The notes beneath the pieces are model-generated. The model saw only the letters and a list, made by a program, of their open reading frames with translations, ran no database searches and had not been told where the DNA came from. From contig DAOQWY010000016.1 of assembly GCA_035342335.1 (NCBI GenBank), forward strand, positions 11,711 through 75,710: a stretch of DNA of 64,000 nt, read 5' to 3'. The DNA is from Bacteroidales bacterium (GTDB lineage Bacteria > Bacteroidota > Bacteroidia > Bacteroidales > JAGONC01). Below, piece by piece: positions 1 through 64,000 of this stretch. The position numbers and the translations under genes are program-made. Positions within the stretch are counted from its first letter, which is position 1. Every line of letters starts with the position of its first letter.

Positions 1-562
1 ACTCATTGATACGTAATGGATTGACGATCACTTTATTATCTTTATAAAACTCCATGAAGTTGACGCCTCCAAAGGTTGCGGCATACTGGTCCTGCTTGCC
101 GCCGGATAGTTTCAGGTCGATGCGTTCGATCTCATAGGCCATTTGTGCGATGTCATATTCTCCCAGAGGAAGCCGCAGCCATTGGGTAAATGCCCCGAGA
201 ATGGTCACCACGAGGGTCGACGAAGATCCCAGCCCGGAGCCAGGAGGAGCATCAACAAGCGTAGTGAGCTCAAATCCAAGCGGCCTCTTTGTGAACTCCT
301 TTACGATCCGGTGATAGACACCAGCATGCAGGTAAAGTCCTTCCTTCGTTTCGATCTCTTCAGCCATTGCGGTGTCCAGCTCAATGTTTCTGTCGATGGC
401 ACGGATCACGATGCGACCGTCAGCTCTGGGCAGAATGGTTGCATAGGCATACATGCTGATCGTAGCGTTCAGGACGGCTCCTCCATAGCGTTCAGCGTAC
501 GCTTCAAGGTCGGTGCCACCGCCTGCCAGGCTTATGCGCAGAGGTGCCTTACTTCGGATCAT
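1..562 (-). CDS. GHMP-family sugar kinase (D-glycero-D-manno-heptose-7-phosphate kinase-like), C-terminal part cut by the window edge
   Basis: It is absent from the ORF track because it runs off the window. Manual reverse translation from the ATG at 562-560 gives [45 protein letters not shown]...[34 protein letters not shown] is the GHMP kinase ATP-binding motif. The ATG overlaps the TGA of the upstream GT4 gene (ATGA at 559-562). Confidence 0.75.
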
Positions 563-1728
563 GAACCAGGGTCTTTTCGGTTTTCAATCTCTTTCTCAAG
601 TTCGGTAATGGACAAGAGCATGTTTTCCCATGAATACTTCTTTTTCGCTTCCCTGACAAACGGCACAAATTCTTTTTCCCGCTTGTTTACAAAAAAATCC
701 TCGATCGCTTCGGCAACCTTGTCAGGATCGGGATCAACCACATACCCAGCCTTACGGTCAGGAACCATCTCTGCCAACCCTCCCACATTGGTAATGATCA
801 TCGGTTTATCAAAATAATAGGCTACCTGAGTTACACCACTTTGGGTTGCACTTTTATAAGGTTGAACAACCAGATCGGCAGCACAAAAATACGTACCAAC
901 TTCGCTATTGGGGATAAATTGGGTAAATTTCAAGATCCTGTCACCAATCTGATGCTGCTCAATGATCTGCTCATACGGTTCAGGATCGGTATAATACTCC
1001 CCGGCAAGGAGCAAGCGAACAGGAAGCGATTTAAGACGCTTGTTCCCCAGGGCATGTAAAAGTATGTCCAACCCTTTATATTCTCTGATAAAGCCAAAAA
1101 ACAGCAAATAATGGTATTTCTGATCGATACCCAGCATCTCACAAGCCGTTTGCCTGTTAAAACAGGTTCCATAGACATCATAGAGCGGGTGAGGACAATA
1201 TCTTCGGGGTTTATTCCTGTCAAAGCGATCCAGGTCCTGCATAACTGAACGCGACATGAAGACAAATCCATCGGAGCTTTTGACATAAAAGGCTGTCAGG
1301 AACTGGTCGAAGAGTTTCCGTTCATGTGGGATGATGTTATCAGCAATGGTTATGATCCGGGTGATCCTGTTCCGTTTAATAATGCGTGCCAGGACTCCCA
1401 GACAGGGGCCAAGGAAGGGCAGCCAAAAACGGATGATGACAAGGTCGGGACGCAACCGGCTGATCTCCCTCCCTGTACGTATCCAGTTGAACGGATTCAC
1501 CGAGTTGATCCTGGCCCGGATATCCAGTCCTTCCGGGGGTGGCTCGGTCGTCCATTGAGTCTTTCCGGGAAAAAAAATGGACGGATATTGTAACCGAAAC
1601 GAAAAGATCACTGTCTCATCTCCCCGTTCCATGAAAGCCTGTGCAAGGCGCTCATTGAAGGTGGAAATCCCTCCTCCCCGTAAAGGGTGTGCTGAACCGA
1701 TGATGATTATTTTTTTACCTGATTTCAT
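559..1728 (-). CDS. Glycosyltransferase, family 4 (GT-B fold)
   Basis: 389-aa ORF. The C-terminal half has the Glycos_transf_1 pattern ([11 protein letters not shown]...LLLAGE...[39 protein letters not shown]). It has a 4-bp overlap with the downstream kinase gene. Confidence 0.8.
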
Positions 1729-1755
1729 ACAAACAGGAGTTTTGTGGAAAACCAG

Positions 1756-2721
1756 CTACGATTTATCCGTATAACCGGTTTTTTCTTTAATCAGGTAAGT
1801 TTTTTTTTCGCTGGTACTTCTTGAAAGCATCTCCGCAAGAAAACCGGTCAGAAACAACTGAGTTCCGATGATCATGGCGGCCAGAGAAATGAAAAAATAG
1901 GGACTGTCGGCGATCAGCATGGACCGGATGCCATGGTTCAGGTTATAGATCTTCTGGGCTCCAAGATAGATGGCTGCCAGCAAACCAACCACGAACATGA
2001 TCGTTCCGATGGTTCCGAACAGGTGCATGGGTCTGCGTCCAAACCGTGATACAAACGTTATGGAAAGCAGGTCGAGGTAACCTTTCATGAAACGATCCAC
2101 GCCGAATTTGGTTACCCCATACTTTCGTTTGCGATGAGCCACCACCTTCTCCCCTATCCTGCGAAATCCAGCCCAGTAGGCAATGACCGGAATATACCGG
2201 TGCATGTCACCATGAACTTCAATGTTCTTGATCACGTCCTTATGATACGCTTTCAGTCCGCAGTTCATATCATGCAGTTTCAATCCCGACATTCTCCGCG
2301 TGGTCCAATTGTATAGCCTGGATGACATCCGTTTTATGAAAGGATCATATCTCCGCTTTTTCCACCCGGAAACCAGATCGTACCCCTGGGTCGCAATCAT
2401 GGCGTATAACGCCGGAATCTCATCGGGAGAGTCCTGCAGATCAGCATCCATCGTTATGACCACATCGCCCGAACATGCCTGGAATCCCTGATTCAGTGCG
2501 GCTGACTTACCATAATTCCGCCGGAACCGGATCCCTTTGAAATGTTCATCGCCGGTGCTGAGCCGCTCGATGATCTCCCAGGACCGGTCCGTGCTCCCGT
2601 CATCTATGAACAGGACCTCGTAAGAAAGTTTTCGGTCCCGGAGCGCTGAGGTGATCCAGGAGGCCAGCTCGCTTAACGAGTCCTGTTCGTTGTAAAGAGG
2701 GATGATGACTGACAGGTCCAT
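1756..2721 (-). CDS. Glycosyltransferase family 2, polyprenol-phosphate glycosyltransferase-like (DPM1/ArnC type) with C-terminal TM helices
   Basis: 321-aa ORF. LSVIIPLYNEQDS...LFIDDGSTDRS...VITMDADLQDSPDEIP is the GT2 DXD core. Two hydrophobic helices lie near the C-terminus. Confidence 0.85.
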   Translation of the reverse strand: MDLSVIIPLYNEQDSLSELASWITSALRDRKLSYEVLFIDDGSTDRSWEIIERLSTGDEHFKGIRFRRNYGKSAALNQGFQACSGDVVITMDADLQDSPDEIPALYAMIATQGYDLVSGWKKRRYDPFIKRMSSRLYNWTTRRMSGLKLHDMNCGLKAYHKDVIKNIEVHGDMHRYIPVIAYWAGFRRIGEKVVAHRKRKYGVTKFGVDRFMKGYLDLLSITFVSRFGRRPMHLFGTIGTIMFVVGLLAAIYLGAQKIYNLNHGIRSMLIADSPYFFISLAAMIIGTQLFLTGFLAEMLSRSTSEKKTYLIKEKTGYTDKS

Positions 2722-2735
2722 GTTCGCCGGAATAA

Positions 2736-3275
2736 TCAGGTTAAATCGCTGGCTGCTGTGTCTTTTTTCACAAACAAGGATACGATCAGGGAGAACAGCA
2801 CCGACATGATGATGCCGCTGGTCGCGCCGCTACGGATCTGGGATGCCGGGGTCAGCCGGCTCTGCATCTTATTGATGGCATCGTCCAGTTGCTCCTCCGT
2901 CATCTTGTCACCCCACTTTTCGATGAATTGGTTGACGCTCTCTTCCATCATCCCAGGTTCGATATACGACATGAAAATAAAGTTATACAAAACGGAAATG
3001 ATAAAACCTACCAGTCCAATGATCAATCCGATGAAAAAACACTGTTTGAAATCGATCTTTCCCCCAAGGTACTTGTCGCGGAAGGATTTTGCTCCCAGGA
3101 GCATGACAACGATCACGACAGCGAGCATGATGAACAGGTTCAGGAATATGAAGCCCAAGCCAAACATATTGACATCCAAAATGTAATAGATCAGGCTGAC
3201 GACAATGAGCAGCGCACCCAGGATCAGACCATAGATCAGGGAATGAACAAGCAAAGAGCGGGGTTGTGTTTCCAT
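2736..3275 (-). CDS. Small multi-pass membrane protein, DUF4199-like
   Basis: 179-aa ORF with four hydrophobic segments and a soluble loop (IEKWGDKMTEEQLDDAINKMQSR). The layout and position after GT genes match Bacteroidota DUF4199 proteins. The family assignment is from memory only. Confidence 0.55.
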   Translation of the reverse strand: METQPRSLLVHSLIYGLILGALLIVVSLIYYILDVNMFGLGFIFLNLFIMLAVVIVVMLLGAKSFRDKYLGGKIDFKQCFFIGLIIGLVGFIISVLYNFIFMSYIEPGMMEESVNQFIEKWGDKMTEEQLDDAINKMQSRLTPASQIRSGATSGIIMSVLFSLIVSLFVKKDTAASDLT

Positions 3276-3490
3276 GTTTTCGTTCTTAAGGTTGATATTT
3301 TTTTGTGGTTTAGGGGTAAGGGTAAGGCGGCCTGTTTGGATTAGGGGTTATGTTTAGAGTGGCCCTGAACTTCACCTCTAAACCAAACCGACATCTTAAC
3401 CTTCATCTCTCAACCATTTTTTAAACAAAGGTAAAAAACTTCATGCCATATAAAATTTCTATTGTTTAATAAAATTCCCTCCGGAAATCG

Positions 3491-3498
3491 TATCTTTG
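3491..3498 (+). promoter_or_regulatory. Bacteroidota-type -7 promoter box (TAnnTTTG) for the SRP RNA
   Basis: TATCTTTG ends 4 nt before the predicted 5' end of the SRP RNA. Confidence 0.45.
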
Positions 3499-3502
3499 TA
3501 CC

Positions 3503-3598
3503 GGGTAAGTCTTATACGGCCAGCTCCTACTGAACTCCCCCAGGTTCGGAAGGAAGCAAGGGTAGGTGGTTGAGCGGTGCGATATAAGGAGCTTACCC
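3503..3598 (+). ncRNA. ffs: Signal recognition particle RNA (small/4.5S type)
   Basis: The segment contains CCAGGUUCGGAAGGAAGCAAGGGUAG, which matches the conserved SRP helix 8 core with its GGAA tetraloop (E. coli 4.5S has CAGGUCCGGAAGGAAGCAGCC). The terminal helix GGGTAAG (3503-3509) pairs with CTTACCC (3592-3598) and is followed by a T-run. Confidence 0.8.
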
Positions 3599-3618
3599 TT
3601 TTTCACAAAATCTTGCCA

Positions 3619-4227
3619 ATGTTACTGCATATTCATCCTGAAAATCCGAGTGCCAGGCAAATTAAAATGGTGGTGGACTGCCTGAATGACGCTGGAGTGG
3701 TCATTTTTCCCACCGATACGGTCTATGGCCTTGGCTGTGACATTTACCAAAGCAAGGCTATCGAACGAGTTGCACGGATAAAGGGGATCAAAAAAGAAAA
3801 GGCCAACTTCTCGTTCATCTGCCACGATCTCAGTAACCTGGCTGATTATGCCAGGCCATTGAACAATTCCGTATATAAGTTGATGAAGGCAACCCTGCCC
3901 GGTCCCTTTACGTTCATTCTCAATGCCAACAGCAATGTCCCGAAGATTTTTCAAAGTAAGAAAAAGACGGTTGGCATCAGGGTACCCGACAACAAGATCC
4001 CGGTTGAGATTGTAAAGGAGCTCGGCCATCCGATCTTATCCACCTCTGTGTATGATGAAGACGAAATCCTTGAATATACAACCGATCCCGAGCTGATCCA
4101 TGAAAAATTCAAGGATCTTGTCGATATCGTGATTGATGGTGGCTACGGCGACAATCAGCCATCGACCATCCTTGACTGTACGGGTGAGGAGGTTTGGGTG
4201 ATCAGGGAAGGAAAGGGGAAAATTTAA
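3619..4227 (+). CDS. tsaC: L-threonylcarbamoyladenylate synthase (TsaC/YrdC family)
   Basis: VVIFPTDTVYGLGCDI...GPFTFIL...VGIRVPD...PILSTSV is the YrdC/Sua5 domain pattern. The start was moved from the track's 3577 to the ATG at 3619, because the first 14 codons overlap the SRP RNA. Confidence 0.85.
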   Translation: MLLHIHPENPSARQIKMVVDCLNDAGVVIFPTDTVYGLGCDIYQSKAIERVARIKGIKKEKANFSFICHDLSNLADYARPLNNSVYKLMKATLPGPFTFILNANSNVPKIFQSKKKTVGIRVPDNKIPVEIVKELGHPILSTSVYDEDEILEYTTDPELIHEKFKDLVDIVIDGGYGDNQPSTILDCTGEEVWVIREGKGKI

Positions 4228-4252
4228 GGTTGTAATATCCAGGAATATATTC

Positions 4253-4260
4253 TAATTTTG
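4253..4260 (+). promoter_or_regulatory. Candidate TAnnTTTG -7 box upstream of tRNA-Lys
   Basis: TAATTTTG lies 20 nt upstream of the tRNA 5' end. Confidence 0.35.
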
Positions 4261-4280
4261 CAAACCTTTTCTAAAAAGGA

Positions 4281-4353
4281 GATTCAGTAGCTCAGCAGGT
4301 AGAGCAACGGCCTTTTAAGCCGTGGGTCCCGGGTTCGAATCCCGGCTGGATCA
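4281..4353 (+). tRNA. tRNA-Lys (anticodon TTT)
   Basis: A manual cloverleaf fits. Acceptor GATTCAG pairs with CTGGATC (one G-U pair). D arm is GCTC/GAGC. Anticodon stem ACGGC/GCCGT carries loop CTTTTAA. T arm is CCGGG-TTCGAAT-CCCGG. Discriminator is A and CCA is not encoded. Confidence 0.9.
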
Positions 4354-4356
4354 CAA

Positions 4357-4396
4357 TAAAAAAAGAAGGCACCCGAACGGATGCCTTCTTTTTTTA
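4357..4396. terminator. Bidirectional rho-independent terminator between tRNA-Lys (+) and the 2741-aa gene (-)
   Basis: AAAAAAAGAAGGCA-cccgaacgga-TGCCTTCTTTTTTT: a 7-bp GC-containing stem flanked by an A-run and a T-run. It therefore reads as a terminator on both strands. Confidence 0.75.
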
Positions 4397-4408
4397 TTTT
4401 TTGCGGTC

Positions 4409-7400
4409 TTACCGCAGGATGAGACGCTCCACCTTGGAGATATCATCTCCGTAGAGTCTCAGGAAGTAAACTCCCTTGGGATAAGTTGCAATGTCAATTT
4501 CGGTCTTGTAGAAGCCGTTGATGCTTTCGACCGTTTCCTGTTTCAGGATCTGACCGGTGATGTCCATCAACGACAGCTCCAGTTTGCCTGTGATGTTCGT
4601 TATCTTCACATTGAACTTCGCATCCGACGGGTTGGGATAGACATTCACGGTAAGTTCGGCTGCAGGTTTGCCTGGAATTCCCGGGCAGGGATCTGCCACA
4701 ACAATCAAGGCATCGCTGTAGTCACCCTCACCGCAATCGTTCACGCCCTTCACCTTGATGAAGACCGGTCCGAAATATTCACCGCTCCAATCCACAACGC
4801 CAATGGTACCCTCCCCGGAGATCGTACCTGCTTCTGCCGGGAAGATATCCCACACATAGGACAGGGCATTTGCGGCTCCGATGGTTTGATACCAGGTGGT
4901 ATCCGTTGTGAGGACGCAGACGGTATCAGCTCCCGACGGGATTCCGGGGATAGCCGGTATAGGATCAATGAGCAATACCATCATGTCGCTGGCAGGATCC
5001 GGACACGGATCAATCGGCCAGGCAGTCAGCGTCAGATTGACATAACCCAGAAGGATATCGCTTGTACCGGGTTCATAGGTGGCGTTCAGCAACGTGTTGT
5101 CGTTGAACTTACCGTCGCCTGAAGAAGTCCATTCTGTGTAGAAGAAGCCACCGGCCACTCCGCTAAGCTGATACAGTTCATTTGCACAGATCTTATCATC
5201 GGGACCCGCATTGGCAAACGCTGCTGCTGCGATGGTCAGGACAAGCTGATCCGTAGCGTCTTCACCGCAAGGTGCCTCGGCGTAAGCTGTCAGCGTCAGG
5301 TCAACCGTTCCTGCCAGCAAGTCAAGGGTACCCGGTGTGTAGACCGGATCCAGAATATTGGCATTGCTGAAGGTTCCGTCGCCTGAAGAGGTCCATTTCA
5401 AGGATGCGTAATTATCCGCTGTACCTTCCAGTTGTGCTTCTTCCGTTGAACAGATGGCGAAATCGTCACCCGCAAAGGCTGACGGTGCTGTGGTGATCGT
5501 CAGTGTCATGGCATCGGTTGCCATACCTCCGCATGGAGGCTGTGCATAGGCAGTCAGTGTCAAAACGACCACGCCGTCGGCAATATCACCCGCACTCGGC
5601 TGATAGGTTGCCACGATCATGTTCGGATTGACAAAGGTACCTGAACCGCTTGTTGTCCACAGCAGGGAGCCATAACCTGAAGCAGTGGCTCCGTTCAGCA
5701 CATAGTCATTGCCCGCGCAAACAGCGCCGTCCGGGCCTGCAAAGGCCTGAGGCACGCCGATGATGGTCAGGGTCATGGCATCCGTTGCATTATTGGAGCA
5801 CGGGGCAATCGCATAAGCCGTCAGTGTCAGCGTGGCTGAACCGCTGGCAATATCACCGGCACCCGGTGTATAGACAGGATTCAGAATATGCGTATTGCTG
5901 AAGGTGCCATCTCCCGATGTCGTCCAGGTAAGACTGCTGTAATTCGCTGCAGTGCCATTGAGCGTATGCGTTCCTGTGCCACAGATTGTGGCATTCGGAC
6001 CAGCATTGGCGGTTGGCTGCTCAACAAAGGTAACAACAACCTGATCGCTCACGGGTTCTGTACACGGAGGAACAGGATTTGCTGTCAGCGTCAGAACGGC
6101 AGATCCGGCGGCAATGTCCGCACTGCCGGGCCAGTACTGCGTAAAGGTGGAAGTCGGATCGACAAAATAACCGTCTCCTGAAGTTGTCCAGAGTGTGGTC
6201 CATGCATTGGTTGTCCAACCCAGTGTCTGATAGTAGCCGTCTTCACAGGCAACTCCGTCATCTCCGGCATTCACAGTGGGAAGCAATCCGATTTCAAGAG
6301 TAACTTGATCTATAGCTACATCCGGGCACTCATTCATTGCAAACGCAGTCAGGGTCAGCACCACTTCACCGTCAACGATATCGGCATCACCTGGTGTATA
6401 GGTCGCAGCAAGCAGCGTGGCGTCGTCAAACGTACCGTCACCTGCTGTCGTCCACAGCACCGAACTGTAGTTGGTGGCTGTTCCGTTCAGTGTGTAGGAC
6501 TGGTTTTCACAGAATTCGTCATCTTCACCGGCATCGGCTGTTGGCAGCGGAGTTACGCTGATCGTCACCGGCTCGGTGAAGATCTCTCCACAATAATCCG
6601 TCACGTACAATTTGTACATGGTTGTGTCGGTCAGTACGCCAGGCTGGTAAGTTGCTCCTGTGGCACCGGTGATATCCATCCAGACACCGCTGATGATATA
6701 GGTGTACTCAATGGTCACCTCCACACCAACGGCTGTGCCACCGCCATCACCATAGCTGTCAATAAAGTAGACCAGCCATTGTCCGGCAGATTGCTCGCCA
6801 TCGAATGCGTCAGTCGTGAAGACGAAATCAGTGGTGCATCCGTTATTGGCAAAACCACTCCAGATCAGGACTGATGTTCCCGCAGGGGATTTCAGGTACA
6901 TGGAAACTTCGCTGTACCAGTAATCGGAACAGATCTGGTCGGCCGTTACCTTAACATTGGCAACAACCACATCTTCTGCCGGCGGGACTACATTCTGCGC
7001 CCATCCGATTTCAATCCACGAATCGGACTCATAGGCATAAGGATCTGTCAGGTCAGGATAGCCATAGCTGTAGTCATCTTCAAATTCCTCTTCACCTTCG
7101 ATGAACACCTGCCACTGATACTCGTAGTCGCCCGCACCACCGGTTACCGTAGAGGTAAGAAGCTCTGGTGCCGTATTGTAGCAGATGACCTGATCTTCCG
7201 CGATACTGCCTGCCAGAACGTCATATACGATAATCGTAACGGTATTGCTGATTACAGGACCGCAACCGTGTCCGTCGTCAACAACGACATTATAATAGGT
7301 AGTCCCGATCAGAATGCCAGGTTCGTAAGTGGGGCTGATGGCTCCACCAATGGCTGTCCAGACTTCGCCATCCTCCGACATCTGCCATAGATAGGTATAG

Positions 7401-10400
7401 GCACCGTCACCGCCGGTCACCACAGAGGTCAGTGGTTCTGGCTGCGTGGCATTGCAGATCTCCTGGTCAGCGGCAATGGTAACTTCGATGACATCGTACA
7501 CGGTGATCGTAACAGCATTGCTGGTTACGGGGCCGCAACCGTGTCCGTCATCAACGACAACATTATAATAGGTTGTCCCAATCAAAATGCCAGGCTGGTA
7601 AGTAGGGCTCACGGCTCCGCCAATGGCTGTCCATACTTCACCATTCTCGGACATCTGCCATTGATAGGTATATTCACCGTCACCGCCTGTTACCTCGGAG
7701 GTCAGTGGTTCCGGCTGCGATGCATTGCAGATCTCCTGGTCAGCGGCAATCGTAACCGCCAGATCCTCCAATACTGTGATGGTCACGATATTGGTGGTTA
7801 TGGGTCCGCAATCGTATGTGTCGTCAACAAGAAGCCTGTAATAAGTGGTTTGGGTCAATGCGGAGGGCTGATAGGTTGAAGCATGAGCCCCTTCGATCAC
7901 CTGGAACTCAACACCGTCGGTTGAATGCTCCCAGTGATACAAATATTCGCCATTACCACCTGTGGTGGTCGATGTCAGTAATTCAGGAACCGTATTATAA
8001 CAGATGACCTGGTCAGCGGCAATGGTACTGAGCAATTCTTCATATACGGTAATCGTTACCGGATTGGTAATGATCATTCCGCAGTCGTCAAACACCTGGA
8101 GCACATAGCTTGTGGTTTCCTGCAACGCCGGAGGCTGATACGTATCTTCCGTGGCATCCTCAATGGGCGCTAACGGACCGTCATCATAGATCCACCACTG
8201 GTAGGTATAATTACCCGCACCACCGCTGACGATGGAAGTAAGGGCTTCCGGAATGCTATCGTAACAGATGGTCTGATCTTCTGCAATGCTCACCAGGAAC
8301 TCATCGTATACTGTGATAGTCACAGGATCCGATATGATCATCCCACAGTCGTCAAACAGTTGAAGCACATAGCTTGTGGTTTCCTGCAACGCCGGAGGCT
8401 GATACGTATCTTCCGTGGCTCCTTCGATAGGCGCTAACGGACCGTCATCGTATGTCCACCACTGATAGATATAGTTTTCAGCTCCACCGCTCACCACGGA
8501 GGTGAGTGCAGCCGGAATGCTGTCGTAACAAATGGTCTGATCAGCAGCAATAGTCACCAGCAACTCACCATAGACCGTGATGGTCACCGGATCGGTGATG
8601 ATCATGCCGCATTCGTCGAAGACTTGCAGTACATAGCTCGTGGTCTCGAACAATGCCGGAGGCTGATAGGTGGCTTCGGTGGCCCCTTCGATTTCTTCAA
8701 CAGGTTCTTCGTCATAGATCCACCACTGGTACGTATAAATCCCTGCTCCACCAGTGACGGTTGAAGTCAGAGCTTCCGGAACAGAATCGTAACAGATGGT
8801 CTGGTCGGCAGCAATGCTGGCTTCAAATAGTTCATATACGTGAATGGTGAAGGTACAGAAATTGACGCATGTGTTTTCATCAGTGTAGGTATAGGTGATC
8901 ACGTGGTCACCCGGGCCTGCCACTTCCGGATCAAACATCCCGCCACTCACTCCTGTGCCAGTATACTCACCACCTTCAGGCAGTCCGCCGTAAAGCATCC
9001 ACGGCTCAGCCTCCAGGCATACGGAGAAATTCTCCGGACAGGTGACGACCGGTAATGGATTCACGGTGATTTCAAAGGTACAGGACCCGCTGATCAGGTT
9101 CGGATAGGTATAAGTATAGGTGATCTCGTGGATCCCTGCTCCTGCTATGGCCGGATAGAACATCCCGCCGGAAACGCCGGGACCCGTGTATATACCGCCC
9201 ACCGGTGTACCTCCCGTCAAAATGAACGGTTCTGCATCGATACACACTTCGAAATCGTCCGGACAGTTGACATCCGGTAAAAGTGTGATCACACCGTTGT
9301 CGGTCCCCGTCAGCAAGTTGACCGGAGGTGCCGGGCTGCTGATAATGACAATATTATAGGGAGCAACGGTGTTGAAATTCAGGTTGTAGGGACCGGGCAA
9401 ATTGGGTGTGTTCAGCACAAACGTAAAGATTGTGCCGTTAAAGCCCAAGAACGGTTCATTCGTCAGAGAAGAGGCAATCACCCTGAGAATATTGCCTGGC
9501 ATGACCTGTGCGAAGATCTCATGATCAACCTTACGGTCAGCATCCAGCACTGCGCTTCCGTTCACATAGGTAAATCCGGCCGGAATGGCAATGTCGGCCT
9601 GGAAGGCCACAAAATCCTGGGTATTGTCGATTTCTGCTTCAATGGTCACGGGATGATCCACCAGCTGTGAAGCATCGTGCAGGATAAACAGGTTCTGGTT
9701 TTCGATGGTAATCTCTCCGTCAATGGTTCCGGTGATCAGTTCCAGCAATCCGGTTATATCGCTGATGTGGCCATTCACAACAGGAGCCGGGTAGGTACCC
9801 GGGATCGTGGATGTATGGACCACAAAAGTGGCGATGGTTCCCGAATTTCCCAGGAAGAGCTCATTGGGATTCGCAAAGCTGATGATGCGCAGGATGTTGC
9901 CAGGGAGGACCGAGCCAACGATGGTATGGTTGACACCCTTTCGGTCAGGATCAAGGGCAACGCTGCCAGGAACATATGTGAATCCGGCTGGTAAAGGAAC
10001 ATCCAGCTGGAAACCGGCAAACTCCTGGCTGTTGGTGATCGCCACCTCGATGGTGAGGTCTCTGTTACACAGACCTGAGGCATCCAGGATCTCAATGATA
10101 TTCTGTTGTGCCAGAATGGTCAGCACGCCATTGTCCACACCTGAACAAATGTTCTGGGCATCGGCATCCGAAATGAAGGGATTACTGATCGTAGCATCGT
10201 ACAAATCGGGATCGGGGCCGGGATTCGGAGGTGTGTTGACAATGAACGTGGCAATGTTACCTTCATTGCCCAAAAATGGCGTATTCGTCAGAGAAGTGGC
10301 TAGTAACGTCAATTGCCTCGTAGCACCGTTATAGGATGGGACAATTGTATGATCCACGACTCTGTCAGGATCCAGGACGACGCTTCCGGTTACATAGGAG

Positions 10401-12634
10401 AACCCAACAGGCAACTGAATGGTGCACTGGAAGGCCACAAATTCCTGTGTGTTGTTGATCGCCACGGGAACTGTCATAGGATTTCCGGTCAGCACCTCGG
10501 TATCCACGACCTGGATCACATTCACGTGGGGCAGGATCGTCAGCACTCCGTTGTCCGTACCGGTAAGCACGTTGTTCATCAGGGCATCACTGATGATGGC
10601 CTGGTCGAACGTGATGGGATAGGCCCCCGGGCCTGCCGTAAAATCAAGGACAAAGGAACATACATTCCCGTTGTTGCCTGTGAACGGAGCCTGTGTCAGC
10701 GAGGAAGCCAGGATCCGGAGAACATTTCCCCCCAGAACTGCAGCGTTTATGGTATGATCCGCCTCACGTCCCGAAAATTCTATACTACCCGCCTGATACG
10801 TGAAACCGGCCGGCAGGGGAATATCGAACTGGAAAGCGACAAATACACTGCTGTTGAGGATCTCTAGATCGACCGTAATGTCGTCTGCATCCGTGTAAAC
10901 GGATGCATCGTGCAGAATGGCAATATTGGAAAGGGCACCCCATACATCATTGAGCTCTATATCATCTTCAACGACAGCTATCCTGTCATTCACAAGTGTT
11001 TCTGGTACAGGTGTGGTCCCATCCATATAATAATACTTGTACTCGTAAGTTCCAAAGGGAAGTTGCAGAGTCAGTGTGTAGATCCACGATCCGGCAGATT
11101 CCGGGAACATTTCATATTCCGGATCAGTCGGAGGTACAGTCCATCCATTGAATGTCCCGCTCAGGTACACATCATCGGTGGCAGGGTTGAATCCGGCAGC
11201 ACCGGTCATATCTATGTTGAACGTAACATCGAATGTCTCTGTGACTTCCGTAAAATTCGCAGTAAGTTCTACGGCTTCGTCCGGCATGGGAAAGACGTAC
11301 GGATTGGCGGCACTGACAACGATGTCCGCTTCATCTGTCCAGTTCACGAACTGATATCCCGGATTGGCCATGGCCATGACCGTAACAGACTGATTTTCCT
11401 GGTACATCCCTGCGCCCAGGGCAGTTCCGGCACCAGCCGGATCAACTCCAAGGATCACTTCGTAGGTTGGGATGACAGCAAAATTGGCCGTGAGAAACAG
11501 GTTCTCAGCCGGCATGTCGAATACATACGGGTTGGCGGTACTGACGACTCCTCCATCCTCGGTCCAGTTTACAAAGCTGTAGCCCGTTCCGGCTGAGGCT
11601 GTCAGCGTGACCTGCTCACCCTCTTCATAGGCGCCTGCACCTGTTACTGTCCCTGCACCCACCGGAACAATATCGACGACGACCGTAAAGGTGGGAACGG
11701 TTGCAAAATTTGCCGTCAGGACAAGATTCTCGGCGGGCATTGCGAACGCATAAGGGTTGGCCGTGCTGACCACTCCTTCGGAATCCGTCCAGTTTACAAA
11801 AAGGTAACCCACGGCCGCTGAGGCAGTCAGTGTCACCGGATCACCCTCTTCATAGACGCCTGAACCGGTAACTGATCCGGCTCCTGCCGGGACCACGTTC
11901 ACGGTGACCGTATAGGTCGGGATAGGAGTGAAGTTGGCAGTCAGGGCTACGTCTTCGGCCGGCATCATAAAGGTGTACGTGCTGCTGGTGCTGACTACGT
12001 CACCACCATCGGTCCAGTTTACGAAAAGATAACCTGCAGCTGCAGTTGCAGCAACGGTCACCTGTTCACCTGCATCGTATTCACCTGCACCTGTAACCGT
12101 ACCTGCTCCTACCGGTGATACTCCAACCGAAACATCAAAACCCTGAGGTTCACAGATTAAAGTTGCTGTGCCGTCCTCCCAGCCGGTGATGATGTTCTGG
12201 CCAAGCAGGTTACTGATGGTCGGCATATAGGCCCCTGGAACATCGTAGATCTCCAGGGGATAGGTTCCGGGAATCGCTGGTGTATTTAAAATAAACGTAG
12301 CAACGATACCCGAGTTACCGCTGAAAGCGGTGGCTGGAAATGAATAGACCAGCACCCGGACCCTGCTCCCAATTTGGTTGGCAAGTCCGCTATGAACGCC
12401 AGGAACATTTCGGTAGAGGACAAGTGAACCTGGCTGGAGTGAGAATCCAGTTGGCAGGACAAGGTCAAACTGAAAACCGGCAAAAGCATCAGTATTGGTG
12501 ATCTCGACTTCCACCGTCAAAGGACTCCCACAGTCCGTTTCAACGTCGTTGAGACTCAACACATTGCTTTGGCTCAGCAGTAATAAGCTGCTAAATGAAA
12601 GCAAGGTGATCAATAATAGTCGTATTATCTTCAT
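4409..12634 (-). CDS. Giant secreted T9SS cargo protein, scaffoldin-like, with five cohesin-like modules plus other repeat arrays
   Basis: 2741-aa ORF. Domain map by residue: signal peptide 1-22; cohesin-like modules at 25-160 and four more at 572-1120 (recurring xFxGFQFDhxhPxGF ... GNxGxhxTFhh pattern); four ~75-aa Listeria-Bacteroides (InlB B) repeats at 165-462 (GYxFVNWTD); starch-binding-like module at 467-566; two Cys-rich Ig-like modules; eight ~85-aa repeats at 1269-2030; seven ~87-aa repeats at 2031-2557; T9SS C-terminal sorting domain at 2660-2741 (VYPNPSDAKFNV...GVYFLRLYGDD...KVERLILR). Confidence 0.85.
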   Translation of the reverse strand: MKIIRLLLITLLSFSSLLLLSQSNVLSLNDVETDCGSPLTVEVEITNTDAFAGFQFDLVLPTGFSLQPGSLVLYRNVPGVHSGLANQIGSRVRVLVYSFPATAFSGNSGIVATFILNTPAIPGTYPLEIYDVPGAYMPTISNLLGQNIITGWEDGTATLICEPQGFDVSVGVSPVGAGTVTGAGEYDAGEQVTVAATAAAGYLFVNWTDGGDVVSTSSTYTFMMPAEDVALTANFTPIPTYTVTVNVVPAGAGSVTGSGVYEEGDPVTLTASAAVGYLFVNWTDSEGVVSTANPYAFAMPAENLVLTANFATVPTFTVVVDIVPVGAGTVTGAGAYEEGEQVTLTASAGTGYSFVNWTEDGGVVSTANPYVFDMPAENLFLTANFAVIPTYEVILGVDPAGAGTALGAGMYQENQSVTVMAMANPGYQFVNWTDEADIVVSAANPYVFPMPDEAVELTANFTEVTETFDVTFNIDMTGAAGFNPATDDVYLSGTFNGWTVPPTDPEYEMFPESAGSWIYTLTLQLPFGTYEYKYYYMDGTTPVPETLVNDRIAVVEDDIELNDVWGALSNIAILHDASVYTDADDITVDLEILNSSVFVAFQFDIPLPAGFTYQAGSIEFSGREADHTINAAVLGGNVLRILASSLTQAPFTGNNGNVCSFVLDFTAGPGAYPITFDQAIISDALMNNVLTGTDNGVLTILPHVNVIQVVDTEVLTGNPMTVPVAINNTQEFVAFQCTIQLPVGFSYVTGSVVLDPDRVVDHTIVPSYNGATRQLTLLATSLTNTPFLGNEGNIATFIVNTPPNPGPDPDLYDATISNPFISDADAQNICSGVDNGVLTILAQQNIIEILDASGLCNRDLTIEVAITNSQEFAGFQLDVPLPAGFTYVPGSVALDPDRKGVNHTIVGSVLPGNILRIISFANPNELFLGNSGTIATFVVHTSTIPGTYPAPVVNGHISDITGLLELITGTIDGEITIENQNLFILHDASQLVDHPVTIEAEIDNTQDFVAFQADIAIPAGFTYVNGSAVLDADRKVDHEIFAQVMPGNILRVIASSLTNEPFLGFNGTIFTFVLNTPNLPGPYNLNFNTVAPYNIVIISSPAPPVNLLTGTDNGVITLLPDVNCPDDFEVCIDAEPFILTGGTPVGGIYTGPGVSGGMFYPAIAGAGIHEITYTYTYPNLISGSCTFEITVNPLPVVTCPENFSVCLEAEPWMLYGGLPEGGEYTGTGVSGGMFDPEVAGPGDHVITYTYTDENTCVNFCTFTIHVYELFEASIAADQTICYDSVPEALTSTVTGGAGIYTYQWWIYDEEPVEEIEGATEATYQPPALFETTSYVLQVFDECGMIITDPVTITVYGELLVTIAADQTICYDSIPAALTSVVSGGAENYIYQWWTYDDGPLAPIEGATEDTYQPPALQETTSYVLQLFDDCGMIISDPVTITVYDEFLVSIAEDQTICYDSIPEALTSIVSGGAGNYTYQWWIYDDGPLAPIEDATEDTYQPPALQETTSYVLQVFDDCGMIITNPVTITVYEELLSTIAADQVICYNTVPELLTSTTTGGNGEYLYHWEHSTDGVEFQVIEGAHASTYQPSALTQTTYYRLLVDDTYDCGPITTNIVTITVLEDLAVTIAADQEICNASQPEPLTSEVTGGDGEYTYQWQMSENGEVWTAIGGAVSPTYQPGILIGTTYYNVVVDDGHGCGPVTSNAVTITVYDVIEVTIAADQEICNATQPEPLTSVVTGGDGAYTYLWQMSEDGEVWTAIGGAISPTYEPGILIGTTYYNVVVDDGHGCGPVISNTVTIIVYDVLAGSIAEDQVICYNTAPELLTSTVTGGAGDYEYQWQVFIEGEEEFEDDYSYGYPDLTDPYAYESDSWIEIGWAQNVVPPAEDVVVANVKVTADQICSDYWYSEVSMYLKSPAGTSVLIWSGFANNGCTTDFVFTTDAFDGEQSAGQWLVYFIDSYGDGGGTAVGVEVTIEYTYIISGVWMDITGATGATYQPGVLTDTTMYKLYVTDYCGEIFTEPVTISVTPLPTADAGEDDEFCENQSYTLNGTATNYSSVLWTTAGDGTFDDATLLAATYTPGDADIVDGEVVLTLTAFAMNECPDVAIDQVTLEIGLLPTVNAGDDGVACEDGYYQTLGWTTNAWTTLWTTSGDGYFVDPTSTFTQYWPGSADIAAGSAVLTLTANPVPPCTEPVSDQVVVTFVEQPTANAGPNATICGTGTHTLNGTAANYSSLTWTTSGDGTFSNTHILNPVYTPGAGDIASGSATLTLTAYAIAPCSNNATDAMTLTIIGVPQAFAGPDGAVCAGNDYVLNGATASGYGSLLWTTSGSGTFVNPNMIVATYQPSAGDIADGVVVLTLTAYAQPPCGGMATDAMTLTITTAPSAFAGDDFAICSTEEAQLEGTADNYASLKWTSSGDGTFSNANILDPVYTPGTLDLLAGTVDLTLTAYAEAPCGEDATDQLVLTIAAAAFANAGPDDKICANELYQLSGVAGGFFYTEWTSSGDGKFNDNTLLNATYEPGTSDILLGYVNLTLTAWPIDPCPDPASDMMVLLIDPIPAIPGIPSGADTVCVLTTDTTWYQTIGAANALSYVWDIFPAEAGTISGEGTIGVVDWSGEYFGPVFIKVKGVNDCGEGDYSDALIVVADPCPGIPGKPAAELTVNVYPNPSDAKFNVKITNITGKLELSLMDITGQILKQETVESINGFYKTEIDIATYPKGVYFLRLYGDDISKVERLILR

Positions 12635-12724
12635 GGCTATTGTGTTAATTGTTTCTTAGGTTATGGAATTGACTTGTTCCTGCACAATTGGATTATATGA
12701 TTTCAAGAGGTCTAAGAACCAGCG

Positions 12725-12754
12725 TGCCGGCCTCCGCGAAGCGGGCGGCCGGCA
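12725..12754 (-). terminator. GC-rich hairpin between the two giant genes (attenuator, terminator or processing site)
   Basis: TGCCGGCC (12725-12732) pairs with GGCCGGCA (12747-12754), with an inner CCGC-GAA-GCGG pairing. It lies about 50 nt after the stop of the 3218-aa gene. There is no clear U-tract on the minus strand. Confidence 0.4.
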
Positions 12755-12805
12755 GACTGGTATTTGATCTAGGTATTAAAGATCAGGAACATGACTCATT
12801 ATCAA

Positions 12806-15800
12806 CTACTTAATGATTACTACTTTCACTTCCTGCCTGTAAACCTGGTGAGAAGCGTCTTCTGTTATAGCATTCATTTGTAGAATGTACAGCCCTGTGG
12901 TCAGGGTCTGGGCATCGGTCCAGTTGATCAGGTGCTCACCGTAGTCATAGATGGCATCAGTAAGTTCACTGATCACTCTTCCGGAGAAGTCGAGCAGACG
13001 AATGTTCACCTTTGCATTGGCCGGTACATTGAACAGTGCGTTGATCTCGCCCCTGGTGGGGTTCGGGTACGCCATCAGGCTGAATGCATCGCTGAGAGCA
13101 CCGTGCTTGGTCACCTGAACTTCGTTTTCGCCGTAGTTGGCACCGATCACATTACCCCATTCAATGGTTCCTTCCGCTGCCATGCTGATCAGATTGATCA
13201 TGCCGGCCGGTATGGGTTCATTGTCAAGGTTATAGATCATACCGGTAAGGGTATTGCCTTCCACGGAGTAAGTAAGTTCATAGCCTGCAAGGGCCAGTGT
13301 GAGCTTAAGATTGCTGACCTGCGGTCCTTCAAGTTCGAACTGCAGACCGGAAACGGTTCCGTCGCTGTTGAACATGATGCCGTCGGAAGCCAGATAGATA
13401 TCAGCCGGGATCGACATCACAGATGCCTTTCCTGTCTGTCCGAGTATGATGTTGATCAAGGCAACAATATCGAGTACGTTGATCTGTCCGTCGCCGTTGA
13501 TATCGCCACCATCACCGATACACTGTGTCCAGGCCTGACTGCCCATGATGTAGTTGGTCAGGATCTGAACGTCAAGTACGGTGAGGAAGCCGTCGCAGTT
13601 CACATCACCCAGGAGTTTGGTGGTGAAGGTACCTGCAACTACTTCAGCATAGATGCCTGTACCACAAACAGTACGAACTTCAACGTTATACAATGTACCC
13701 GGAGTGAGTCCTGTGATCGTCTTTGGTGAAGCAGCAACCGCCCATGCCGTCCAGGTTCCACCTACCGCTTTCTTGTAGCGAAGTTCGGCAGTCTGTCCGG
13801 CAGGTGTCGTCCAGGTCACCTCAGCCGTCTTGGCAGTCGTAGTCGAAGCCAGGTTGGTGACAGGATCGCAGGCTGCAAAGTGAGCGACAACGGTCTTGTT
13901 GCCATTCATCGTCAGGCTTGCAGGATTTGCCGTACCTGTCAGGTCACCGGTCCAGTTCAGGAACAGTCCGTTTGGTTCCGGATCGAGTGTCAACACGGTT
14001 CCGTAATTAACGGTGTACGGAGGAGTCAGAACGGTCGCACCATTCTTTACCACCACCGAGCATGAAGACGGTCCATCAATGGTCACAGTCAAAGTAACCG
14101 TAGTGATCGTAAACTTCGCCTCAAGCGCTACGTTAGCAGCTGGCATGACAAAGCTATACGCCAGATTTGGGGAGACAAGCGTCGTTCCCTGATACCATCC
14201 ATTGAATACCCAGCCTACCGTTGGGGTAGCAGTTACGGTTACATTGTCGCCAATGTAATAGATTCCGCCACCTGCAACCGTACCACCGGCAGTAGGATTC
14301 GCTGTCAGTGTAACATTATAAGGTATGGCATCGAATACTGCTACGAAGTCATTCCATTCGCACAGGATCGTATGATTGAACTGCTCATCTTCAACAAGAA
14401 CTTCGCACATTGGATTTGCCCAGTAATCGAATACATATCCGGGTCCCGGGGTAGCCAGCAGAGTGATAACCTCATCCAGAGCATAAGGACCGGAACCGGA
14501 AATGACTTCGGCAGTACATCCTGCGGGAAGCAGTCCGCTTTCGCACTCATCACGCGCCATCGTTATTTCAACGTCGAAGTAGGTTTCCTCGAACAAGCCA
14601 TAGATGGTTACGTCATAAGGCTGAGGAATCCAGCCGAAATTCGGAGCCGTGATAGGCGTACCGGTAGCATCCGTTACAGGAACATTGCAGTTATAATCAT
14701 AGAACCAACCCACGAATTCATAGTTGCAGCAATCTTCTTCTGCTGAGATTGGCAGCGGGTCGTCTTCGATATTGTACATATAGTCCCAATCCTGTGCATA
14801 GACAGAACCGCAACCTATGGCAACAAGGTTAAGTTCATACTCGATCAGCTCATAATGAGCAACGGCAACCTTATTTTCATCCATGTAGATGCCAAGTGGG
14901 CTAACACCTTCAGCTTGAGTGGTATAATTCACATCCCAGTGCATGAAGCCCCAGCCCGGAGTAGTTTCCTCCTGATCGACCATTGCAACAACGGTTTCCG
15001 GATAGTTTCCATCACCCCAGGTGTTACCAAAACCATCAGGATTGTCTGATGTGGTCAGGGAGTAGATCGGATACTGCGGGAAGGCGGTTTCAACTGCAAG
15101 AGCATAGAATACAACCGTTTCTTCCCACTGTGCCGGAATGGTGTACGTAAAGGTCATCGTCTGCGGGTATGGACGCGGTGCATGTACCGGGTCGATCTGC
15201 CATCCGGTCAGGATGCAGTTCCCACCGTCTCTGTCTAATTCGCCACAACCCGGCAGGTCACTCAGCGTACCGACCATCCAGTTCACAAACGTGAAGCCGG
15301 GGATCGGGGTTGCCTTCAGGGTGACAACATCACCGAAATTATAGATGCCATCGCTTCCAGGAGTCACATCCTCAAGCAGCAGGCCATAATCAACGATGTT
15401 GCAGTTGCACGGATCAACAGGGCGCAGATATGTGCGGCATACAAGATCAAGTTCGTAATCGATCTTCTTGTAATGGGCTACCATCGTCACTGCAGTGTTC
15501 GGCATGTTGAATACATACGGATTCGAATAATTCTTACCCGTGAACAGTGAAGATGTCCAGTAGTCGAATTCCCAACCGATCTCCGGTATGGCTGTCACTG
15601 AAATGACTGACGGGAATCCGCTCAGCTGGTTGTGCTTGTAGAACGCATAGGGTTCGTAAGCTGTATAACCATTCTGTGTTACGGATTCATCACCAGCAAC
15701 TTCCGGATCATGCGTCACGGTGAGCGCGTAGGTCGGCAGATCAACGACAAAGATTGCCCTGATCGTGCGATCAGCATTGACCATCGGCAGGCTCAGCGGA

Positions 15801-18800
15801 TTGGCTGATCCGAGGCTGACACCATTTTCAACATCATACCAATGAGATAATTTATAATAGGTATTCGCAGTAGCTGTAAGGGTAAATGGCGTCGGATGCT
15901 GGAAGTGCTCGAACGTTCCGATTGCAGTGCCAGCGGTTGAATTGTTTGTGAACTTGTTCAATCCTGTGCCAGCAGGCGCTCCGGTCACTTTACCTCCGGT
16001 CGTATTCTGCGTATTGTTATAATACGGCAATCCCTTGATCACATACTGTCTCAATGCCAGTTCTGCAACCAGATCATAGGGCTGTTCGCAGTCGTTGTCA
16101 CCTACTATGTAGCTCCATACACTTCTGTCAATGTATTCCTCGACCAGATAGACATTATCGTTGTTGAAACCAACGCATTCCCATCCTGGTTCAGGATAAA
16201 CGGTCAGTGTCAGCGGTGTATCAAAGTCGAAGTAATCACCTGCTGTAGCTTCAGCATCAATCAGCTGTACAAAGTCACCATCGGAATTTTCACCTTCGAT
16301 CAAAACTGAACCCTTGGTGTTAGGATCTGTAACGGCGGTGATGTGGTACGGCTTCTTTACGAAGACGGCCTTGATGTCGAGGTTCGATTCGACCGGCATC
16401 CATTCGGTCGGCGTGAAAAGCACATAGTGCCGCTCGCTGCCCACCATGGTTCCATCCCATACCTCGAAATGATCGAACATCCATCCGCATTCGCATTCGT
16501 GTGTTTCGAGCGTCACAGGTGTCCCGTATTTGAAGACAGCATAATTCTGTGCTGCAAACACGATGCCCCAATCCTGTCCCTGTACGAACTGTGCCGTATA
16601 GGTTACATAATTGCAGTCAGGGCTTTCCGGAACGACCGTAACGTCAATTCTCGGGTAGAACTTGGCAAAGTTGGCTTCCACTGTATAGGTGTAGCCGTGT
16701 ACCGGATCCGTGCCAACCATATCAAAGGTGATGAAACCTTCTTTTGGAGTTACAAAGTTCGGTTTGGCTGGCAGTTCAGGATCATAGGTGTAATTGGTCA
16801 CATCGTTTGGTCCGATGGTGGCCAGTACGGAAGCGGGCAGCTGTTTACCACTGGACGGTGGTGCATACGACCAGCTTGTATTGTAATAGCCATCCATTGC
16901 CTTTGCCTTGATCATAACAGCACTGCCGTGGGTATAGTTCTTTGTATCATAATCAACCCATGAATTGGTATTGCCTGTCCAGGATACACCGCTGGTGCTG
17001 GGGTCCTGGTACGGGACCGCTTTTGCATAGATGTTGTAGGTGTTGATGTTATAATCCACATTGAACCTGTAGCCTTCAAACGGCACTGCCGGATCGGCTG
17101 TCCAGTCAATGAACGGATGTGATGTCGGCCAGGCCGGTGCAGCAGGTGTCTGGTTCTGGTTGGTGAACAGTTCCCATCCCAAACCGGGTAGGGTGTTCTG
17201 ATATTTCCATCCTGAACCGGATTTATAATACACCGAGGTGGTCAGGTTTCTTGTCCAGTTATTGATATGGTACCCCTGACCAATGTTGGACTTGAACGTA
17301 TACACGTGCGGATAAGGCAGCATATTGACCTTGTAGGTCAGCTGTTTTCCATAGGATCCATACGCACTGCCATCCACGTTCAGGTTCTTCAGTGTTGCCG
17401 AACCTTCTTTCAGGAACAGATTGTTGATATCGCCTGCACCCCAGCTCGGCGGGAATTTCAGCCCGCTGTTGGCCGAGTAGCTAACAGTGATGTCAAACTT
17501 ACAGGTGGTGCACCACGACCAGACAAGGTCTGCTCCACCGCCTGGTCCGTCGCTTGCCACTCTGCCTCCATCCGTCATGTCGATGAAGCCGGCTCCGTTA
17601 TCCATGAATCCGTCGCGGAACAGGACATAATAATTATAGCAGTGCAGCATCTGGTTGTACGGATGCGTCCAGTACTCTTCATTGCCTGCAAAGGCTTCCG
17701 GGACAAGGGTGATCACCGTCGGGCCAAAAGTACCCGGGTAACCAGGCAGAGCTTCTTCATACTCAGAGGCAGTGGCCTTGAACATCACCTTTTTCCATAC
17801 TTCCGGACCGTATTTCGGACTTGCCCAAATCTCGAACTTATGGGTGGGTTCACCTACCTGGTCAGAGATCATATTCCCGTTGGTGTACTTCACAGGATTC
17901 ACAAAGGTGATCTTGATCGGTGCATTGTATGCAATTTCAACATCTTCACACCCTGATGGTTCAACCACTGGTGAGATCAGCTGCGGAATGGTCTTGAAGA
18001 TGATCTGACGTGAAAGCTCGAAAGCACACGCGGCTTCTTCGTCAAACTCATAATCATCCTGATCAAGACGGTATTCTACTCTCTGGAAATCACCTGTTAT
18101 GTTGTTATGGGCCCAGATGTCGCCAAACACGATCCTGTAATAGTTATTCCACTGAAGATCAACACGTACTTCATTTTCCGGTGTACCCGGGTAGACCGTG
18201 ATGACCCGACCTGCCCTGATGGACCAGAAAGGAACGGTTGCCCAATTGTCCGGATCAGGATAGATGTACTCGTGGCACGGAGGTTCACCCGCAACGATGT
18301 ACTTCTCAAGACGGATGAAATTACCCAGACCGGTGCCGGAGGTTGGCAGGGGCTGACCCATATAGTTGTAGACATCCTGGTTGAACGTAATGGTAAAGGT
18401 CCTTTCAACGGGGACTTCAACAATGTCGGGTTCGCATTCCGGATCGCAGCTCAGCTGATAGCTCGGATCGAACATCGCGTAAGGTGGCGCAACAATGTCG
18501 GCATCATCATCGCCTTGATCACCGATGCAGTAGTTGCCCGATTGTGCCCCGGATAGTCCGAGGTTTACAATCTCAACATCCTTGTCATCTTCAACCCAGG
18601 GATTCACAAAGTAGGCTTCCGCGTCAGCCGGATCGGCCGGAGTCACGTAAACCAGTGTTTCACCCGCAATGAGTCCTGACAATGCACCATAGGATAACAC
18701 AGTTGCTTCAACCTGTCCGTTAAATTGCTTGTCGGCGATCACGATGTTGGGCAGTGTCAGCCATTTGCAGCTGATCGTAGCCTGTATCACCGGATATCCG

Positions 18801-21800
18801 GCGCCTTCCGGACAGTTGAGCACATAGTTCGGAGCGTCTGTTCCGCTCAGGGTGGCTGAGTAAGTTACGTTCCACGTACCAATGTTCTTGCTGGCAAAGG
18901 TGCCGGCCGGATTAATGGTACCTGAAACGTTATCGCCAGCCAGGAATCCCTTGAAGCCATCGTTTACTCCATCATAAGGTGTAGGTTCATTCTTGCTGAC
19001 AACGGCATTGGTATTTCCGTCGTAGATCTTATTATCAGCTTTTGCATAAACATCCACACATTTGCGGAAGATCTTGGCTGCGGAGGTCGCTGTGCTGCCG
19101 GGAACACCATAACCCGTTAACGGATCATAGGTGGTAGCGCCAAGGATGTAGTAGCAATCATCGATACCTGTGAGCTCCAGACCTGTGATGTTCACCTGTT
19201 TGGTGAGATAGATCGTTCCGTTCCAGGTGGTATTTTCATCAATAAAGTTTGCCACAACGCCAACCCAGTCGAAATCAACCGTACAGTCATAGCCAGGGCA
19301 GGTTGTCGAATAACCGGTAAGTGTACTGGCTTCCTGGTCAATGGTTGCAGTAGTCGTTCCGTCATAGATCTTGTTGTTGATGACGATGTTTGCCGTAAGG
19401 TTCTTACGGAAGAGGGCCTTCAGTTCCTTATCGCTGCGGAACACCAGTTCATAAACATGATGTCCGGCATCGTTCAAACCTATATAGGTAAAGTCGGGAT
19501 CCCCCAAGGGTTCTCCGTCATCAGCCGGATCGCAGAAGATCCATTCGCCCCAGGTCCAGCCTGTGGTGGGGATGACTTCGAGGAGAACGGTTTCACCGTG
19601 GGTGAAGGTGAGGAAGGTGCCGCTGGTGGGCTCGATATCGGCGCACTCGCGGTTACCGGTCAATTCGAACGGTGTGCTTCCGCCGTCGGTCCACACGATC
19701 ACTTTCTGTCCGCAACCTGCAACTCCGATAACGAATTCATATTCTTCCTGGTCGAAGTGGGCGGTTACCTCGGCATTGCACGGAGGCATCCTGTACCAGG
19801 TCGGGTTGGCTTCATAGTCGGCAAAATTATCATAGGCAGGTATGTCACGGCCTTCTGGTTCTTCGCAGTCCGTTTCGCTCGTCCATTCATCGAAGAAATA
19901 GCCACCGAGCACCGAAGGTGTTGCGATTACTTTTACCAGGGTACCACAGCCAATGTTGTAAGGTCCCGGAATTTCCGGATTTGTTGTTCCGGCATAATCG
20001 GGTTCCGCCGCCATCGTCAGTGCATAGGTACCAATGGTGAAGCTGACATTCCTGCTGTCAGGAGAGGTCATGTATACGAAATTCGGATACGCGAACAGCT
20101 TGACGATCGGCTTGAAGTTCAGGGTATAGTCGCCCTTGTTCGCTGCGCCGGTCAGATCCGTTGGCGGATCATAGTTGCCGGGGATGACGAAGTTGAAGGT
20201 CCAGGCAACATCCACTGCATTGATCAGTTTGTCAGGTACCGTACCCACCTTGCTGGTGGAGCCTGCGATGATGGCTGACAACATCGTTTCCGTATTCACG
20301 GGCAGGGCTGTTCCCACCGTGAAGAGTCCACTGGCGGTGGCGCCATAGTGCCAGTCAATCGTTGTTCCGGCCGGAATTTCGTGGGCCGTATTCTTGATCA
20401 CGACATCCGTATAGATATCATACGCTGTGGGTTCGATACTGGCGATGGCCGGGAAATCGAAGGTAACCGTTATGGGAATGATATCGTTCAGGCACACATA
20501 GTCATTGGGCGTTGTAGCCGTAAAGGATGCATTGGCAAAGGTAATGTCAACATTGTCGGTACCAACGATACAGATGGGCGAGGTGCCATAGTAGGTAAAC
20601 AGCTCAACATCCATGTCAAAGGTAACCGGAGCTGAAACTCCTTCGATATCGAATTCCCAGTAAAGAGTCGTACCTGAAATTGCAGTCAGATCGTACGGGT
20701 AGATCAACGGACTACCAAACATCTGGCTGAACTTCTTACCGGATGTTCCGCCGAGGACACCATCGATAATCGTGATAGTGTTGGTCGGAGGATTGGTTGC
20801 ACCATACCTGGCTCCCAAAAGCACCATTCCTGATGGGAAGTTACCCGATGTTTTGGTAATTCTTCCATCGAGCATGATACCCGCGTGGTCTGCTGAAAAA
20901 GGAGCAGCCAACGTCGTGGTGACCGGTACAATGATCGGGGCCTTGGTCACGGCACTGATCGCGGTTGGGCCAATGTTCACACTTGCAGTGATATCCAGGT
21001 TGATCAGCTCAACGCTCAGCACTTCACCGTAGGGATAATCAACGGCATTCAGCTGAACAATGGGCTGTACCGTCAGGTTGTAGCTGCCCGATGGCAGGTT
21101 GGCAATGGAAAACTCCCATTCAATATCGAGTTCACTATGGCCAAGCAGCGGTGTTGGCGCCACTCCGGCAGGAACTGAGTTCACAACAACATTCGACAAA
21201 TAAACAGGCGTGTTCGCCGGAATACCTCCGACACCAACTGTAAAGACTGCCGGACCGAAGCTTCCGCCGGGGGTCTGGGTGTAGGTCCAGGTGATCGTTG
21301 CACCGGCAGGAATGGCCTTGTCGGTCTTCAGAATGGCGTTGGCCAGGATTTCGCCTGCCAGGTCAACCTTATAGATGGTGGGATAGGTGATGGTAGTGGA
21401 GAATTCGAACGGACCACCACATTCTATGATCGGTGAAAGTTCTGGTGTGAATGTTTGTTCAACATCAGCCACTTCGATATCGAATTCGCTGGATGCAAGT
21501 ACGGTCTCGCACAATTCATCCCCGAATTCAAGAGCAGCATCCTTATAGGCTATGGTAGAAACGGTTACGGTAAAGGTTTCCGCTTCCATGAACCCATCGA
21601 ATGTAAATACCCAGTTGATGGTCTTACCACTTTCATCTTCAAGCAATGGAGCGATGAAGTCGCTTGGTACCGTTACAAGATCAAAAATATCACTGAGCAG
21701 GATATCATTTCCATATACACCATATACACCTGCTACAGTACCCAGGTCAATGGTTCCAACCACTCCCGGTGCAGGGGAGATATCCAGTATTCTCAGACCG

Positions 21801-27610: not shown

Positions 27611-29026
27611 ATGTCATTGTCGAAAAGCACTCAGGGCAAAAGGGGACTGACCGAAAAGCTGGACTGGATATTTACACACAGGATCTGGGGATTTCCTGTC
27701 TTTTTTGTCACCCTCTGGATCATGTTTGTGGGCACCTTCCGCATCGGTGCCTTTCCAATGCACTGGATCGAGTCGGGTGTCACGGCGCTTTCTGCTTTTT
27801 TAAACACCCTGATGGCGGAGAGCATGCTGAAAGATTTGCTGATCAATGGGATCATCAGCGGCATAGGCGGTGTCATCGTATTTCTTCCCAACATCCTTCT
27901 CCTGTTCTTCTTCATATCCCTGATGGAAGAAACAGGTTACATGGCCCGGTCGGTGTACATCATGGATCCGATCATGCACCAGTTAGGGCTGCACGGCCGT
28001 TCCTTCATTCCCATGATCATGGGCTTCGGGTGCAACGTACCGGCGATCCTTGCCGCACGTTCCGTTGAGAACCGGGATAGCCGCCTGATCACCGTGCTGA
28101 TCAATCCGTTTTTTTCCTGCAGTGCACGCTTACCTGTTTACGTGTTGCTCATCAGTGCCTTTTTCCCTTCTCGCGCCGGGACCATGCTGTTCCTGATCTA
28201 TCTAATCGGAATCGTACTTGCCATCATCACGGCACTAATCCTGAAGCGAACCCTTTTCACGTCGGAGCACCTGCCATATCAAAAGGATCTCCCCCCCTTC
28301 CGTGTACCTGGACTGAAGCGAACACTGCAAAGTATGTGGGACAACGGCGTGGCGTACCTGAAAAAGATCAGCGGTGTGATCCTGATCGCCACCATGGTGA
28401 TTTGGGCACTGGGTTACTTTCCAAGAAACAGGGACCATTCAGCGGATTATGGGACTCAGCTGGCCGAATTGAATAAAAAATATGAATCAGAAATCCGGCT
28501 GACTGATCCGAACGATCGGGACCGGCTGAAAGAACTGCGGAGAAGCCGTGAGGAGCAGACAAGGCAACTTTCGCTTCAGCAGAATGCTGAACAACACGAA
28601 AAATCCTATATTGGACAGATCGGTAAGTGGATCGAACCGGCGCTGCGCCCCCTGGGATTCGACTGGAAGATGGGGATCAGCCTGCTATCGGGAATCCCTG
28701 CCAAGGAAATTGTCGTGAGCACCATGGGGGTATTATACCAGGCCGGTCAGGATCAGAGCGATCGTTCATCTTCTTCCCTGGTTGAAAAATTGCAAAACCA
28801 GGTTTACCCGACGGGATCCAGGACCGGGCAGCCGGTATTCACTCCCCTGGTGGCTTTTGGATTCATGGTCTTCATCCTGATCTATTTTCCCTGCATCGGA
28901 ACCATTGCTACGATCTCAAAGGTAGCCGGTTCGTGGAAATGGGGTGCATTTACCGTGGTGTATTCCACTTCACTTGCCTGGCTGATGGCATTCCTGATCC
29001 ATCAGATCGGCTCAATCATTCTATAA
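27611..29026 (+). CDS. FeoB-like membrane permease domain (nucleoside-recognition/Gate domains) lacking the N-terminal G domain
   Basis: 471-aa ORF. LDWIFTHRIWGFPVFFVTLWIMF, FLPNILLLFFFISLMEETGYMARS, and MGFGCNVPAILAARS match the FeoB transmembrane core. No GTPase motif is present here or upstream. Confidence 0.7.
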   Translation: MSLSKSTQGKRGLTEKLDWIFTHRIWGFPVFFVTLWIMFVGTFRIGAFPMHWIESGVTALSAFLNTLMAESMLKDLLINGIISGIGGVIVFLPNILLLFFFISLMEETGYMARSVYIMDPIMHQLGLHGRSFIPMIMGFGCNVPAILAARSVENRDSRLITVLINPFFSCSARLPVYVLLISAFFPSRAGTMLFLIYLIGIVLAIITALILKRTLFTSEHLPYQKDLPPFRVPGLKRTLQSMWDNGVAYLKKISGVILIATMVIWALGYFPRNRDHSADYGTQLAELNKKYESEIRLTDPNDRDRLKELRRSREEQTRQLSLQQNAEQHEKSYIGQIGKWIEPALRPLGFDWKMGISLLSGIPAKEIVVSTMGVLYQAGQDQSDRSSSSLVEKLQNQVYPTGSRTGQPVFTPLVAFGFMVFILIYFPCIGTIATISKVAGSWKWGAFTVVYSTSLAWLMAFLIHQIGSIIL

Positions 29027-29036
29027 ATCCCGATCG

Positions 29037-30005
29037 TCATTCGTCCAGGCGGTTCAATCCCTCCACTGCGCGGGGATAATTTGGTGACAGGCGCAGTGCC
29101 TCCTGGTAATCCAGCCTGGCTTTGACCTTCTCATTCAGGATTTCATGACACAGCCCCCTGTTGTATAATGCATCCACGTAGGAGGGATTCATCCGTAGCG
29201 TAAGGTCAAAAAAATGAATGGCCATGCGGTAGTCCTCCCGTCTGACAAGACAGATGTATCCAAGATTATAGGAAGCCAGGAAGTAACTTGAATCCAGGGC
29301 CAGGATCCGGTGGTACATTTCCTCCGCCCGTTGATCGTTTCCAGATTCCTGCATAAGCATCCCCAGGTTGTAAAGCACCTGGGTGTTTGTTGAATCGATC
29401 CTGATCGCGTTCTGGTAGTAGCCGGCGGCAATCTCGGTACTTTTCGGCGCAAGGAGGGAGCCAAGCATGACATAAGCATCCCTGTAATACTGATCCTGCT
29501 GGACGGCCTTCTGAAAGGACTCAATGGCAAGGCTTGTGTCACCGGTTTCAAGGTACGAGAGGCCCAGGTGAAAACAGGCCTCGGGATACACTGGCCGGAG
29601 TGCCGCTGCCTTTTTAAAATATTCCCTGGCCAGGCCGTGGTCCTGAAGCACCAGGTGCAGATAACCCATTTTGAAGCAAGCTACCGGATGAAGAGGATCC
29701 AGATCGGTTGCCTTGTTCAGTGCATCTTTTGCCTTGACTGGATTGTTCATTCCCAGATAGATATCCGATAGTGTAACAAAAAGCCCGGGATTGTCCGGGT
29801 CAAGTGTCAGAGCCTGGCTGATGGTGCTCAGGGCTTCGTTGATCCGATCCTCCGCCAGCAATAAACGGGCGCTGTCGTTGAGGGACCCGGCAGTCAGGGA
29901 AACGGATGCCGTTGCCTGGTGAGGGATGTCATCGGGTGGAGTCCGGTTATGACAGGCTGACAGCACGACAAGCGGTAAAAGGAGCGCCAGGAAAAGATCT
30001 TTCAT
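29037..30005 (-). CDS. TPR-repeat lipoprotein
   Basis: The lipobox is LVVLSAC. About seven 34-aa TPR units follow (A..Y...G......A...F.KA..L.P). Confidence 0.75.
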   Translation of the reverse strand: MKDLFLALLLPLVVLSACHNRTPPDDIPHQATASVSLTAGSLNDSARLLLAEDRINEALSTISQALTLDPDNPGLFVTLSDIYLGMNNPVKAKDALNKATDLDPLHPVACFKMGYLHLVLQDHGLAREYFKKAAALRPVYPEACFHLGLSYLETGDTSLAIESFQKAVQQDQYYRDAYVMLGSLLAPKSTEIAAGYYQNAIRIDSTNTQVLYNLGMLMQESGNDQRAEEMYHRILALDSSYFLASYNLGYICLVRREDYRMAIHFFDLTLRMNPSYVDALYNRGLCHEILNEKVKARLDYQEALRLSPNYPRAVEGLNRLDE

Positions 30006-30034
30006 CTTAGGGCAGGGCCATTGGTGAGTTCCTG

Positions 30035-31048
30035 TCAGGCAGTGGCTGTGAGGGCCTCCCTGACCTTTTTTTCAAGTTCCTGTGCCAGTTCGGGATTGTC
30101 CATCAGCAGTTTCTTCACGGTGTCTCTTCCCTGGCCGAGCCTGGTTTCCCCGTAGCTGAACCAGGTACCGCTTTTCTTGATGATATTGTGGTCGGTACCA
30201 AGGTCGATGATCTCGCCCATTTTTGAGATCCCTTCTCCGTAGATGATATCGAACTCAGCGATACGGAAAGGAGGGGCCAGTTTATTCTTGACGACCTTCA
30301 CCCTGGCCCGGTTACCGGTGATGTTCTCCCCATCCTTGATCTGGGTGGTCTTTCGGATGTCGAGACGGACAGAGGCATAAAATTTCAGGGCATTCCCTCC
30401 TGTTGTCGTTTCCGGGTTACCGAACATCACCCCGATCTTTTCGCGTAACTGATTGATAAAAACGCAGCTTGTATGGGTCTTGCTGATGGTGGCCGTTAGT
30501 TTCCGAAGGGCTTGTGACATCAGACGGGCCTGCAGGCCCAGTTTTGAGTCGCCCATTTCGCCTTCGATCTCACTTTTTGGGGTAAGGGCAGCCACAGAAT
30601 CGATGACAATGATATCGATGGCGCCGCTCCGTATCAGGTTCTCGGTGATCTCCAGGGCCTGTTCACCGTTATCCGGCTGGGAGATCAACAGGTTTTCAAT
30701 ATCCACACCCAGTTTTTGGGCATAAAAACGGTCGAAGGCATGTTCGGCATCGATGAAGGCAGCAATGCCACCGGCTTTTTGAGCCTCGGCGATGGCGTGG
30801 AGTGCCAGGGTCGTCTTGCCGGAGGATTCGGGTCCGTAGATCTCGATGACCCTCCCCCGGGGCAACCCTCCGATCCCCAGTGCATTATCCAGGGCAATGG
30901 AGCCGGTGGAAATTATGCCCACCTGAACGACTACATTGTCACCCAGCTTCATGATGGTACCTTTGCCATATTCCTTTTCCATCTTATCAATAACCAGCTG
31001 CAGAGCCTTCAGCTTTTCCCTGTTGTTCACGTTTTCATCTGATGCCAT
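30035..31048 (-). CDS. recA: Recombinase RecA
   Basis: [47 protein letters not shown], and [36 protein letters not shown] are canonical RecA motifs. Confidence 0.97.
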
Positions 31049-31164
31049 AGATCCAGGTAGTTTAAATGTTCAAAACGGTCCTTTCCAGTTAATCCGGAAA
31101 TGGGGTAAAATGTTACCCGGTTTAAAAAAAAATCTGCATAAAAGTACGCAAAATCAAATTTCAC

Positions 31165-31274
31165 AGAGCAAAGAGCAAAAATCAAATGTTGTTTTTGTCA
31201 CAGGTTACAGGTTGCAGATTGCAGGTAAAGGTCGATGGACGCTTACTTTTGATCTTGCTTTTTGCTCTTTGCTC
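31165..31274. repeat. Long inverted repeat (AGAGCAAAGAGCAAAAA / TTTTTGCTCTTTGCTCT) in the recA-bcp spacer
   Basis: The core is a 17-bp perfect complementary pair. The ~60-nt loop contains CAGGTTACAGGTTGCAGATTGCAGGT. Confidence 0.8.
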
Positions 31275-31281
31275 TTTGAAC

Positions 31282-31743
31282 TTATCCCCGGGACAGGATC
31301 TGCTCGGTATGGTTTTGCGTATCGACCTTTGTGATGATTTGTTCGATGGTGCCATCCTTATCGATCACAAAGGTCACCCGGTGAATGCCATCGTAGGATC
31401 TGCCCATGAATTTTTTCGGGCCCCAGACACCGTAGGCGTTGATGATGGTTCGTTCAGTGTCAGGGATGAGGGGGAAAGGGAGGTTGAATTTGGCACTGAA
31501 TTTCTGGTGCGACTTGAGAGGATCGGCGCTCACCCCGATGACCTGGTACCCCTGGCCGAGCAGTTGCTGATGATTGTCGCGCAGGTTGCAGGCTTCCGCC
31601 GTACAACCGGGTGTGTCGTCCTTGGGGTAGAAATAAAGAACGACCTTCTTTCCCTTGAAATCCTCAAGTGCCACCCTGTTGCCGTTCTGGTCTGTGGCGG
31701 TGAAGGCTGGAGCCTTGTCACCGGTTTTCAGTGTTGTCATCAT
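31282..31743 (-). CDS. bcp: Thioredoxin-dependent peroxiredoxin Bcp
   Basis: KAPAFTATDQNG...KVVLYFYPKDDTPGCTAEAC is the Bcp/PrxQ active site. The start was moved to M17 (31743), because the first 16 track codons are encoded by an intergenic hairpin repeat. Confidence 0.85.
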   Translation of the reverse strand: MMTTLKTGDKAPAFTATDQNGNRVALEDFKGKKVVLYFYPKDDTPGCTAEACNLRDNHQQLLGQGYQVIGVSADPLKSHQKFSAKFNLPFPLIPDTERTIINAYGVWGPKKFMGRSYDGIHRVTFVIDKDGTIEQIITKVDTQNHTEQILSRG

Positions 31744-31903
31744 ATGATTCTTTATAAGATCAAAAAGCAAATAGTAAAGATCAAAGATCATAAATATTTT
31801 TGATTTTTGCTCTTTGATCTTTGATTAAAATTTCATTTTAAAGCGTGTCTCTTTCTTTGAGATCCCTGCTTTCGCAGGGATGACGATCGCTGTGGAGTTA
31901 AGG

Positions 31904-31945
31904 GAGTGGGCGATAAAATTGGCTTACCAATTTTATCGCCCACTC
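31904..31945. repeat. Perfect 19-bp stem / 4-nt loop hairpin
   Basis: GAGTGGGCGATAAAATTGG-CTTA-CCAATTTTATCGCCCACTC. Confidence 0.9.
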
Positions 31946-31960
31946 ATTCTCTCCCCTTGG

Positions 31961-32120
31961 CATGCGTCATCCCGGCGTAAGCCGGGATCTTTTTCCCTTT
32001 GTAAACCATGCGTCATCCCGGCGTAAGCCGGGATCTTTTTCCCTTTGTAAACCATGCGTCATCCCGGCGTAAGCCGGGATCTTTTTCCCTTTGTAAACCA
32101 TGCGTCATCCCGGCGTAAGC
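31961..32120. repeat. 46-bp perfect tandem repeat, about 3.5 copies, each containing an ATCCCGGC-GTAA-GCCGGGAT hairpin
   Basis: The unit is CATGCGTCATCCCGGCGTAAGCCGGGATCTTTTTCCCTTTGTAAAC, starting at 31961, 32007, 32053 and 32099. The last copy is truncated and overlaps the nth stop. Confidence 0.95.
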
Positions 32121-32755
32121 AAGAATCTGTTGTAATATCGGCACCACTGCGTCAAACCGCACGCTTCGCACCGGGGCCTCCGCGCCTGGCAGATGTATCT
32201 GCCATGCAGGATCAGCCAGTGGTGGGCGATCGGGATCAGCGCTTCCGGAATATGCTGCACGAGTTGTTTTTCCGCTTCAAGAGGGTTTTTTGCATGATAC
32301 GTGAGTCCCAGACGGGCAGACACACGGAAAACATGAGTGTCGACGGCCAGGGCCGGTTTATGGAAAACAACGGAAGCAATGACGTTGGCACTCTTGCGTC
32401 CTATGCCTGGTAGCTTCTGAAGCTCCTCCGGTTCGGAAGGCACCTGGCAGGCATACTCGTCACGCAGTTTCCTTGCCATGCCAACCAGGTGGCGGGATTT
32501 ATTGTTAGGATATGAACAGCTCCGGATCAGCTCAAAAACATCGCTCACCTCCCCCTCTGCAAGGGATTCGATGGAAGGGAACCGCCTGAAGAATAAGGGT
32601 GTGATCAGGTTCACCCTCTTATCAGTACACTGGCCCGACAGGATGACAGCCACCATCAGTTCATAGGGACTTGTGTAGATGAGCTCGGTCTCTGCAACGG
32701 GCTGATGCACGGTGAAATACCCGATCACCCCCTCAAATCGTTCCTTCCTCGTCAT
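32105..32755 (-). CDS. nth: Endonuclease III
   Basis: The HhH-GPD motif is LPGIGRKSANVI, the catalytic region is DTHVFRV, and the 4Fe-4S cluster is CQARRPRCEACGLTQWC. Confidence 0.92.
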   Translation of the reverse strand: MTRKERFEGVIGYFTVHQPVAETELIYTSPYELMVAVILSGQCTDKRVNLITPLFFRRFPSIESLAEGEVSDVFELIRSCSYPNNKSRHLVGMARKLRDEYACQVPSEPEELQKLPGIGRKSANVIASVVFHKPALAVDTHVFRVSARLGLTYHAKNPLEAEKQLVQHIPEALIPIAHHWLILHGRYICQARRPRCEACGLTQWCRYYNRFLLTPG

Positions 32756-32765
32756 AGGGATGAGG

Positions 32766-32972
32766 TCAGTTCAGCATAAAGCGGATGCTACCAATGGTTT
32801 TCGTGTTTTGAACCGAAAGCGCCCGCGAGTAGTTCATGATCAGGCTGATCACAGAGGGCTTTGGCTGGGACATTTTACATTCCAATTCTGCATCAAACAG
32901 ACCGTCAGCTTTAAGCTCATCGAACGTGTGGTTAAAAAAATCTTCAAACGTAAAGGATTTCATCATACGCAT
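32766..32972 (-). CDS. Small hypothetical protein (68 aa)
   Basis: The ORF ends 10 bp upstream of nth on the same strand. It has no recognisable motif, so coding status is uncertain. Confidence 0.3.
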   Translation of the reverse strand: MRMMKSFTFEDFFNHTFDELKADGLFDAELECKMSQPKPSVISLIMNYSRALSVQNTKTIGSIRFMLN

Positions 32973-33077
32973 TCTAGTTGATTAAAAATGAGTTAATTTA
33001 CAAGTCAAACGGAGATCAGAAGTCAATTATTATGGAAGGATGAAAAATTTTTCCGGAAGAAACTTAACGAACGCAAA

Positions 33078-34298
33078 TTATGATTTAGTCTCCAGGTACT
33101 CCTTGGGCGAAGTACCCGTATATTTTTTAAAACAAGCATAGAAGGATGATTTGGATTGGAATCCGGCCATTTCAGCGATGGCTTCCATGGTGTATTTCTT
33201 TACGCTTTCTTCCATGATCCTGATGGCTTCCTTCATCCTGTACTCGTTCACAACACCGTAAAAATTCTTCCCCATGACCTCATTGAGTACGTAGGTAAGC
33301 TGGCGCCGCGGGATATGCAACTGATGGCACAGGTCGCTCATTGAATAGTTCGCATTCAAATACGGTTTATCCTTCGACATCAACTCACCGATCTGATGAA
33401 TGATCCTTTCGGATTCTCCGGGGGCAATCACCGGTTTGGAGCGGGAATGCTGAGCGTATTGATCCGCATCAACTCCGCCGGACGCAGCAGTCCGTCCACC
33501 CCCCGGGATGGAAATGGCCTTCTCAAGGGCAGTGACCTGAACCAGAAGGGTATCCTGTCGCAATGCATAGTAACCGGTCAGTCCGCCACCCGTAAGCAAC
33601 AGGATGTTTGAAAAAATCGCTTTTGCCATAGGATCGACTTTAGTCAAAAGCAAGGGTATTGCAATCGCCAGTATGAACAGAACAATGCTGATGGTCTCCA
33701 TCCTGATCCAGGCGGGTTGAAGGTAGGCAGAGCGGCCAGGATCCTTTTGCCGGGCCAGTTTTTCAGACCTAATGAGTGACCTCGCGTTCATAAACGCCAC
33801 AATTCCCTGCAGAACGATGAGCACCGGTCCTGCCCAACGACAGATCGCCCTGGCCATCCAAAAGGTATCCGTGATTGCTTCGCCTGCCATAGGAACTTTC
33901 CCTGTGATGATCAGAATCCTTTCATTCACCGGAAGCAGTCCGAATGCTGAAATGTTCACCAATAACCCCAAAACAGGAAAAATGAAAAGGATATGGCGCG
34001 ACCAGCCCGTGACTTCTTGATTCTCATTCGTTAGCGAGTAAATATAGAGGAAAAAAACTGGCAGTATGCTTAACAGAAGGGGGGTAAAAAAAACAGAAAG
34101 GACTGTCGTCAGATGGACATAGCCCAGATTGTGAACGGCATTCAGGATTAAAACGACCGACATGATCAGAAGCACCAAACCGATATACTTGCGGGATGGG
34201 AAAGCTCTCTTGAAGGTGATCAGCTGCAACGTATAGAACAGTGACTGATAGACAGGCAAGGCATAGAGAGAAACGATTAAATTCTCCTGGGTCAGCAT
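33078..34298 (-). CDS. Membrane-anchored AraC-family transcriptional regulator
   Basis: 406-aa ORF. The N-terminal ~250 aa contain about 6-7 hydrophobic helices. The C-terminus carries an AraC-type dual HTH (MSDLCHQLHIPRRQLTYVLN...IAEMAGFQSKSSFYACFKKYTGTSPKEY). Confidence 0.75.
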   Translation of the reverse strand: MLTQENLIVSLYALPVYQSLFYTLQLITFKRAFPSRKYIGLVLLIMSVVLILNAVHNLGYVHLTTVLSVFFTPLLLSILPVFFLYIYSLTNENQEVTGWSRHILFIFPVLGLLVNISAFGLLPVNERILIITGKVPMAGEAITDTFWMARAICRWAGPVLIVLQGIVAFMNARSLIRSEKLARQKDPGRSAYLQPAWIRMETISIVLFILAIAIPLLLTKVDPMAKAIFSNILLLTGGGLTGYYALRQDTLLVQVTALEKAISIPGGGRTAASGGVDADQYAQHSRSKPVIAPGESERIIHQIGELMSKDKPYLNANYSMSDLCHQLHIPRRQLTYVLNEVMGKNFYGVVNEYRMKEAIRIMEESVKKYTMEAIAEMAGFQSKSSFYACFKKYTGTSPKEYLETKS

Positions 34299-34445
34299 TT
34301 TATACAGTAAAGGTCAAAAATAATCCCCTGGATGCCTGTGTGGCTTGTAAAAACAAAATACCTGCACAAAGATAATGAATTTCCATATACCGTCATGGAA
34401 TTGCAATGTATTGAACTATAATAATCTACCAGGAAGCTCTTCGCT

Positions 34446-34967
34446 CTATTTCTTCCTGAACACCGGGTAAAACAGGGTGTCCTTAATCACCAGGATGAGT
34501 GCGATGATATAAAAACTATCCACCATGAGTGAATACAGAAACTTGTGGACGGAGGAAGCATGATAACCGGTCAGCTGAACAAGGAAAAAGACCTGCAGCG
34601 CCAAAAAGATCCCGAAATTGATCAGCACCAACCGGAATGCCTGTTTCAGTGATAGAACAAAAAAAAGAAATAACTGCCAGGCAAGTAAAATGACCGTTGG
34701 TTGCAGTATAGGGCCAATCTCCTGGGGAAAGCGAGTCCCTTTGCCCCTGATCAGTTCATAAACCATAAAAATGGGTACACGGTCACTGATCTCGTATTTT
34801 ATGATTTTATGGCTGCCTGATATTTTCAATAAACCATTGGTGAACCAGGCGAGGATCCGGGCATGAATTGCCTCATATCCGATCTGCCAACCGATGAAAA
34901 TCAGCAGTGTGATGATCAGCAGAAAAATGATCTTATTTCTGTTTGAATTCAATAATCTCATGATCAA
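34446..34967 (-). CDS. Multi-pass membrane protein, candidate exosortase-F-system-associated protein
   Basis: 173-aa ORF with four TM segments, lying 21 bp downstream of the XrtF-like gene. The call is based on context only. Confidence 0.4.
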   Translation of the reverse strand: MIMRLLNSNRNKIIFLLIITLLIFIGWQIGYEAIHARILAWFTNGLLKISGSHKIIKYEISDRVPIFMVYELIRGKGTRFPQEIGPILQPTVILLAWQLFLFFVLSLKQAFRLVLINFGIFLALQVFFLVQLTGYHASSVHKFLYSLMVDSFYIIALILVIKDTLFYPVFRKK

Positions 34968-34988
34968 GCAATCATTAATGAAGAATGA

Positions 34989-35615
34989 TCAGGATGTTCC
35001 TGACGAGGCTGGGTCAGTAACGCCATCTGAAGGTTTGCGGGCAACCTGGCTGCCTCCCGGAAGGTTACGGTAATATCGCCATAACCAGATCAGAAAAATC
35101 AGGAATCCAAAAAGAATATTCCATATATAATCGTGTACCTGATCAAACTGGGCCGGGTAATACTTTCCGATGTATCCCATGCTGACAAACCTGAGGTTAT
35201 TGATCACAAAGATCGAGGGCATAAAGATGGCCAGGGTGATCAATCGTTGTTTCCAGCTGACTGGTGAAAAAAGACTCAGGAAGATCGTAAAAATATAAAA
35301 ATTGTAGGCGGTACATTCCATGATGACGGCCATTTGAAAACCACCGACCCTCAACAGAGGGAATTCAGGGCTTTCAATAGGAATGAAAAAGATCTTGCCA
35401 AACAGAACAGCGCTCTGGATGGTAAACCGAACGAAAAAACCGATGATGTCATACTGGATGGAGGGCAGATGGAGGATGAACATCACGGCGGCCCACGACA
35501 AAATGGCGTAAAAAAGGGGCAGGAACTGCCGAAGCATCTGCCGGCGGGCTTCCTTTTTGGTCATTTTCTGCCTGGGCTGCGTTCTTATTTCATTCTTCGG
35601 TCTTCCGGCGGGCAT
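34989..35615 (-). CDS. Exosortase-family membrane protein, XrtF-like
   Basis: 208-aa polytopic protein with three candidate catalytic motifs in exosortase order: a Cys motif (VIMECTAYNF), an Arg motif (NNLRFV) and a His motif (VHDYIWN). An alternative start is M18 at 35564. Confidence 0.5.
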   Translation of the reverse strand: MPAGRPKNEIRTQPRQKMTKKEARRQMLRQFLPLFYAILSWAAVMFILHLPSIQYDIIGFFVRFTIQSAVLFGKIFFIPIESPEFPLLRVGGFQMAVIMECTAYNFYIFTIFLSLFSPVSWKQRLITLAIFMPSIFVINNLRFVSMGYIGKYYPAQFDQVHDYIWNILFGFLIFLIWLWRYYRNLPGGSQVARKPSDGVTDPASSGTS

Positions 35616-35755
35616 GGTTCAAATAGTAAAAATCAACTAGCAACTGGCAAAAAGCAAATTAGCTCACCTGGATTCATCACCTTGAAAGCGAAGAGCCTGT
35701 TTTTTCTCTGCTAAATTATAAAAATACCGTTGGATTTGATTTTGAAGTGCAAAAA

Positions 35756-36343
35756 TTAGCTGATGAGATCTTTTTCCCTGATCATTTTCCGCAGGTTGAT
35801 CAGTGCATAGCGCATCCTGCCCAGTGCTGTGTTGATACTGACGTCGGTCTGCTCGGCAATGTCCTTGAAGCTCATGTCGGCATAATGACGCATGATCAGC
35901 ACTTCCCGCTGTTCTTTTGGTAGGCAGTCGACGAGTTTCCGGAGATCGGCATGCACCTGTTCGGTGATGATCCTCTCCTCCACGGAAGCATCACCATAAC
36001 GCAGCGTATCAAAGATGTCAAAATCATCATGGCAATTGTCAACAACCGGTATCCGCCTGGATTTTCTAAAATGATCGATGACCAGGTTATGGGCAATCCG
36101 CATCACCCACTGGATAAATTTCCCCTCCTCCTTGTAGGTTCCCGTCCGGAGGGTGTTGATCACTTTAATGAAGGTATCCTGGAAAATATCATCGGCAAGT
36201 TCCGGATCCTTGACTACCATCAGGATATAGGCGTAAACACGCTTCTTGTGACGGTGGATAAGGATTTCGAGGCTGGTCTCATTACCGGATAAATACGCGC
36301 CGATTAGCTCCTGATCGCTAATTTCGCTAGTTTGCATAAGCAC
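35756..36343 (-). CDS. ECF-type sigma-70 family RNA polymerase sigma factor
   Basis: Region 2 is DIFQDTFIKV...FIQWVMRIAHNLVIDHFRK. Region 4 is REVLIMRHYADMSFKDIAEQTDVSINTALGRMRYAL. Confidence 0.85.
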   Translation of the reverse strand: MLMQTSEISDQELIGAYLSGNETSLEILIHRHKKRVYAYILMVVKDPELADDIFQDTFIKVINTLRTGTYKEEGKFIQWVMRIAHNLVIDHFRKSRRIPVVDNCHDDFDIFDTLRYGDASVEERIITEQVHADLRKLVDCLPKEQREVLIMRHYADMSFKDIAEQTDVSINTALGRMRYALINLRKMIREKDLIS

Positions 36344-36524
36344 CCTTGTTTTTGGTTAAGGGTAGATTTTATCCGATAATGTTCCTCCTATTTTTGATTG
36401 CCCGGTTTCCCGGGTTTTACGTGATGAATGATGAAAGGTTTCAAAGCTAAAAGCCCCGCAAATATAGGCCTCTGTTGGCAAAATTGCAAATAGATTTTGT
36501 AATTTTGCAAATTATTTTTAAAAA

Positions 36525-39368
36525 ATGTTGTTCGATTCACTGGAAAACCTTGATCCGCATGATTTTATCCTCATCAAGGGAGCACGGGTTCATAACCTGA
36601 AAAACCTCTCTGTTGCTCTTCCACGCAATAAGCTTATTGTCATAACGGGTCTCTCCGGTTCAGGCAAATCATCACTCGCCTTCGACACCCTCTACGCCGA
36701 TGGACAGCGACGCTATGTAGAAAGTCTGAGCTCCTACGCCCGGCAGTTTCTGGGCAGGATGAGCAAACCGGAGGTGGATTTCATCAGGGGGATCGCCCCG
36801 GCCATAGCCATCGAACAGAAAGTCAATAACCGGAATCCCCGCTCAACGGTTGGAACATCCACGGAAATCTATGAATACCTCAAGCTGTTGTATGCCCGTA
36901 TCGGAACAACGTTCTCCCCGGTTTCCGGCAACCAGGTCAAACGACATACGGTTACGGATGTCGTTGATCATGTTCAGACCCTTGAGCCTGGAACAAGGTT
37001 TTTGATCCAATGCCCGCTGATCATCAAAGCGAAGAGGACGCTCAAAGAACAGCTGTCTGTCTTATTGCAGCAGGGATTCAACAAGATTTCCATCCAGCAG
37101 GAAATGATCAGGATTGAAGATTTTCTTTCGGATTCCTACGCCGGGCCGGTGCCTGACACTTGCTACCTGGTGATCGACAGGATGGTATGCCAGCATGGTA
37201 AAGAAGATCTGCTGGCCCGCATTGCTGACTCGGCAGAGCTGGCATTCTATGAAGGGGATGGATGCTGCGTGGTGGAGTCCATCGGTGAAGATGAAAGGAA
37301 GGTGGTTGTTTTCACGAATCGTTTTGAGCTGGACGGAATGACGTTTGAAGAACCCAGCCCCAACCTGTTCAGTTTCAACAATCCCTATGGAGCCTGCAAA
37401 CGGTGCGAGGGATTCGGAAGCATCATCGGCATCGATGAGGACCTGGTCATTCCCAACAAGAGCCTGTCGGTTTATGAGGATGCCATTGCCTGCTGGAGGG
37501 GAGAAAAGATGAGTGAGTGGAAGGATGTTCTCGTGATGAATGCCTACCGGTTCGGATTCCCTATCTACAAACCCTTCTACGAGCTGACCGATGAACAGAA
37601 AGAACTCTTGTGGACAGGGAATGAATATTTCAGCGGTTTGAATGATTTTTTCAACTATGTGGAAGAACAGACCTACAAGATCCAGTACCGTGTCATGCTG
37701 AGCCGTTACCGGGGAAAGACGGTCTGCCCCGAGTGCAAGGGAACCCGGTTGAGGATGGATGCCAACTATGTGAAGGTTGGAGGAAAATCCATCTCGGATA
37801 CCGTATTGATGCCGGTGAGCCAGGCACTTTCCTTTTTCAGGAACCTGAAGCTCGCCTCAACCCACAGGGTTGCTGCAAACCGCCTGCTGACAGAGATCAC
37901 CAACCGGTTGCAATACCTGGAGGATGTGGGGCTTGGATACCTGACACTGAACCGCCTTGCCTCCAGTCTGTCAGGGGGGGAATCGCAGCGTATCAACCTG
38001 GCGACCTCGCTGGGCAGCAACCTGGTAGGCTCCATGTACATCCTGGACGAACCCAGCATCGGCCTGCATCCGCGTGACACCTATCGTTTGATACGCGTTC
38101 TGCTGCAACTGCGCGATCTTGGCAACACGGTGATCGTGGTGGAACATGATGAAGACATCATCCGCGCAGCGGACCAGATCATCGATATTGGCCCGATGGC
38201 CGGAAGCCACGGAGGTGAGCTCGTGTTTCAGGGTGATTACGATGAGCTCCTCCACGACAACAGCAGCCTCACCGGGCAATACCTTTCCCACAAGCAAATG
38301 ATCCCGTTGCCTGCGATCAGGAGAACGTGGAAAGATTTCATTGAGGTTTCCGGTGCCAGGGAACATAACCTGAAAGGTATTTCGGTCCGTTTTCCCTTGC
38401 AGGTATTTACCTGTGTTACCGGCGTCAGCGGGTCAGGAAAGACAACGCTGGTCAAAAAAATCCTCTTTGCAGCATTGAAGAAAATCCACGGCGGATATGC
38501 AGAAAAAACGGGCAAATTCGATAAACTTGACGGTGACATTCAGCGCATAGGAAACATTGAACTGGTGGACCAGAATCCCATCGGAAGATCCACGCGTTCC
38601 AATCCGGCCACGTACGTGAAAGCCTACGATGATATCCGCCAGTTGTTTGCTGATCAGCAACTGGCCAGGATCAGGGGATACAAACCCGGTTTCTTCTCGT
38701 TCAATGTCCCCGGTGGGCGCTGTGAAGAATGCGAGGGTGAAGGCACCGTAAAGATCGAAATGCAGTTCATGGCCGACATTTACCTGAAATGTGAGAGCTG
38801 TGATGGCAAACGGTTCCGCGAGGAAGTGCTGGATGTCAGGTACAGGGACAATACCATCAGTGACGTTCTGGATCTGACTGTTTCCCAGGCGATCCATCTC
38901 TTCGGAAGCCATAAAAAGAAAAATTCGATCGAAAGCAGGATCGTGGGCAAACTGCAACCACTTGAAGATGTCGGACTGGGTTATCTCAAGCTGGGGCAAT
39001 CTTCCAGCACGTTGAGCGGAGGCGAGGCGCAACGAACAAAACTGGCCTATTTCCTGGCAAAGGGAGCGACCGAAGTACCCACCTTTTTCATTTTTGATGA
39101 ACCCACCACCGGGCTTCACTTTCACGACATCCACAAACTTCTGGACGCATTTCACGCATTGATCGAACGCGGGCATACCATTCTGGTCATCGAACATAAC
39201 CTGGAGGTCATCAAATGTGCCGACTGGATCATTGACCTCGGGCCGGAGGGTGGCGATGAAGGCGGGACCGTTGTCTTCACGGGCACTCCGGAAGACATGG
39301 TTACTGCCAACGGAACCCATACAGCCCTTTATCTGCGGCAAAAACTTTCTCCTGAATCCATCCATTAA
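36525..39368 (+). CDS. uvrA: Excinuclease ABC subunit A
   Basis: 947-aa ORF with two ABC modules ([14 protein letters not shown]; [10 protein letters not shown]), zinc-finger Cys pairs (CKRCEGFG; CPECKGTR; CEECEGEG...CESCDG) and LSGGE signature motifs. Confidence 0.97.
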
Positions 39369-39384
39369 CCAATAAACCATAGCT

Positions 39385-40320
39385 ATGCTGAAGTCAATTA
39401 AAATCCTTGAAGACCAGGAAATAGAGAATATCCTTGCCGAACTGGACAGGCGCGTGGTGTTCGAAAAGACCAACATCATCCCCGAATCCCATGACCTCTA
39501 TGAACGGCTCCGGTCCTATGTAAAGTACGACAGGATAGGATTCAAATCCGTGCTGGGAATCGACATTTTCCAGTACAGCGGTTTCGGTGAATTTGAACAG
39601 ACCCTTCTCCCCTTCGTATTTAAAACCATCTTCAAAAGCACCATCCAGTTATGCCTGGAAAATCATCCCTATATCTTTCAGAAATACAACCAGGAAGACA
39701 TTGAAAAAAGTTTTATCAGCACAGGCGACGGAGGATTTCTCATCTTTGACACACCGTTTCATTCACTCGTATTTGCCTGCAATCTTGCGGTCATATTGCG
39801 TATCTACAACTCGTTCCATTATTACCCCAAATTAAGAAGGATCATAGGGGCCATCAATTTACGGTATGCCATTACCTATGACAAGATCAATTCCTTTGAG
39901 GACAATTATTATGGCAGGGCTGTGATCAACAATGCCCGCATTCTTCAGAAAGACAACCTCAACCGCTGTTTGATCGACGAAAACGTCTTCCGCTGGTTCA
40001 CCCTGAACATCGATGGGCTTGAGAACCTGCAGATCCTGACCATACAGGATGTAGCCAATATATATGAGTTCAATAAATATTATGACAAGGACTTTCTGTC
40101 CAAACGTCAGGATGAGATCTTTGAGAGAGAACCCTCGCGAAGGTATGGGATCATCAACTCGGACGTGCTTGAGATAGGCAAGATCCGGTCGAAGGAAGCG
40201 GAGATGAACATCTACAACCTGCATTTGCAGGTCACGCTCAACCTTTACAATGATGATGACCGGAAGCAGATGCGGACGATCACAGCCAGCCTGGGGAACC
40301 TTAATACGTCGGGGATATGA
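39385..40320 (+). CDS. Stand-alone class III nucleotidyl-cyclase-like protein with an unknown ~110-aa C-terminal extension
   Basis: 311-aa ORF. Motifs appear in the order of the cyclase homology domain: VLGIDIFQYSG (first metal Asp), ISTGDGGFLIF (second metal Asp), and LRYAITYDKI...NYYGRAVINNARIL (Asn/Arg transition-state pair). It lies 16 bp after uvrA, and its TGA overlaps the next ATG. Confidence 0.55.
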   Translation: MLKSIKILEDQEIENILAELDRRVVFEKTNIIPESHDLYERLRSYVKYDRIGFKSVLGIDIFQYSGFGEFEQTLLPFVFKTIFKSTIQLCLENHPYIFQKYNQEDIEKSFISTGDGGFLIFDTPFHSLVFACNLAVILRIYNSFHYYPKLRRIIGAINLRYAITYDKINSFEDNYYGRAVINNARILQKDNLNRCLIDENVFRWFTLNIDGLENLQILTIQDVANIYEFNKYYDKDFLSKRQDEIFEREPSRRYGIINSDVLEIGKIRSKEAEMNIYNLHLQVTLNLYNDDDRKQMRTITASLGNLNTSGI

Positions 40321-40348
40321 GAGGAGAGAGGAGAGAGGAGAGAGGAGA
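40317..40348. repeat. 32-bp polypurine element ATGAGAGGAGAGAGGAGAGAGGAGAGAGGAGA, with an exact inverted second copy at 26149-26180
   Basis: Base-by-base comparison of the two loci shows 32/32 identity. Both copies start at the stop codon of the preceding gene. Confidence 0.9.
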
Positions 40349-41213
40349 AAGGAGAGATGGAGGGTGGGGTGTTTGGGTTTTGAGTGTGATCATCCTGTTG
40401 GCCCTGATGGGGTGTTCAGACTGGAAACAGCCTGAAAAATCAACGATCACTGTCAGCATTTTGCCGCAGAAGTACTGGGTGGAGCGGATTGCGGGTGACC
40501 GGTTCGACGTACGGGTGATGGTGCCGCCCGGGGCCGACTCCCATACGTATGAACCTTCACCGAAAGATGTGCAGCAACTTTCGGAATCATCGCTCTATTT
40601 CAGCCTGGAATACATTGACTTTGAACAGAGTTACCTTCATAAATTCCAATCGGTCAATCCCCGGATGAACATCATCGGATTGCCGGAAGATATCACCCTG
40701 ATCCAGGATGATGACGGTCACAACGGGGTTGACCCGCATTTCTGGTTATCGGTAGCTGAGGTGCGGAAGATCATCAAAAGCATGCTTCAGCCGATCATCC
40801 GGCTGGATCCCGGACACGAGGACCTTTACCGGGAAAACTGCGACCGGTTCCTGCAGGAGCTGGATACGCTGGAGGCTTTTTTAGCACAAACGCTGGCATC
40901 GGTAAACGGGAAAACCGTGATCATCTACCACCCCATCCTGGCTTATCTTGCACGGGATTATGGTTTTTCCCAGGCAGCCCTGGAGGAAGGGGGTAAAAGT
41001 CCATCGGCCCATCACATGAAAGAAATCATTGATCTTGCCAGGCAAATGAATATAAGAACTATCTTTATCCAGCAACAATTCGACAGATCGATGGCTCAGG
41101 GCGTGGCAGGCGAAATTGGCGGAAAGATCGAAGTACTTGATCCGCTGGCTTATCAGTGGGTGGATAACCTCCGGGAGATTGCGCGTAAACTGAACCGTAT
41201 TTTTCAATCCTGA
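40317..41213 (+). CDS. Metal (Zn/Mn) ABC transporter substrate-binding lipoprotein, ZnuA/TroA family
   Basis: The lipobox is LLALMGCS. SILPQKYWVERIAG...PPGADSHTYEPSPKD...DPHFWLS are the metal-binding His/Asp positions. The true start is ambiguous: ATG 40317 lies inside the polypurine repeat, and TTG 40380 and GTG 40386 are alternatives. Confidence 0.8.
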   Translation: MRGERREERGERRDGGWGVWVLSVIILLALMGCSDWKQPEKSTITVSILPQKYWVERIAGDRFDVRVMVPPGADSHTYEPSPKDVQQLSESSLYFSLEYIDFEQSYLHKFQSVNPRMNIIGLPEDITLIQDDDGHNGVDPHFWLSVAEVRKIIKSMLQPIIRLDPGHEDLYRENCDRFLQELDTLEAFLAQTLASVNGKTVIIYHPILAYLARDYGFSQAALEEGGKSPSAHHMKEIIDLARQMNIRTIFIQQQFDRSMAQGVAGEIGGKIEVLDPLAYQWVDNLREIARKLNRIFQS

Positions 41214-41219
41214 CAATCT

Positions 41220-41978
41220 ATGGACAAACTCGTCGAGCTGAATAAAATAACGGCAGGCTACGGCAATCAGGTGGTCCTGGCGGATGTCAGCCTTACCATC
41301 CTTGACCGGGATTTCATTGGGGTGATCGGACCGAACGGCGGCGGAAAAACGACGCTGCTGAAGGTGATCATCGGACTGCTTGCCCCTTTGTCAGGATCGG
41401 TACGGTATTTTCCCGGGGGGAAGGACCGGTGTAACTTCCTGGGTTATCTGCCCCAGCTCATGCAGTATGATGACAAATTCCCGATCACTGCCCTGGAGGT
41501 GGTCTTATCAGGCATCCTGGCGGGAAACCGGCTGGCTAAAAAAATCACCGGGGATGACAAAAAACTGGCCACGGACCTGATGGAACAGATGGGTGTAGTT
41601 CATCTGCGGAAAAAGGTCATTGGTGAACTGTCGGGGGGAGAAAGGCAGCGGTTGTTCCTGTGCCGGTCGATCATTTCCAATCCCCGCCTGCTGATCCTTG
41701 ACGAGCCCGATACGTTTGTCGACAACAGGTTTGAGCATGATCTTTACGGGATCCTCCGGGAACTGAATGACCGCATGGCTGTAATCATGGTCTCACACGA
41801 CCTGGGAACCATCTCGGCTAATGTCAAGACGATCGCCTGCGTGAACCGTAACCTGCATTATCACCCCTCGAACATGATCACCGAACAGCAGCTGGCAGCC
41901 TATGATTGTCCGATACAGCTGATCACGCACGGGAATGTGCCGCACACCGTATTGAAAAAGCATGACCCATGGAACTGA
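41220..41978 (+). CDS. Metal ABC transporter ATP-binding protein (ZnuC-like)
   Basis: Walker A is GPNGGGKTTL, the signature is LSGGERQR, and Walker B is LLILDEP. Confidence 0.85.
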   Translation: MDKLVELNKITAGYGNQVVLADVSLTILDRDFIGVIGPNGGGKTTLLKVIIGLLAPLSGSVRYFPGGKDRCNFLGYLPQLMQYDDKFPITALEVVLSGILAGNRLAKKITGDDKKLATDLMEQMGVVHLRKKVIGELSGGERQRLFLCRSIISNPRLLILDEPDTFVDNRFEHDLYGILRELNDRMAVIMVSHDLGTISANVKTIACVNRNLHYHPSNMITEQQLAAYDCPIQLITHGNVPHTVLKKHDPWN

Positions 41979-42778
41979 TATTCCTTGATCTCCTATCCTA
42001 CCGGTTCTTTGTACATGCACTGGCAGCTGCAGTCCTGACAAGCATACTCTGCGGCATGATCGGGACATACATCGTTTCCAAAAGAATGGTCTTCATCAGC
42101 GGGGGCATTACCCACACATCCTTCGGCGGGATAGGGATCGGGTATTTTCTTGGCATACAACCCATGATCGGCGCCGCAGTCTTCAGTCTGCTCTCGGCCG
42201 TTGGCATTGAATATTTTTCGCGAAAGGGCGATATCCGGCATGATTCCATGATCGCCATCTTTTGGGCGCTGGGAATGGCTGTGGGGATCACCTTCATCTA
42301 TCTGACACCGGGATATGCGCCCAATCTGATGAGTTACCTGTTCGGAAGCATCCTGACCATATCAACAGCCGAATTGATCGCTTTGCTGGGTGTGACCCTT
42401 CTGACCGGGGTCATTTTTTCAGTGTTTTATCGTCCGATTCTTTATGTTGCATTCGATGAGGAATTTGCCCGGACGCGCATGATTCCCGTACAACTCATTA
42501 AGTACCTGATGATCAGTCTTATAGCACTAACAATCGTATTTAGCATCCGCATTGTCGGCATCATCCTGGTCATTTCATTGCTGACGATCCCACAGACTGC
42601 GGCCAACCTGCTGACCAGACGGTTTGACCGGATCATCCTCTATTCCATCCTGCTGGCGCTCTCAGGGACCATCGGGGGATTGATCCTGTCGTATTACCTG
42701 AATATCCCCTCCGGGGCGACGATCATTTTTTGCCTGGTGGTGATTTTTCTCACAGTACGGTTGACGAAAAAGAGATAA
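41969..42778 (+). CDS. Metal ABC transporter permease (ZnuB-like)
   Basis: 269-aa ORF with about 8 TM helices. It has a 10-bp overlap with the ATPase gene, which is the typical ABC-3 family layout. Confidence 0.85.
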   Translation: MELIFLDLLSYRFFVHALAAAVLTSILCGMIGTYIVSKRMVFISGGITHTSFGGIGIGYFLGIQPMIGAAVFSLLSAVGIEYFSRKGDIRHDSMIAIFWALGMAVGITFIYLTPGYAPNLMSYLFGSILTISTAELIALLGVTLLTGVIFSVFYRPILYVAFDEEFARTRMIPVQLIKYLMISLIALTIVFSIRIVGIILVISLLTIPQTAANLLTRRFDRIILYSILLALSGTIGGLILSYYLNIPSGATIIFCLVVIFLTVRLTKKR

Positions 42779-42782
42779 CCTG

Positions 42783-43430
42783 TCAAACCTGAATGATCCT
42801 GTACTCAACAGGACGGGGAACCCCCTTGAAGTCCTCAAGGTACTTACCGGAAACGAATTTCAGACAGCCCTGGTCCAGGGAAATCTTTTCTGAGGTGACA
42901 TCTTCCTGGACTTTTTGAAAAAATTTCTCGCTGATCACAATCCGGTACGGTTTGGCCTTCGACATCAGCCTTGCCGAAAGGTCCACGTCCTTTCCGTAAT
43001 AATCATTGTATCCTTCCAGAAAGGTCACATTGTACACCTCAGTACAATAATGTATGGCCACCTTACAGGGGAGAAAGAGATCTTCTACCGGAAAATTCTT
43101 TATGTTGTCGAGGGTTGCATAAATTTCCTCCAGTAACGCAAAGCACGTATGAAAGGTTGACTTGCGGTGAAGCTCCTGGTCAGGGATAAAAAGCATGATC
43201 TCGTCGCCGATTCCTTTGACAATGTTATCCGGGAAGTCGTTGAGAAGCGAGATGAAGTTAAACGTGTTGTTCAGTTTTTGCCCCCACCTGGTAAAGGGCT
43301 CACGGTATTTGATCCAGGTAGAGTCGACAATATCAATGAAAAGGCAAACTCCAGGGCATTTGGGCACGTCCTGAAGCACCCGTTCAATCCCGGCGGACCG
43401 GGGATCCTTGTCATGAATCCATTGAGCCAT
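42783..43430 (-). CDS. Stand-alone class III nucleotidyl-cyclase-like protein
   Basis: 215-aa ORF. Motifs are CLFIDIVDST (first metal Asp), KGIGDEIMLFIP (second metal Asp), and CKVAIHYCTEVYNV...YYGKDVDLSARLMSKAKPYRIVISEKF (the cyclase r.GihtG...yG..vn.AaRl...a....i.vSe pattern, with Asp in place of the usual Asn). It starts 3 bp after the STAS gene. Confidence 0.6.
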   Translation of the reverse strand: MAQWIHDKDPRSAGIERVLQDVPKCPGVCLFIDIVDSTWIKYREPFTRWGQKLNNTFNFISLLNDFPDNIVKGIGDEIMLFIPDQELHRKSTFHTCFALLEEIYATLDNIKNFPVEDLFLPCKVAIHYCTEVYNVTFLEGYNDYYGKDVDLSARLMSKAKPYRIVISEKFFQKVQEDVTSEKISLDQGCLKFVSGKYLEDFKGVPRPVEYRIIQV

Positions 43431-43433
43431 GCA

Positions 43434-43766
43434 TCAGAATTGTTTCAGGGCTTCCTCACGCGTGGGGTAAATTGAAAAAATGCTGGTGAATCCGGAAATC
43501 TCAAAAATCTCACGGATGTTTTCCTGCAGGCAGCAAAGGACGAACATTCCCTTGACGGAATTGATCTTTTTGAGGCCCATCAGCATGATCCGCAGCCCGG
43601 AACTGCTGATGTAGGACAAATCGTTGCAATCTACCAGAAGGTTATGCTGGTTGTCATCGATCAGCTTCATGATTTTCTCCTCAAGAAAACTGTAGTTGGT
43701 GGTGTCTAATCTGCCTTTCAGTTCAAGGATGATGACACCATCCTGTAAAATGTCGGTTATTTCCAT
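43434..43766 (-). CDS. STAS-domain anti-sigma-factor antagonist (RsbV/SpoIIAA-like)
   Basis: 110-aa ORF. LELKGRLDTTN...LLVDCNDLSYISSSGLRIML contains the conserved phosphorylatable Ser context. Confidence 0.85.
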   Translation of the reverse strand: MEITDILQDGVIILELKGRLDTTNYSFLEEKIMKLIDDNQHNLLVDCNDLSYISSSGLRIMLMGLKKINSVKGMFVLCCLQENIREIFEISGFTSIFSIYPTREEALKQF

Positions 43767-43771
43767 TGAAG

Positions 43772-44212
43772 TTATTGTTTGACTTGTTTCGATAAAAGCA
43801 GTCTGTTATGATTCCCGGCGCGCTCATAAGCATAGGTATCCATGATCTCACGAACGAAATGGATCCCCAGTCCTCCGATTTTTCTCTCCTCCGGCGATTT
43901 GTTCAGGTCACCGGGTACATCGACACTGAAGGGATCAAAAGCTTTACCATCATCTTCAATCTGCAGAAAAATCCAGTCGTTCCGGAGATACATCCGAATC
44001 ATGATATTATGGCCGAGATCGTCTTCAAACCCATAAAAGATAATATTGGTGATCAGTTCCTCCAGTACCAGGTTCAACGAAAAAATATCCCTGGAAGTCA
44101 GATCCCATGCCTCTCCCTGCTTCTCAACAAACGCACGTATCCTCTCAAGTTCCTGTATATCATTATGTATGATAAGATCAGCCGCTGTCATGATAGCCCA
44201 ATGATTCCGCAC
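43772..44212 (-). CDS. Anti-sigma regulatory factor-type Ser/Thr kinase (RsbW/SpoIIAB-like, HATPase_c)
   Basis: 146-aa ORF. The N box is LVLEELITNII. IEDDGKAFDP and GGLGIHFVREIMD follow. An alternative start is M8 at 44191. Confidence 0.8.
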   Translation of the reverse strand: MRNHWAIMTAADLIIHNDIQELERIRAFVEKQGEAWDLTSRDIFSLNLVLEELITNIIFYGFEDDLGHNIMIRMYLRNDWIFLQIEDDGKAFDPFSVDVPGDLNKSPEERKIGGLGIHFVREIMDTYAYERAGNHNRLLLSKQVKQ

Positions 44213-44390
44213 GTGTATACGTTATTCATCCGGTAAAGTTAATAAGTTTTGTAAGGTTTTTTTAGATTTTATGGGTAAAGTAAATAAATTAGGTGGATAT
44301 TTACCAAAAGATGGAATTATTTAGGCCAGAAGGTGATCTTGTGAAGATTCTCTTCATTGTGTATGTTCAAATTTTGTAAATTTCACCAGC

Positions 44391-47300
44391 ATGAATGAGA
44401 GCAGAATACCCTTAAATCCCTTTCCAGGCATCCGCAGCTACGAAATAGAGGAAGACTTTCTATTCTTCGGAAGGGATCATCTTATCAGGGAATTGGTCAC
44501 CATGTTGTCTGACACGCATTTTATTGCACTCACCGGGGCTTCCGGAAGCGGGAAATCTTCCCTGATCAAAGCAGGTCTGATCCCCGCACTGGTGAAGCAA
44601 ACGGCCGGTGAAGACACCGGCCGGTGGGAATATGCCATTTTCAGGCCCGGGGATGATCCTATCGGACAAATGGCTGATGCATTGTTTACAACGGTGAGAA
44701 AAGGGACAGGGAATGAAAGTCCTTACAAAGAAGCACAAGAGATTGAGAAGATCCTGCGCTCGGGCAGGGAAGGGTTCGTTGACGTATTTGAAAAGATGCA
44801 CACATTTTTTCGAAACAGTAACCTGCTTCTTGTCATTGATCAGTTTGAGGAGTTGTTCCGGTTCAAAAGCAATTTCACGGATTCAGTTGTCACTGCTGAC
44901 GCTGACCATTTGGTTGAATTGTTACTTTATGCGCTGGAACAGAAGGGTTTTCCGGTCTACGTCATCCTGTCGCTCCGGTCCGATTTCATTGACCGGTGCA
45001 CAGATTACCCGGGTCTGACAGAAAAGATCAACCACGGATATTACCTGATCCCCCGAATGACCCGGGAGGATATCCGCCAGGCCATAACCGGTCCTGTCGG
45101 CGTGGGTGGTGCACAGATATCCGAAAAGCTTGTCGGCCGTTTGCTGGAAGAGGTCAGCACTGAACCAGACCAACTTCCCATCCTGCAGCACGCGCTGATG
45201 AGGACCTGGGAAAAATGGCTCCAGAAACGCACCAGTGAGCCCGTGATCGATGAACATCATTACGAATCCATCGGGACGATGCAGGATGCCCTATCGCTTC
45301 ATGCCGAGGAGATCTTCCTGTCAATGAGTGATGCAAGGCAGCAGGTTCTGGCGGAAAAACTCTTCAAGGCGCTGGTGGTGGTGGGAGAAGACAACAGGGG
45401 CACACGCAGGCCGACACAGCTGGGGGAAATATGCAGCATTGCCGGCGTCAAATCCCAGGAGGTCATTGAGGTGGTCGAAAGCTTCCGCAGTCCTGGCCGA
45501 TCGTTCCTGATGCCACCCCCGGGAGTCTCCTTAAATGAGGACTCGATCATCGACATCACCCACGAGAGCCTGATGCGCATCTGGAAAAGGCTCCGGGTGT
45601 GGGTTGAAGAGGAGACTCAGTCAGCTCAGCTCTATCAGCGGCTTTCCAAGTCCGCCGAACTTTACCAGCAGGGCAAAACAGGGCTCTGGGTGGATCCTGA
45701 GCTGCACCTTGCCGTTAAATGGAAAGAGAACATCAAGCCGAACCAGGCATGGGCCAGCCGGTACGATCCTGCTTTCGACAGGGCCATCCAGTTTCTGAAC
45801 TACAGCCAGAAAGAAGCGGAGCTGGCCGTTGCACGCAAAGAGGAACACCAGAAAAGAGAGCTTGCCAGAGCCAGACGGTTCGCCATCATCCTTGGCCTGG
45901 CCTCGGTCGTTTCCATCTTCTTCCTGATCATATCCATCAATCTCACTTTCAAAGCAGAAGCCAGCGAGCGAAAAGCACAGGAGAAAGAAAAACTGGCCAT
46001 GCTTGAAAACCTTAAAGCTGCCGCACAGCGAAAGGAGGCCATCATACAGCGGAGAATTTCAGAACAACAGCAGCAGATAGCCGAACAACAGAAGATCATC
46101 ACCGAAGAGCAGAAAGAATTTGCCATTCAGCAACAGCAAATTGCGTTCAGTGAGCGTAAGGAGGCCATCCTTCAGAAACAGCTTGCCGAGGAAGCCAGAA
46201 ATGAAGCGGTACTTGCCCGGGACTATGCACAGGAACAGGGCAAGATCGCACTGGAACAAAAAGGGATCGCCGAGTCGGAAAGAGCCAAAGCCGAAGTTTC
46301 GGAAAGGAATGCCAGGAGACTTCGATTGCTTGCAGTGGCAAATGCCATGGCGATTAAATCGGTCGAAATTCAAAAAAGCGTAAAGGGTGATCTTCCTGCC
46401 TTACTGGCTCTTCAGGCTTATCGTCTGAACCGGCAGAATGAAGGATCACAGCAGGATCCGGATATTTTCAAAGCGTTGTCGGGTGTCAGTAAAGGCGATG
46501 CCATGCTCTGGATCCATCAGAATGAAGTGCGTTCAGTTATCGTCGGCAATAAAAGCGGAATCTTGTATTCCTGCAGCCTGGATGGTACGGTGAAGATCAC
46601 GGATACGGGCAAACCAGGCGAGCCTGTCCGTACCCTGAGCACGGAAGAGAAGGACCGTGACGAGTATTTCTCACTGGCCCTGAGTACCGATGAACGCTTT
46701 CTTGCTGCGGGAACCTATCACGGGAAGATCCTTCTGTGGGATCTGAATGACCAGGATGGGATGCCTTTCGTGCTGAACGGGCATACGTTCATTGTCACGC
46801 ACCTCAGCTTCAATCCCGTGAGCGGGGAGCTGGCCTCTTCCAGTGCCGACGGGAGCATCCGCATCTGGGATCCAATGCATGCCAACGATCCCGGACGGGT
46901 GATCGATCAGACCTTTTCAAGAATGACGGTCGTCTGTTACTCCCCGGATGGAAATGAATTGTCGTGGGCCAATGAGAAAGGAGAGATCAAGATAATGAAT
47001 CTCAAAAGCATGGCTGCTATCCCGGTCGTCATCCAGCAGGCAGGCGCAGCAGTCTATTCCATGGCTTTCAGTAATGAGGGAGACCTGCTCGCCTGCGGAG
47101 ACGGCAGCGGATCGATCCTGTTATGGAAGTCAATCCAGCCATCTGGCTCACCGGTTTCCCTGATCGGACATCTGTCCCGTGTCAGCGGTCTTAAATTCAG
47201 TCCCGACGGCACGACACTGGGAAGCTGCAGCTACGATGGCACGGTCAGGCTGTGGAACTACCTGTCGGCCGAGGAACCTCCCATCGTGATGGATGACTAT

Positions 47301-47513
47301 GATTTCTGGATCACCTGCCTGGCCTTCACGGCCGGTGGTGATAAACTGATCACGGGCAGCGCAGATAAAACGATCAGGATGAGGTTAATCAACACGGAAG
47401 TGCTTACACGTCTTTTATGTGCCGATCTTTCAAGGAACATGACCCAGGAGGAATGGAATCTTTATGTCGGGCCTGACATCGGTTATTCCAAAACCTGCGA
47501 AAATCTTCCTTAA
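44391..47513 (+). CDS. STAND-type P-loop NTPase - single TM - coiled coil - WD40 beta-propeller protein
   Basis: 1040-aa ORF. NPFPGIRSYEIEEDFLFFGRD precedes Walker A GASGSGKSS and Walker B LLLVIDQFEELF. The hydrophobic segment is FAIILGLASVVSIFFLIISINLTF (~residue 505). A Q/E/K-rich coiled coil of ~150 aa follows. About 7 WD repeats are present (SADGSIRIWD, SYDGTVRLWN, SADKTIRM). The C-terminus is SRNMTQEEWNLYVGPDIGYSKTC. Confidence 0.75.
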   Translation: MNESRIPLNPFPGIRSYEIEEDFLFFGRDHLIRELVTMLSDTHFIALTGASGSGKSSLIKAGLIPALVKQTAGEDTGRWEYAIFRPGDDPIGQMADALFTTVRKGTGNESPYKEAQEIEKILRSGREGFVDVFEKMHTFFRNSNLLLVIDQFEELFRFKSNFTDSVVTADADHLVELLLYALEQKGFPVYVILSLRSDFIDRCTDYPGLTEKINHGYYLIPRMTREDIRQAITGPVGVGGAQISEKLVGRLLEEVSTEPDQLPILQHALMRTWEKWLQKRTSEPVIDEHHYESIGTMQDALSLHAEEIFLSMSDARQQVLAEKLFKALVVVGEDNRGTRRPTQLGEICSIAGVKSQEVIEVVESFRSPGRSFLMPPPGVSLNEDSIIDITHESLMRIWKRLRVWVEEETQSAQLYQRLSKSAELYQQGKTGLWVDPELHLAVKWKENIKPNQAWASRYDPAFDRAIQFLNYSQKEAELAVARKEEHQKRELARARRFAIILGLASVVSIFFLIISINLTFKAEASERKAQEKEKLAMLENLKAAAQRKEAIIQRRISEQQQQIAEQQKIITEEQKEFAIQQQQIAFSERKEAILQKQLAEEARNEAVLARDYAQEQGKIALEQKGIAESERAKAEVSERNARRLRLLAVANAMAIKSVEIQKSVKGDLPALLALQAYRLNRQNEGSQQDPDIFKALSGVSKGDAMLWIHQNEVRSVIVGNKSGILYSCSLDGTVKITDTGKPGEPVRTLSTEEKDRDEYFSLALSTDERFLAAGTYHGKILLWDLNDQDGMPFVLNGHTFIVTHLSFNPVSGELASSSADGSIRIWDPMHANDPGRVIDQTFSRMTVVCYSPDGNELSWANEKGEIKIMNLKSMAAIPVVIQQAGAAVYSMAFSNEGDLLACGDGSGSILLWKSIQPSGSPVSLIGHLSRVSGLKFSPDGTTLGSCSYDGTVRLWNYLSAEEPPIVMDDYDFWITCLAFTAGGDKLITGSADKTIRMRLINTEVLTRLLCADLSRNMTQEEWNLYVGPDIGYSKTCENLP

Positions 47514-47553
47514 GGCAACCTTATTTTTCAGGTATCCACGATATGAATGTCGA

Positions 47554-50130
47554 ATGAAACTGATCAAACCATTTACCACCCTGCTCATTCTTCTGGGGTG
47601 CCTGGCCCAGGCCTTTCCCCAGACCGATTGCGGAGAAGCTGCACTGACCGAGGCCAGGAAAAAATATGAATCCGGTAACTTTGAACTGGTCATCTCAATG
47701 CTGACCGGGTGTGCAGTCAGCATGCCTGACAACCAGCAAAAGGCGGAAGCTTACCGGTTGCTCACCCTTTCGTACCTGGCCATGGATTCCATCAGCACCG
47801 CCACCGAGTGTGCCACCCAGCTGCTGAAAATAAATCCAAACTTTGAACCGGACCTGTTCGATCTTCCACGATTCATACAGCTGATCCACAGGCTCAACGA
47901 AGCAACGCGGGTCCAGCAGGTCACCTCTGTCTCCAAGCGTGCTGAAAACATCTATGAAGCACCTGCCAACATCCTGGTCGTTACCCGGGAAGAGATCGAA
48001 CAGCGGGGATACATGGATCTGGTGGAAATGTTGCGCGATGTCCCGGGCTTTGACCTGACCATGTTTTACGGATCGCAGTATGCCAACATCTACCAGAGGG
48101 GATTCCGGCAGAACAACACCGAAAAAACGCTCGTTCTGATCGATGGCATCGAGGATAATGACCTGTGGACAAACTGGGCGGATATTTCCCGGCAGTATCC
48201 CCTATCGAATATTGAAAGAGTGGAAATCATTTACGGGCCGGCCTCCACCATGTACGGGCCAAATGCCTTTGCAGGGGTGATCAACATCGTTACCCAGGAC
48301 GCCGCTGCGATCATCAAGGAGGATCGCAAACTGGGCATCCGCGCCAATGCAGGGTACGGGTCGTATCGTTCAGCCTGCGCGGATCTATCGGTCTCCGCCC
48401 GAAAGAATAAATTCAGCAGTTCATTCACCGGCCGGTTCTACCAGTCAGATGAAATGGATCTTTCCGCCCAGCCCTATTTCGACTATGACCCTGCCGTTTA
48501 CGACACTGTTGATTACGTTCAGCTTCTCAGTGTTTCGGATCACGCAAGGGAGTATCTGTCAGACAATGAATTACCGGTAAATCATCCCTACTATGACGTG
48601 AGTCCTGATTCGTCAGCCATCACGCTCACCCCTGCCGGTGCCCAGGCAGCCAGGGACCTGGATAAGACAGGGTATGCACAGACCGTGAACGGGAATCCGG
48701 TTGGTTTCACCAATGAGACCCATTGCTGGTTCGTCAACGGAAAACTTCAGTTCAGCAATTTCACCCTCGGATTTCAGTCGTGGAAAAAAAGTGAAGGATC
48801 CACCACACAGTACACCGACCTTCTCGTACCGGGCTCGGAAAACGGTTTTATCTGGGCTCCCCAGCTTTCTTACATCTACACGAAGTATGAAGAACAGATC
48901 AGTAAACGCTTGTATGTATACAGTCTGACCAACTACCGTATCCATTCCCTGACCGAGGATTCCAAATACGTTTCTGTCAAGAACTACTCCCTGGGAAACT
49001 ATGACCTTGCCAGCCTGGTTGGGGCGACAGAACCTGAATGGACCACCCTGTACGCTTATGAAAGTTCCAGGCAGCTCCGTACCGAATTAAAACTGATCTG
49101 GGATCCCCTTCAGCAACTCAGCGTAGTCTCCGGGATCGAGGTCAGAAACAGTTCCCTGCAGGGCAGTTACCTCTACAGTACGTATCCCCATCCGCAGGAT
49201 TCAGCTGTTCTTAATCCTTCGCCCAAAGGAGGAAATACCTATAATACCTGGGACGTGGGCATCTACGCCCAGGCTACCTATACGCTGTTTGAAGACCTCA
49301 GGCTGACCCTGGGAGCCCGCTATGACTATAATAAAATCCGCTCAAGCGGCGGATTTGGATCAGAAATAAGCCCTCGAATAGCGATCGTTTACACCCCGGG
49401 ATCTTTTGTCTTTAAAGCCATTTACTCAAGGGGTATCGAAAATGTATCCAACTGGACCAAATTCTCATCCGCAGGGAACCGTCTACCCAATCCAACGCTG
49501 GGTACGGAAAGCATACGGAACTACGAGGTAACAGGAGCGTGGATGATCCGGAAGGAATTCGTTGTTGATGTCGCTTTCTATCATTCGATCATAGAAGATG
49601 TCGTCGGAACGGTAACGGTACCTGACCAGCCCGGCAAGAACCAGAATGCCAACATAGGTGTTTTCAGGATCAATGGTTTTCAGTCGAACCTGACCTACCG
49701 GACCAGGACCTTCTCGGCATATGCAAATTATACCTTTACAGATCCCCGGCAGACCTACAGTGAGCTTGGGGAAGTGGACAATTTGATCGGTGACATTTCA
49801 AAGCACAAGTTCAACGTAGGAGCCAACAAAACTTTCTTTGAAGACCTGCAGGTGAACCTGAGGCTGAATTATACCGGCAAGAGAGAAACCGGAGCCGGAA
49901 CGACGGTACCTTTGAACTGGAATACGTTTCCAGCCGTCGTTCTGCTCAATGGAGCCGTCACGTACAGGAACGACCTGGTTCCAGGCCTGAATGTCCAGCT
50001 GGTTTGCAATAATGTACTCGGCAAGACCTATTATCATCCAGGTACCAAGGCTGCTGATGGCGTGCTCAGCCCGACGGACATCCTGCAAAGAGGGAGGCAC
50101 TGGGTGATCCGGTTGTTATTTGAGTGGTAA
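47554..50130 (+). CDS. TonB-dependent receptor with an N-terminal TPR-like extension
   Basis: The signal peptide is MKLIKPFTTLLILLGCLAQA. A ~110-aa TPR-like helical segment follows. The plug domain is ENIYEAPANILVVTREEIEQRGYMDLVEMLRDVPGF...IERVEIIYGPASTMYGPNAFAGVINIVT. The barrel has a terminal aromatic residue (LLFEW). The start was moved to the ATG at 47554. Confidence 0.75.
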   Translation: MKLIKPFTTLLILLGCLAQAFPQTDCGEAALTEARKKYESGNFELVISMLTGCAVSMPDNQQKAEAYRLLTLSYLAMDSISTATECATQLLKINPNFEPDLFDLPRFIQLIHRLNEATRVQQVTSVSKRAENIYEAPANILVVTREEIEQRGYMDLVEMLRDVPGFDLTMFYGSQYANIYQRGFRQNNTEKTLVLIDGIEDNDLWTNWADISRQYPLSNIERVEIIYGPASTMYGPNAFAGVINIVTQDAAAIIKEDRKLGIRANAGYGSYRSACADLSVSARKNKFSSSFTGRFYQSDEMDLSAQPYFDYDPAVYDTVDYVQLLSVSDHAREYLSDNELPVNHPYYDVSPDSSAITLTPAGAQAARDLDKTGYAQTVNGNPVGFTNETHCWFVNGKLQFSNFTLGFQSWKKSEGSTTQYTDLLVPGSENGFIWAPQLSYIYTKYEEQISKRLYVYSLTNYRIHSLTEDSKYVSVKNYSLGNYDLASLVGATEPEWTTLYAYESSRQLRTELKLIWDPLQQLSVVSGIEVRNSSLQGSYLYSTYPHPQDSAVLNPSPKGGNTYNTWDVGIYAQATYTLFEDLRLTLGARYDYNKIRSSGGFGSEISPRIAIVYTPGSFVFKAIYSRGIENVSNWTKFSSAGNRLPNPTLGTESIRNYEVTGAWMIRKEFVVDVAFYHSIIEDVVGTVTVPDQPGKNQNANIGVFRINGFQSNLTYRTRTFSAYANYTFTDPRQTYSELGEVDNLIGDISKHKFNVGANKTFFEDLQVNLRLNYTGKRETGAGTTVPLNWNTFPAVVLLNGAVTYRNDLVPGLNVQLVCNNVLGKTYYHPGTKAADGVLSPTDILQRGRHWVIRLLFEW

Positions 50131-50179
50131 GGACCAAAATTGTTAAATTGTCAAATTGTTAAGCTGAGGTTGTACGAAA

Positions 50180-51049
50180 GTGGGTAAAGCAGTATATACG
50201 ACGATACGGGACGGGGCGTCGGAGTGGGGAGAGCTGATCCTGCCGGCTGAACCAAGAGCGCGGCGGGGGGGATTGCGTACCGTCATGTTTGGAAGCACCA
50301 CCGCAGGTCATCTTGTGCTGGAAACACTTCTGCGCTTCGACAGGAGCCATCCGGGCAAAATGGATATCAGGGCAGTGGCAACGGATGACACGCACGATCC
50401 GAGAGCCAGGATCGGTCTCCGGAAACGTATTTGGAAACATTATTCACCCGAAGAGCGTCTGCGGCTAATGGACAGGATGATCCAGGGGACCGTATCGGAA
50501 GGCATTCCGTGCTATACCGGCGGAGTGAAAAATGATTACTTCGCCGGATTGCTCAGGGAGTGGGACCCGGAGCTGATCATCATGTGCTGTTTTGGCCAGA
50601 AAATAAACCGTTCCATCTACGACTACCCGGTATTTGGTATGTATAATTTTCATCCGTCGGACCTCGCAGCCAACATCGGTGCCGGCGCTCGCCCGTTCGA
50701 ATCCACGATCCGCGAGGGCAGGACCACTTCCTGCATGATCCTCCACCGTGTCACCGAACGTATCGACGGCGGTCCCATCGTTGGCATTTCACCCCGGATC
50801 AATATCGCCCTTGCCAACGACAGCTACCCGGATAATTTTTTGGTACTGCAGGAAAAAATACCGTCTGCCTGTGGATGGATGACCTACGGGCTGCTCTTAT
50901 CCGTTCTGGAGCGGAAGGAGCGTGGTGAGACCGAGGCCGTCGCATCCATCGACTTTGACAGGATCATTCCGGAACCGGTGAAGCAAATGCTGATGGAACC
51001 GGTGGAAAATGATCCTTTGAAAATTAAAAAATTACCGTTCCCCGAGTGA
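50180..51049 (+). CDS. Formyltransferase-family protein (Fmt/PurN-like N-terminal domain), atypical
   Basis: 289-aa ORF with a GTG start. ELIIMCCFGQKI...GMYNFHPSDL...ARPFESTIREGRTTSCMILHRVTERIDGGPIVG keeps the N-x-H...D catalytic spacing, but the usual SLLPxxRG loop is replaced. Confidence 0.55.
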   Translation: MGKAVYTTIRDGASEWGELILPAEPRARRGGLRTVMFGSTTAGHLVLETLLRFDRSHPGKMDIRAVATDDTHDPRARIGLRKRIWKHYSPEERLRLMDRMIQGTVSEGIPCYTGGVKNDYFAGLLREWDPELIIMCCFGQKINRSIYDYPVFGMYNFHPSDLAANIGAGARPFESTIREGRTTSCMILHRVTERIDGGPIVGISPRINIALANDSYPDNFLVLQEKIPSACGWMTYGLLLSVLERKERGETEAVASIDFDRIIPEPVKQMLMEPVENDPLKIKKLPFPE

Positions 51050-54000
51050 GGGACTTCCTCGCACCGGTGAATGAAATGAGATCAAAGACACACCTGATGA
51101 CCCCGGGAAAAACAATCAGCCGTGGCACAAGCCAGCAATCAGCACAATGGATCTTCAGACTGCTGAACATTCGCCAGGGTGAAGGAAAGCCCGTTGTTTT
51201 GCTGATCCTGTTTTCCTTCTTTATGGGCATGGCCCTGTCGTACTACTTTACGGCCTCCAATGCGATATTCATCAAGCATTTTGAGCCCAGGATGATCTCG
51301 CTGTCCTACATTGTTTCGGGCATCGCTGTCTACCTCACCTGGCTCCTGCTGACACAGATCGATAAGCGACTCCCCCTCAGCCTGAGGTTCATCGTCAAAT
51401 ATATCTTCGTTGTCGTCTCAGTGGTTGCCATCAGCATCGGAACCTGGCTCCAGGACTCGGATGTGATGGCATTCATCCTTTTCACCTTTGTCAGGGTGCT
51501 GGTTTATATCACCCTCATCACCTTCTGGGGGCTGGCAGGATCGCTGTTCAACCTACGGCAGGGTAAAAGGATCTTTGGACTGATCGGGACGGGTGAATCC
51601 ATTTCGGTCATCCTGGGTTACTTTTCAGTTCCTCTCCTTCTGCAGTTTGTTGAAACGCCATTTCTGCTCTTCTTATCATCGTTTGCATTCCTGATGTGCT
51701 TCATCGTCGTGCTGGTCATCCTGAGAAATTACAGGGAACAGCTGGGATTTGCGCCGGCCAGGCCGGAACGGGAGGTAAAGGATGAATCAGGCAGGTGGAA
51801 ATATACTGCCCTGCTGAAACAGCCCTACTTCCTGCTCATTTCCCTGCTGGCCCTGTTGCCGATATTCGGATATCTGTTCGTGGATTATATGTTCCTCCAT
51901 CAAACTAAGTACGAGTTCAACAACGACCGGGAGACGATCGCCAGGTTCCTGGGCTATATGCTGGGGTTTGTGGCCGTGGTGGAGCTTGTCTTCAAAATCT
52001 TTGTCTCGGGCCGTCTGCTCAGCAAATATGGCCTCAAACCCAGCCTTGTATCTCTGCCGGCCGCCCTGCTGATCAGTACATCGATGGCCGTTCTGTTTGG
52101 AGCCATTTACGGACCGACCGGCATCTTCTTCACCTTCATTGTCTTCTCACGGCTCCTGGAACGATCGGTGCGTGTTGCCATCTATGAACCTGCTTTTCAG
52201 CTTCTGTACCAGCCTATCCCGCAGGAGCAACGGCTTGCCTTTCAAAGCCAGATCGAAGGCATCCCCAAAGCGCTTGGCACCATCCTTACCGGTGCCCTCC
52301 TTCTGGTGTTTGCCGGCATAGTCCCCATGACGCTGGTGTATTATAACATCTTTTTCCTGATCATCCTTCTGCTCTGGATCTATTATGCTGCAAAGATGTA
52401 CCGTACATACCGCCACAGGATCAGGGAGGTTCTCACTCAGGGAAAAATGATTTCCCCTGAGAAACTTTCTTCTTACATAAATACCTTTATATCAAATATT
52501 TATGAAAAAATCCTGCAACAGGATACCCATCGTTTCCGCAAGCTGTTCCGCCTGATTGAAAAGACGGATCCCTTAATGACCGACAGGGTGATCAAGGATT
52601 TGTTGAACCAGGCTCCTGATCCTTTGAAAAAGGAGATCATTCCATTTGTCGAACAAAAGCAGATCATTTCAGCAAAAGAGACGCTGAAGGTCTTAAAGGC
52701 CGACGTTGCTCAGAAGGATCTGCAACCGATGCTGGAAAGCACCCTTTCCGAACTTCAGCTTGCAGAGAACTACCCGGTTGATCTGTTATCCAATCTTGCC
52801 CGTTCAAAAGATCCTGAGGAAAGGGAGGTGTCGGCCAGGCTGCTGGCAGCTTCGCCACGCTATCAGACGATCAGGATCTTATCCGAATTACTGCGGGATC
52901 CCCACCCGGATGTCCGTAAAGCAGCCCTGGTTTCGGCAGGCAAGATAAAAAGGGTGGAACTCTGGCCCGGGATCCTGGATAACCTGAGCCAGAGAGCATT
53001 TCTGCCCACAGCTTTTTCGGCCCTGAAAACGATCGGGGAACCGGTAACCGACCAGTTGGAGGACCTTTTCCGAAAAACAGGTACAAGCAGGGAAACACAG
53101 GTGCTGATCATAAAACTGTACCACGACATCGGTGGTGAAAAGGCCATCAGACATCTGCGCACCAGGATCAATTTTCCGGATATGGATATCCGAATGCACG
53201 CGCTTCTGGCACTGAGCAAGCTGAACTACCAGGCGGACCACCACGAGCAGACCCTGATCAAGCAAACCATCGAGACCAACATTGAAATCATGGTCTGGAT
53301 CATGGCCGGGATCGTGGACCTGGAACCCGAGGTTCGCGCCCGGCATCTTCTGGATGCGCTGCGGGCCGAACTCACTGAAAAGAAGGAACACATCTTCCTG
53401 CTTCTGTCGCTGATCTACGATGCCAGAACCATCCGCCTGATACGCGAAAACATAGAAAGCGGCAACAACCAGGCAAAAATCTTCGCCATGGAGATCAGCG
53501 ATATGATGGTTGCAGCAGACATCAAGGAACTGTTGCTGCCCTTGTTCGACGACCTGTCGGCCAGGGAGAGGCTGGCCATGTTCAAAAACCGCTTCCCCCA
53601 GGAAAAACTGACCTGTTTGGAGCGTTTCTGCGACATCATCAACAAGGATTATAACCTGATCAGAAGCTGGACGAAGGCGTGCGCGGTTGAATTACTGATC
53701 CACTTTGACGTCAGGGAGGTTTCGGAGATCCTTTGCGCCAATATGGTCAATCCCTCCCGGATGATTCGCGAAACTGCCGCCTGGGTGCTGCATGCCATGG
53801 ATCCGGACCTGTTCTTTGATGTGATAGCTGTACAACGTCCGGACGTCAAGCAACAACTGGAAGCGATCACCAGAAAGATCGGGATGCTGAAGCCTTTCAG
53901 GGATAAACTGCTGATCACTGAAAAAACGGAAGCACTCAAAAATTCAGGCTTTTTTACCGGGATCCCTGATCCTGTGCTGGCCGACCTTGCGATGACGGCA

Positions 54001-54288
54001 GAGGATGTGACACTGGAAACCGGTCAATCCCTGCCGGAGCACGATGATGGCGGAGCATATTTTTGCCTGGTGCTTTCCGGTCAGGTCATAAAACGGGAAA
54101 ACAAGACATTGGAAGTAATCTTTGGACAGGGGCAGGTATTGATCAGGGAACCGGATCCATCATCACGGACCCGTGTTCATTATTCAGCAAAGGAGGATTG
54201 CCTGCTGCTGCTGATCGCTATGGATCTGATCATTGACCTGATGAGGGATTATCCGGTTTTCACCGGAAAATTGCTGGAATGGTATTAG
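51046..54288 (+). CDS. Fusion protein: ~12-TM MFS/TLC-like transporter domain + HEAT-like repeats + C-terminal cyclic-nucleotide-binding-like domain
   Basis: 1080-aa ORF. Its GTG overlaps the previous stop (GTGA); an alternative start is the ATG at 51076. Residues ~40-440 are polytopic. The middle has HEAT-like units (LLRDPHPDVRKAALVSAGKI). The last ~130 aa resemble a CAP-effector beta-roll (FFTGIPDPVLADLAMTAEDVTLETGQSL...GAYFCLVLSGQV...IFGQGQVL). Confidence 0.6.
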   Translation: MRDFLAPVNEMRSKTHLMTPGKTISRGTSQQSAQWIFRLLNIRQGEGKPVVLLILFSFFMGMALSYYFTASNAIFIKHFEPRMISLSYIVSGIAVYLTWLLLTQIDKRLPLSLRFIVKYIFVVVSVVAISIGTWLQDSDVMAFILFTFVRVLVYITLITFWGLAGSLFNLRQGKRIFGLIGTGESISVILGYFSVPLLLQFVETPFLLFLSSFAFLMCFIVVLVILRNYREQLGFAPARPEREVKDESGRWKYTALLKQPYFLLISLLALLPIFGYLFVDYMFLHQTKYEFNNDRETIARFLGYMLGFVAVVELVFKIFVSGRLLSKYGLKPSLVSLPAALLISTSMAVLFGAIYGPTGIFFTFIVFSRLLERSVRVAIYEPAFQLLYQPIPQEQRLAFQSQIEGIPKALGTILTGALLLVFAGIVPMTLVYYNIFFLIILLLWIYYAAKMYRTYRHRIREVLTQGKMISPEKLSSYINTFISNIYEKILQQDTHRFRKLFRLIEKTDPLMTDRVIKDLLNQAPDPLKKEIIPFVEQKQIISAKETLKVLKADVAQKDLQPMLESTLSELQLAENYPVDLLSNLARSKDPEEREVSARLLAASPRYQTIRILSELLRDPHPDVRKAALVSAGKIKRVELWPGILDNLSQRAFLPTAFSALKTIGEPVTDQLEDLFRKTGTSRETQVLIIKLYHDIGGEKAIRHLRTRINFPDMDIRMHALLALSKLNYQADHHEQTLIKQTIETNIEIMVWIMAGIVDLEPEVRARHLLDALRAELTEKKEHIFLLLSLIYDARTIRLIRENIESGNNQAKIFAMEISDMMVAADIKELLLPLFDDLSARERLAMFKNRFPQEKLTCLERFCDIINKDYNLIRSWTKACAVELLIHFDVREVSEILCANMVNPSRMIRETAAWVLHAMDPDLFFDVIAVQRPDVKQQLEAITRKIGMLKPFRDKLLITEKTEALKNSGFFTGIPDPVLADLAMTAEDVTLETGQSLPEHDDGGAYFCLVLSGQVIKRENKTLEVIFGQGQVLIREPDPSSRTRVHYSAKEDCLLLLIAMDLIIDLMRDYPVFTGKLLEWY

Positions 54289-54324
54289 AATGATAATCGT
54301 CAACGACATAAAAAGGAGCATCCC

Positions 54325-57300
54325 ATGAAGATACGGATGATGCAAAAAGTGATCGCCACACTCTTTTTCCTGACCACTGCCTGGGGATTCCAGGCGGGTA
54401 ACCTGTGCAGGGGACAGGAAGTTGGCAATCCTTTTATCAAAAATCTGGGGCCGGAAACATACAATGCACATTCCCAGAATTTTACAGTAGCCCAGGACAA
54501 GAGAGGGGTCATGTATTTTGGTAACTTTTCCGGGATCCTCGAATACGACGGGGACCAGTGGCGACTCATCCCAACTGAAAACATTTCCAGGGTTTCATCC
54601 CTTTCCATCGCTGCCAACGGTATCGTTTACGTCGGGGCAAGAGGTGAAATGGGCTACCTGTCACCCGATCCTTCCGGGAATATGGCATTCGTATCCCTGA
54701 ACGACCTGATCCCATCGGACTACAGAAATTTTCTGGATGTCCTGGGAACGTATGCCACCTCAAAAGGAGTATATTTTGTAACGGAACAGTTCATTTTCTT
54801 TTATGATTTTGACTTCATTCAAGTGACGGAGGTTGACGGAGGGGTCCTGTCCTCGCAGTGCATCCATGATACCCTTTATTGCTGGGTCGAAAACAAAGGA
54901 TTGGTCAAGTACGGCCACGGGCATCCGGAGCTGTTGGTCGACCGGCATTCCGGTGATGGCATCCTGGAAATCAGAGTCCTGATCACGGTGAACGACACGA
55001 CGTTCCTGCTGGGGACCGCCGGTCAGGGGCTTTTCTGGCTGAGAGGACGCGATGTCGAAGGATTCAGAACGAATGCAGGCACTGATCTCACCGGGATCCA
55101 GTTCAGGTGTGGAGTTCAGTTGCAGGATGGCACCTTTGCATTCGGAACAGAGAGGAATGGGATCATCATCGTGGAACCCGGCGGGAACATCCGGCAGGTG
55201 ATCAATGCAAAAAACGGCCTCAGGAACGATAATGTCGCATTCCTATACAAAGGCAGAGAGGGAAATCTCTGGGCTGCACTGAACAATGGTCTTGCCCTGA
55301 TCGCCATCCCATCACCCATTTCCTATTTCGTTGAACAAAGAGGGATCAGTGGCGGTGTGACTGATATAACCCGGATAAATTCGACACTTTTTGTTTCCAC
55401 TTATCAGGGTTTGTTCCATTACGACATGCCCGATCACACATTTAAATCTGTTTCCGGGATCACCACCGGATGCTGGGCGATCCTCCCTGACGATGATGGC
55501 CTGCTGGCCGCCACCAGCAAAGGAGTATACCAGGTCAGGGGACTCCGTCCGGTCCTGATCACAGAAGGGTCATCCTATGCACTTTGCAGGTCAGCGTTCA
55601 ATCCATCCATTCTCTATGCAGGACAAACCGGGAGCATGCTGGTTATGGAAAAAACAACGGGTCAATGGAAAACCAGAAGCACGGTCACCGGAATTAACGG
55701 CGAAATCATGGAAATCGCCGAGGAAAAGGACGGATCGGTATGGATGAATACCCCGTTGAGTGGCCTCTACCTTTACCGGCCAGCCGCATCAGCCCTGATC
55801 CAGCGATACGACACCACCAGCGGGCTTCCGTTCATGACCGGTAATCATCTCAGCAAGCTGACTTCCGGAATCCAACTGAACACCCGTCAGGGACTCTATC
55901 GGTACAATCCTGAAAGCAAGGCATTTGAAGTATTTCAACTCTTCCCTGAAGACAGCATCAACCGGAATATCTGGCTGAAGTCGACCGTTGAGGATCATCA
56001 GGGCAATCTATGGACCACCAACGGGGATGACAAAGGCATAACCTTTTACAGGAGGAACCAGGGTATCCTTTCCGAAAAGGTCACCACCCCGTATCGCCCC
56101 CTGAATGATCTGGTGGTATGGAACATTTACACCGAAAAAAACGGCATTGTCTGGTTCGGGGGACCCGACGGATTGTTTCGGTACGATCCCTCCGTTCACA
56201 CGCACCACGACGTGGATTTCCAAACGCTGATCCGGCAAGTGACCATCAAGGGGGATTCAACGGTCTTCCGGGGAACGTTTTATGACCGGGATGGCATCAC
56301 TGCCGGCCAGCCAGGTGAATATCCTCCGATGGCCATCGACTATGCGCACAATTCCATTCTGTTTGAATATGCCTCTGTCAGCATGCATGTCAGGGGAGAA
56401 AATGAATACCAGTACATCCTGGAAGGATTTGACAAAGGCTGGTCAGAATGGAGGAATGAAAACACCAAGGAATACACCAACCTGCCAAAAGGGGACTATG
56501 TATTCCGTGTACGATCAAAAAATGCTTACGACCGGATAAGCAATGACGCCGTATTCTCATTCCGGATCCTGACTCCGTGGTACAGGTTATGGTGGGCATA
56601 CCTGCTTTACGCATTGATCCTCGGCGGGATCGTCTACCTGATCGTCCGTCTGCGGTCACGTAAATTACTGAAGGAAAAGCAGGCGCTGGAAGAGGTCATC
56701 CAGGAGAGGACCACCGAGGTGGTCAGGCAAAAAGAAGAGATCGAGCACAAATCCCTGGAGCTGTCCGAAAAGAACTACGAGCTGGAGAGGATCAATAAGA
56801 CTGTCAAGTCAATCAACGAAGAAATCCACGTTGCACGTCTGACAGAATCAGTACTTGAAAAAATGAGCGCCATACCGGGAGTTGAAAGAGCTCTTGCCCT
56901 TGTCAGAGATCAGTCAGCACAGATCTTCAGGTACAAGGCTGGTTTTCAATGGGATACATCTGAGCTGGAAAACATTCAGTACGAGCTGGAGGAGGCCGAG
57001 GAGCGTTATTTGAAAAATGCCCTGGAAGTCCACGAGGATATTTTCGTCAAATCAGACCCGGTGAATCTGGCAGAAGCCCCTGAATTTAAACAGACAGGCC
57101 CACCCCGGTCGATGATCATTCTGGTTATCAAGGTTGAAGAAAAGGTCGAAGGCATGCTGTTATTCATGAATATGACCAGGGAAAATGCATTTGACATGCG
57201 TGACCTCGGATTCCTTAAGAATTCCAAGGAACATATCATCTCCGCATTCATCAAGTCCAGGATCCTGGAGGATCTTCAGCATACGCTCGAGAACCTGAAA

Positions 57301-58104
57301 GAAACACAAAAACAACTGATCCAGTCCGAAAAGCTGGCATCGCTGGGGCAACTGACCGCTGGCATTGCCCATGAAATCCAGAATCCGCTGAATTTTGTCA
57401 ACAATTTTTCTTCGCTGTCGATGGATCTGACACGTGAACTGACGGAATACATCGAAAAAGAGAAAGGCAATCTATCTACTGAAACGTTGGGAGATATAGA
57501 GGAAGTGATCACCATGCTTGATTCCAATGTGAAGAAGATCAACGAACATGGCAAACGGGCTGAGCGGATCGTCAAGGGGATGCTGCAACATTCCAGGGGG
57601 AAATCAGGTGAATTTCTATCCACCGACCTGAATACACTGGTCGAGGAATATGTTAACCTTTCGTATCACGGGATCAGGGCAGAGAACAAGGAGTTCAATG
57701 CCACATTCGTTAAGGATTTCGATCCCGGGGTGGGAAAGGTGAAAATCGTTCCGCAGGACTTCAGCAGGGTGATCCTGAACATCATGAACAACGCCTGTTA
57801 TGCCGTTTTTGAGAAAAGCCAGAAAAAAAAGGAGGGATATACCCCAACCATCGGGATCACAACGCAGCGGGCCGAACAGCAGGTCATTGTCCGGATCAAG
57901 GACAACGGTACCGGCATTCCGCAATCCATCCTCGATAAAATCTTCAATCCGTTCTTCACCACCAAGCCAACAGGAAAAGGAACCGGATTGGGACTTTCGA
58001 TGAGCTACGACATTGTGACTAATATACATAACGGGAAGCTGGATGTCATCTCCGTCGAAGGTGAGTCAACGGAATTCGTTGTCACCATTCCGGATATCAA
58101 ATGA
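54325..58104 (+). CDS. Sensor histidine kinase with a periplasmic two-component-regulator propeller + Y_Y_Y domain
   Basis: 1259-aa ORF with a signal peptide and ~700 aa of Reg_prop-type repeats. The Y_Y_Y module is [41 protein letters not shown]. The TM segment is [20 protein letters not shown] coiled coil and a GAF-like segment follow. The HisKA H-box is [15 protein letters not shown]. HATPase_c is DNGTGIP...GTGLGLS. There is no receiver domain. Confidence 0.85.
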
Positions 58105-58122
58105 TCACGAAGTGAAGAAGAA

Positions 58123-58749
58123 ATGAATGCGTACCTGATCCGAAGATCTTCTAACCTCGTGTTGCTGGCTTTCATCCTGATGACTGGAAAAATGCAGGCC
58201 CAGACCACCTTCATGATCCATGAATTCAATCTGATTTACCGGGGCGAGTTCAAACCCAGGCTTTCACTCAAGGCAGATCATTGGTTTACCGACCGTCTGG
58301 CCTTTAACAGTTATTTTTACGCCACCCCTAACTGGTCGGAAGGAGATGTCGGAATCGGTTATCAGGTCGCCAACTGGGCTTATGTTGGCTGCATGGTCGG
58401 CATTCAGAATGAAGGGGATCACCTGATGCGGATCATGCCGAACTTTTACCTTGTCAAAGGAAATTTTTCGCTGCTGGGCCTTTTCGGACACGGCATCGGT
58501 ACAGATACCGACCGTTTTGCACTGCAGTTCTTTTACAATTTCGGGTCCTTCAAGGTTGGAGCCGAGGGGATCAAGGAATTCACCATCCGGGCACTTGGAC
58601 CGCGTTTTGACTATACCCTGGTGGACGCGCCATCGATCCACCTCTGGGCTGCACCGTACTATGATTTTACCTACGACAAGTACGCTGCCATGTTTGGATT
58701 GTACGCCATATTTGGGAGCATCAGCCCGAAAGAAACACTTTTTGATTGA
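58123..58749 (+). CDS. Hypothetical secreted protein, possible small outer-membrane beta-barrel
   Basis: 208-aa ORF. The signal peptide is LVLLAFILMTGKMQAQ. Alternating hydrophobic/aromatic strands run throughout. No family was recognised. Confidence 0.4.
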   Translation: MNAYLIRRSSNLVLLAFILMTGKMQAQTTFMIHEFNLIYRGEFKPRLSLKADHWFTDRLAFNSYFYATPNWSEGDVGIGYQVANWAYVGCMVGIQNEGDHLMRIMPNFYLVKGNFSLLGLFGHGIGTDTDRFALQFFYNFGSFKVGAEGIKEFTIRALGPRFDYTLVDAPSIHLWAAPYYDFTYDKYAAMFGLYAIFGSISPKETLFD

Positions 58750-58841
58750 TAAAGGAGGAACCATAGTCAATTTAATGGATCGAAATTGCTATATTTGGAA
58801 AGTCATAACAGAATCACTTACCCGTAAACCAAAAGAACCAT

Positions 58842-60020
58842 ATGGCAAAGAATGATCCGATCAAGATCATGATTGTAGACGATGAGCTGGATCTGGAGAT
58901 CCTTTTCCGTCAGAAATTCCGGAAGCAACTCAAAGAGAGCGAATGGAGATTCGAATTTGCAGCGAACGGCCTTCAGGCACTGGCGCTCCTTCTGGAGCAC
59001 CCGGATACATCCATCATCCTGTCGGACATCAACATGCCCGAAATGGACGGGTTGACCTTGCTGGCAAGGCTCAATGAGCTGAAAAATCCTGCCCTGAAGA
59101 CCGTGATCGTATCTGCTTACGGAGACATGGACAACATCAGGACCGCCATGAACCGGGGTGCGTTTGATTTCATAACAAAGCCCATCAATTTTGATGATCT
59201 GGAGATCACGATCCATAAGACCATCGAACAGATCCGGATTCTTTACAAGGCAAATGAAGAGCACGAAGAGCTGGTTGCCCTGCAGCACGATTTGAACATT
59301 GCGGCCGAGATCCAGCATTCCATTCTTCCAAAGAAATTCCCGCCCTTTCCCGACCGGACCGATTTCGACATCCACGCCTTTATGAATGCAGCCAAGTCGG
59401 TCGGGGGGGATTTCTACGACTTTTTCCTGATCGATCAGGACCATATCGGGCTGGTGATCGCTGATGTTTCAGATAAAGGCATCCCGGCCGCCATTTACAT
59501 GGCGGTCAGCCGCACCATTATCCGGGCAGCCGCCATAAAAGGCCTTCCGCCAAAGGAGTGCCTGGAATACTCCAACCAGCTGCTCTGCAAGGAAAACGTA
59601 AACCAGATGTTCGTAACGGTCTTTTACGGAATCCTCAATACCCAGACCGGGGAGTTCCACTATACCAACGGCGGGCACAACCCACCTTATGTGATCAGCC
59701 GGGGAGGGATGGTCAGAAGCCTTGAGAAAACCGGCGATGTCGTGCTCGGGGCCATCGATGATGTGCCTTACCATCAGAAAAGCACAAAGTTCCAGCCAGG
59801 AGAAGCGCTGTTTCTTTACACCGACGGGGTGACAGAAGCCATGAATGTCAACTATGAACTTTTTTCGGAAGCACGCCTCGAATCGGCGCTGAAGGCTGCC
59901 AGTCAGAACACACCGGGTGAGATCATCCTGCAGGTTTCGTCAGCCATTGAAAACTTTACCCTGGGTGCTCAGCAATCAGACGATATCACAATGATGGTGG
60001 TGAGGTATAACCCAGCATAA
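58842..60020 (+). CDS. Response regulator receiver fused to a PP2C/SpoIIE-type Ser phosphatase (RsbU-like)
   Basis: The receiver domain shows IMIVDDELD...ILSDINMPEMDG...SAYGD...ITKP. The PPM domain shows GGDFYDFF...VIADVSDKGIPAA...YTDGVTEA...DDITMMVV. Confidence 0.9.
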   Translation: MAKNDPIKIMIVDDELDLEILFRQKFRKQLKESEWRFEFAANGLQALALLLEHPDTSIILSDINMPEMDGLTLLARLNELKNPALKTVIVSAYGDMDNIRTAMNRGAFDFITKPINFDDLEITIHKTIEQIRILYKANEEHEELVALQHDLNIAAEIQHSILPKKFPPFPDRTDFDIHAFMNAAKSVGGDFYDFFLIDQDHIGLVIADVSDKGIPAAIYMAVSRTIIRAAAIKGLPPKECLEYSNQLLCKENVNQMFVTVFYGILNTQTGEFHYTNGGHNPPYVISRGGMVRSLEKTGDVVLGAIDDVPYHQKSTKFQPGEALFLYTDGVTEAMNVNYELFSEARLESALKAASQNTPGEIILQVSSAIENFTLGAQQSDDITMMVVRYNPA

Positions 60021-60035
60021 AATCCCTGAAAGACC

Positions 60036-61160
60036 GTGCTCCGACTGAAAAAAACACCCTCCATCTTCAAAGGTTTGCTATGGGTCCTCCTTGTAGCGCT
60101 TATCCTGCTTTTTACCGACCGCCACAACCGTCATCCCGAACCCGGGAAGGGAAACAAGACCTATCAAAACCTTACCGTACCAATGCTGATGGATGATGAG
60201 ATCACCCCTGAATTTAAAGCCTATGTCAGAGAAGGGCTTTCAAAGGGATGGCCGGTTGAGCGAATGAGACTGGCCCTGATCGAATACTCCGACAGTCCCT
60301 TTACGGAATATACGGAAGAGGGCATAAAAGATGGGTTGAACAGGATTGGTCTGGTAGCAGATCAGGATTACCTGCTTGAAATCATGAATGCCCAGGGCGA
60401 CATCACCATGTTGAACAGTATCATGGATGTTGTAGCCGTCAAACCATTCGATTTTGTGATGACAACCTCCACCCCTACCCTTCAGGCTGCATGCAGAAAG
60501 CTGCCGCACAAAACCGTAATCTTTACCACAGTGGCTGATCCTGTTACTGCCGGTGCCGGAACAAGCTTTACAGAACACCGGCCGAACATGACCGGGATCT
60601 CGACCCTGTCCGACTTTGAAGGCATGGTCAGGCTGGTCAGGGCGCTGATGCCGGGGATGACAAGAGTTGGCACGCTGTTCAATCCGTCGGAAGTGAATGC
60701 CGTTGTGAACAAGGAGACCTTTGAATCCACCCTGGCCTCCAACGGGTTGACCCTGGTAGCCGTTCCGGTGAATGCTGCATCTGAAATCGGCAATGCAGTC
60801 CAATCGCTTGCTGCAATGGATATCCAGGCCATCTGCCAGGTCATCGATAACATAACGGGAGCAGCTTTCCCTCAGATCATCCGCGTGGCCAATGACTGCC
60901 ATTTACCTTACTTCACGTTTGACTCCCCCCAGATCAAGGATGGAGCCCTGGCTGCCGTTGCCAGGGATTACCACCAGGCAGGCATTGAAGGGGTTTACCT
61001 GCTGGCCAGGGTCATCGCCGGTGAAGATCCTGCAGCAATTCCCTTTCAGTTTGTCAGCAAGACCGATATTCTGATCAATAAACACGTTGCTGAAAAATCA
61101 GAGATAAAGATACCGGCGGCCTACCAGGCGTATTTGATTGAAGTGAAAGATCATGAGTGA
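60036..61160 (+). CDS. ABC transporter substrate-binding protein (ABC_sub_bind/COG2984-like)
   Basis: 374-aa ORF with a GTG start and an N-terminal anchor. RVGTLFNPSEVNAV...LVAVPVNAASEIGNAVQSL...ICQVIDN is the pattern of the uncharacterised-ABC SBP family. Family recall is unverified. Confidence 0.65.
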   Translation: MLRLKKTPSIFKGLLWVLLVALILLFTDRHNRHPEPGKGNKTYQNLTVPMLMDDEITPEFKAYVREGLSKGWPVERMRLALIEYSDSPFTEYTEEGIKDGLNRIGLVADQDYLLEIMNAQGDITMLNSIMDVVAVKPFDFVMTTSTPTLQAACRKLPHKTVIFTTVADPVTAGAGTSFTEHRPNMTGISTLSDFEGMVRLVRALMPGMTRVGTLFNPSEVNAVVNKETFESTLASNGLTLVAVPVNAASEIGNAVQSLAAMDIQAICQVIDNITGAAFPQIIRVANDCHLPYFTFDSPQIKDGALAAVARDYHQAGIEGVYLLARVIAGEDPAAIPFQFVSKTDILINKHVAEKSEIKIPAAYQAYLIEVKDHE

Positions 61161-62400
61161 ACAATTTACCATCCGTAAAGAAATTAAGGAAGGGCAACTT
61201 CTTCTGGTACTGAACGGAAGGCTCGACGCCTACTGGTCGGACATTCTGGGTGAAGAGATGGATACCTGCATCCACGATGGACATTATTCGATCTCAGTGG
61301 ATACTGCCGGGATTACGTATGTCAGTTCAGCAGGTTTAAGGATCTTCCTGAATTATTACAAAAAACTCAAAGAGATCCAGGGTTCATTTGTTCTTATGAA
61401 AACCTCCCCGCAGGTAAGAACGATCCTTGAAATGGCTGGGCTGATGCAACTTATGCAGGGCAAAGAACACCTTGAACCGGAGGAGCCCAAAAAACAGACC
61501 GGGGAATCGCTCGTCGGTCACGTCAGGTATGTCATTCAACCCTTTGTTACGGAAGAAGGTCTGAAAGGATGGATCACCGGATCTGCAGGCGATCTGACCA
61601 CACGGAACATTACACCAGCCAGCGTCCGTTCCGTTGACTTTCACTCCGGCCTCTACGGTGCTGGCATCGGAGCATTTGGTGATGATTTTGGTGATTATTG
61701 TCACCGGATGGGTGAATTTATCGGACTTGGAGACGTGATTGCCTGTTTACCGACAGATGGCCGGAAAAAACCCGACTACCTGAGCAGGGTTGGCCGGATG
61801 GTACCGCGTGTCAACCTCCTCTACGGGCTTCTCTTTGAAGGAAAATTTTCGCACAAAATACGGTTTGAGATGACAGGTCCGAACAAAAAGATATACCTCA
61901 GCGACCTCATTGCTCAACTTCACGGGCTGATCCCTTTCGGAAGGGCCGGCATGGTCATGGTGGCTGAAACAACAGGTCTTGTGGGGGCTGCACTTTCAGC
62001 GGATCCGTTGTCGGGTGAGCTGTCAAACCCGCTGTTCTCCTTTCCGGAAATCAAACAACAGGTAACCGTTACAACAGAACCCGAGTTCAGCGGCAGGCTG
62101 ACGGTCACCACCGGTATGGTCGCCCTGGCAACAAATGATGAAGCGTATGGATATGGACGGCCGCTGAAGTCCGGCTCACCGTTTTTGGGACACTTGCATA
62201 CTGCCGTCTTTTCTTATCATCCGCTGAAAAAACAATGGGATGATCCGCAGGAGGTGATACATCGCCTGGTGGAGGAGCACCAGTTCGAAACGATCCTTCA
62301 CCTGCTTAATGATGAACGGCCCCATGCAGGAATCGGAGAAAGCGAATTTCAGACTGGTACGGTCTGGATGGGCGAGATAGAAACGCTGGAAAAAAACTGA
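61153..62400 (+). CDS. STAS-domain protein fused to a ~300-aa domain of unknown function
   Basis: 415-aa ORF. Residues 1-100 are STAS (LLLVLNGRLDAYW...SISVDTAGITYVSSAGLRIFLNYYKKL...FVLMKTSPQVRTILEMAGL). The remainder has no motif I recognise. It overlaps the SBP gene by 8 bp. Confidence 0.65.
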   Translation: MSEQFTIRKEIKEGQLLLVLNGRLDAYWSDILGEEMDTCIHDGHYSISVDTAGITYVSSAGLRIFLNYYKKLKEIQGSFVLMKTSPQVRTILEMAGLMQLMQGKEHLEPEEPKKQTGESLVGHVRYVIQPFVTEEGLKGWITGSAGDLTTRNITPASVRSVDFHSGLYGAGIGAFGDDFGDYCHRMGEFIGLGDVIACLPTDGRKKPDYLSRVGRMVPRVNLLYGLLFEGKFSHKIRFEMTGPNKKIYLSDLIAQLHGLIPFGRAGMVMVAETTGLVGAALSADPLSGELSNPLFSFPEIKQQVTVTTEPEFSGRLTVTTGMVALATNDEAYGYGRPLKSGSPFLGHLHTAVFSYHPLKKQWDDPQEVIHRLVEEHQFETILHLLNDERPHAGIGESEFQTGTVWMGEIETLEKN

Positions 62401-62415
62401 TCGAAAGGCACGACC

Positions 62416-63354
62416 ATGAGTTTACTGATAAGCTCCCTGATCATCGGACTAATTCTCTCGCTTCTGGCAGTCGGAGTTTTTATCAGTTTCCGCATCTTCA
62501 ATTTCCCCGACATCACCGTGGAAGGATCCATCACCTTTGGTGCTGCACTGGCTGCAGCTGCCATTCAAGGGGGCTTGCATCCGCTGGTTGGAACCCTGCT
62601 CGCATTTCTGGGAGGTTTCATCGCCGGCATGGTCACAGGGACCCTTCACGCCAAATTCAAGATCAATGCCCTGCTGGCGGGCATACTGGTCATGACCGCT
62701 TTATATTCGGTCAATCTGCACGTGATGGGCAAAAGCAATATTCCCCTGCTTACACAGACGACTTTGTTTACGTACGTGGAAAAACTTAGCAGCGTAGTGT
62801 TCCCTGCTACCGGCATCCTGAACCTGGCCGGGTGGAACGTTCAAGCCAGAGACATCATGGCTGCTTCCGTGTTGCTTATCACCATCTCACTGATCGGATG
62901 GATCTTGCGCTGGTTTTTCTCCAGCCATTTTGGCACGGCCATGCGAGCTACCGGGAACAATCAACAGATGATCAGGGCACTTGGTGTCAACACCAATCGG
63001 ATGATTGTCCTGGGGATCGGGCTGGCCAACGGACTGATTGGCCTATCCGGTGCCCTGCTTGCCCAGTACCAGGGATTTGCAGACGCTCAGATGGGCATAG
63101 GCATGCTGGTATGGGGACTTGCCAGCGTGATCATTGGTGAAGCGCTCATCAATCCACGAAGTGTCGGACTGCTGATCATGGGCGCGATCCTGGGCTCTGT
63201 TTTTTTTAGAATACTGGTGGCCATTGCACTCCGGTTAGGCATGAATCCAAACGATCTTAAACTGATCACAGCCCTGTTCGTCCTGATCGCCCTGGTGTTA
63301 CCAACCCTGTTAAAAAAACTCAGAATCAAACCCTTGATGAATGACTACAGGTGA
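62416..63354 (+). CDS. ABC transporter permease (BPD_transp_2/COG4120-like)
   Basis: 312-aa ORF with about 9 TM helices. AMRATGNNQQMIRALGVNTNRM is the conserved cytoplasmic loop of this permease family. Confidence 0.8.
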   Translation: MSLLISSLIIGLILSLLAVGVFISFRIFNFPDITVEGSITFGAALAAAAIQGGLHPLVGTLLAFLGGFIAGMVTGTLHAKFKINALLAGILVMTALYSVNLHVMGKSNIPLLTQTTLFTYVEKLSSVVFPATGILNLAGWNVQARDIMAASVLLITISLIGWILRWFFSSHFGTAMRATGNNQQMIRALGVNTNRMIVLGIGLANGLIGLSGALLAQYQGFADAQMGIGMLVWGLASVIIGEALINPRSVGLLIMGAILGSVFFRILVAIALRLGMNPNDLKLITALFVLIALVLPTLLKKLRIKPLMNDYR

Positions 63355-64000
63355 ACCCATACTGAGGATCATCGATCTCTGGAAGACCTTTCACCCGGGC
63401 ACCCCCAATGAGGTCAGGGCACTGCAGGGGATCAGCTGCGAAATCCAGGCCGGGAGCTTTGTCATCCTGGTGGGGACCAACGGCAGCGGAAAATCGACCC
63501 TGCTGAATGCAGTTGCCGGGACCTTCCTGCCCGACTCCGGTAAAATCCTGTTCAAACAAAAGGATATCACGCATAAACCTGAGCACAAAAGGGCACTTCA
63601 TTTCGGCAGGGTCTTTCAGAATCCGTTCTCCGGCACCGCTCCTGACATGACCGTTTCCGAGAACCTGTCGCTGGCAGCAAAAAAAGGATCCCCCCGTGGA
63701 CTGGGCTTGGCCCTGAACGCAAGGAGCAGGTCCCTTTTCAGGGAACGGATCAAATCGCTGAACATGGAAATGGAAGACAGGCTCCAGACACCCATTGGAA
63801 AGCTTTCCGGAGGTCAGCGCCAGGCCATCACGCTGCTGATGGCCTCGTGGGTGAAACCCGACATCCTGCTGCTGGATGAACATACTGCCGCCCTGGATCC
63901 CAAAACAGCCTCCAAGGTAGTTCAGCTCACCCGCGAAATCGTCGAAAAGGATCACCTGACTACCCTGATGGTCACACATTCCATGCAGCAGGCCATTCTT
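63341..64000 (+). CDS. ABC transporter ATP-binding protein (COG1101-like), C-terminal end cut by the window edge
   Basis: It is absent from the ORF track because it is open-ended. Manual translation from the ATG at 63341 gives MTTGEPILRIIDLWKTFHPGTPNEVRALQGISCEIQAGSFVILVGTNGSGKSTLLNAVAG...LSGGQRQAITLLMA...ILLLDEHTAALD. Walker A, signature and Walker B are all present. It overlaps the permease gene by 14 bp. Confidence 0.9.
   Translation, partial: MTTGEPILRIIDLWKTFHPGTPNEVRALQGISCEIQAGSFVILVGTNGSGKSTLLNAVAGTFLPDSGKILFKQKDITHKPEHKRALHFGRVFQNPFSGTAPDMTVSENLSLAAKKGSPRGLGLALNARSRSLFRERIKSLNMEMEDRLQTPIGKLSGGQRQAITLLMASWVKPDILLLDEHTAALDPKTASKVVQLTREIVEKDHLTTLMVTHSMQQAIL

Follow-up and report, generated by a model that had tools for sequence, protein, structure and literature searches.

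Cohesin-dockerin assembly is textbook knowledge for Gram-positive cellulosomes, and the question raised by the present locus is whether a similar plug-and-socket arrangement might operate among the surface proteins of a Gram-negative bacterium. In an uncultured Bacteroidales bacterium from an anaerobic digester, two giant surface-protein genes adjoin: the first (P0001) encodes a protein with five cohesin-like modules and the second (P0002) a protein with a dockerin, and the products of both carry the C-terminal sorting domain of type IX secretion system (T9SS) cargo. Coordinates given below are those of the window, i.e. the whole stretch of 64,000 nucleotides that was analysed.

Organization of the two genes

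The P0001 gene and the spacer behind P0002 comprise the following features, all on the minus strand.

4409..12634 (-) P0001 gene, scaffoldin-like, 2741 aa (open reading frame and translation, Pfam, NCBIfam)
4412..4642 (-) T9SS type A sorting domain of P0001 (PF18962 45 bits, cut-off 27; TIGR04183 42.4 bits, cut-off 23)
4643..9268 (-) stalk, aa 1123-2664 (regular-expression positions; weak Ig_7, HYR, PKD_6 and P_proprotein matches)
6704..7066 (-) P-domain-like insert in the stalk, aa 1857-1977 (weak P_proprotein match)
9269..10927 (-) cohesin modules 2-5, in tandem (alignment A1; profile A2, domain E 1e-37 to 1e-43)
11015..11179 (-) possible carbohydrate-binding-like segment, aa 486-540 (AMPK1_CBM 18.5 bits, cut-off 26.8)
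11240..12130 (-) four Flg_new_2 (divergent InlB B-repeat) modules, aa 169 to about 465 (PF18998, E 5.7e-67)
12149..12565 (-) cohesin module 1, aa 24-162, right after the signal peptide (AlphaFold2, Foldseek; profile A2, E 2.3e-36)
12635..12805 (-) spacer of 171 bp between the two co-oriented genes

From its N-terminus onwards P0001 consists of a signal peptide, cohesin 1, the four Flg_new_2 modules, which separate cohesin 1 from the cohesin tetrad, the weak carbohydrate-binding module (CBM)-like segment, cohesins 2-5, the stalk and the T9SS tail (Pfam match aa 2665-2739; the range listed extends to the C-terminus at aa 2741). The cohesins thereby lie N-terminal to a long repeat stalk, on the side that faces away from the cell; this stalk is built from Cys-rich HYR-like units, seven repeats of ~90 aa with 'IAxDQxIC', repeats of ~88 aa ('WTTSGDG' five times) and a PKD-like domain. 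As a scaffoldin equipped with a CBM, P0001 would have five cohesins and a sole CBM signal that stays below threshold; the latter is a weak, possible lead only. The P-domain-like insert resembles the C-terminus of a protein with a dockerin and a FISUMP domain that is encoded on another contig (79 of 121 residues identical, 65%; BLASTP E 3e-51).

P0002 comprises the following features.

12806..22426 (-) P0002 gene, dockerin-bearing, no catalytic domain, 3206 aa from the ATG at 22426
12809..13069 (-) T9SS type A sorting domain of P0002, aa 3132-3218 (PF18962 28.9 bits, cut-off 27; TIGR04183 25.5 bits, cut-off 23)
13070..13441 (-) X module, aa 3008-3131, between dockerin and T9SS tail (eight-sequence profile comparison)
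13442..13612 (-) dockerin, aa 2951-3007 (PF00404 40 bits, cut-off 22.9; model positions 1-57 of 57)
13652..13864 (-) fibronectin type III domain, aa 2867-2937, before the dockerin (Pfam fn3 E 5.7e-5; FN3 match in the PDB)

The open frame of P0002 reaches a TTG at 22462 (12806-22462, 3218 aa); the database protein begins at Met13 and counts 3206 aa. Besides six Flg_new_2 and two YDG domains it contains many unassigned beta-rich regions, and it is a giant adhesin-like protein, the final 270 residues of which comprise the dockerin, a probable degenerate cohesin (X) and the T9SS domain.

The first-pass annotation had described the genes as co-oriented and 171 bp apart, and the coordinates of both open reading frames were reproduced. 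It had furthermore assigned a signal peptide and a T9SS C-terminal domain to both products: the two tails indeed score above the cut-offs and both N-termini look like Sec signals (judged by eye from the sequence), i.e. P0001 and P0002 have the features of T9SS type A cargo. That no glycoside hydrolase had been noticed in the pair agrees with Pfam, NCBIfam and a sequence search of the PDB, none of which revealed a catalytic domain in either protein. The profile searches that it proposed were positive for Dockerin_1 and, in both proteins, for TIGR04183, but negative in P0001 for Pfam Cohesin (PF00963), a result that is taken up below. Within the spacer a G+C-rich inverted repeat is found around 12726-12753, with no T-run behind it (by eye from the sequence), and a consensus scan of the locus yielded no convincing minus-strand terminator or promoter in the spacer; over the locus its scores were no better than those of shuffled sequence. 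The G+C-rich hairpin makes co-transcription of the two genes uncertain.

Divergent cohesins in P0001

The five P0001 modules, which had been placed at 12155-12562 and 9275-10921 with a length of ~135 aa, were recovered at 12149-12565 and 9269-10927 with a length of ~137 aa, and modules 2-5 (aa 570-705, 706-845, 846-981 and 982-1122) are 35-38% identical to module 1. Two motifs recur in every module, namely F.[AG]FQ..[LIV]..P.GF (aa 51, 598, 732, 872 and 1008) and G[NF].G.[IV][ACF][ST]F (aa 106, 653, 789, 929 and 1064). The Pfam Cohesin model matched neither P0001 as a whole nor any other protein in a genome-wide search (0 matches), single P0001 modules remained below its gathering score (best 14.6 versus 24.1 bits; module 3 alone gave a weak match, E 0.037), and a profile of the five module sequences retrieved mere noise from the PDB. 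The homology is visible only with a profile of 48 sequences of the module family (A2), which matches the solved cohesins 5n5p (6.5e-8), 6kgc (4e-5) and 2xdh (6e-5). Since, in addition, 11 of the 48 family modules pass the Pfam model on their own, the cohesin homology of P0001 is upheld via intermediates. The module profile moreover matched 3950 protein clusters at E<=1e-3 among 1.84 billion representatives, so that the pattern in P0001 is not a matter of chance.

Structure prediction leads to the same assignment. For module 1, AlphaFold2 predicted (pLDDT 88.5, pTM 0.82) a nine-stranded jelly-roll beta-sandwich that can be superimposed on solved cohesins, and in a Foldseek comparison with the PDB all of the 50 matches listed were cohesins (best E 7.6e-8, TM ~0.6-0.8). 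A fold of the unrelated Ig or CBM type had been put forward as the outcome that would speak against the cohesin assignment; the model matched cohesins instead. Judged by profiles and model together, the P0001 modules are genuine but divergent cohesins. In the module 1 model, the motifs conserved within the family coincide with strands 3, 5, 6 and 8 of the DSSP assignment. These are the strands that form the dockerin-binding sheet in type I complexes such as 1OHZ, and by analogy we infer that the conserved motifs of the P0001 family map onto that sheet.

In a phylogenetic tree each of the five cohesin positions forms a separate orthologous clade across four genomes. A single cross-family clade of N-terminal cohesins encoded beside a dockerin gene was considered as well but found no support: the tree does not resolve that deep and contains lineage-specific expansions.

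Dockerins, the X module and conserved gene order

The canonical duplicated dockerin that had been located at ~13436-13615 of P0002 was placed by Pfam at 13442-13612, over its full length. It has two predicted Ca-binding loops, DVNCDGFLTVLD and DINGDGQINVLD, with the sequence pattern D-x-N-x-D-G-x5-D, and in a low-confidence model of the tail segment a helix follows each loop. It matches the dockerins of solved structures (phmmer: 1daq, 2y3n, 6kg9, 2mte) and is kept in three orthologues. Counting the further dockerin proteins of the genome, as had been proposed, yielded 14 besides P0002 (15 in all), whereas P0001 is the sole protein matched by the cohesin profiles. Ten of the 14 are FISUMP proteins with an N-terminal dockerin and four have a C-terminal dockerin (a BNR propeller, a protein with GEVED repeats, an S-layer/PPC-like giant and a protein of 218 aa). 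The domain scan of nine of the 14 revealed FISUMP, BNR, GEVED or PPC/CarboxypepD_reg/S-layer-like domains, or none, and in these nine no glycoside hydrolase; the remaining five are similar in sequence to the FISUMP proteins. Signal peptides are present in the 14, and the nine that were scanned lack a T9SS tail. The genome does encode T9SS machinery, i.e. SprA (2626 bits) and two PorU sortase paralogues (1364 and 1235 bits), together with about 109 T9SS tails. The genome's dockerins fall into two subtypes, with that of P0002, the most divergent of the 15, separated from the other 14, from which its first helix and linker differ.

The X module links this dockerin to the tail. A profile of four X sequences showed no significant similarity to the cohesin profile (probability 15%), and a structure model of dockerin, X and tail, built on four aligned sequences, was of too low a confidence to be of use (pLDDT 47). 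A profile of eight X sequences from six families, in contrast, matched the cohesin profile with an hhalign probability of 89% (E 2.2e-6), and in three relatives the X position is taken by a module that the cohesin profile itself matches, clearly in G174 and G091 and partially in G143. At the level of sequence profiles, X is probably a truncated, degenerate cohesin. The first-pass annotation had recognised neither this nature of X nor the position of P0001 as the single cohesin protein opposite 15 dockerin proteins.

The idea of a syntenic pair, also part of the first-pass annotation, has gained strength. The closest relatives are Bacteroidetes/Bacteroidales metagenome-assembled genomes (MAGs), and three close MAGs keep the pair together with dockerin, X and tail. 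Beyond these, a 'dockerin-X-T9SS tail' gene lies directly upstream of a cohesin-first gene in at least nine genomes, which represent seven other families and another genus of the family to which this bacterium belongs (among them G156, G068, G040, G024, G187, G006 and, twice, G174), and in G091 and G143 dockerin and cohesins stand side by side within one protein. In G006, G040 and G024 the dockerin of the neighbouring gene is the only one of the genome.

At a higher level, the association was surveyed in 201 genomes sampled at species level from the order, about 30% of which encode cohesins and 38% (77) dockerins. Dockerins are present in all 14 genomes with a P0001-type cohesin, compared with 77 of the full 201 (hypergeometric 6.6e-7, kinship ignored), and for any cohesin versus dockerin the odds ratio is 18 (p 1e-16, kinship likewise ignored). 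On the other hand, no cohesin was detectable in 28 of the 77 genomes with dockerins, which implies that dockerins of the order need not always bind cohesins.

A predicted surface assembly and its alternatives

Because the order 'dockerin-X-tail gene, then cohesin-first gene' is conserved, we consider it fairly probable that P0001 and P0002 are partners in an enzyme-free, cellulosome-style surface assembly formed from T9SS cargo. Both proteins would be exported by Sec, transported by the T9SS and then fixed on the outer membrane, where the Ca-dependent dockerin of P0002 would plug into one of the P0001 cohesins, while other P0001 cohesins would hold some of the 14 remaining dockerin proteins. 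Rather than hydrolysing polysaccharides, such an assembly would likely present binding modules through which the bacterium adheres to particles or to other cells within the flocs of anaerobic digesters. Against the pairing it can be noted that the P0002 dockerin is of a different subtype than the other 14 and that it adjoins a cohesin-like module of its own, X, which could be its partner instead of P0001. The geometry for binding in cis is awkward as well, with the dockerin ~125 residues (the X module) away from its anchor and the P0001 cohesins more than 1500 residues away from theirs. Also unfavourable to such an assembly are the scores of the P0001 modules below the Pfam Cohesin cut-off, the absence of a T9SS tail from the other dockerin proteins scanned, the dockerin-positive genomes without a detectable cohesin and the hairpin in the spacer.

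The last-mentioned partner leads to an alternative that we think unlikely, in which the P0002 dockerin binds its own X module, either within the chain, which would close and cap its own tail, or between chains, which would yield head-to-tail homo-oligomers on the cell surface, and the P0001 cohesins serve only the other 14 dockerin proteins, the genes adjoining as members of one system. The probable descent of X from a cohesin, the cohesin-profile-matched modules that directly flank a dockerin in the same protein of the three relatives named above, the maintenance of the dockerin-X-tail arrangement across families and the separate subtype of the P0002 dockerin are all consistent with such self-binding. 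Yet the X module of P0002 lacks the first cohesin strands and alone gives no match to the cohesin profile, and the model of the tail is too poor to show a contact. Moreover, the sole dockerin of G040, G024 and G006 is still encoded upstream of a full-cohesin-first protein, and if X consumed that dockerin, the cohesin would be left without a partner.

A second alternative dispenses with the complex altogether: the cohesin-fold sandwiches would be spacers or ligand-binding (e.g. glycan-binding) domains of a surface fibril, and the dockerin a Ca-binding stabiliser or a binder of some non-cohesin target. The 28 dockerin-positive genomes devoid of a detectable cohesin would fit such independent modules, as would a divergence that takes the P0001 modules out of reach of the Pfam Cohesin model, and the literature searched contains no experiment on any Bacteroidales cohesin or dockerin. 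The strong association at the genome level (14 of 14 genomes, odds ratio 18) argues otherwise, however, as do the repeated adjacency or fusion of cohesin and dockerin genes across families and the position of the conserved motifs on the strands of the putative dockerin-binding sheet, so that we give this reading little credence. Least probable of all appears a further function in which the cohesin-dockerin pair serves export besides display, with tail-less dockerin proteins docking in the periplasm onto P0001 or onto the dockerin-cohesin tail of P0002, the folded complex passing through the wide SprA translocon in a kind of 'hitch-hiking' secretion and the conserved dockerin/degenerate cohesin/tail module acting as a dedicated coupling device.

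The surface assembly of P0001 and P0002 would have its counterparts in the clostridial and ruminococcal cellulosomes (Acetivibrio thermocellus CipA/OlpB; Ruminococcus flavefaciens ScaA/ScaB/ScaE; 1ohz, 4fl4, 5n5p). As in these systems, P0001 is non-catalytic with several cohesins, has predicted partner proteins with duplicated Ca-binding dockerins and is predicted to be fixed at the surface, and the modelled cohesin fold is comparable (TM ~0.6-0.8). There are differences as well: the host is Gram-negative, T9SS C-terminal domains take the place of SLH modules or sortase, neither the pair nor the nine dockerin proteins scanned revealed a glycoside hydrolase joined to a dockerin, and there is no confirmed CBM. 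The cohesins of CipA are near-identical to one another, whereas those of P0001 share 35-38% identity and are conserved separately at each position; in ten of the 15 dockerin proteins the dockerin stands at the N-terminus, and that of P0002 precedes a probable degenerate cohesin and an anchor of its own.

Cohesins of Clostridium perfringens NagJ/NagH (2ozn/2jh2) and Archaeoglobus fulgidus (2xdh) are among the fold or sequence matches of the P0001 family. The archaeal and C. perfringens cohesins bind dockerins of their own. Cohesins and dockerins outside cellulose degradation, as here, are also represented by the amylosome of Ruminococcus bromii (PMC4611034). These three systems are nevertheless Gram-positive or archaeal, have no T9SS and join mostly enzymes or toxins. 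The closest published proposal that we found, as far as the accessible text of its source goes, is a cellulosome-like complex of 'Ca. Stygibacter' (Cloacimonadota), put forward from MAGs only (Williams et al. 2021, PMC8542988). According to that text its dockerin enzymes include GH18, GH57, S8/S53 and C25, and its scaffoldin carries CBM2/CBM3; in comparison, the present host belongs to another phylum, has non-catalytic cargo (FISUMP, BNR, GEVED) and has cohesins that Pfam does not detect. A dockerin-X-tail/cohesin gene cassette is not described in the same accessible part. A textual match to 'scaffoldin' in a paper on Tannerella was discarded, as it was merely the word 'scaffolding'.

To judge from sequence comparison, the modules known from cellulosomes appear here to be tied to Gram-negative type IX secretion and to non-enzymatic binding proteins. 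The locus offers a compact testable case, with one scaffoldin, five separately conserved cohesins, fifteen dockerins in two subtypes and no enzymes. If binding were confirmed, this would demonstrate that defined surface complexes are formed from T9SS cargo, the uncharacterised FISUMP family would gain a partner, possibly orthogonal Gram-negative cohesin-dockerin pairs would become available for protein display, and the question would be raised by what route dockerin proteins without a tail exit the periplasm.

A paper on fibre degradation by Bacteroidetes describes the genomes of the phylum as being without cohesin-dockerin parts (PMC5831590), with which the frequencies in our survey of the order (cohesins in ~30% and dockerins in 38% of the 201 genomes, strongly associated) contrast. 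Within the same survey, dockerins that are matched from position 1-3 of the Pfam model seem, by eye, to go with P0001-type cohesins, and those matched from position 8-11 with cohesins of the Pfam type.

The gene pair and its setting

The two genes are co-oriented and 171 bp apart, at coordinates that agree within a few bases with those of the first-pass annotation:

4409-12634, minus strand: P0001, the scaffoldin-like protein, 2741 aa
12726-12753, minus strand: G+C-rich inverted repeat (gccggcc...ggccggc) in the 171-bp spacer, with no T-run after it
12806-22462, minus strand: P0002, the dockerin-bearing neighbour, 3218 aa in the longer frame from TTG

In public collections P0002 has 3206 aa and starts at Met13 (ATG at 22426). 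The N-termini of P0001 and P0002, as read from the sequence, are Sec signal peptides (MKIIRLLLITLLSFSSLLLLSQS... and ...RRAGAVIAALFTILLLSSYVAEAQ..., respectively), and both C-termini exceed the curated cut-offs for Por_Secre_tail and TIGR04183, in line with the T9SS sorting domain claimed earlier for each protein. At 3.41 Mb in 53 contigs the source genome is 100% complete, and the MAGs most closely related to it bear the titles Lentimicrobiaceae, Bacteroidales and Bacteroidetes. Besides SprA and two PorU sortases, the genome codes for 109 T9SS tails. Since the genes around the pair serve housekeeping functions (i.e. glycosyltransferases, Sua5, RmlD, phosphoglucomutase and RecA), the pair can be viewed as a unit of its own. 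The inverted repeat might act as an attenuator or mark a site of RNA processing; consensus scans for signals at the spacer were uninformative.

Elsewhere in the window, a 1040-aa protein (44391-47513, plus strand) joins an nSTAND1 NTPase (E 4.7e-93) to a WD40 propeller at its C-terminus; downstream, its gene is followed by those for a TonB-dependent receptor, an MFS/HEAT protein and a Y_Y_Y hybrid histidine kinase. A UvrA-like ABC ATPase of 947 aa (36525-39368, plus strand), in which the UvrA interaction and DNA-binding domains are both present, may be either the housekeeping UvrA or a paralogue.

Cohesin modules of P0001

Both cohesin-like motifs noted earlier occur exactly five times in P0001, as had been claimed, and delimit five modules of ~137 aa (aa 24-162 and 570-1122) that share 35-38% identity with module 1. 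The Pfam Cohesin model did not match P0001 as a whole, scored one of the single modules at 14.6 bits (cut-off 24.1) and found no protein in a genome-wide search of the source genome. Three independent lines of evidence, namely fold, family size with its intermediates, and sequence profile, nevertheless lead us to conclude that the modules are true cohesins and belong to a divergent subfamily overlooked by current annotation. The fold, on which the first-pass annotation had made its reading depend in part, was recovered in an AlphaFold2 model of module 1 (pLDDT 88.5, pTM 0.82), for which the 50 PDB matches listed comprised cohesins only (of types I, II and III, plus the archaeal 2xdh; best E 7.6e-8, identity about 15%, TM about 0.6-0.8). 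When 1.84 billion representatives were searched with a profile made from the five modules, 3950 protein clusters were retrieved at E<=1e-3, and many of these clusters carry 3-14 modules; the relatives P0033 (39 bits) and P0034 (50 bits), as well as 11 of 48 sampled modules of the family, passed the Pfam Cohesin cut-off unaided. Finally, a profile built from 48 module sequences recognized solved cohesins (5n5p at 6.5e-8, 6kgc at 4e-5 and 2xdh at 6e-5), and among the 25 matches that it gave with E<=1 only three, all weak, were not cohesins. A partial member of the cluster of P0001 is named by NCBI merely 'T9SS type A sorting domain-containing protein'.

In the cohesin tree each of the five positions of P0001 forms its own well-supported clade across four genomes (the source genome and three close MAGs), and the modules are therefore old and individually maintained rather than recent duplicates.

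Dockerin proteins of the genome

Pfam Dockerin_1 matched P0002 over the entire model (aa 2951-3007, 40 bits, cut-off 22.9) with two canonical D-x-N-x-D-G-x5-D loops, so that the duplicated segment reported earlier stands. Fifteen matches in the source genome exceed the cut-off; a count of other dockerin proteins, proposed earlier as a check, thus gives 14 besides P0002, and P0001 is the sole protein of the genome found by any cohesin profile. In ten of the 14 the dockerin directly follows the signal peptide, an unusual placement, and precedes one to three Fib_succ_major (FISUMP, Fibrobacter succinogenes major paralogous) domains; in the other four it lies at the extreme C-terminus:

Contigs C47, C5 (four), C37, C24 (two), C3 and C51 (loci L017-L028): ten paralogous FISUMP proteins, three of them within 8 kb of C5
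C-terminal dockerin, 2362 aa: PPC/CarboxypepD_reg/S-layer-like
C-terminal dockerin, 1426 aa: six GEVED domains
C-terminal dockerin, 444 aa: BNR propeller
C-terminal dockerin, 218 aa

Neither a glycoside hydrolase domain nor a T9SS tail is present in any of the nine of these 14 proteins that were scanned. One FISUMP protein (C24:14518-17937, locus L021) ends in a P-domain-like module (aa 1020-1140) that shares 65% identity with a ~120-aa module inserted in the stalk of P0001 (window 6704-7066, minus strand), a case of module exchange that links the scaffoldin with a putative cargo protein. The 15 dockerins align almost gap-free, the outlier being that of P0002, with LTVLDVQILTNYIMG as its first helix and a linker without the P-x-PF motif seen in the other 14.

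Conservation of the cassette and the putative assembly

The same two genes occur in three close MAGs, each with the 1+4 cohesin layout and with the dockerin, the segment between dockerin and tail (the X module, aa 3008-3131 of P0002) and the tail conserved. Among 201 species-level genomes drawn evenly from the order (168 genera), 14 encode cohesins of the P0001 type, 54 Pfam-type cohesins and 77 dockerins. All 14 of the former have dockerins (hypergeometric 6.6e-7, kinship ignored), and the association of any cohesin with dockerins has an odds ratio of 18 (p 1e-16, uncorrected for phylogeny). Moreover, in seven genomes (G156, G068, G040, G024, G187, G006 and, twice, G174) a large gene that ends in a dockerin, a module of about 110 aa and a T9SS tail is the direct upstream neighbour of a gene for a protein starting with a cohesin, while in G091 and G143 a dockerin lies between cohesins within one protein. 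In G006, G040 and G024 the dockerin of the upstream neighbour is the only one of the genome. This conserved gene order, together with the lone dockerins, suggests that the neighbour's dockerin and the downstream cohesin protein are partners, and is the strongest available argument for it. In G156 (2.6 Mb, over 30 dockerins) the dockerin-X-tail gene is followed by two scaffoldin genes in a row, the first with 8 cohesins of the P0001 subfamily and the second with at least 5 (C25:202500-222400, locus L032), a much larger version of the cassette.

The earlier reading of a cohesin-dockerin surface pair is thus supported by domains, genome context and comparative genomics, with the binding itself putative. 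In a Ca-dependent manner the dockerin of P0002 would dock onto P0001 and the cohesins left free would take up other dockerin proteins, yielding an adhesive surface assembly. The P0002 dockerin lies near its anchor, whereas over 1500 residues separate the P0001 cohesins from their own; this would favour trans binding, whether from molecule to molecule or from cell to cell.

Alternatively, X rather than P0001 may be the partner of the P0002 dockerin, either in cis or in chains. The P0002 tail was modelled poorly (pLDDT 47), and an X profile from four orthologues had no significant match to the cohesin profile. The cohesin profile does match the X position in G174 (E 1e-15 to 1e-16), G091 (E 9e-10) and, partially, G143 (E 3e-6), and eight X modules, drawn from six families and each unmatched when taken singly, yielded a profile that aligned with the cohesin profile over 88 columns (probability 89%, E 2.2e-6). 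Because of these matches X is most likely a truncated cohesin derivative, and hence a possible partner for the adjacent dockerin.

The proposed P0001/P0002 pairing shares its principle with cellulosomes and non-cellulosomal cohesin-dockerin pairs, but lacks enzymatic cargo (in the dockerin proteins scanned) and a Gram-positive type of anchor, both of which define the cellulosome. The closest proposal that we found in the literature is a MAG-based one for Cloacimonadota, in which a conserved C-terminal domain anchors the cohesin scaffoldin and the dockerin proteins are enzymes (PMC8542988). Bacteroidetes have been said to lack cohesin and dockerin parts (PMC5831590), and other papers list dockerin matches in Bacteroidales merely in passing.

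By eye, Pfam dockerin matches in the order-wide search begin at model position 1-3 in genomes with P0001-type cohesins and at position 8-11 in G064, G120, G148 and G101, the genomes that are rich in dockerins and have Pfam-type cohesins; dockerin subtype may thus co-vary with cohesin subtype.

Follow-up and report, generated by a model that had tools for sequence, protein, structure and literature searches.

Partner switches are best known for regulating sigma factors, and the partner-switch operons of Bacillus carry their genes in the order STAS-kinase-sigma. A handful of partner switches gate GGDEF cyclases. In the siaABCD system of Pseudomonas aeruginosa, the PP2C phosphatase SiaA and the kinase SiaB act on SiaC, which in its unphosphorylated form binds and activates SiaD (PMC8457831, PMC7647112). 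Phosphorylated HsbA (HsbA~P) of P. aeruginosa binds HsbD (PMC5085249). Here we describe an operon in a 64-kb stretch of Bacteroidales DNA (64,000 nucleotides, hereafter the window), in which a partner-switching pair shares a conserved arrangement with a class III cyclase that lacks a sensor; the cyclase, and not a sigma factor, is encoded last. This core reading, which had been proposed in an earlier note on the same DNA, is supported by the present analysis.

The operon and its three proteins

The three ORFs are packed on the minus strand with gaps of 5 bp (kinase/STAS) and 3 bp (STAS/cyclase), just as the earlier note had placed them, and each of the motifs that it quoted (SSSGL, FIDIVDST, GIGDEIMLF and YYGKDVDLSAR) was found in the translations. 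Profile searches with the families that it had named (PF13581, PF01740 and PF00211) returned a significant match for each of the three proteins.

The first gene (43772..44212, minus strand) encodes an RsbW/SpoIIAB-type serine kinase that matches HATPase_c_2 (PF13581) with an E-value of 2.5e-20. Its best sequence matches in the PDB are RsbW (6m36) and SpoIIAB (1til/1l0o), and among the NCBIfam models it matches those of RsbW and SpoIIAB weakly, far under the equivalog cut-offs. The N-box (LEELITN), G1 (DDGKAFD) and G2 (GGLG) motifs align with those of RsbW 6m36 and SpoIIAB 1til, and the N-box, the G2 motif and the first Asp of G1 are each at least 90% conserved among 59 syntenic kinases. The family assigned to this ORF in the earlier note was thus correct, but its length of 146 aa, counted from the GTG at 44212, is probably too long: because 138-139 aa is the length in public gene calls and among the nearest relatives, the true start is likely the ATG at 44191, which gives a kinase of 139 aa.

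Upstream of the kinase gene lies an AT-rich divergent intergenic region of 178 bp (44213..44390), where, judging by the gene layout, we presume the operon promoter to lie. In this region we found nothing but generic sigma-70-like matches, and none to the Bacteroidetes-type promoter pattern TTTG...TAnnTTTG. A conflict-type nSTAND1-WD40 gene is located divergently upstream of the operon; it was rejected as a part of the module because it recurs only in four close relatives. A 311-aa cyclase-like ORF was also rejected as a part of the module, since it recurs only in the three to four closest relatives and its family has unrelated contexts elsewhere.

The second gene (43434..43766, minus strand) encodes a single-domain STAS protein of the anti-sigma-antagonist type with 110 aa, as had been claimed. 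It matches PF01740 (STAS; E=3.9e-21) and scores over the cut-off of TIGR00377 (E=4.6e-24) and far under that of the SpoIIAA equivalog model (NCBIfam). In the alignment to SpoIIAA (1auz), the segment ISSSGL of the window protein corresponds to MDSSGL, which makes Ser55, the predicted phospho-acceptor, the counterpart of SpoIIAA Ser58. The surrounding Y.SSSGLR segment is at least 90% conserved in 65 syntenic STAS proteins.

The third gene (42783..43430, minus strand) encodes a stand-alone minimal class III nucleotide cyclase of 215 aa without a sensor domain. The protein scores 27.4 bits against Guanylate_cyc (PF00211; gathering cut-off 21.9, E=2.9e-6), and PF00211 appears in the precomputed annotation of most of its homologs. 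The AlphaFold model has a mean pLDDT of 90.9 and a pTM of 0.88, and its top Foldseek matches are CyaB (3r5g), Cya2 (2w01), CyaC (1wc0) and Rv1900c (1ybu), with E-values of ~1e-10 and a probability of 1.0 (best E=6.9e-11; target TM 0.64-0.80). All 50 Foldseek matches listed are class III-type cyclase catalytic domains, with adenylyl and guanylyl cyclases first. Pfam, AlphaFold and Foldseek therefore all give the cyclase fold that the earlier note had read from the motifs of this ORF. To this core the protein adds family-specific extensions of ~26 aa at the N-terminus and ~35 aa at the C-terminus.

We mapped the residues of the cyclase by profile alignment to CyaB 3r5g and followed them through an alignment of 66 family sequences having 57-89% identity to the window protein. 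D33, K72, D76, D143, D150 and R154 are invariant in this alignment. D33 and D76 align with the metal Asp residues of CyaB, K72 with the Lys of CyaB 'DKFVGD', and D143 with the Asp of CyaB 'MDY'. R154 is the catalytic (transition-state) Arg, and the counterpart of the Asn in CyaB 'VNLASR' is D150, so the Asp that had been noticed in place of the Asn of the N..AR motif is a constant feature of the family. From K72 and D143, the cyclase is predicted to be of the adenylyl type, and because this adenine-type Lys/Asp pair is invariant, cAMP is the product that we regard as reasonably probable. The invariant Asp in the place of the ribose-contacting Asn suggests that catalysis is altered or depends tightly on a partner, and the exchange at this catalytic position could mean a low or different activity.

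Conservation of the gene neighbourhood

The cyclase family occurs in at least 114 species genomes, virtually all of which belong to Bacteroidota. For the synteny analysis, we used 81 genomes, consisting of the 80 best species loci (53-88% identity to the window protein) and the window itself. Of the 81 genomes, 64 have a STAS gene immediately 5' of the cyclase gene, 56 have both kinase and STAS genes there, and 59 have a kinase accompanying the cyclase. The kinase-STAS-cyclase triad, whose conservation the earlier note had proposed to check, thus recurs in dozens of species and in most genomes with the family, which is far beyond chance. An operonic PP2C (dCache-HAMP-SpoIIE) is present in 46/81 genomes, and the complete set of dCache-HAMP-PP2C phosphatase, kinase and STAS stands 5' of the cyclase in 43/81. 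In 22 of these 43 full-module genomes, phosphatase and kinase are fused into a single membrane protein of ~800 aa.

The commonest form of the operon therefore has four genes, with the dCache-HAMP-SpoIIE sensor phosphatase furthest upstream; the public gene calls of two loci (L002 and L004) list dCache-HAMP-SpoIIE, HATPase_c_2, STAS and cyclase in this order. The four-gene layout is dispersed over the cyclase tree, which suggests that it is ancestral, and the operon of the window is a trimmed version of it that retains the last three genes and lacks an adjacent phosphatase. In the remaining genomes, the STAS-cyclase pair occurs alone (8/81), a kinase or phosphatase gene precedes that of the cyclase and STAS is not detected (3/81; L024, L044 and L084), or none of the three partners is found (14/81, within 0.9-10 kb of upstream sequence, at least 5 kb in 12 of the 14). 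The spacing between the STAS and cyclase genes is 0-135 bp in nearly all 64 linked loci and is kept across clades with wholly different flanking genes, a pattern expected of a functional pair. In four loci (L020, L063, L079 and L080; 8-10 kb of flank), the pair is found without a nearby kinase.

Beyond the switch genes, we found no conserved neighbour in the 81 loci, be it a sigma factor, a cNMP receptor or another protein, and no cNMP-binding or phosphodiesterase domain in the whole 64-kb window. No sigma factor was present in the operon of the window or of any of the 80 species loci, and a sigma factor as the hidden partner was rejected, since an ECF sigma lies ~7 kb away, past uvrA, in just 11 of the 81 loci. 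Four distant cyclase relatives of ~200 aa (P0127, P0129, P0132 and P0144), which lie on short contigs among other unannotated neighbours, have no adjoining STAS or kinase gene, and the coupling is thus restricted to one Bacteroidota family. An exhaustive profile search gave 274 cyclase clusters, nearly all of them stand-alone proteins of ~200 aa; of the longer proteins that we scanned, two have TPR repeats, and no natural fusion of the cyclase with a STAS or kinase domain was seen among them.

Downstream of the cyclase, the neighbours change clade by clade and include ZIP, ZnuB or a His-rich membrane protein. The ZIP cases (n=18) form one clade, so the linkage to zinc genes represents perhaps three to four independent events. 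We regard this zinc link as an unexplained hint.

Probable control of the cyclase by the switch

We favour the view that the operon is a partner-switching cassette with a second-messenger synthase as its output, in which STAS would gate the cyclase through direct binding, depending on whether STAS is phosphorylated; on balance we consider this probable. Judged from the gene neighbourhood and from analogy with described systems, it is likely that the kinase/STAS switch controls the cyclase at all, and there is an even chance that the direct binder of the cyclase is the STAS protein and not the kinase. In the full form of the operon, the membrane dCache-HAMP-PP2C protein and the RsbW-type kinase would set the phosphorylation of Ser55, and the STAS protein would bind and switch the sensor-less 215-aa cyclase encoded just downstream. 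By analogy with SiaC and SiaD, unphosphorylated STAS would likely stabilise the active cyclase dimer, with the caveat that the sign of the regulation may differ. The operon would then probably convert a signal from outside into a cyclic-nucleotide messenger.

In the version found in the window, the STAS protein would need a phosphatase from another locus for its dephosphorylation; a candidate is the REC-SpoIIE (PP2C) response-regulator phosphatase at 58842..60020 on the plus strand (PF07228 E=1.7e-50, PF00072 E=3.8e-22). This protein is encoded 15 kb from the operon and shares 41-44% identity in its PP2C domain with the operonic dCache-HAMP-PP2C proteins. Its identity to a second REC-SpoIIE protein is 68%; the latter is encoded at another locus (L032), at a distance of 6 kb from a kinase-STAS-cyclase operon that, like the operon of the window, has no operonic phosphatase. 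Its role as a stand-in for the missing operonic sensor phosphatase is speculative.

In the main alternative, which the earlier note implied, the RsbW-type kinase itself might hold the cyclase inactive, as RsbW does SigB, until unphosphorylated STAS, as a competing partner of the kinase, frees the cyclase. A kinase of the RsbW/SpoIIAB type does accompany the cyclase in 59/81 genomes, the three loci with a kinase or phosphatase beside the cyclase and no detected STAS (L024, L044 and L084) would fit, and a precedent exists in the Moorella stressosome, where the diguanylate cyclase MtG is bound and attenuated by MtT, an RsbT-like switch kinase (cited in PMC7647112). However, the genes run kinase-STAS-cyclase rather than STAS-kinase-target, and since the cyclase lies beside the STAS protein and the two form the most conserved pair (64/81), which persists without a nearby kinase in L020, L063, L079 and L080, control by STAS is favoured over sequestration by the kinase. 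Furthermore, in 22 genomes the kinase forms the C-terminal part of a sensor phosphatase anchored in the membrane, which suits an enzyme with a diffusible STAS protein as its substrate better than a stoichiometric sequestering factor. We therefore consider sequestration by the kinase unlikely.

Still less likely is mere co-transcription, in which the kinase and the STAS protein would act on a target encoded elsewhere, for example a sigma factor or another enzyme, and the cyclase, as a parallel or downstream output, would only be expressed along with them. STAS proteins may have several partners, as seen for HsbA, which binds FlgM, HsbR and HsbD (PMC5085249), and 14 of the 81 genomes hold the cyclase with no module nearby. 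On the other hand, the short spacing of 0-135 bp in nearly all 64 linked loci despite their differing flanks argues against co-transcription as the sole link, as does the lack of any other conserved target near the operon.

It is quite improbable that the cyclase-fold protein is inactive, a nucleotide-binding adaptor or pseudoenzyme that the switch would sequester or release as its output. The Asp that invariably replaces the ribose-contacting Asn of canonical class III cyclases would suit such a protein, as would the PF00211 score barely over threshold and the lack of a detected cNMP receptor in the neighbourhood, but in none of the 66 sequences do the metal Asp pair, the Lys/Asp pair or the transition-state Arg vary, which is hard to explain without catalysis. 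Pseudo-cyclases usually lack the metal Asp, specificity and Arg residues.

Finally, a Pycsar-like antiphage system, with a pyrimidine cyclase making cCMP or cUMP upon infection, is highly improbable: the PADLOC PycC model matches the cyclase weakly (E=4e-6, 24 bits) and no more strongly than the generic PF00211 model, the uridylate cyclase 8jsz is the best PDB match by phmmer (E=0.12) but just 49th among the Foldseek matches listed, after adenylyl and guanylyl cyclases, the divergent conflict-type nSTAND1-WD40 neighbour is limited to four close relatives, and the cyclase gene has no adjoining effector gene with a cNMP-binding domain and is well conserved among housekeeping genes rather than a patchy island gene.

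Gating of the cyclase by the STAS protein, in its most far-reaching form, would make the operon the first partner-switching cascade to gate a class III (cAMP-type) cyclase: an extracytoplasmic dCache signal would set the Ser phosphorylation of a STAS protein that acts as an allosteric subunit of a cyclase with no further domain, the Asn-to-Asp exchange would entail strictly partner-dependent activity or another product, and the operon, taken with a cryptic second cyclase-fold family also encoded in the window, would point to an unrecognised layer of cyclic-nucleotide signalling in environmental Bacteroidales, whose phylum has a model genus reported to lack cAMP. We offer this fuller picture tentatively and rate it somewhat below even.

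Bacteroidota contain many RsbW/RsbV-like pairs for which no sigma target is apparent, and the operon would offer one concrete answer as to what such sigma-less pairs act on. If true, gating of a class III cyclase would extend the logic of the partner switch from GGDEF enzymes to cAMP-type messengers and would provide a clean minimal model, with four small genes and no fused domains, for switching a cyclase core in trans. While gut Bacteroides have been reported to lack endogenous cAMP (PMC12078602), the at least 114 species genomes described here keep a strongly conserved cyclase that is mostly wired to an extracellular sensor.

Comparison with known systems

We consider SiaABCD the best working model for the Bacteroidales operon, which by analogy would work like SiaABCD yet stands outside the SiaABCD family. 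The P. aeruginosa system has the same four-gene order, with a HAMP-PP2C phosphatase, an RsbW-like kinase, a small phosphorylatable STAS-fold protein and a palm-fold cyclase, and this siaABCD-type order of phosphatase, kinase, substrate and cyclase is found in 43/81 genomes, with the window holding the last three genes. The palm-fold domains of GGDEF and class III cyclases are homologous and work as dimers. The differences are as follows: First, SiaD, a diguanylate cyclase of the GGDEF type, has a stalk and an I-site, whereas the output here is a bare class III cyclase. Second, SiaC belongs to DUF1987, is STAS-like by structure only and is phosphorylated on Thr68, whereas the substrate here is a canonical STAS protein with a SpoIIAA-type Ser. 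Third, the sensor here has a dCache domain and the lineage is Bacteroidota, whereas SiaABCD comes from Pseudomonas. In the operon of the window, we found neither a SiaC-family (DUF1987) substrate nor a GGDEF output, their places being taken by PF01740 and PF00211.

Two further systems share the principle that a canonical STAS anti-sigma antagonist under PP2C/kinase control directly controls a cyclase, namely HptB-HsbR-HsbA-HsbD of P. aeruginosa (PMC5085249) and BgrU/BgrW/BgrV-BgrR of Sinorhizobium meliloti (cited in PMC8457831). Their outputs are GGDEF enzymes making c-di-GMP and their gene layouts are unlike that of the Bacteroidales operon; in HsbR, phosphatase and kinase are combined within a response regulator. 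With the RsbU/RsbV/RsbW-SigB and SpoIIE/SpoIIAA/SpoIIAB-SigF switches of Bacillus subtilis, the operon has in common the PP2C, STAS and HATPase_c_2 families and the phospho-Ser and ATP-binding motifs, but it contains no sigma factor and places the kinase first and the output last. The statement of the earlier note that the cyclase occupies the position of the sigma factor accordingly holds insofar as the cyclase ends an operon free of sigma factors, and fails insofar as the order is kinase-STAS-cyclase, not STAS-kinase-sigma.

Among class III enzymes, CyaB of P. aeruginosa, Ma1120, Rv1900c and CyaC of Spirulina have the same catalytic fold, two metal Asp residues, Lys/Asp pair and Arg. They are regulated via fused sensor domains or small ligands, whereas the cyclase here has no regulatory domain, shares 16-20% identity with them, carries Asp for the canonical Asn and has its own N- and C-terminal extensions. 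PycC of Pycsar is likewise a minimal class III-like cyclase of similar size with weak profile similarity, but here there is no effector gene and no defence-island context, conservation is strong, and the structure is nearer to adenylyl and guanylyl cyclases.

Our literature search, in which subscription papers were covered incompletely so that absence is not proof, returned no description of a partner switch coupled to a class III/adenylyl cyclase; the 'adenylate cyclase' papers that were read concerned bacterial two-hybrid assays, and no such coupling was described in the remaining titles and abstracts. The remark in the earlier note that no module of such composition has been characterised thus stands for class III cyclases and does not extend to GGDEF enzymes, for which the gating switches SiaABCD, HsbA-HsbD and BgrUVW-BgrR have been characterised. 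The gating logic of the partner switch is known from GGDEF cyclases; what appears new here is the class III cyclase as its probable output.

The kinase-STAS-cyclase operon and its proteins

Reading of the ORFs in the window bore out the three minus-strand genes described in the earlier note: a kinase gene (43772..44212, 146 aa counted from a GTG start), a STAS gene (43434..43766, 110 aa) and a cyclase gene (42783..43430, 215 aa), separated by 5 bp (kinase/STAS) and 3 bp (STAS/cyclase). Every motif quoted there (SSSGL in the STAS protein; FIDIVDST, GIGDEIMLF and YYGKDVDLSAR in the cyclase) was found in the translations. Since the kinase is 139 aa long in public gene calls (18 contigs with an identical cyclase) and 138-139 aa long in the nearest relatives, the ATG at 44191 is the likelier start.

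In its parts list, the module is a partner switch. The kinase matches HATPase_c_2 in Pfam (E=2.5e-20), and its closest solved structures are RsbW (6m36) and SpoIIAB (1til and 1l0o), with which its N-box, G1 (DDGKAFD) and G2 (GGLG) motifs all align. The STAS protein (Pfam STAS, E=3.9e-21) aligns over its full length with SpoIIAA, placing 'ISSSGL' of the window opposite 'MDSSGL', so that Ser55 corresponds to the SpoIIAA phospho-acceptor Ser58. Among syntenic partners, the kinase N-box and 'GGLGI' and the STAS motif 'Y.SSSGLR' show at least 90% conservation.

The cyclase exceeds the Pfam cut-off for Guanylate_cyc with a modest score (27.4 versus 21.9 bits). Nevertheless, its class III identity holds because the AlphaFold model, Foldseek and the profile alignment to CyaB agree. 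The 50 PDB matches listed for the model, built from a 66-sequence alignment (mean pLDDT 90.9, pTM 0.88), are all class III-type cyclases, led by CyaB (3r5g), Cya2 (2w01), CyaC (1wc0) and Rv1900c (E about 1e-10, probability 1.0). In the profile alignment, D33 and D76 lie opposite the metal-binding Asp residues of CyaB, in line with the class III core and two metal Asp proposed earlier; K72 and D143 lie opposite the adenine-specifying Lys/Asp pair, and R154 opposite the transition-state Arg. D150 occupies the place of the Asn in CyaB 'VNLASR', so the Asn-to-Asp change pointed out previously is real, and it is a family trait: D33, K72, D76, D143, D150 and R154 are all invariant in the 66-sequence alignment. 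The K72/D143 pair makes ATP the somewhat favored predicted substrate. Since changing this Asn lowers kcat in mammalian cyclase mutants, the invariant Asp150 may make the activity partner-dependent. The cyclase has no sensor domain, and its short, family-specific N- and C-terminal extensions contain the invariant residues P10, S12, F201, G203, P205 and R211.

Distribution and conservation of the arrangement

The cyclase family is compact. A word-indexed search returned 499 matches, the best 120 of which range from 188 to 235 aa and share 57-89% identity with the window protein, and exhaustive searching against 1.84 billion representatives yielded just 274 clusters at 50% identity; no natural STAS-cyclase or kinase-cyclase fusion was present among the longer members scanned from these clusters. 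Relatives were found in 114 of 185,579 species genomes scanned, and the best 80 of the 114 are labeled essentially all as Bacteroidota MAGs (Bacteroidales, Lentimicrobiaceae, Prolixibacteraceae, Marinilabiliales). The exceptions are one labeled only 'bacterium' and single Hyphomicrobiales- and Desulfuromonas-labeled carriers, the latter two probably being binning errors.

We annotated the same-strand genes upstream of the cyclase in 81 genomes (these 80 species and the window) with HMMs built for this analysis. STAS lies directly upstream of the cyclase in 64 of the 81, and conservation of the triad beyond this genome, a check set by the earlier note, was found in the 56 that have both STAS and kinase genes upstream. 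A PP2C phosphatase gene joins these two in 43 genomes, and in 22 of the 43 the phosphatase and kinase are fused into one ~800-aa protein. Eight loci have STAS only (two of them with phosphatase and kinase genes on the opposite strand), three have a kinase or phosphatase with STAS undetected, and 14 have none of the three. The full form, dCache_1-HAMP-SpoIIE, HATPase_c_2, STAS and cyclase, is seen at two relatives' loci, L002 and L004, whose public gene calls have precomputed Pfam annotation; in the window, as in the three nearest relatives, L006-L008 (cyclases 87-88% identical), the operon consists of kinase, STAS and cyclase only. Since the four-gene layout is scattered over the neighbor-joining tree of cyclases while the flanking genes vary by clade, it is the module, not the wider neighborhood, that is conserved. 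In some relatives (L004, L016, L071), a larger HATPase_c_2 protein of ~500 aa is encoded in addition to the small kinase, its gene lying between those of the small kinase and STAS; L015 has this larger protein as the only kinase detected upstream of STAS, and L004 has an FKBP gene between STAS and cyclase.

Clustering of all ORFs within 8 kb of the 81 loci revealed no further recurrent partner, and no cNMP-binding protein or phosphodiesterase was found within this distance or elsewhere in the window. The absence of a sigma factor from the output position also stood: the sole one near the loci is of ECF type, about 7 kb away beyond uvrA in 11 of the 81, and represents synteny shared with uvrA, outside the operon. 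In the window it lies at 35756..36343 (-), and the gene after it (34989..35615, -) encodes an exosortase/EpsH-like membrane protein.

Neighboring genes and a candidate phosphatase

Upstream of the kinase gene and divergent from it lies an nSTAND1 NTPase gene (44391..47513, +; 1040 aa; PF20703, E=4.7e-93), whose product also has a coiled-coil region and a WD40 propeller. Of the other loci, only L006-L008 and L017 have this gene beside their operon, and it is therefore probably unrelated to the switch. On the other side, 4 bp separate the cyclase stop from that of the convergent znuB. Directly downstream of the cyclase gene, several clades have metal-transporter genes: convergent ZnuABC in the window (40317..42778, +), L006-L008 and L032, and a same-strand ZIP gene (PF02535) in 18 loci of one clade (L046-L082). 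L038 has a His-rich DsbD_2-like membrane protein downstream, and 12 loci have a same-strand PTPS/QueD gene in the downstream neighborhood. This pattern may point to a connection with zinc status, or may reflect inherited synteny only.

In this genome, the znuABC operon opens with a 311-aa ORF (39385..40320, +), which shares its last 4 bp with the start of znuA. The protein is a member of a large family of ~310-aa Bacteroidales 'hypothetical proteins' (964 or more matches, the best 120 being 62-91% identical) that match nothing in Pfam, NCBIfam or PADLOC. Structural matches of its AlphaFold model (pLDDT 85.2) are to class III cyclases, Ma1120 first (E=1.6e-7), and the protein has an additional beta-rich domain at the C-terminus; D60, G114-D115-G116-G117 and R185 are invariant. 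The family thus seems to have a cyclase fold that annotation has missed; elsewhere it has no partner-switch link, its contexts in other genomes being variable and housekeeping. Two giant ORFs (4409..12634, -, 2741 aa; 12806..22462, -, 3218 aa) with InlB B-repeat-like (Flg_new_2), Ig-like, dockerin, fn3 and C-terminal Por_Secre_tail domains presumably encode surface proteins exported via the type IX secretion system.

Because the window operon comprises kinase, STAS and cyclase only, a phosphatase for STAS would have to act in trans. A suggestive candidate, on sequence similarity, is a REC-SpoIIE phosphatase (58842..60020, +), whose PP2C domain shares 41-44% identity with the sensor phosphatases of the full operons and which is 68% identical to a REC-SpoIIE protein of L032, encoded there 6 kb from an operon that likewise lacks the phosphatase. 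It adjoins a large sensor histidine kinase (1259 aa; Reg_prop/Y_Y_Y, HisKA, HATPase_c), the stretch 54325..60020 (+) encoding this kinase, a 208-aa ORF with no Pfam match and REC-SpoIIE. An ABC-transporter operon follows (60036..63354, +; ABC_sub_bind, BPD_transp_2) and includes the gene for a 415-aa protein (61153..62400) that begins with a STAS domain; L015, L033 and L038 encode comparable STAS proteins (413-416 aa) about 2 kb away from their cyclase genes.

Probable control of the cyclase and comparison with known switches

By analogy with switches that act on GGDEF enzymes, the switch probably controls the cyclase. STAS would act as a diffusible regulator by binding the cyclase, and overall we regard direct binding as an evenly balanced proposition. 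STAS is favored as the regulator because STAS-cyclase is the most conserved unit, because several genomes keep this pair with no kinase nearby, and because 22 genomes have the kinase joined to a membrane-anchored phosphatase in one protein. Sequestration of the cyclase by the kinase itself is unlikely in our estimation, its precedent being MtT-MtG of the Moorella stressosome, as cited in PMC7647112. Co-transcription of genes whose switch does not control the cyclase is disfavored by the STAS-cyclase spacing of 0-135 bp, kept across clades with different surroundings. A pseudoenzyme is unlikely because, among the invariant catalytic residues, only the Asn departs. We rejected a Pycsar antiphage system, since the PycC profile match (E=4e-6) is no better than the generic Pfam match, the uridylate cyclase 8jsz ranked 49th by structure, the locus has no effector gene and the cyclase gene behaves as a conserved chromosomal gene.

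Control through STAS would extend the logic of partner switching to cAMP-type cyclases, and the module would offer a minimal cyclase core regulated in trans. Its occurrence is of added interest in a phylum whose model genus, Bacteroides, is stated to lack endogenous cAMP (PMC12078602).

The module differs in output from the Bacillus paradigm, and in order, here (phosphatase-)kinase-STAS-cyclase. Bacillus operons have the order STAS-kinase-sigma, in which the target adjoins its binder, the kinase. GGDEF and class III cyclase domains have homologous palm folds and require dimerization. The gene order here is that of siaABCD of Pseudomonas aeruginosa, in which the PP2C SiaA and the kinase SiaB set the phosphorylation of SiaC, and unphosphorylated SiaC binds the diguanylate cyclase SiaD, turning SiaD into an active dimer (PMC7647112, PMC8457831). 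Direct binding of a GGDEF cyclase by a canonical STAS protein is known from HsbA~P with HsbD (PMC5085249), and BgrV acting on BgrR is a second such case as cited in PMC8457831. Our full-text literature search, with incomplete coverage, returned no description of a partner switch, STAS or anti-sigma antagonist combined with an adenylyl or class III cyclase; mentions of 'adenylate cyclase' in the papers examined were bacterial two-hybrid assays. The earlier statement that no such module is characterized thus stands for class III cyclases but not for their GGDEF analogues: partner switches that gate nucleotide cyclases are known for GGDEF enzymes, and the class III output appears to be the new part.

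Follow-up and report, generated by a model that had tools for sequence, protein, structure and literature searches.

The window analysed here is the whole 64,000-nucleotide stretch of DNA, from an uncultured Bacteroidales bacterium. Fourteen genes were mapped in positions 42783–64000 from the listing of open reading frames and a reading of the window end, three on the − strand and 11 on the + strand. These genes and their adjoining features are as follows:

40317–42778, + strand: ZnuA-ZnuC-ZnuB zinc ABC uptake genes (ZnuA 198 bits; ABC_tran, ABC-3)
42783–44212, − strand: module A, with RsbW-like kinase, STAS and cyclase genes
42783–43430, − strand: 215-aa stand-alone class III nucleotidyl cyclase homologue, putative output of module A (Pfam Guanylate_cyc)
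43434–43766, − strand: STAS1, 110-aa STAS anti-sigma-antagonist-type protein (Pfam STAS 75 bits; TIGR00377 84 bits)
43772–44212, − strand: RsbW/SpoIIAB-type GHKL serine kinase (Pfam HATPase_c_2 73 bits; weak matches to RsbW and SpoIIAB NCBIfam models)
44213–44390, no strand: divergent spacer between the kinase and STAND genes, 178 bp (199 bp with the ATG start of the kinase)
44391–58749, + strand: module B, six-gene envelope core, STAND protein to small secreted protein
44391–47513, + strand: 1040-aa nSTAND1 P-loop NTPase with WD40 propeller (nSTAND1 313 bits; WD40 128 bits)
47554–50130, + strand: TonB-dependent receptor, 858 aa (Plug 77 bits; TonB_dep_Rec_b-barrel 93 bits)
50180–51049, + strand: formyltransferase-like enzyme, 289 aa (Formyl_trans_N 32 bits)
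51046–54288, + strand: 1080-aa NTT/TLC-like nucleotide-transporter homologue-HEAT-CNB fusion (Pfam MFS_1, HEAT_2)
~53908–54288, + strand: degenerate CNB-fold domain of the fusion (C-terminal profile)
54325–58104, + strand: sensor histidine kinase, 1259 aa (Pfam Reg_prop, Y_Y_Y, HisKA, HATPase_c)
58123–58749, + strand: small secreted protein, 208 aa (signal peptide)
from 58842, + strand: module C, RR-PP2C and ABC importer with embedded STAS protein
58842–60020, + strand: RR-PP2C (RsbU/SpoIIE-type phosphatase), 392 aa, start of module C (SpoIIE 172 bits; Response_reg 79 bits)
60036–61160, + strand: ABC substrate-binding protein (ABC_sub_bind, TrpX-like family; PF04392 154 bits)
61153–62400, + strand: STAS2, 415 aa, STAS plus acetolactate-decarboxylase/PTD012-like domain (STAS 46 bits)
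62416–63354, + strand: ABC permease (BPD_transp_2; Pfam 85 bits)
63341 to >64000, + strand: ABC ATPase, incomplete at the window edge (ABC_tran 102 bits; 276 aa in the source contig)

The + strand genes are separated, in order, by +40, +49, −4, +36, +18, +92, +15, −8, +15 and −14 bp, reproducing from the ORF listing the run of eleven genes reported in the first-pass annotation, with three overlaps and gaps of −14 to +92 bp; the divergence of the kinase-STAS-cyclase operon from the 178-bp spacer was likewise recovered. Terminator and sigma-70 promoter scans gave only background-level signal. The spacer holds two copies of GTAAAGTwAATAA, read at 44233–44245 and 44275–44287, and these repeat blocks are conserved in compared loci L006–8 and L086–87 and recognizable in L049 and L101; an Rfam search of the spacer gave no match. 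A TAnnTTTG box lies at 58790–58797, inside the 92-bp gap before the RR-PP2C gene. The reported absence of a sigma factor also held, as domain searches found no sigma domain among the 14 proteins; ECF-type sigma genes lie outside 42783–64000, one at 35756–36343 and one ~7 kb beyond the window end.

Short-gap, co-directional gene runs are ordinary in bacteria, and it is the co-conservation of the genes across genomes that makes this locus more than chance. The comparison set was built with the transporter fusion as seed and comprised 77 species genomes; the compared loci come from metagenome bins and are phylogenetically non-independent. All six core genes are colinear in 41 of the 77, and the STAND, receptor and transporter genes occur together in 59 loci, with the STAND gene colinear with the core. 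An RR-PP2C gene adjoins the core in 28/77, either downstream or divergently upstream. The cyclase accompanies only 4/77 core loci, most cyclase operons being self-contained and elsewhere in the genome. The region, initially described as a single supercluster of ~21 kb, is by these comparisons three evolutionarily separable modules (A, B and C) lying side by side rather than one unit. What is genuinely conserved is the six-gene core, running from STAND protein to small secreted protein, a point that the first-pass annotation overlooked.

The domain calls of the first-pass annotation were reproduced by Pfam, including a Y_Y_Y kinase lacking a receiver domain; the cNMP-binding match is significant only with a profile. 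The core reads as a putative envelope machine made up of an outer-membrane receptor, an inner-membrane ATPase, a transporter, an enzyme, a secreted protein and a sensor kinase. The STAND protein consists of the NTPase, one TM helix (residues ~494–516; kept in 54/56 orthologues), a coiled coil and the WD40 propeller; the ATPase is anchored in the inner membrane, and we infer that the coiled coil and propeller face the periplasm. An NTPase-less derivative (TM-coiled-coil-WD40) is found in L111. The receptor ORF opens at 47464, with a signal peptide from 47554 and an 858-aa gene call in L001; an additional ~110-aa N-terminal domain precedes the plug, the N-terminal 147 aa gave no match in a Pfam search and no NCBIfam subfamily attains its cutoff. 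Among PDB sequences the formyltransferase-like enzyme most resembles PurN, Fmt and ArnA, and its catalytic triad N156, H158 and D196 is kept in 54 orthologues; in some loci the slot is occupied by unrelated families. The histidine kinase, with Reg_prop propellers, Y_Y_Y, TM, HisKA and HATPase_c in that order, follows the transporter fusion in 62/77 loci, its start codon frequently overlapping the stop codon of the fusion. The 208-aa protein is outer-membrane-like only by sequence pattern and had no Pfam, NCBIfam or PADLOC match, and orthologues of 25–36% identity fill the same slot in 44 loci.

The transporter fusion had been proposed to read the cyclic nucleotide. Its family profile matches the ADP,ATP carrier NTT structures 9j3n (E = 6e-11) and 9j3j. 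The single-sequence cNMP-binding match, the sole weak domain call, is PF00027 at 13.4 bits (E = 0.078); a profile of the C-terminus matches the CNB domains of PKG, PKA-R, MloK1, HCN and PycTIR (E 1e-9 to 1e-6), and this profile evidence makes the domain a genuine homologue of the CNB fold. The window protein lacks the Gly-Glu and Arg-Ser/Thr-Ala residues of the phosphate-binding cassette. The reader step is unsupported because the cassette is unconserved even in relatives at 57–78% identity and the domain is truncated, with the beta-roll largely deleted, in most orthologues. The CNB-like tail probably does not read cyclic nucleotide via a canonical phosphate-binding cassette.

Module A is a member of an operon family that is widespread in Bacteroidota and usually headed by its own sensor PP2C (dCache-HAMP-PP2C), a gene absent from the module in this window. 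The four-gene form PP2C-RsbW-STAS-cyclase occurs in 33 loci, the PP2C often being fused to the RsbW domain, and in 56 of the 66 loci that could be scored a STAS1-type gene immediately precedes the cyclase. Because the cyclase family member is almost always the final gene of the PP2C-RsbW-STAS operon, a reasonable reading is that it would serve as the partner switch's output. In the RsbW-like kinase (146 aa if translated from GTG, 139 aa if from the ATG at 44191) the N-box, G1 (DDG) and G2 (GGLG) motifs are readable, and STAS1 bears the phosphorylatable Ser motif YISSSGL. The cyclase scores 27.4 bits against a Guanylate_cyc cutoff of 21.9 and has at least 499 homologues (~215 aa, ~60% identity). 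In this family D33, K72, D76, D143 and R154 are invariant, as is D150, an Asp instead of Asn at the transition-state position. Its AF2 model (pLDDT 84, pTM 0.85) matches the catalytic domains of CyaC, CyaB, Rv1900c and Cya2 (TM 0.6–0.8, E ~1e-10). With the fold and the metal, substrate and Arg residues in place, the protein is predicted to be active; the Lys72/Asp143 pair suggests cAMP as the product, and the Asn to Asp swap could make activity or product atypical. The Znu genes and the cyclase gene meet tail-to-tail across 4 bp; ZnuABC flanks the operon in the window's own clade and also in L049, L101 and L109–111, and a ZIP zinc transporter follows it in 24 of 59 other loci. ZnuABC, outside 42783–64000, is possibly a functional neighbour of the operon.

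In module C, the substrate-binding protein scores 142 bits against NF041285 (TrpX), under the cutoff of 390. STAS2 carries ~300 aa without Pfam assignment beyond its STAS domain, and its invariant residues are a Ser-Ser pair (S58, S59) and a His triad (H347, H349, H383). In the AF2 model (pLDDT 86) the N-terminal domain matches SpoIIAA, RsbV and MlaB, and the C-terminal domain matches acetolactate decarboxylases (E ~1e-7, TMt ~0.6). RR-PP2C is followed by STAS2 in 17 of the 77 loci, with the permease next in nine core loci; the ATPase gene can be seen whole in L001 and L003. The permease also follows STAS2 in L166–L168, three more loci, from distant phyla, that have STAS2 between the binding protein and permease, in operons of the form binding protein-STAS2-permease(-ATPase). 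Among these phylum-diverse operons one carries an additional RsbW-like kinase and one a receiver protein; in most loci no STAS2-cognate kinase is evident. STAS2, judging from these arrangements, is integral to a type of ABC-importer operon that spans phyla, a point missed at first pass.

Y_Y_Y kinase, RR-PP2C, STAS proteins, RsbW-like kinase and cyclase are recurrent neighbours in divergent lineages, in varied gene orders. The order is kinase-(secreted protein)-RR-PP2C-RsbW-STAS in L010 and L045 and STAS2-permease-ATPase-cyclase in L112; in L111, WD40 protein-Y_Y_Y kinase-RR-PP2C (the last 72% identical) adjoins RsbW-STAS-cyclase without receptor or transporter. PP2C-less cyclase operons diverge from the STAND/WD40 cluster in the window and in L006–8, L049, L086–87, L101, L109 and L111; an operon without its own PP2C adjoins a cluster that provides an RR-PP2C. 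Recurrent adjacency in different arrangements supports a route from kinase to RR-PP2C to STAS/RsbW to cyclase, the part of the originally proposed circuit that finds support; cNMP reading by the fusion is a part that does not.

From the domain identities, conserved residues, modularity and recurrent linkage observed, we infer, with a probability of about one half, that the three modules would act together in a single branched signalling pathway whose end point is the synthesis of a cyclic nucleotide, its phosphotransfer, binding and transport steps all belonging to the proposal. The Y_Y_Y/propeller kinase would report on the periplasm and phosphorylate the receiver domain of RR-PP2C, which, once activated, would dephosphorylate STAS proteins along two branches. 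In one, STAS2, built into the binding protein-STAS2-permease-ATPase operon, would gate the ABC importer, on the model of MlaF and its STAS partner MlaB, and the His-triad acetolactate-decarboxylase-like domain of STAS2 may bind metal or ligand. In the other, dephospho-STAS1 would capture the RsbW-like kinase, or act on the cyclase directly, and the freed 215-aa class III cyclase dimer would make cyclic nucleotide. The HEAT and degenerate CNB tail of the NTT-type transporter homologue would be cytoplasmic. Precedents are HsbD, a diguanylate cyclase bound by HsbA-P in the pathway below the RR-PP2C-kinase HsbR (PMC5085249), and a STAS-fused glycosyltransferase under the control of the RR-PP2C HenR (PMC13555669).

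The kinase assignment may differ where a soluble 290-aa histidine kinase is present: its gene lies directly upstream of RR-PP2C in many loci, and it, rather than the large Y_Y_Y kinase, may be the cognate partner there. The cyclase operon also retains an older gene neighbourhood that includes UvrA, an ECF sigma gene and zinc-transporter genes, and part of the module adjacency may therefore reflect history rather than function. About 49/77 core clusters are without an adjacent RR-PP2C and 73/77 without a cyclase, and the coupling is therefore lineage-specific or in trans. Under the branched route, RR-PP2C would, in this lineage, have assumed the role that a dCache-HAMP-PP2C normally plays at the head of the kinase-STAS-cyclase operon.

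The gene map that the first-pass annotation had proposed for positions 42783–64000 was reproduced by an ORF listing together with a reading of the window end, and comprises the following genes:

42783–43430, minus strand, gene of the kinase–STAS–cyclase operon
43434–43766, minus strand, gene of the same operon
43772–44212, minus strand, gene of the same operon
44391 to the window edge, plus strand, run of eleven genes

Gaps within the plus-strand run are +40, +49, −4, +36, +18, +92, +15, −8, +15 and −14 bp, and the divergent spacer measures 178 bp, or 199 bp with the kinase ATG start of the public gene calls. Pfam and NCBIfam confirmed all of the domain calls with the exception of the cNMP-binding (CNB) domain. 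The reported absence of a sigma factor also holds: none of the 14 proteins of 42783–64000 has a Pfam sigma-factor domain that might mark a sequestered kinase target, and neither FecR nor an ECF sigma factor is found by Pfam in the cluster. ECF-type sigma genes lie outside the run, at 35756–36343 and ~7 kb past the window end, 6–7 kb off on either side. A co-occurrence analysis of these families, run with one genome per GTDB species, recovered a colinear core, and the description of the region as one supercluster gives way to three modules, each found alone in many genomes. These are the minus-strand operon for an RsbW-like kinase, a 110-aa STAS protein (STAS1) and a 215-aa class III cyclase; a six-gene core (44391–58749) for a STAND protein, a TonB-dependent receptor, a formyltransferase-like protein, a 1080-aa transporter–HEAT–CNB fusion, a Y_Y_Y kinase and a 208-aa secreted protein; and the genes for a 392-aa response regulator–PP2C protein (RR–PP2C) and an ABC importer, in which a 415-aa STAS fusion (STAS2) is embedded.

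The closest named relative of the window is a Lentimicrobiaceae bin, with 74–88% protein identity. A Bacteroidales small SRP RNA (3496–3602, 97.5 bits), found along with a tRNA gene at 4281–4353, fits the Bacteroidales placement of the window. Two giant minus-strand ORFs at 4409–12634 and 12806–22462 (2741 and 3218 aa), carrying InlB-type B-repeats, YDG and dockerin domains and a C-terminal Por_Secre_tail, are probably type IX secretion cargo. Within the divergent spacer, two copies of GTAAAGTwAATAA lie 42 bp apart (44233–44245 and 44275–44287); these repeats are conserved in close relatives, are recognizable in loci with ~45–50% protein identity and may form an operator or promoter element. 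A Bacteroidetes-type −7 box, TATATTTG (fitting TAnnTTTG), is present at 58790–58797 in the 92-bp gap, 45 bp before the RR–PP2C start, and suggests that the RR–PP2C and ABC genes constitute a transcription unit of their own. Scans for sigma-70 promoters and intrinsic terminators gave counts equal to the shuffle background and are uninformative for Bacteroidota, and an Rfam search for riboswitches or other RNAs that might hint at the substrate returned no match in the cluster or the divergent spacer.

The distribution of the core was followed with a scan seeded with aligned members of the 1080-aa family, using one genome per GTDB species, and all window proteins were placed on the resulting 77 loci by tblastn and ORF clustering. 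All six core genes are colinear in 41 of the 77 loci and the first five in 47; STAND, receptor and transporter genes occur together in 59, and transporter and kinase genes in 62. Many of the loci that lack a complete core end at contig edges. Identities of the core proteins drop in step (~45–60%) through Lentimicrobiaceae, Prolixibacteraceae, other Bacteroidales and an Ignavibacteriaceae bin, and a three-gene version (STAND, receptor and transporter) is present in Acidobacteriota. The core has been inherited vertically and is no mobile island. Our literature searches (nSTAND1; ADP translocase with HEAT and CNB; RR–PP2C with STAS and ABC) found no description of this cluster. In ~13 loci (within L013–L048, where L numbers are handles of homologous loci in other genomes or contigs), the core is followed by genes for a zinc-type alcohol dehydrogenase, a 283-aa lipoprotein and a 1022-aa fused ABC-2 ATPase–permease, all without a counterpart in the window.

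The STAND protein has an nSTAND1 P-loop domain followed by a hydrophobic helix (near residue 494), which is kept in 54 of 56 orthologues; beyond the helix come a long coiled coil and a WD40 propeller. We infer that the propeller is periplasmic because positively charged residues precede the helix and because locus L111 encodes an NTPase-less TM–coiled-coil–WD40 derivative of the protein. The adjacent receptor has ~110 additional N-terminal residues, and its N-terminal 147 aa have no Pfam match at E ≤ 10. The Y_Y_Y kinase joins the propeller/Y_Y_Y sensor of Bacteroides hybrid systems to HisKA and HATPase_c domains, with no Pfam match to Response_reg or HTH_AraC at E < 0.01. For the 1080-aa transporter family, the profile matches the ADP,ATP carrier (NTT) structures 9j3n (E = 6.4e-11) and 9j3j (E = 1.6e-4) over positions ~126–442, one homologue matches Pfam TLC, and sources label relatives ‘ATP:ADP antiporter’ or ‘Npt1/Npt2 family’. 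By sequence, the 12-TM domain of the fusion is a homologue of the NTT/TLC nucleotide transporters, and its transport function is a prediction.

The formyltransferase-like protein keeps an Asn-His-Asp triad in 54 orthologues; among solved structures, PurN, Fmt and ArnA are closest to it. Its slot between receptor and transporter holds other genes in some loci (L049, L052, L054, L057, L065 and L066), in what looks like non-orthologous replacement of the enzyme. A 276-aa family occupies the slot in four of these (L049, L052, L054 and L057; for example, L054 9149–9979), while an HMGL-like enzyme and a P-loop protein are encoded in L065 (8140–9363) and L066 (6046–9146). The 276-aa family appears GNAT-like by eye, yet it has no Pfam match and its best match is an aminoglycoside acetyltransferase at E = 0.24, and a GNAT assignment would be speculative.

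The 215-aa cyclase belongs to a family of at least 499 members that are ~215 aa long and ~60% identical, and scores 27.4 bits against a Pfam cutoff of 21.9. Residues D33, D76, K72, D143 and R154 are invariant in 17 aligned homologues; from motif comparison with canonical cyclase domains, we take D33 and D76 to be the metal-binding aspartates, K72 and D143 the substrate Lys/Asp pair and R154 the phosphate-binding arginine. The family lacks the transition-state Asn of the VNxAxR motif, and an invariant Asp150 (VDLSAR) stands there throughout. An AlphaFold model (pLDDT 84) matches CyaC, CyaB, Rv1900c and Cya2 in Foldseek (TM 0.6–0.8, E ~1e-10), with adenylyl and guanylyl cyclases in the top ranks. 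Judging by the Lys/Asp pair, the predicted activity would use a purine substrate.

The proteins encoded with the cyclase are those of a partner switch. The kinase matches HATPase_c_2 at 73 bits and falls well under the cutoffs of the RsbW and SpoIIAB NCBIfam models; STAS1 matches STAS at 75 bits and has a YISSSGL motif that places a phosphorylatable Ser in a DSSG-like loop. The RR–PP2C protein scores 172 bits to SpoIIE over residues 199–389 of its 392 aa, and its metal-site motifs GGDFYD, DVSDKG, TDGVTE and DDIT are readable. In a metagenome scan seeded on the cyclase family, 80 loci were recovered, of which 66 could be judged for STAS adjacency; a STAS gene lies immediately upstream of the cyclase in 56 of these, and the order PP2C–RsbW–STAS–cyclase occurs in 33 loci. 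The PP2C of such operons is a 620–870-aa membrane sensor (dCache_1–HAMP–SpoIIE in L084), often fused to an RsbW domain. The cyclase is likely to be the output of the switch because it is the sole non-switch gene in the operon. Cyclase operons without a PP2C gene were found in the window clade, L049 and five further loci, all divergent from a STAND/WD40 cluster.

Several side features of the cyclase neighborhood concern metals and gene order. In 24 of 59 loci (L116–L164; for example, L129 8739–9467), the gene after the cyclase runs in the same direction and encodes a ZIP transporter (Pfam Zip, 91 bits), with gaps of −1 to 172 bp; in nine loci, a PTPS/QueD-like gene follows the cyclase. ZnuABC genes are arranged tail-to-tail with the cyclase in the window (40317–42778, 4 bp apart) and in L006–8, L049, L086–87, L101 and L109–111. 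Since two non-homologous zinc systems adjoin the same operon, there is a hint of a metal link for the kinase–STAS–cyclase genes. Farther along, the minus-strand ECF sigma gene at 35756–36343 lies beside an exosortase–EpsH-like gene, with a UvrA gene after it (window 34989–36343 and 36525–39368). The order cyclase operon, UvrA, ECF sigma also occurs in L084, L117, L131 and L135, and points to an older synteny.

The second STAS protein, STAS2, has 115 homologues in Bacteroidota, Verrucomicrobiota, Acidobacteriota, Gemmatimonadota and other groups, and in every sampled locus its gene is located between those for an ABC_sub_bind protein and a BPD_transp_2 permease. An RsbW-like kinase gene is appended to one sampled operon, and a receiver protein gene comes after another. 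STAS2 matches STAS at 46 bits, the Ser-Ser of its phospho-loop (S58 and S59) is invariant in 32 homologues, and His347, His349 and His383 are invariant in the alignment. In the predicted model (pLDDT 86), the N-terminal STAS domain matches SpoIIAA, RsbV and MlaB (for MlaB, 7ch8_K by profile and 6xgy_B, 6zy3_B and 7ch8_L by fold), and the C-terminal domain matches zinc-dependent acetolactate decarboxylases and PTD012. From the invariant Ser-Ser and His residues and the two-part fold, STAS2 looks like a phosphorylation-controlled accessory subunit of the importer, similar to MlaB, with an added domain that may bind a metal or a ligand. Two candidates were set aside here. An apparent fusion of the STAS2 C-terminal domain to the permease (protein P0351, L170 6001–7344), considered as Rosetta-stone evidence, comes from a contig with several split genes and is most likely a frameshift artefact. 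A gene for a 195-aa HD-domain protein lies ~70 bp past the ABC ATPase in L003 (11828–12415), beyond the position of the window end; it was considered as a cNMP phosphodiesterase and rejected on a generic HD match (28 bits) and one weak PDB match.

The modules are connected by gene arrangements that recur in different forms. RR–PP2C adjoins the core in 28 of the 77 loci, either after the secreted protein or divergently upstream of STAND; it is followed by STAS2 in 17 loci and then by the permease in nine. Loci L010 and L045 have the order kinase–(secreted protein)–RR–PP2C–RsbW–STAS. In L111, genes for the TM–WD40 protein, a Y_Y_Y kinase and an RR–PP2C 72% identical to that of the window diverge from RsbW–STAS–cyclase, with no receptor, formyltransferase or transporter gene, and L112 has STAS2–permease–ATPase–cyclase. 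These recurrences of one set of partners in shuffled orders are not easily put down to inherited synteny alone, and they support a chain from the kinase through RR–PP2C and STAS/RsbW to the cyclase. We infer each mechanistic step of this chain from gene order, residues and folds. In the window lineage, RR–PP2C appears to stand in for a lost sensor PP2C. A soluble 290-aa HisKA–HATPase kinase, paralogous to the C-terminal end of the large kinase, is encoded directly upstream of RR–PP2C in at least 12 loci (L012–L030 and L059; for example, L021 2406–3278), often with the upstream RR–PP2C arrangement, and is absent from the window.

Whether the cyclase product is read within the cluster is a separate matter. 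In the circuit of the first-pass annotation, an envelope signal would pass from the kinase to RR–PP2C, STAS/RsbW and the cyclase, and the CNB domain of the fusion would read the cNMP and tune transport; the chain as far as the cyclase is supported, whereas the closing loop through a reader is not. The CNB-fold assignment itself is right on sequence grounds because a profile of 11 orthologous C-terminal domains matches true CNB domains in the PDB (5d1i, E = 2.9e-9; PKG, 1e-8; PycTIR, 3.5e-8; MloK1 and HCN, ~1e-6; PKA-R also, within the range 1e-9 to 1e-6). Scanned singly, the C-terminal sequences score 13–17 bits against PF00027, where the cutoff is 27.5; none of the 11 orthologues reaches it, and the window sequence stays subthreshold at 13.4 bits, although PF00027 is the sole or best weak match in four of the 11, including the window protein. 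The phosphate-binding cassette of CNB domains contains Gly-Glu and Arg-Ser/Thr-Ala. This cassette is missing from the window protein, a result that the first-pass annotation itself had named as refuting its proposal, here for the reader step: Ile-Arg is found where the cassette has Gly-Glu, and the Arg-Thr-Arg near the Arg-Ser/Thr-Ala position is replaced by KGK, RGN, PSG, TKD or HND in relatives of 57–78% identity, with no consensus at that position in the family profile. The beta-roll is partly or largely deleted in ~50 of 66 scorable orthologues. The full-length domain is kept in all scorable loci where an RsbW or STAS1 gene is adjacent (L006–8, L010, L057 and L065), and among the ~50 loci with a shortened domain these genes are adjacent in L045 only, where the ORF is truncated. 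This association is suggestive but confounded by phylogeny, as the full-length domain is ancestral and is found too in loci without a cyclase nearby. The homology of the membrane domain to nucleotide transporters would suit the full circuit, but canonical cyclase operons have no neighboring CNB gene, and we consider the complete loop improbable.

Within the same pathway, the step between STAS1 and the cyclase could be wired differently. STAS1, possibly when phosphorylated, may bind and regulate the cyclase directly, with the RsbW-like protein acting as a STAS kinase only. STAS and cyclase are the tightest pair in these operons (56 of 66 loci), in some cases with no adjacent RsbW gene, and the RsbW domain is often fused to the membrane sensor PP2C, where it would be poorly placed to sequester a soluble cyclase dimer. 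It is the RsbW-type protein that binds the output protein in classic partner switches, however, and none of the 499 cyclase homologues is fused to STAS. Direct STAS–cyclase contact is documented in Pseudomonas (PMC5085249), and we regard this wiring as a tentative possibility. The modules could also be functionally independent neighbors whose shared region is kept by vertical synteny. Their separate occurrence in many genomes, the older synteny of the cyclase operon with UvrA, ECF sigma and zinc genes and the possible promoter box ahead of RR–PP2C agree with this, but the linkage recurs in rearranged form: RR–PP2C lies upstream or downstream of the core, RsbW–STAS genes follow RR–PP2C in L010 and L045, L111 retains a reduced cluster, L112 unites importer and cyclase genes, and the cyclase operons that lack a PP2C specifically adjoin clusters that supply RR–PP2C. 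Independence is a serious alternative that we hold to be unlikely. Far less probable still is an anti-phage defence island in which a STAND NTPase sensor would act with a Pycsar-like cyclase and a CNB-plus-membrane effector. The nSTAND1 membership, a weak PADLOC match to PycC (24 bits) and PDB profile matches to the uridylate cyclase 8jsz and to PycTIR 8jsk could be read in this way, but the remaining PADLOC matches are insignificant, at P-loop level, and the core is colinear and diverges in step over 77 species genomes and several phyla, unlike mobile defence islands. The STAND protein has a TM helix and a putatively periplasmic WD40 propeller in place of an effector domain, the Lys/Asp pair fits a purine substrate, and Foldseek puts adenylyl and guanylyl cyclases at the top. 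Moreover, the neighbors of the cyclase are STAS, RsbW and metal transporters, not a CNB effector; the CNB-fold protein is encoded 7.6 kb off on the other strand, outside any Pycsar two-gene pairing.

A more far-reaching reading takes the core as an undescribed trans-envelope machine with two partner-switch branches, perhaps tied to zinc or another metal, and we give it a probability of roughly 0.2. The membrane-anchored STAND ATPase would reach the TonB-dependent receptor via its periplasmic coiled coil and WD40 propeller and would work with the NTT-like transporter. The Y_Y_Y kinase and RR–PP2C would relay the state of this machine into the two branches, one leading to cAMP synthesis by the minimal class III cyclase and the other gating the ABC importer via the STAS–enzyme-like fusion.

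Known systems resemble parts of this arrangement. As in the Bacillus RsbU–RsbV–RsbW and SpoIIE–SpoIIAA–SpoIIAB switches, the set includes a SpoIIE-family PP2C, a STAS protein with a conserved Ser and a GHKL serine kinase, and the predicted STAS fold aligns structurally with SpoIIAA and RsbV; unlike them, the window has no sigma target, a receiver-driven phosphatase, two STAS proteins (one a 415-aa fusion) and, as its sole non-switch operon gene, a class III cyclase. A closer parallel in layout is the Pseudomonas aeruginosa HptB–HsbR–HsbA–HsbD pathway, in which the phospho-STAS protein HsbA-P binds the diguanylate cyclase HsbD; two-component input to an RR–PP2C, a STAS relay, a palm-fold cyclase output and the lack of a dedicated sigma factor in the module are common to both, whereas HsbR also has a kinase domain (PMC5085249). 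The Pseudomonas output is a membrane GGDEF diguanylate cyclase that makes c-di-GMP and its input runs via an Hpt relay, in contrast to the soluble 215-aa class III cyclase and the direct Y_Y_Y kinase input that would operate here. In Anabaena, the RR–PP2C protein HenR controls the STAS-fused glycosyltransferase All4160, so that an RR–PP2C is paired with a STAS domain fused to a functional domain and phosphorylation acts straight on the effector (PMC13555669); in STAS2 the fused domain is acetolactate-decarboxylase-like and the gene lies within an ABC importer operon. MlaB of MlaFEDB is likewise a STAS protein encoded inside an ABC transporter operon, but this ~100-aa protein, which is not known to undergo phosphorylation, works for a lipid exporter-type system, whereas STAS2 has a 300-aa extra domain and the Ser-Ser pair and belongs to a binding-protein-dependent importer.

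For the core, the FecA–FecR–FecI system offers a hypothesis by analogy, that the receptor–STAND pair may act as a TonB-dependent transducer. Both combine a TonB-dependent receptor bearing an extra N-terminal domain with a neighboring single-pass inner-membrane protein whose large domain is putatively periplasmic and whose cytoplasmic domain could signal, but here the extension is not STN, the partner is a STAND ATPase with WD40 and there is neither an anti-sigma factor nor an adjacent ECF sigma factor. The membrane domain of the 1080-aa family is homologous to the NTT/TLC carriers of plastids and obligate intracellular bacteria; here it is fused to ~500 aa of HEAT repeats and a degenerate CNB domain in free-living Bacteroidota. 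The kinase differs from the Bacteroidetes HTCS proteins in having the sensor, HisKA and HATPase_c domains without a receiver or AraC HTH. Pycsar shares with the cluster a small class III-type cyclase and a CNB-fold membrane protein in one neighborhood, along with weak model matches, but here the two-gene operon and the cassette residues are lacking, the cyclase sits inside a partner switch and the region is vertical and colinear.

Partner switches are best known as controls on sigma factors, and sigma-less versions with an enzyme output, such as HsbD and All4160, are only now being characterized; cyclic-nucleotide signaling in Bacteroidota is poorly understood. What is new here is a proposed form of partner switching on an uncharacterized, conserved envelope system, with a probable class III cyclase output and a putative second, STAS-fusion ABC branch. 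The six-gene core brings to light a strongly conserved, unannotated envelope cluster that unites protein types seldom found together, namely a STAND ATPase with a putatively periplasmic WD40 propeller, a TonB-dependent receptor and an NTT-like transporter with HEAT repeats, and the STAS2 loci reveal a cross-phylum type of ABC importer with a built-in phosphorylatable STAS-fusion subunit. A widespread Bacteroidota partner-switch operon that ends in a class III cyclase would add cAMP-type signaling to the outputs of partner switching. Should the far-reaching reading hold, no earlier partner switch would have had a class III cyclase as its output, and a STAND NTPase would for the first time have been assigned a role in envelope transport or signaling instead of in immunity or transcription.

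Follow-up and report, generated by a model that had tools for sequence, protein, structure and literature searches.

The gene at 44391-47513 (+) of the 64,000-nucleotide stretch of Bacteroidales DNA analyzed here (the window) encodes a protein in which an nSTAND1 NTPase, a transmembrane (TM) helix, a proline-free stalk and a seven-bladed WD40 propeller follow one another in this order. This anatomy and the gene neighborhood are conserved across the family. On these grounds we propose, tentatively and with slightly less than even confidence, that the gene product is an nSTAND1 receptor crossing the inner membrane once, in a layout that is in part deduced. The ORF starts with ATG, codes for 1040 amino acids and contains all the motifs cited in an earlier reading made from the sequence alone (the sequence-only reading). 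The reading frame is intact and every family-invariant residue is retained, and the AF2 model of the full-length protein has a mean pLDDT of 83.7. The parts of the gene are as follows.

44391..47513, + strand: gene for the nSTAND1-TM-stalk-WD40 protein (ORF, Pfam, full-length orthologues, AF2)
44418..45674, + strand: nSTAND1 NTPase module, predicted cytoplasmic, residues 10-428 (PF20703, invariant motifs, AF2/Foldseek)
45675..45878, + strand: juxtamembrane linker, residues 429-496 (constant length, AF2 helix, Arg/Lys-rich flank)
45879..45941, + strand: single transmembrane helix, residues 497-517 (hydropathy, conservation, charge asymmetry)
45942..46370, + strand: alpha-helical stalk, predicted periplasmic, residues 518-660 (heptads, invariant Ala/Gln, AF2)
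46371..47510, + strand: helical cap (661-700), seven-bladed WD40 propeller (~701-1010) and conserved C-terminal tail (1011-1040) (Pfam, AF2, Foldseek)

The nSTAND1 profile (PF20703) matched residues 10-428 over profile positions 1-374 of 379 (E 4.7e-93), with a score of 313.3 bits against the Pfam cut-off of 27.1, and Pfam WD40 and beta-propeller models covered residues ~705-1005, in agreement with the STAND NTPase and WD40 propeller first recognized from the sequence alone. Walker A (GASGSGKSS, G49-S57) and Walker B (LLLVIDQFEE, with D150, E153 and E154) motifs were identified in this module, and residues G49, G52, G54, K55, S56, D150, E153 and E154 were invariant across 75 sequences. The AF2 model of the NTPase alone (pLDDT 90) gave Foldseek matches to Cdc6/Orc1, archaeal AAA+ ATPases (SSO1545, PAB2304) and Apaf-1, with E values of 3e-8 to 1e-6 and low TM scores (0.35-0.5). 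STAND proteins, in the build reportedly laid out by Leipe et al. in 2004, consist of a P-loop NBD, then helical and winged-helix domains, and C-terminal superstructure-forming repeats, and the domain order modeled for the 1040-aa protein corresponds to this build. The sequence-only reading had described the protein as effector-less. Nothing precedes the NTPase profile, which begins at residue 10, no effector or adaptor is fused to the protein, and orthologues begin at the same point. The description therefore stands for this polypeptide and for the window, where no TIR_DUF4062 homologue was found anywhere, and fails for the family, in which 39 of 71 loci carry, just upstream, a gene for a separate, soluble TIR_2+DUF4062 protein.

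The hydrophobic segment AIILGLASVVSIFFLIISI is located at residues ~497-517 (Kyte-Doolittle 19-residue mean, KD19, 2.8). It was present at the identical place in 120 of 120 homologues among the matches listed, with KD19 means of 2.0-3.3 across orthologues. The segment has a length of 21 residues at 79 of 80 genome loci, and the linker one of 68 residues in 78 of 80 orthologues; these near-invariant lengths fit a mechanical coupling. Residues 462 to 660 form a single unbroken 199-residue helix in AF2, so that the end of the linker, the TM segment and the stalk are continuous. An Arg/Lys-rich stretch lies immediately N-terminal of the TM segment, and the net flanking charge over 80 orthologues was +5.1 on its N-terminal side vs +0.2 on its C-terminal side, as expected from the positive-inside rule. 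Hydropathy, constant length and charge asymmetry support the membrane span that had been predicted, rather than a segment buried in a protein core. With a membrane-spanning segment and a long helical stalk between them, the NTPase and the propeller are expected on opposite sides of the inner membrane, the NTPase probably in the cytoplasm and the stalk and propeller most likely in the periplasm. This arrangement, also anticipated from the sequence, is favored both by the charge bias and by the conserved partner, an outer-membrane (OM) protein with a Cys-Cys periplasmic domain.

The internal TM helix had been presented as a peculiarity of this gene. On the contrary, 8 of 9 sampled distant nSTAND1 proteins (from Streptomyces, Nostoc, Stanieria and Caballeronia) have one at the same place after the NTPase, and the segment recurs across phyla in nSTAND1, with Arg runs just before it. 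In one Streptomyces protein, a solute-binding domain is located C-terminal of the TM helix. Since solute-binding domains are extracytoplasmic, this case supports an outside-facing sensor in nSTAND1. The helix is not mentioned in the defining paper, which described nSTAND1 (PF20703) NTPases in bacterial conflict systems (Kaur, Iyer, Burroughs and Aravind 2021, PMC8195603), and no discussion of it was found in the searchable literature. As a general nSTAND1 trait across phyla, an internal TM helix changes where the sensors of these proteins are expected to act.

The stalk comprises 143 residues with no Pro and two Gly, and contains 18 uninterrupted heptads with Ala in 16 of the 18 in-register positions, from 522 to 641. 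Its period-7 power was matched in 1 of 20,000 shuffles. The coiled coil of ~150 aa noted earlier is thus borne out as a proline-free helix with regular heptads. The Ala and Gln residues at heptad positions do not vary, and the stalk lengths of orthologues step by heptads (135/136, 142/143, 151/152 and 159). The seam is made of Ala/Gln, weakly hydrophobic and flanked by hydrophobic residues, and residues 525-580 have a pLDDT <50 in the AF2 monomer. As a rigid helix the stalk would measure ~20 nm and could reach close to the outer membrane. Stalks are 130-150 residues long in this clade vs 15-40 in distant nSTAND1 members, and the long heptad stalk is specific to this clade. With regard to the propeller, the AF2 model (pLDDT ~90) shows 28 strands in seven blades, and Foldseek gave a TM score of 0.92 (TMt) to 5yzv, a seven-bladed WD40 structure from T. 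curvata; the best structural match was full-length Apaf-1 (3sfz, E 7e-22). Conservation along the protein is lowest in the propeller region (0.51 vs 0.70-0.80).

Between 44391 and 63354 lie ten + strand ORFs, never more than 92 nt apart, which confirms the co-directional cluster of the sequence-only reading, and divergent partner-switching-type genes (42783..44212, - strand) lie beside the NTPase gene. A 50-nt overlap of the NTPase ORF with the next ORF was discarded as an ORF-caller artefact: the receptor, with its signal peptide, most likely starts at ATG 47554, 40 nt past the NTPase gene stop. The neighboring genes are listed below.

47554..50130, + strand: TonB-dependent receptor with a signal peptide and an N-terminal extension (NTE) before the Plug (Plug and TonB_dep_Rec_b-barrel, Pfam)
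47623-47907, + strand: family-specific NTE of the receptor (common to both barrel types)
50180..51049, + strand: formyltransferase-like protein, 289 aa (Formyl_trans_N, E 1e-7; weak Fmt/ArnA matches)
51046..54288, + strand: MFS-HEAT protein, 1080 aa (MFS_1 and HEAT_2 from Pfam, TM peaks)
54325..58104, + strand: sensor histidine kinase with Reg_prop/Y_Y_Y periplasmic propellers (Pfam)
58123..63354, + strand: remainder of the co-directional cluster (Pfam)
43772-44212, - strand: RsbW-like kinase (Pfam)
43434-43766, - strand: STAS anti-sigma antagonist (Pfam)
42783-43430, - strand: cyclase-homology protein (Pfam)

In 67 of 71 loci the gene placed directly downstream of the NTPase gene codes for an OM beta-barrel, a TonB-dependent receptor in 19 of them and an OMP_b-brl_2 barrel in the other 48. 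The NTE is common to the TonB-dependent receptors and to the small OM barrels encoded in type B loci. This region of ~95 aa, located in the receptor between signal peptide and Plug, carries two invariant Cys and gave no Pfam match even at E<=1, with no known signaling domain detected in it. In the reverse test, starting from the NTE, the NTPase gene was found directly upstream in 33 of 34 metagenome loci; the synteny sample is largely related by descent, above all that of the reverse test (NTE identity 42-69%). The near-obligate OM barrel with a shared NTE is specific to this clade, and gene adjacency suggests that the propeller may contact the NTE. The TonB-box/plug region of the receptor looks normal by eye, and the receptor may simply be a transporter.

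Two layouts were distinguished: type A loci, including this window, have the order receptor, transferase, MFS-HEAT, and type B loci have the small OMP_b-brl_2 barrel. Eight genome loci and many metagenome loci keep the formyltransferase-like gene at the same position, a GNAT gene standing in for it in Runella. In the MFS-HEAT protein, an MFS-like membrane domain of ~10-12 TM helices is joined to HEAT repeats and ~450 uncharacterized residues. This protein occurs in 60 of 80 loci of both layouts, being the most widely conserved non-OM partner, and is specific to this clade. The histidine kinase gene is kept after MFS-HEAT in 15-16 type A loci. The remainder of the cluster encodes a secreted protein of 208 aa that matched no Pfam family, a response regulator-PP2C (SpoIIE) phosphatase, an ABC substrate-binding protein, a STAS protein carrying a 300-aa unknown region, and a permease; the same four genes of this block adjoin the NTPase gene on the opposite strand in three further loci (L002, L005, L031). 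STAS and/or RsbW-like genes are also found upstream in four loci (L001, L008, L011, L048) and in Runella. The divergent STAS/RsbW-like arrangement is the same on a public contig bearing the identical 1040-aa protein, and genes of the PP2C, STAS and RsbW-like types are found repeatedly in each of the two layouts. The neighbors in the window are core genes (recA, uvrA, znuABC, rmlD) together with signaling and transport genes. This core chromosomal setting is not a defense island. Comparison with PADLOC-DB 2.0 gave only P-loop-level mad3 matches for the NTPase protein (E 2e-4), and the partners compared (TIR_DUF4062, MFS-HEAT, OM barrel and lipoprotein) had no meaningful match there.

The architecture had been considered unusual for a Bacteroidota genome, and the survey of homologues contradicts this: at least 593 species-level Bacteroidota genomes have a full-length orthologue, and the linker-TM-stalk module is matched by 449 clusters at 50% identity (E<=1e-10). 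The family is uniform in length, with synteny conserved across orders, and the identical 1040-aa protein is present on 13 public contigs. It is routine in its occurrence, and no role, housekeeping or other, is known for it; source annotations read 'hypothetical' or 'WD40 repeat protein'. Cultured carriers include Sediminibacterium goheungense, Larkinella humicola, Fulvivirga kasyanovii, Mucilaginibacter galii and Runella rosea, which makes a trans-envelope hypothesis testable.

The best reading of these data, although we hold it at just under an even chance, is a trans-envelope STAND switch monitoring its outer-membrane partner. The NTPase (10-428) would reside in the cytoplasm, and one helix would lead from its C-terminal region through the membrane (497-517) into the stalk, capped in the periplasm by the helical cap and the seven-bladed propeller. 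The propeller would dock on, or monitor, the ~95-aa Cys-Cys domain of the neighboring OM barrel, here the TonB-dependent receptor. Ligand occupancy or perturbation of the barrel might then be passed inward via the invariant-length helix to the STAND module, whose nucleotide-dependent oligomerization would act on cytoplasmic partners. Such a partner could be, in most relatives, the soluble TIR+DUF4062 protein; candidate outputs in this window are the MFS-HEAT protein, the STAS/RsbW-like/PP2C partner-switching genes and the histidine kinase. Against this switch stands the behavior of known STANDs. In Apaf-1, for example, the NTPase is autoinhibited by sensor repeats that bend back onto it, a mechanism that a membrane between propeller and NTPase excludes, and we know of no other sensor-to-NTPase coupling mechanism for STANDs. 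Moreover, a folded 35-kDa propeller would need to cross or sit in the peptidoglycan mesh. A bolder version, which we consider improbable as a whole, is that this is the first envelope-spanning STAND/NLR-type receptor, its periplasmic propeller on a ruler-like stalk 'guarding' a dedicated OM protein. Phage attack, OM damage or ligand binding there would lead to oligomerization of the cytoplasmic STAND, answered in type B via the TIR/DUF4062 NADase and in type A via a partner-switching stress pathway.

The propeller might instead recognize signs of an invader at the envelope, such as a toxin or a phage that adsorbs or injects at the receptor, and the NTPase trigger an abortive response, as in a classical STAND immune or conflict sensor, the TIR effector having been lost or swapped in this window. 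We judge this rather unlikely. The nSTAND1 family was defined in conflict systems (PMC8195603), a TIR_2+DUF4062 gene lies directly upstream in the 39 of 71 relatives cited, as does a TIR gene in Caballeronia, and DUF4062 is reported as a TIR-like antiphage NADase (bioRxiv 10.64898/2026.05.01.722283). The low conservation of the propeller and one relative adjoining contractile-injection-system genes also point to immunity. Against it, the window has no TIR_DUF4062 homologue, no PADLOC model matches any cluster protein, the setting is core-chromosomal with no mobile or defense genes, the partner genes are for transport and signaling, and uniform length and cross-order synteny differ from the patchy, shuffled architectures typical of defense STANDs.

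A still more doubtful proposal makes the protein a structural or gating part of a transport machine that spans the envelope (OM receptor, stalk protein and inner-membrane MFS-HEAT) and moves a formyl-/acetyl-transferase-modified substrate, with the NTPase as gate or assembly factor rather than signaler. The conserved order of receptor, transferase and MFS-HEAT in type A loci, the wide conservation of MFS-HEAT, and the resemblance of a single TM plus long periplasmic helix to tripartite-pump adaptors and TolA/TonB agree with it. However, the small OMP_b-brl_2 barrel of type B is unlikely to transport anything, STAND NTPases act as switches and not as motors, the receptor seems by eye to keep its own TonB-box region, and the TIR, PP2C, STAS and kinase neighbors point to signaling. 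From the missing TIR_2+DUF4062 gene one could suspect that the gene is left over from a TIR-linked system and decaying, with no function in this genome. This is very improbable given an intact ORF with all family-invariant residues, identical protein on 13 contigs, and a TIR-less type A layout itself conserved in ~20 genome loci and >30 metagenome loci. Finally, a wholly cytoplasmic Apaf-1-like protein, its hydrophobic segment not spanning the membrane and its propeller folded onto the NTPase, recalls the top structural match and the known autoinhibition of STANDs by sensor repeats, and is hardly credible in view of KD19 values of 2.0-3.3 over exactly 21 residues in orthologues, the strongly asymmetric flanking charges, the position of the segment in a continuous helix outside any globular core (AF2), its recurrence across phyla after Arg runs, and an outer-membrane partner.

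Altogether, a large, architecture-invariant and unstudied Bacteroidota family encoded beside an OM protein suggests a new mode of cross-envelope signaling. In the current understanding, STAND/NLR proteins sense in the cytoplasm, with their repeats in direct contact with the NTPase; here a membrane and a 20-nm helix would intervene. If the trans-envelope coupling to the OM partner is true, it would constitute a new outer-membrane-to-cytoplasm signaling route in Bacteroidota, and would pose the question of how a single TM helix switches a STAND NTPase.

With nSTAND1 conflict NTPases the protein shares the full-length profile match, the C-terminal WD40 repeats, the post-NTPase TM helix and, in many relatives, the adjacent TIR gene. 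It differs from the published systems (PMC8195603) in having no fused effector or adaptor and, in this window, no adjacent effector gene, although one is present in 39 of 71 related loci. Unlike distant nSTAND1 members, this clade has the 130-150-residue heptad stalk and a near-obligate OM barrel with a private N-terminal domain, and it is set apart from the conflict systems by MFS-HEAT and partner-switching genes, uniform architecture and core-chromosomal location. The antiviral STANDs Avs and bNACHT and the DUF4062/TIR NADase defense systems (Swarozyc) likewise join a STAND switch to C-terminal sensor repeats, and type B has an adjacent TIR_2+DUF4062 candidate effector. Here, on the other hand, there is no PADLOC match, the effector is a separate gene absent from the window, and the sensor is predicted to be extracytoplasmic.

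Apaf-1 and NLR-type STAND-WD40 receptors resemble the protein in P-loop NBD, helical domain, winged-helix and seven-bladed WD40 sensor, but sequence identity to Apaf-1 is 12-14%, there is no CARD, and membrane and 20-nm helix would part sensor from NTPase. Bacterial receptor kinases with extracytoplasmic beta-propellers exist, such as mycobacterial PknD, and TolA, TonB and tripartite-pump adaptors span the periplasm as helices. These share a cytoplasmic domain, one TM and an outside propeller or long helical spacer, and the closest WD40 structure to this propeller, 5yzv, is an actinobacterial WD40 domain. No sequence relationship to these proteins was found, and the cytoplasmic module here is a STAND NTPase in place of a kinase or a motor-coupled anchor. 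In the cell-surface signaling of TonB-dependent transducers (FecA-FecR-FecI type), too, a TonB-dependent receptor with a pre-plug extension stands beside a single-pass inner-membrane protein with cytoplasmic signaling and periplasmic domains. The NTE, however, is not recognized by Pfam as an STN-type signaling domain, no FecR or ECF sigma family was found among the scanned cluster and window ORFs, the type B barrel is not a receptor at all, and the place of the FecR anti-sigma factor is taken here by a 1040-aa STAND NTPase.

The NTPase gene was confirmed as an intact reading frame, and all the motifs quoted for it by the sequence-only reading were found in its translation:

44391-47513, + strand: ATG open reading frame of 1040 aa, nSTAND1 NTPase with transmembrane (TM) helix, heptad stalk and WD40 propeller

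A Pfam scan revealed a complete nSTAND1 module (PF20703, residues 10-428, profile positions 1-374 of 379, E 4.7e-93) and, at approximately residues 705-1005, WD40 and beta-propeller models. As that reading had proposed, no domain lies ahead of the nSTAND1 module, which begins at residue 10, so that no effector is fused within the polypeptide. Against the NCBIfam and PADLOC models the protein gave P-loop-level noise only, and a PDB sequence search with the NTPase gave UvrA P-loop matches and no real relative. It has to be noted that the UvrA-like protein encoded at 36525-39368 reached 27.4 bits against nSTAND1 (gathering threshold 27.1) by its P-loop alone, so weak PF20703 matches can be false. 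The AlphaFold2 (AF2) model of the whole protein, with a 75-sequence alignment as input (mean pLDDT 83.7), showed a confident NTPase module, a single uninterrupted helix at residues 462-660 with the hydrophobic segment inside it, a short helical cap and a seven-bladed propeller of 28 strands. In Foldseek, the PDB entries closest to this model were full-length Apaf-1 (3sfz, E 7e-22) and a seven-bladed WD40 domain from Thermomonospora curvata (5yzv, target TM 0.92). Residues 1-470, modelled separately (pLDDT 90, pTM 0.86), matched Cdc6/Orc1, the archaeal AAA+ ATPases SSO1545 and PAB2304, and Apaf-1 (Foldseek E values 3e-8 to 1e-6, with low TM scores); the model indicates a STAND/AAA+ fold without a close solved relative.

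On the Kyte-Doolittle scale, the hydrophobic segment (AIILGLASVVSIFFLIISI) averages 2.8 over 19 residues (KD19). Among 80 orthologues, the membrane segment is 21 residues long in 79, and the cytoplasmic linker ahead of it measures 68 residues in 78. The stalk that follows (residues 518-660) contains no proline and two glycines, and from residue 522 to 641 alanine occupies 16 of 18 exact seven-residue steps, the remaining two being serine and threonine; this period-7 signal was equalled in 1 of 20,000 shuffles. Both the heptad alanine and the glutamine three residues on are invariant or nearly so in 75 homologues, in which the alanine is flanked by hydrophobic residues on one side or the other. 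The lengths of region 518-669 in the 80 orthologues fall into classes of 135/136, 142/143, 151/152 and 159 residues, indicating that insertions and deletions correspond to whole heptads. As a straight helix, the 143 stalk residues would extend for about 21 nm. Confidence of the AF2 monomer drops below 50 at residues 525-580, and the Ala/Gln seam gives no oligomeric state.

Net charge in the same 80 orthologues averaged +5.1 over the 15 residues on the N-terminal side of the hydrophobic segment and +0.2 over the 15 on its C-terminal side, an asymmetry that, by the positive-inside rule, argues for a cytoplasmic NTPase and a periplasmic stalk and propeller. The N-terminus lacks a signal peptide. 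This orientation is suggested by hydropathy, by the flanking charges, by the AF2 helix and by what the partner gene encodes, and leads us to infer a single-pass inner-membrane protein of the nSTAND1 family whose sensor faces the periplasm. A cysteine pair in the C-terminal tail was considered as a marker of a periplasmic disulfide and rejected, since it is unconserved in the 75-sequence alignment.

A protein search with the NTPase protein yielded 7994 matches. The best 120 of these are nearly all 1020-1070 aa long, with 99-100% query coverage and 44-83% identity, and derive mostly from Bacteroidales or Bacteroidota MAGs, Lentimicrobiaceae being the closest named source; the position of the hydrophobic segment is the same in all 120. 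With each GTDB species represented by one genome, a scan confirmed at least 593 relatives, the best 80 of which are full-length and belong to Bacteroidales, Cytophagales, Chitinophagales, Sphingobacteriales and Saprospiraceae, plus some Acidobacteriota; these 80 include the cultured strains Sediminibacterium goheungense, Larkinella humicola, Fulvivirga kasyanovii and Mucilaginibacter galii. Searched by itself among 1.84 billion representatives, the 272-residue linker-TM-stalk module was found in 449 clusters (50% identity, E<=1e-10); nearly all of its full-length matches measure 1000-1090 aa and carry it at roughly residues 415-700. The identical NTPase protein is present on 13 public contigs. 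Such abundance contradicts the sequence-only reading where it held the architecture to be unusual for Bacteroidota. Its observation of the gene and domain order stands, and its interpretation is partly supported, in the placement of NTPase and propeller on opposite sides of the membrane. Conservation (majority fraction) peaks at 0.70-0.80 in the NTPase, linker, TM and stalk and falls to 0.51 in the propeller.

Comparison with distant nSTAND1 proteins separated the traits of the family from those of the clade. A tblastn search of plasmids retrieved nSTAND1 relatives (25-45% identity) in 182 records, most of them from Streptomyces and cyanobacteria. Nine distant proteins were read, from Streptomyces (four), Nostoc (two), Stanieria, Caballeronia and Tolypothrix (one each); eight of them carry one strong hydrophobic segment (KD19 1.9-2.5) 410-510 residues past the NTPase start, usually with an arginine run ahead of it; the exception is the Tolypothrix protein, which is fused to trypsin. 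The gap between helix and pre-WD40 cap is only 15-40 residues in these distant proteins. The predicted TM helix is therefore a trait of nSTAND1, and the long heptad stalk one of the Bacteroidota-centred clade alone. In a Streptomyces sp. NBC_00053 plasmid, the coding sequence at 3197-6241 of locus L085 encodes an nSTAND1 protein in which a solute-binding-protein domain after the TM helix replaces WD40. Membrane-spanning nSTAND1 proteins with varied outside sensors may be widespread and unremarked. The paper defining nSTAND1 (PMC8195603) does not mention a TM helix, and no description of one was found in the literature searched. Searches for the stalk architecture or the gene cluster likewise found no description; nSTAND1 itself is a known family, and the architecture of this clade and its outer-membrane partner appear undescribed in that literature.

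An outer-membrane barrel gene lies directly 3' of the NTPase gene in 67 of the 71 loci with room for one (48 small barrels and 19 receptors). In the window it encodes a TonB-dependent receptor, whose most likely start is the ATG at 47554 (MKLIKPFTTLLILLGCLAQAFPQ...), 40 nt past the NTPase stop; a start at 47464, with a seeming overlap of the two genes, was rejected as an ORF-caller artefact. Two unrelated kinds of barrel, TonB-dependent receptors and OMP_b-brl_2 barrels, begin after the signal peptide with the same helical, TPR-like N-terminal domain (NTE) of about 95 residues, located as follows, with further loci in the NTE alignment:

47623-47907, + strand: NTE of the receptor in the window
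13122-13409 of locus L016: NTE in a relative

Only four positions of the NTE are invariant, two of them cysteines 27 residues apart, and the domain has no match in Pfam. A homologue search with the NTE alone (107-aa query) came back empty though homologues clearly exist, probably because of a word-index limit. In a reverse test, metagenome contigs were searched with NTE patterns from a 10-sequence alignment of close relatives. An NTPase orthologue ends just upstream in 33 of 34 confirmed NTE loci with at least 1.5 kb of upstream sequence, a sample confined to type A relatives (the gene layout of the window; NTE identity 42-69%) and so not independent of ancestry; the one remaining locus is a weak match (33% identity). 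Among the loci examined, the NTE was found only beside the NTPase gene. The comparison of the two layouts, in which the barrel differs and the predicted NTE is kept, is a stronger argument for the pairing than the reverse test.

These layouts emerged when ORFs were called in 80 genome loci and clustered, and the recurrent clusters annotated:

Type A (the window, about 20 genome loci and Runella rosea): NTPase, then a TonB-dependent receptor, a transferase of ~280 aa (formyltransferase-like in the window, GNAT in Runella), an MFS-HEAT protein of ~1080 aa and a histidine kinase with Reg_prop/Y_Y_Y
Type B (about 50 loci): MFS-HEAT, (HAMP-PP2C), (a soluble TIR_2+DUF4062 protein of ~480 aa), then the NTPase, a barrel of ~360 aa (OMP_b-brl_2), a propeller lipoprotein of ~420 aa (SBBP-like) and often at the 3' end a ~2400-aa T9SS cargo

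The MFS-HEAT gene is present in 60 of the 80 loci. The TIR_2+DUF4062 gene is directly upstream of the NTPase gene in 39 of 71 loci, mostly with its stop 28-70 nt ahead of the NTPase match start, and its product has no TM segment. The ~2400-aa protein was considered as the T9SS translocon SprA; this was rejected, as the protein carries Ig-like repeats and a Por_Secre_tail and is a T9SS cargo. In about 20 type B loci, cargoes of ~2300-2600 aa with Ig-like and filamin-like repeats are regularly encoded after the barrel and the lipoprotein (for example L020, 15333-22244). In Sediminibacterium goheungense (L015, 835-9970), genes for a contractile-injection-system tape-measure protein, an AAA ATPase and a TrkA_N/RyR-domain protein lie directly upstream of the TIR-NTPase-receptor cluster.

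In the window, the + strand cluster continues after the receptor with short gaps (formyltransferase-like, MFS-HEAT, kinase, 208-aa secreted protein and response regulator-PP2C phosphatase genes), and its last genes encode an ABC substrate-binding protein, a STAS protein and a permease. The PP2C, ABC substrate-binding, STAS and permease genes recur in three related loci (L002, L005 and L031), where they adjoin the NTPase gene but are encoded on the strand opposite to it. Less familiar products of the window are the following:

51046-54288, + strand: MFS-HEAT, 1080 aa; MFS-like membrane domain, HEAT repeats and ~450 C-terminal residues without a family match
58123-58749, + strand: 208-aa protein with signal peptide, no Pfam or NCBIfam family match
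61153-62400, + strand: STAS domain plus ~300 residues without Pfam match, between the ABC substrate-binding and permease genes
42783-43430, - strand: 215-aa protein with a weak adenylate/guanylate cyclase match (E 3e-6)
4409-12634, - strand: giant T9SS cargo ORF, 2741 aa
12806-22462, - strand: giant T9SS cargo ORF, 3218 aa

A cyclic-nucleotide-binding domain at the MFS-HEAT C-terminus was dropped for want of Pfam support. By eye the 208-aa protein resembles a small outer-membrane beta-barrel, and none of the 80 related loci yielded a homologue of it. Divergently upstream of the NTPase gene lie genes for an RsbW-like kinase, a STAS antagonist and the cyclase-homology protein; STAS and RsbW-like genes are likewise found ahead of the NTPase gene in Runella and at several further loci, and the cyclase-homology protein is kept, among genome loci, only in the closest relative (L001). 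In both giant ORFs, T9SS C-terminal sorting domains are accompanied by InlB B-repeat-like repeats; the second also has dockerin, fn3 and YDG domains. Core genes elsewhere in the window are uvrA, recA, nth, feoB, rmlD and znuABC, and no ECF sigma or FecR gene was found in it. Predicted promoters and terminators were as numerous as in shuffled sequence and are uninformative, the more so as the scan does not cover Bacteroidota promoters.

Altogether, a rigid, length-quantised stalk, invariant linker and TM lengths, and a near-obligate barrel with a private Cys-Cys periplasmic domain point to a device in which the NTPase protein would couple the state of an outer-membrane barrel to a cytoplasmic STAND switch; its topology, the contact of propeller and NTE, and its output are deduced from sequence and synteny. 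Candidates for the output are the MFS-HEAT, partner-switching and kinase genes in the window and, as the obvious one in type B, the TIR+DUF4062 protein.

An envelope-facing immune sensor is a possible, though rather unlikely, alternative, compatible with the same physical mechanism. DUF4062 was recently reported to be a TIR-like NADase in antiphage defence (bioRxiv 10.64898/2026.05.01.722283); the window holds no TIR_2+DUF4062 homologue, no mobile or defence genes were found in it, and the cluster proteins matched no PADLOC model. That the protein is a subunit of a transport machine seems more doubtful still. A decaying remnant is very improbable, and a cytoplasmic protein with the hydrophobic helix buried is hardly credible.

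For a device coupling barrel to switch, the closest functional analogy of the NTPase/receptor pair is cell-surface signalling by TonB-dependent transducers. In comparison with those systems, a STAND NTPase would replace the anti-sigma factor, and a new domain, the NTE, the known signalling domain.
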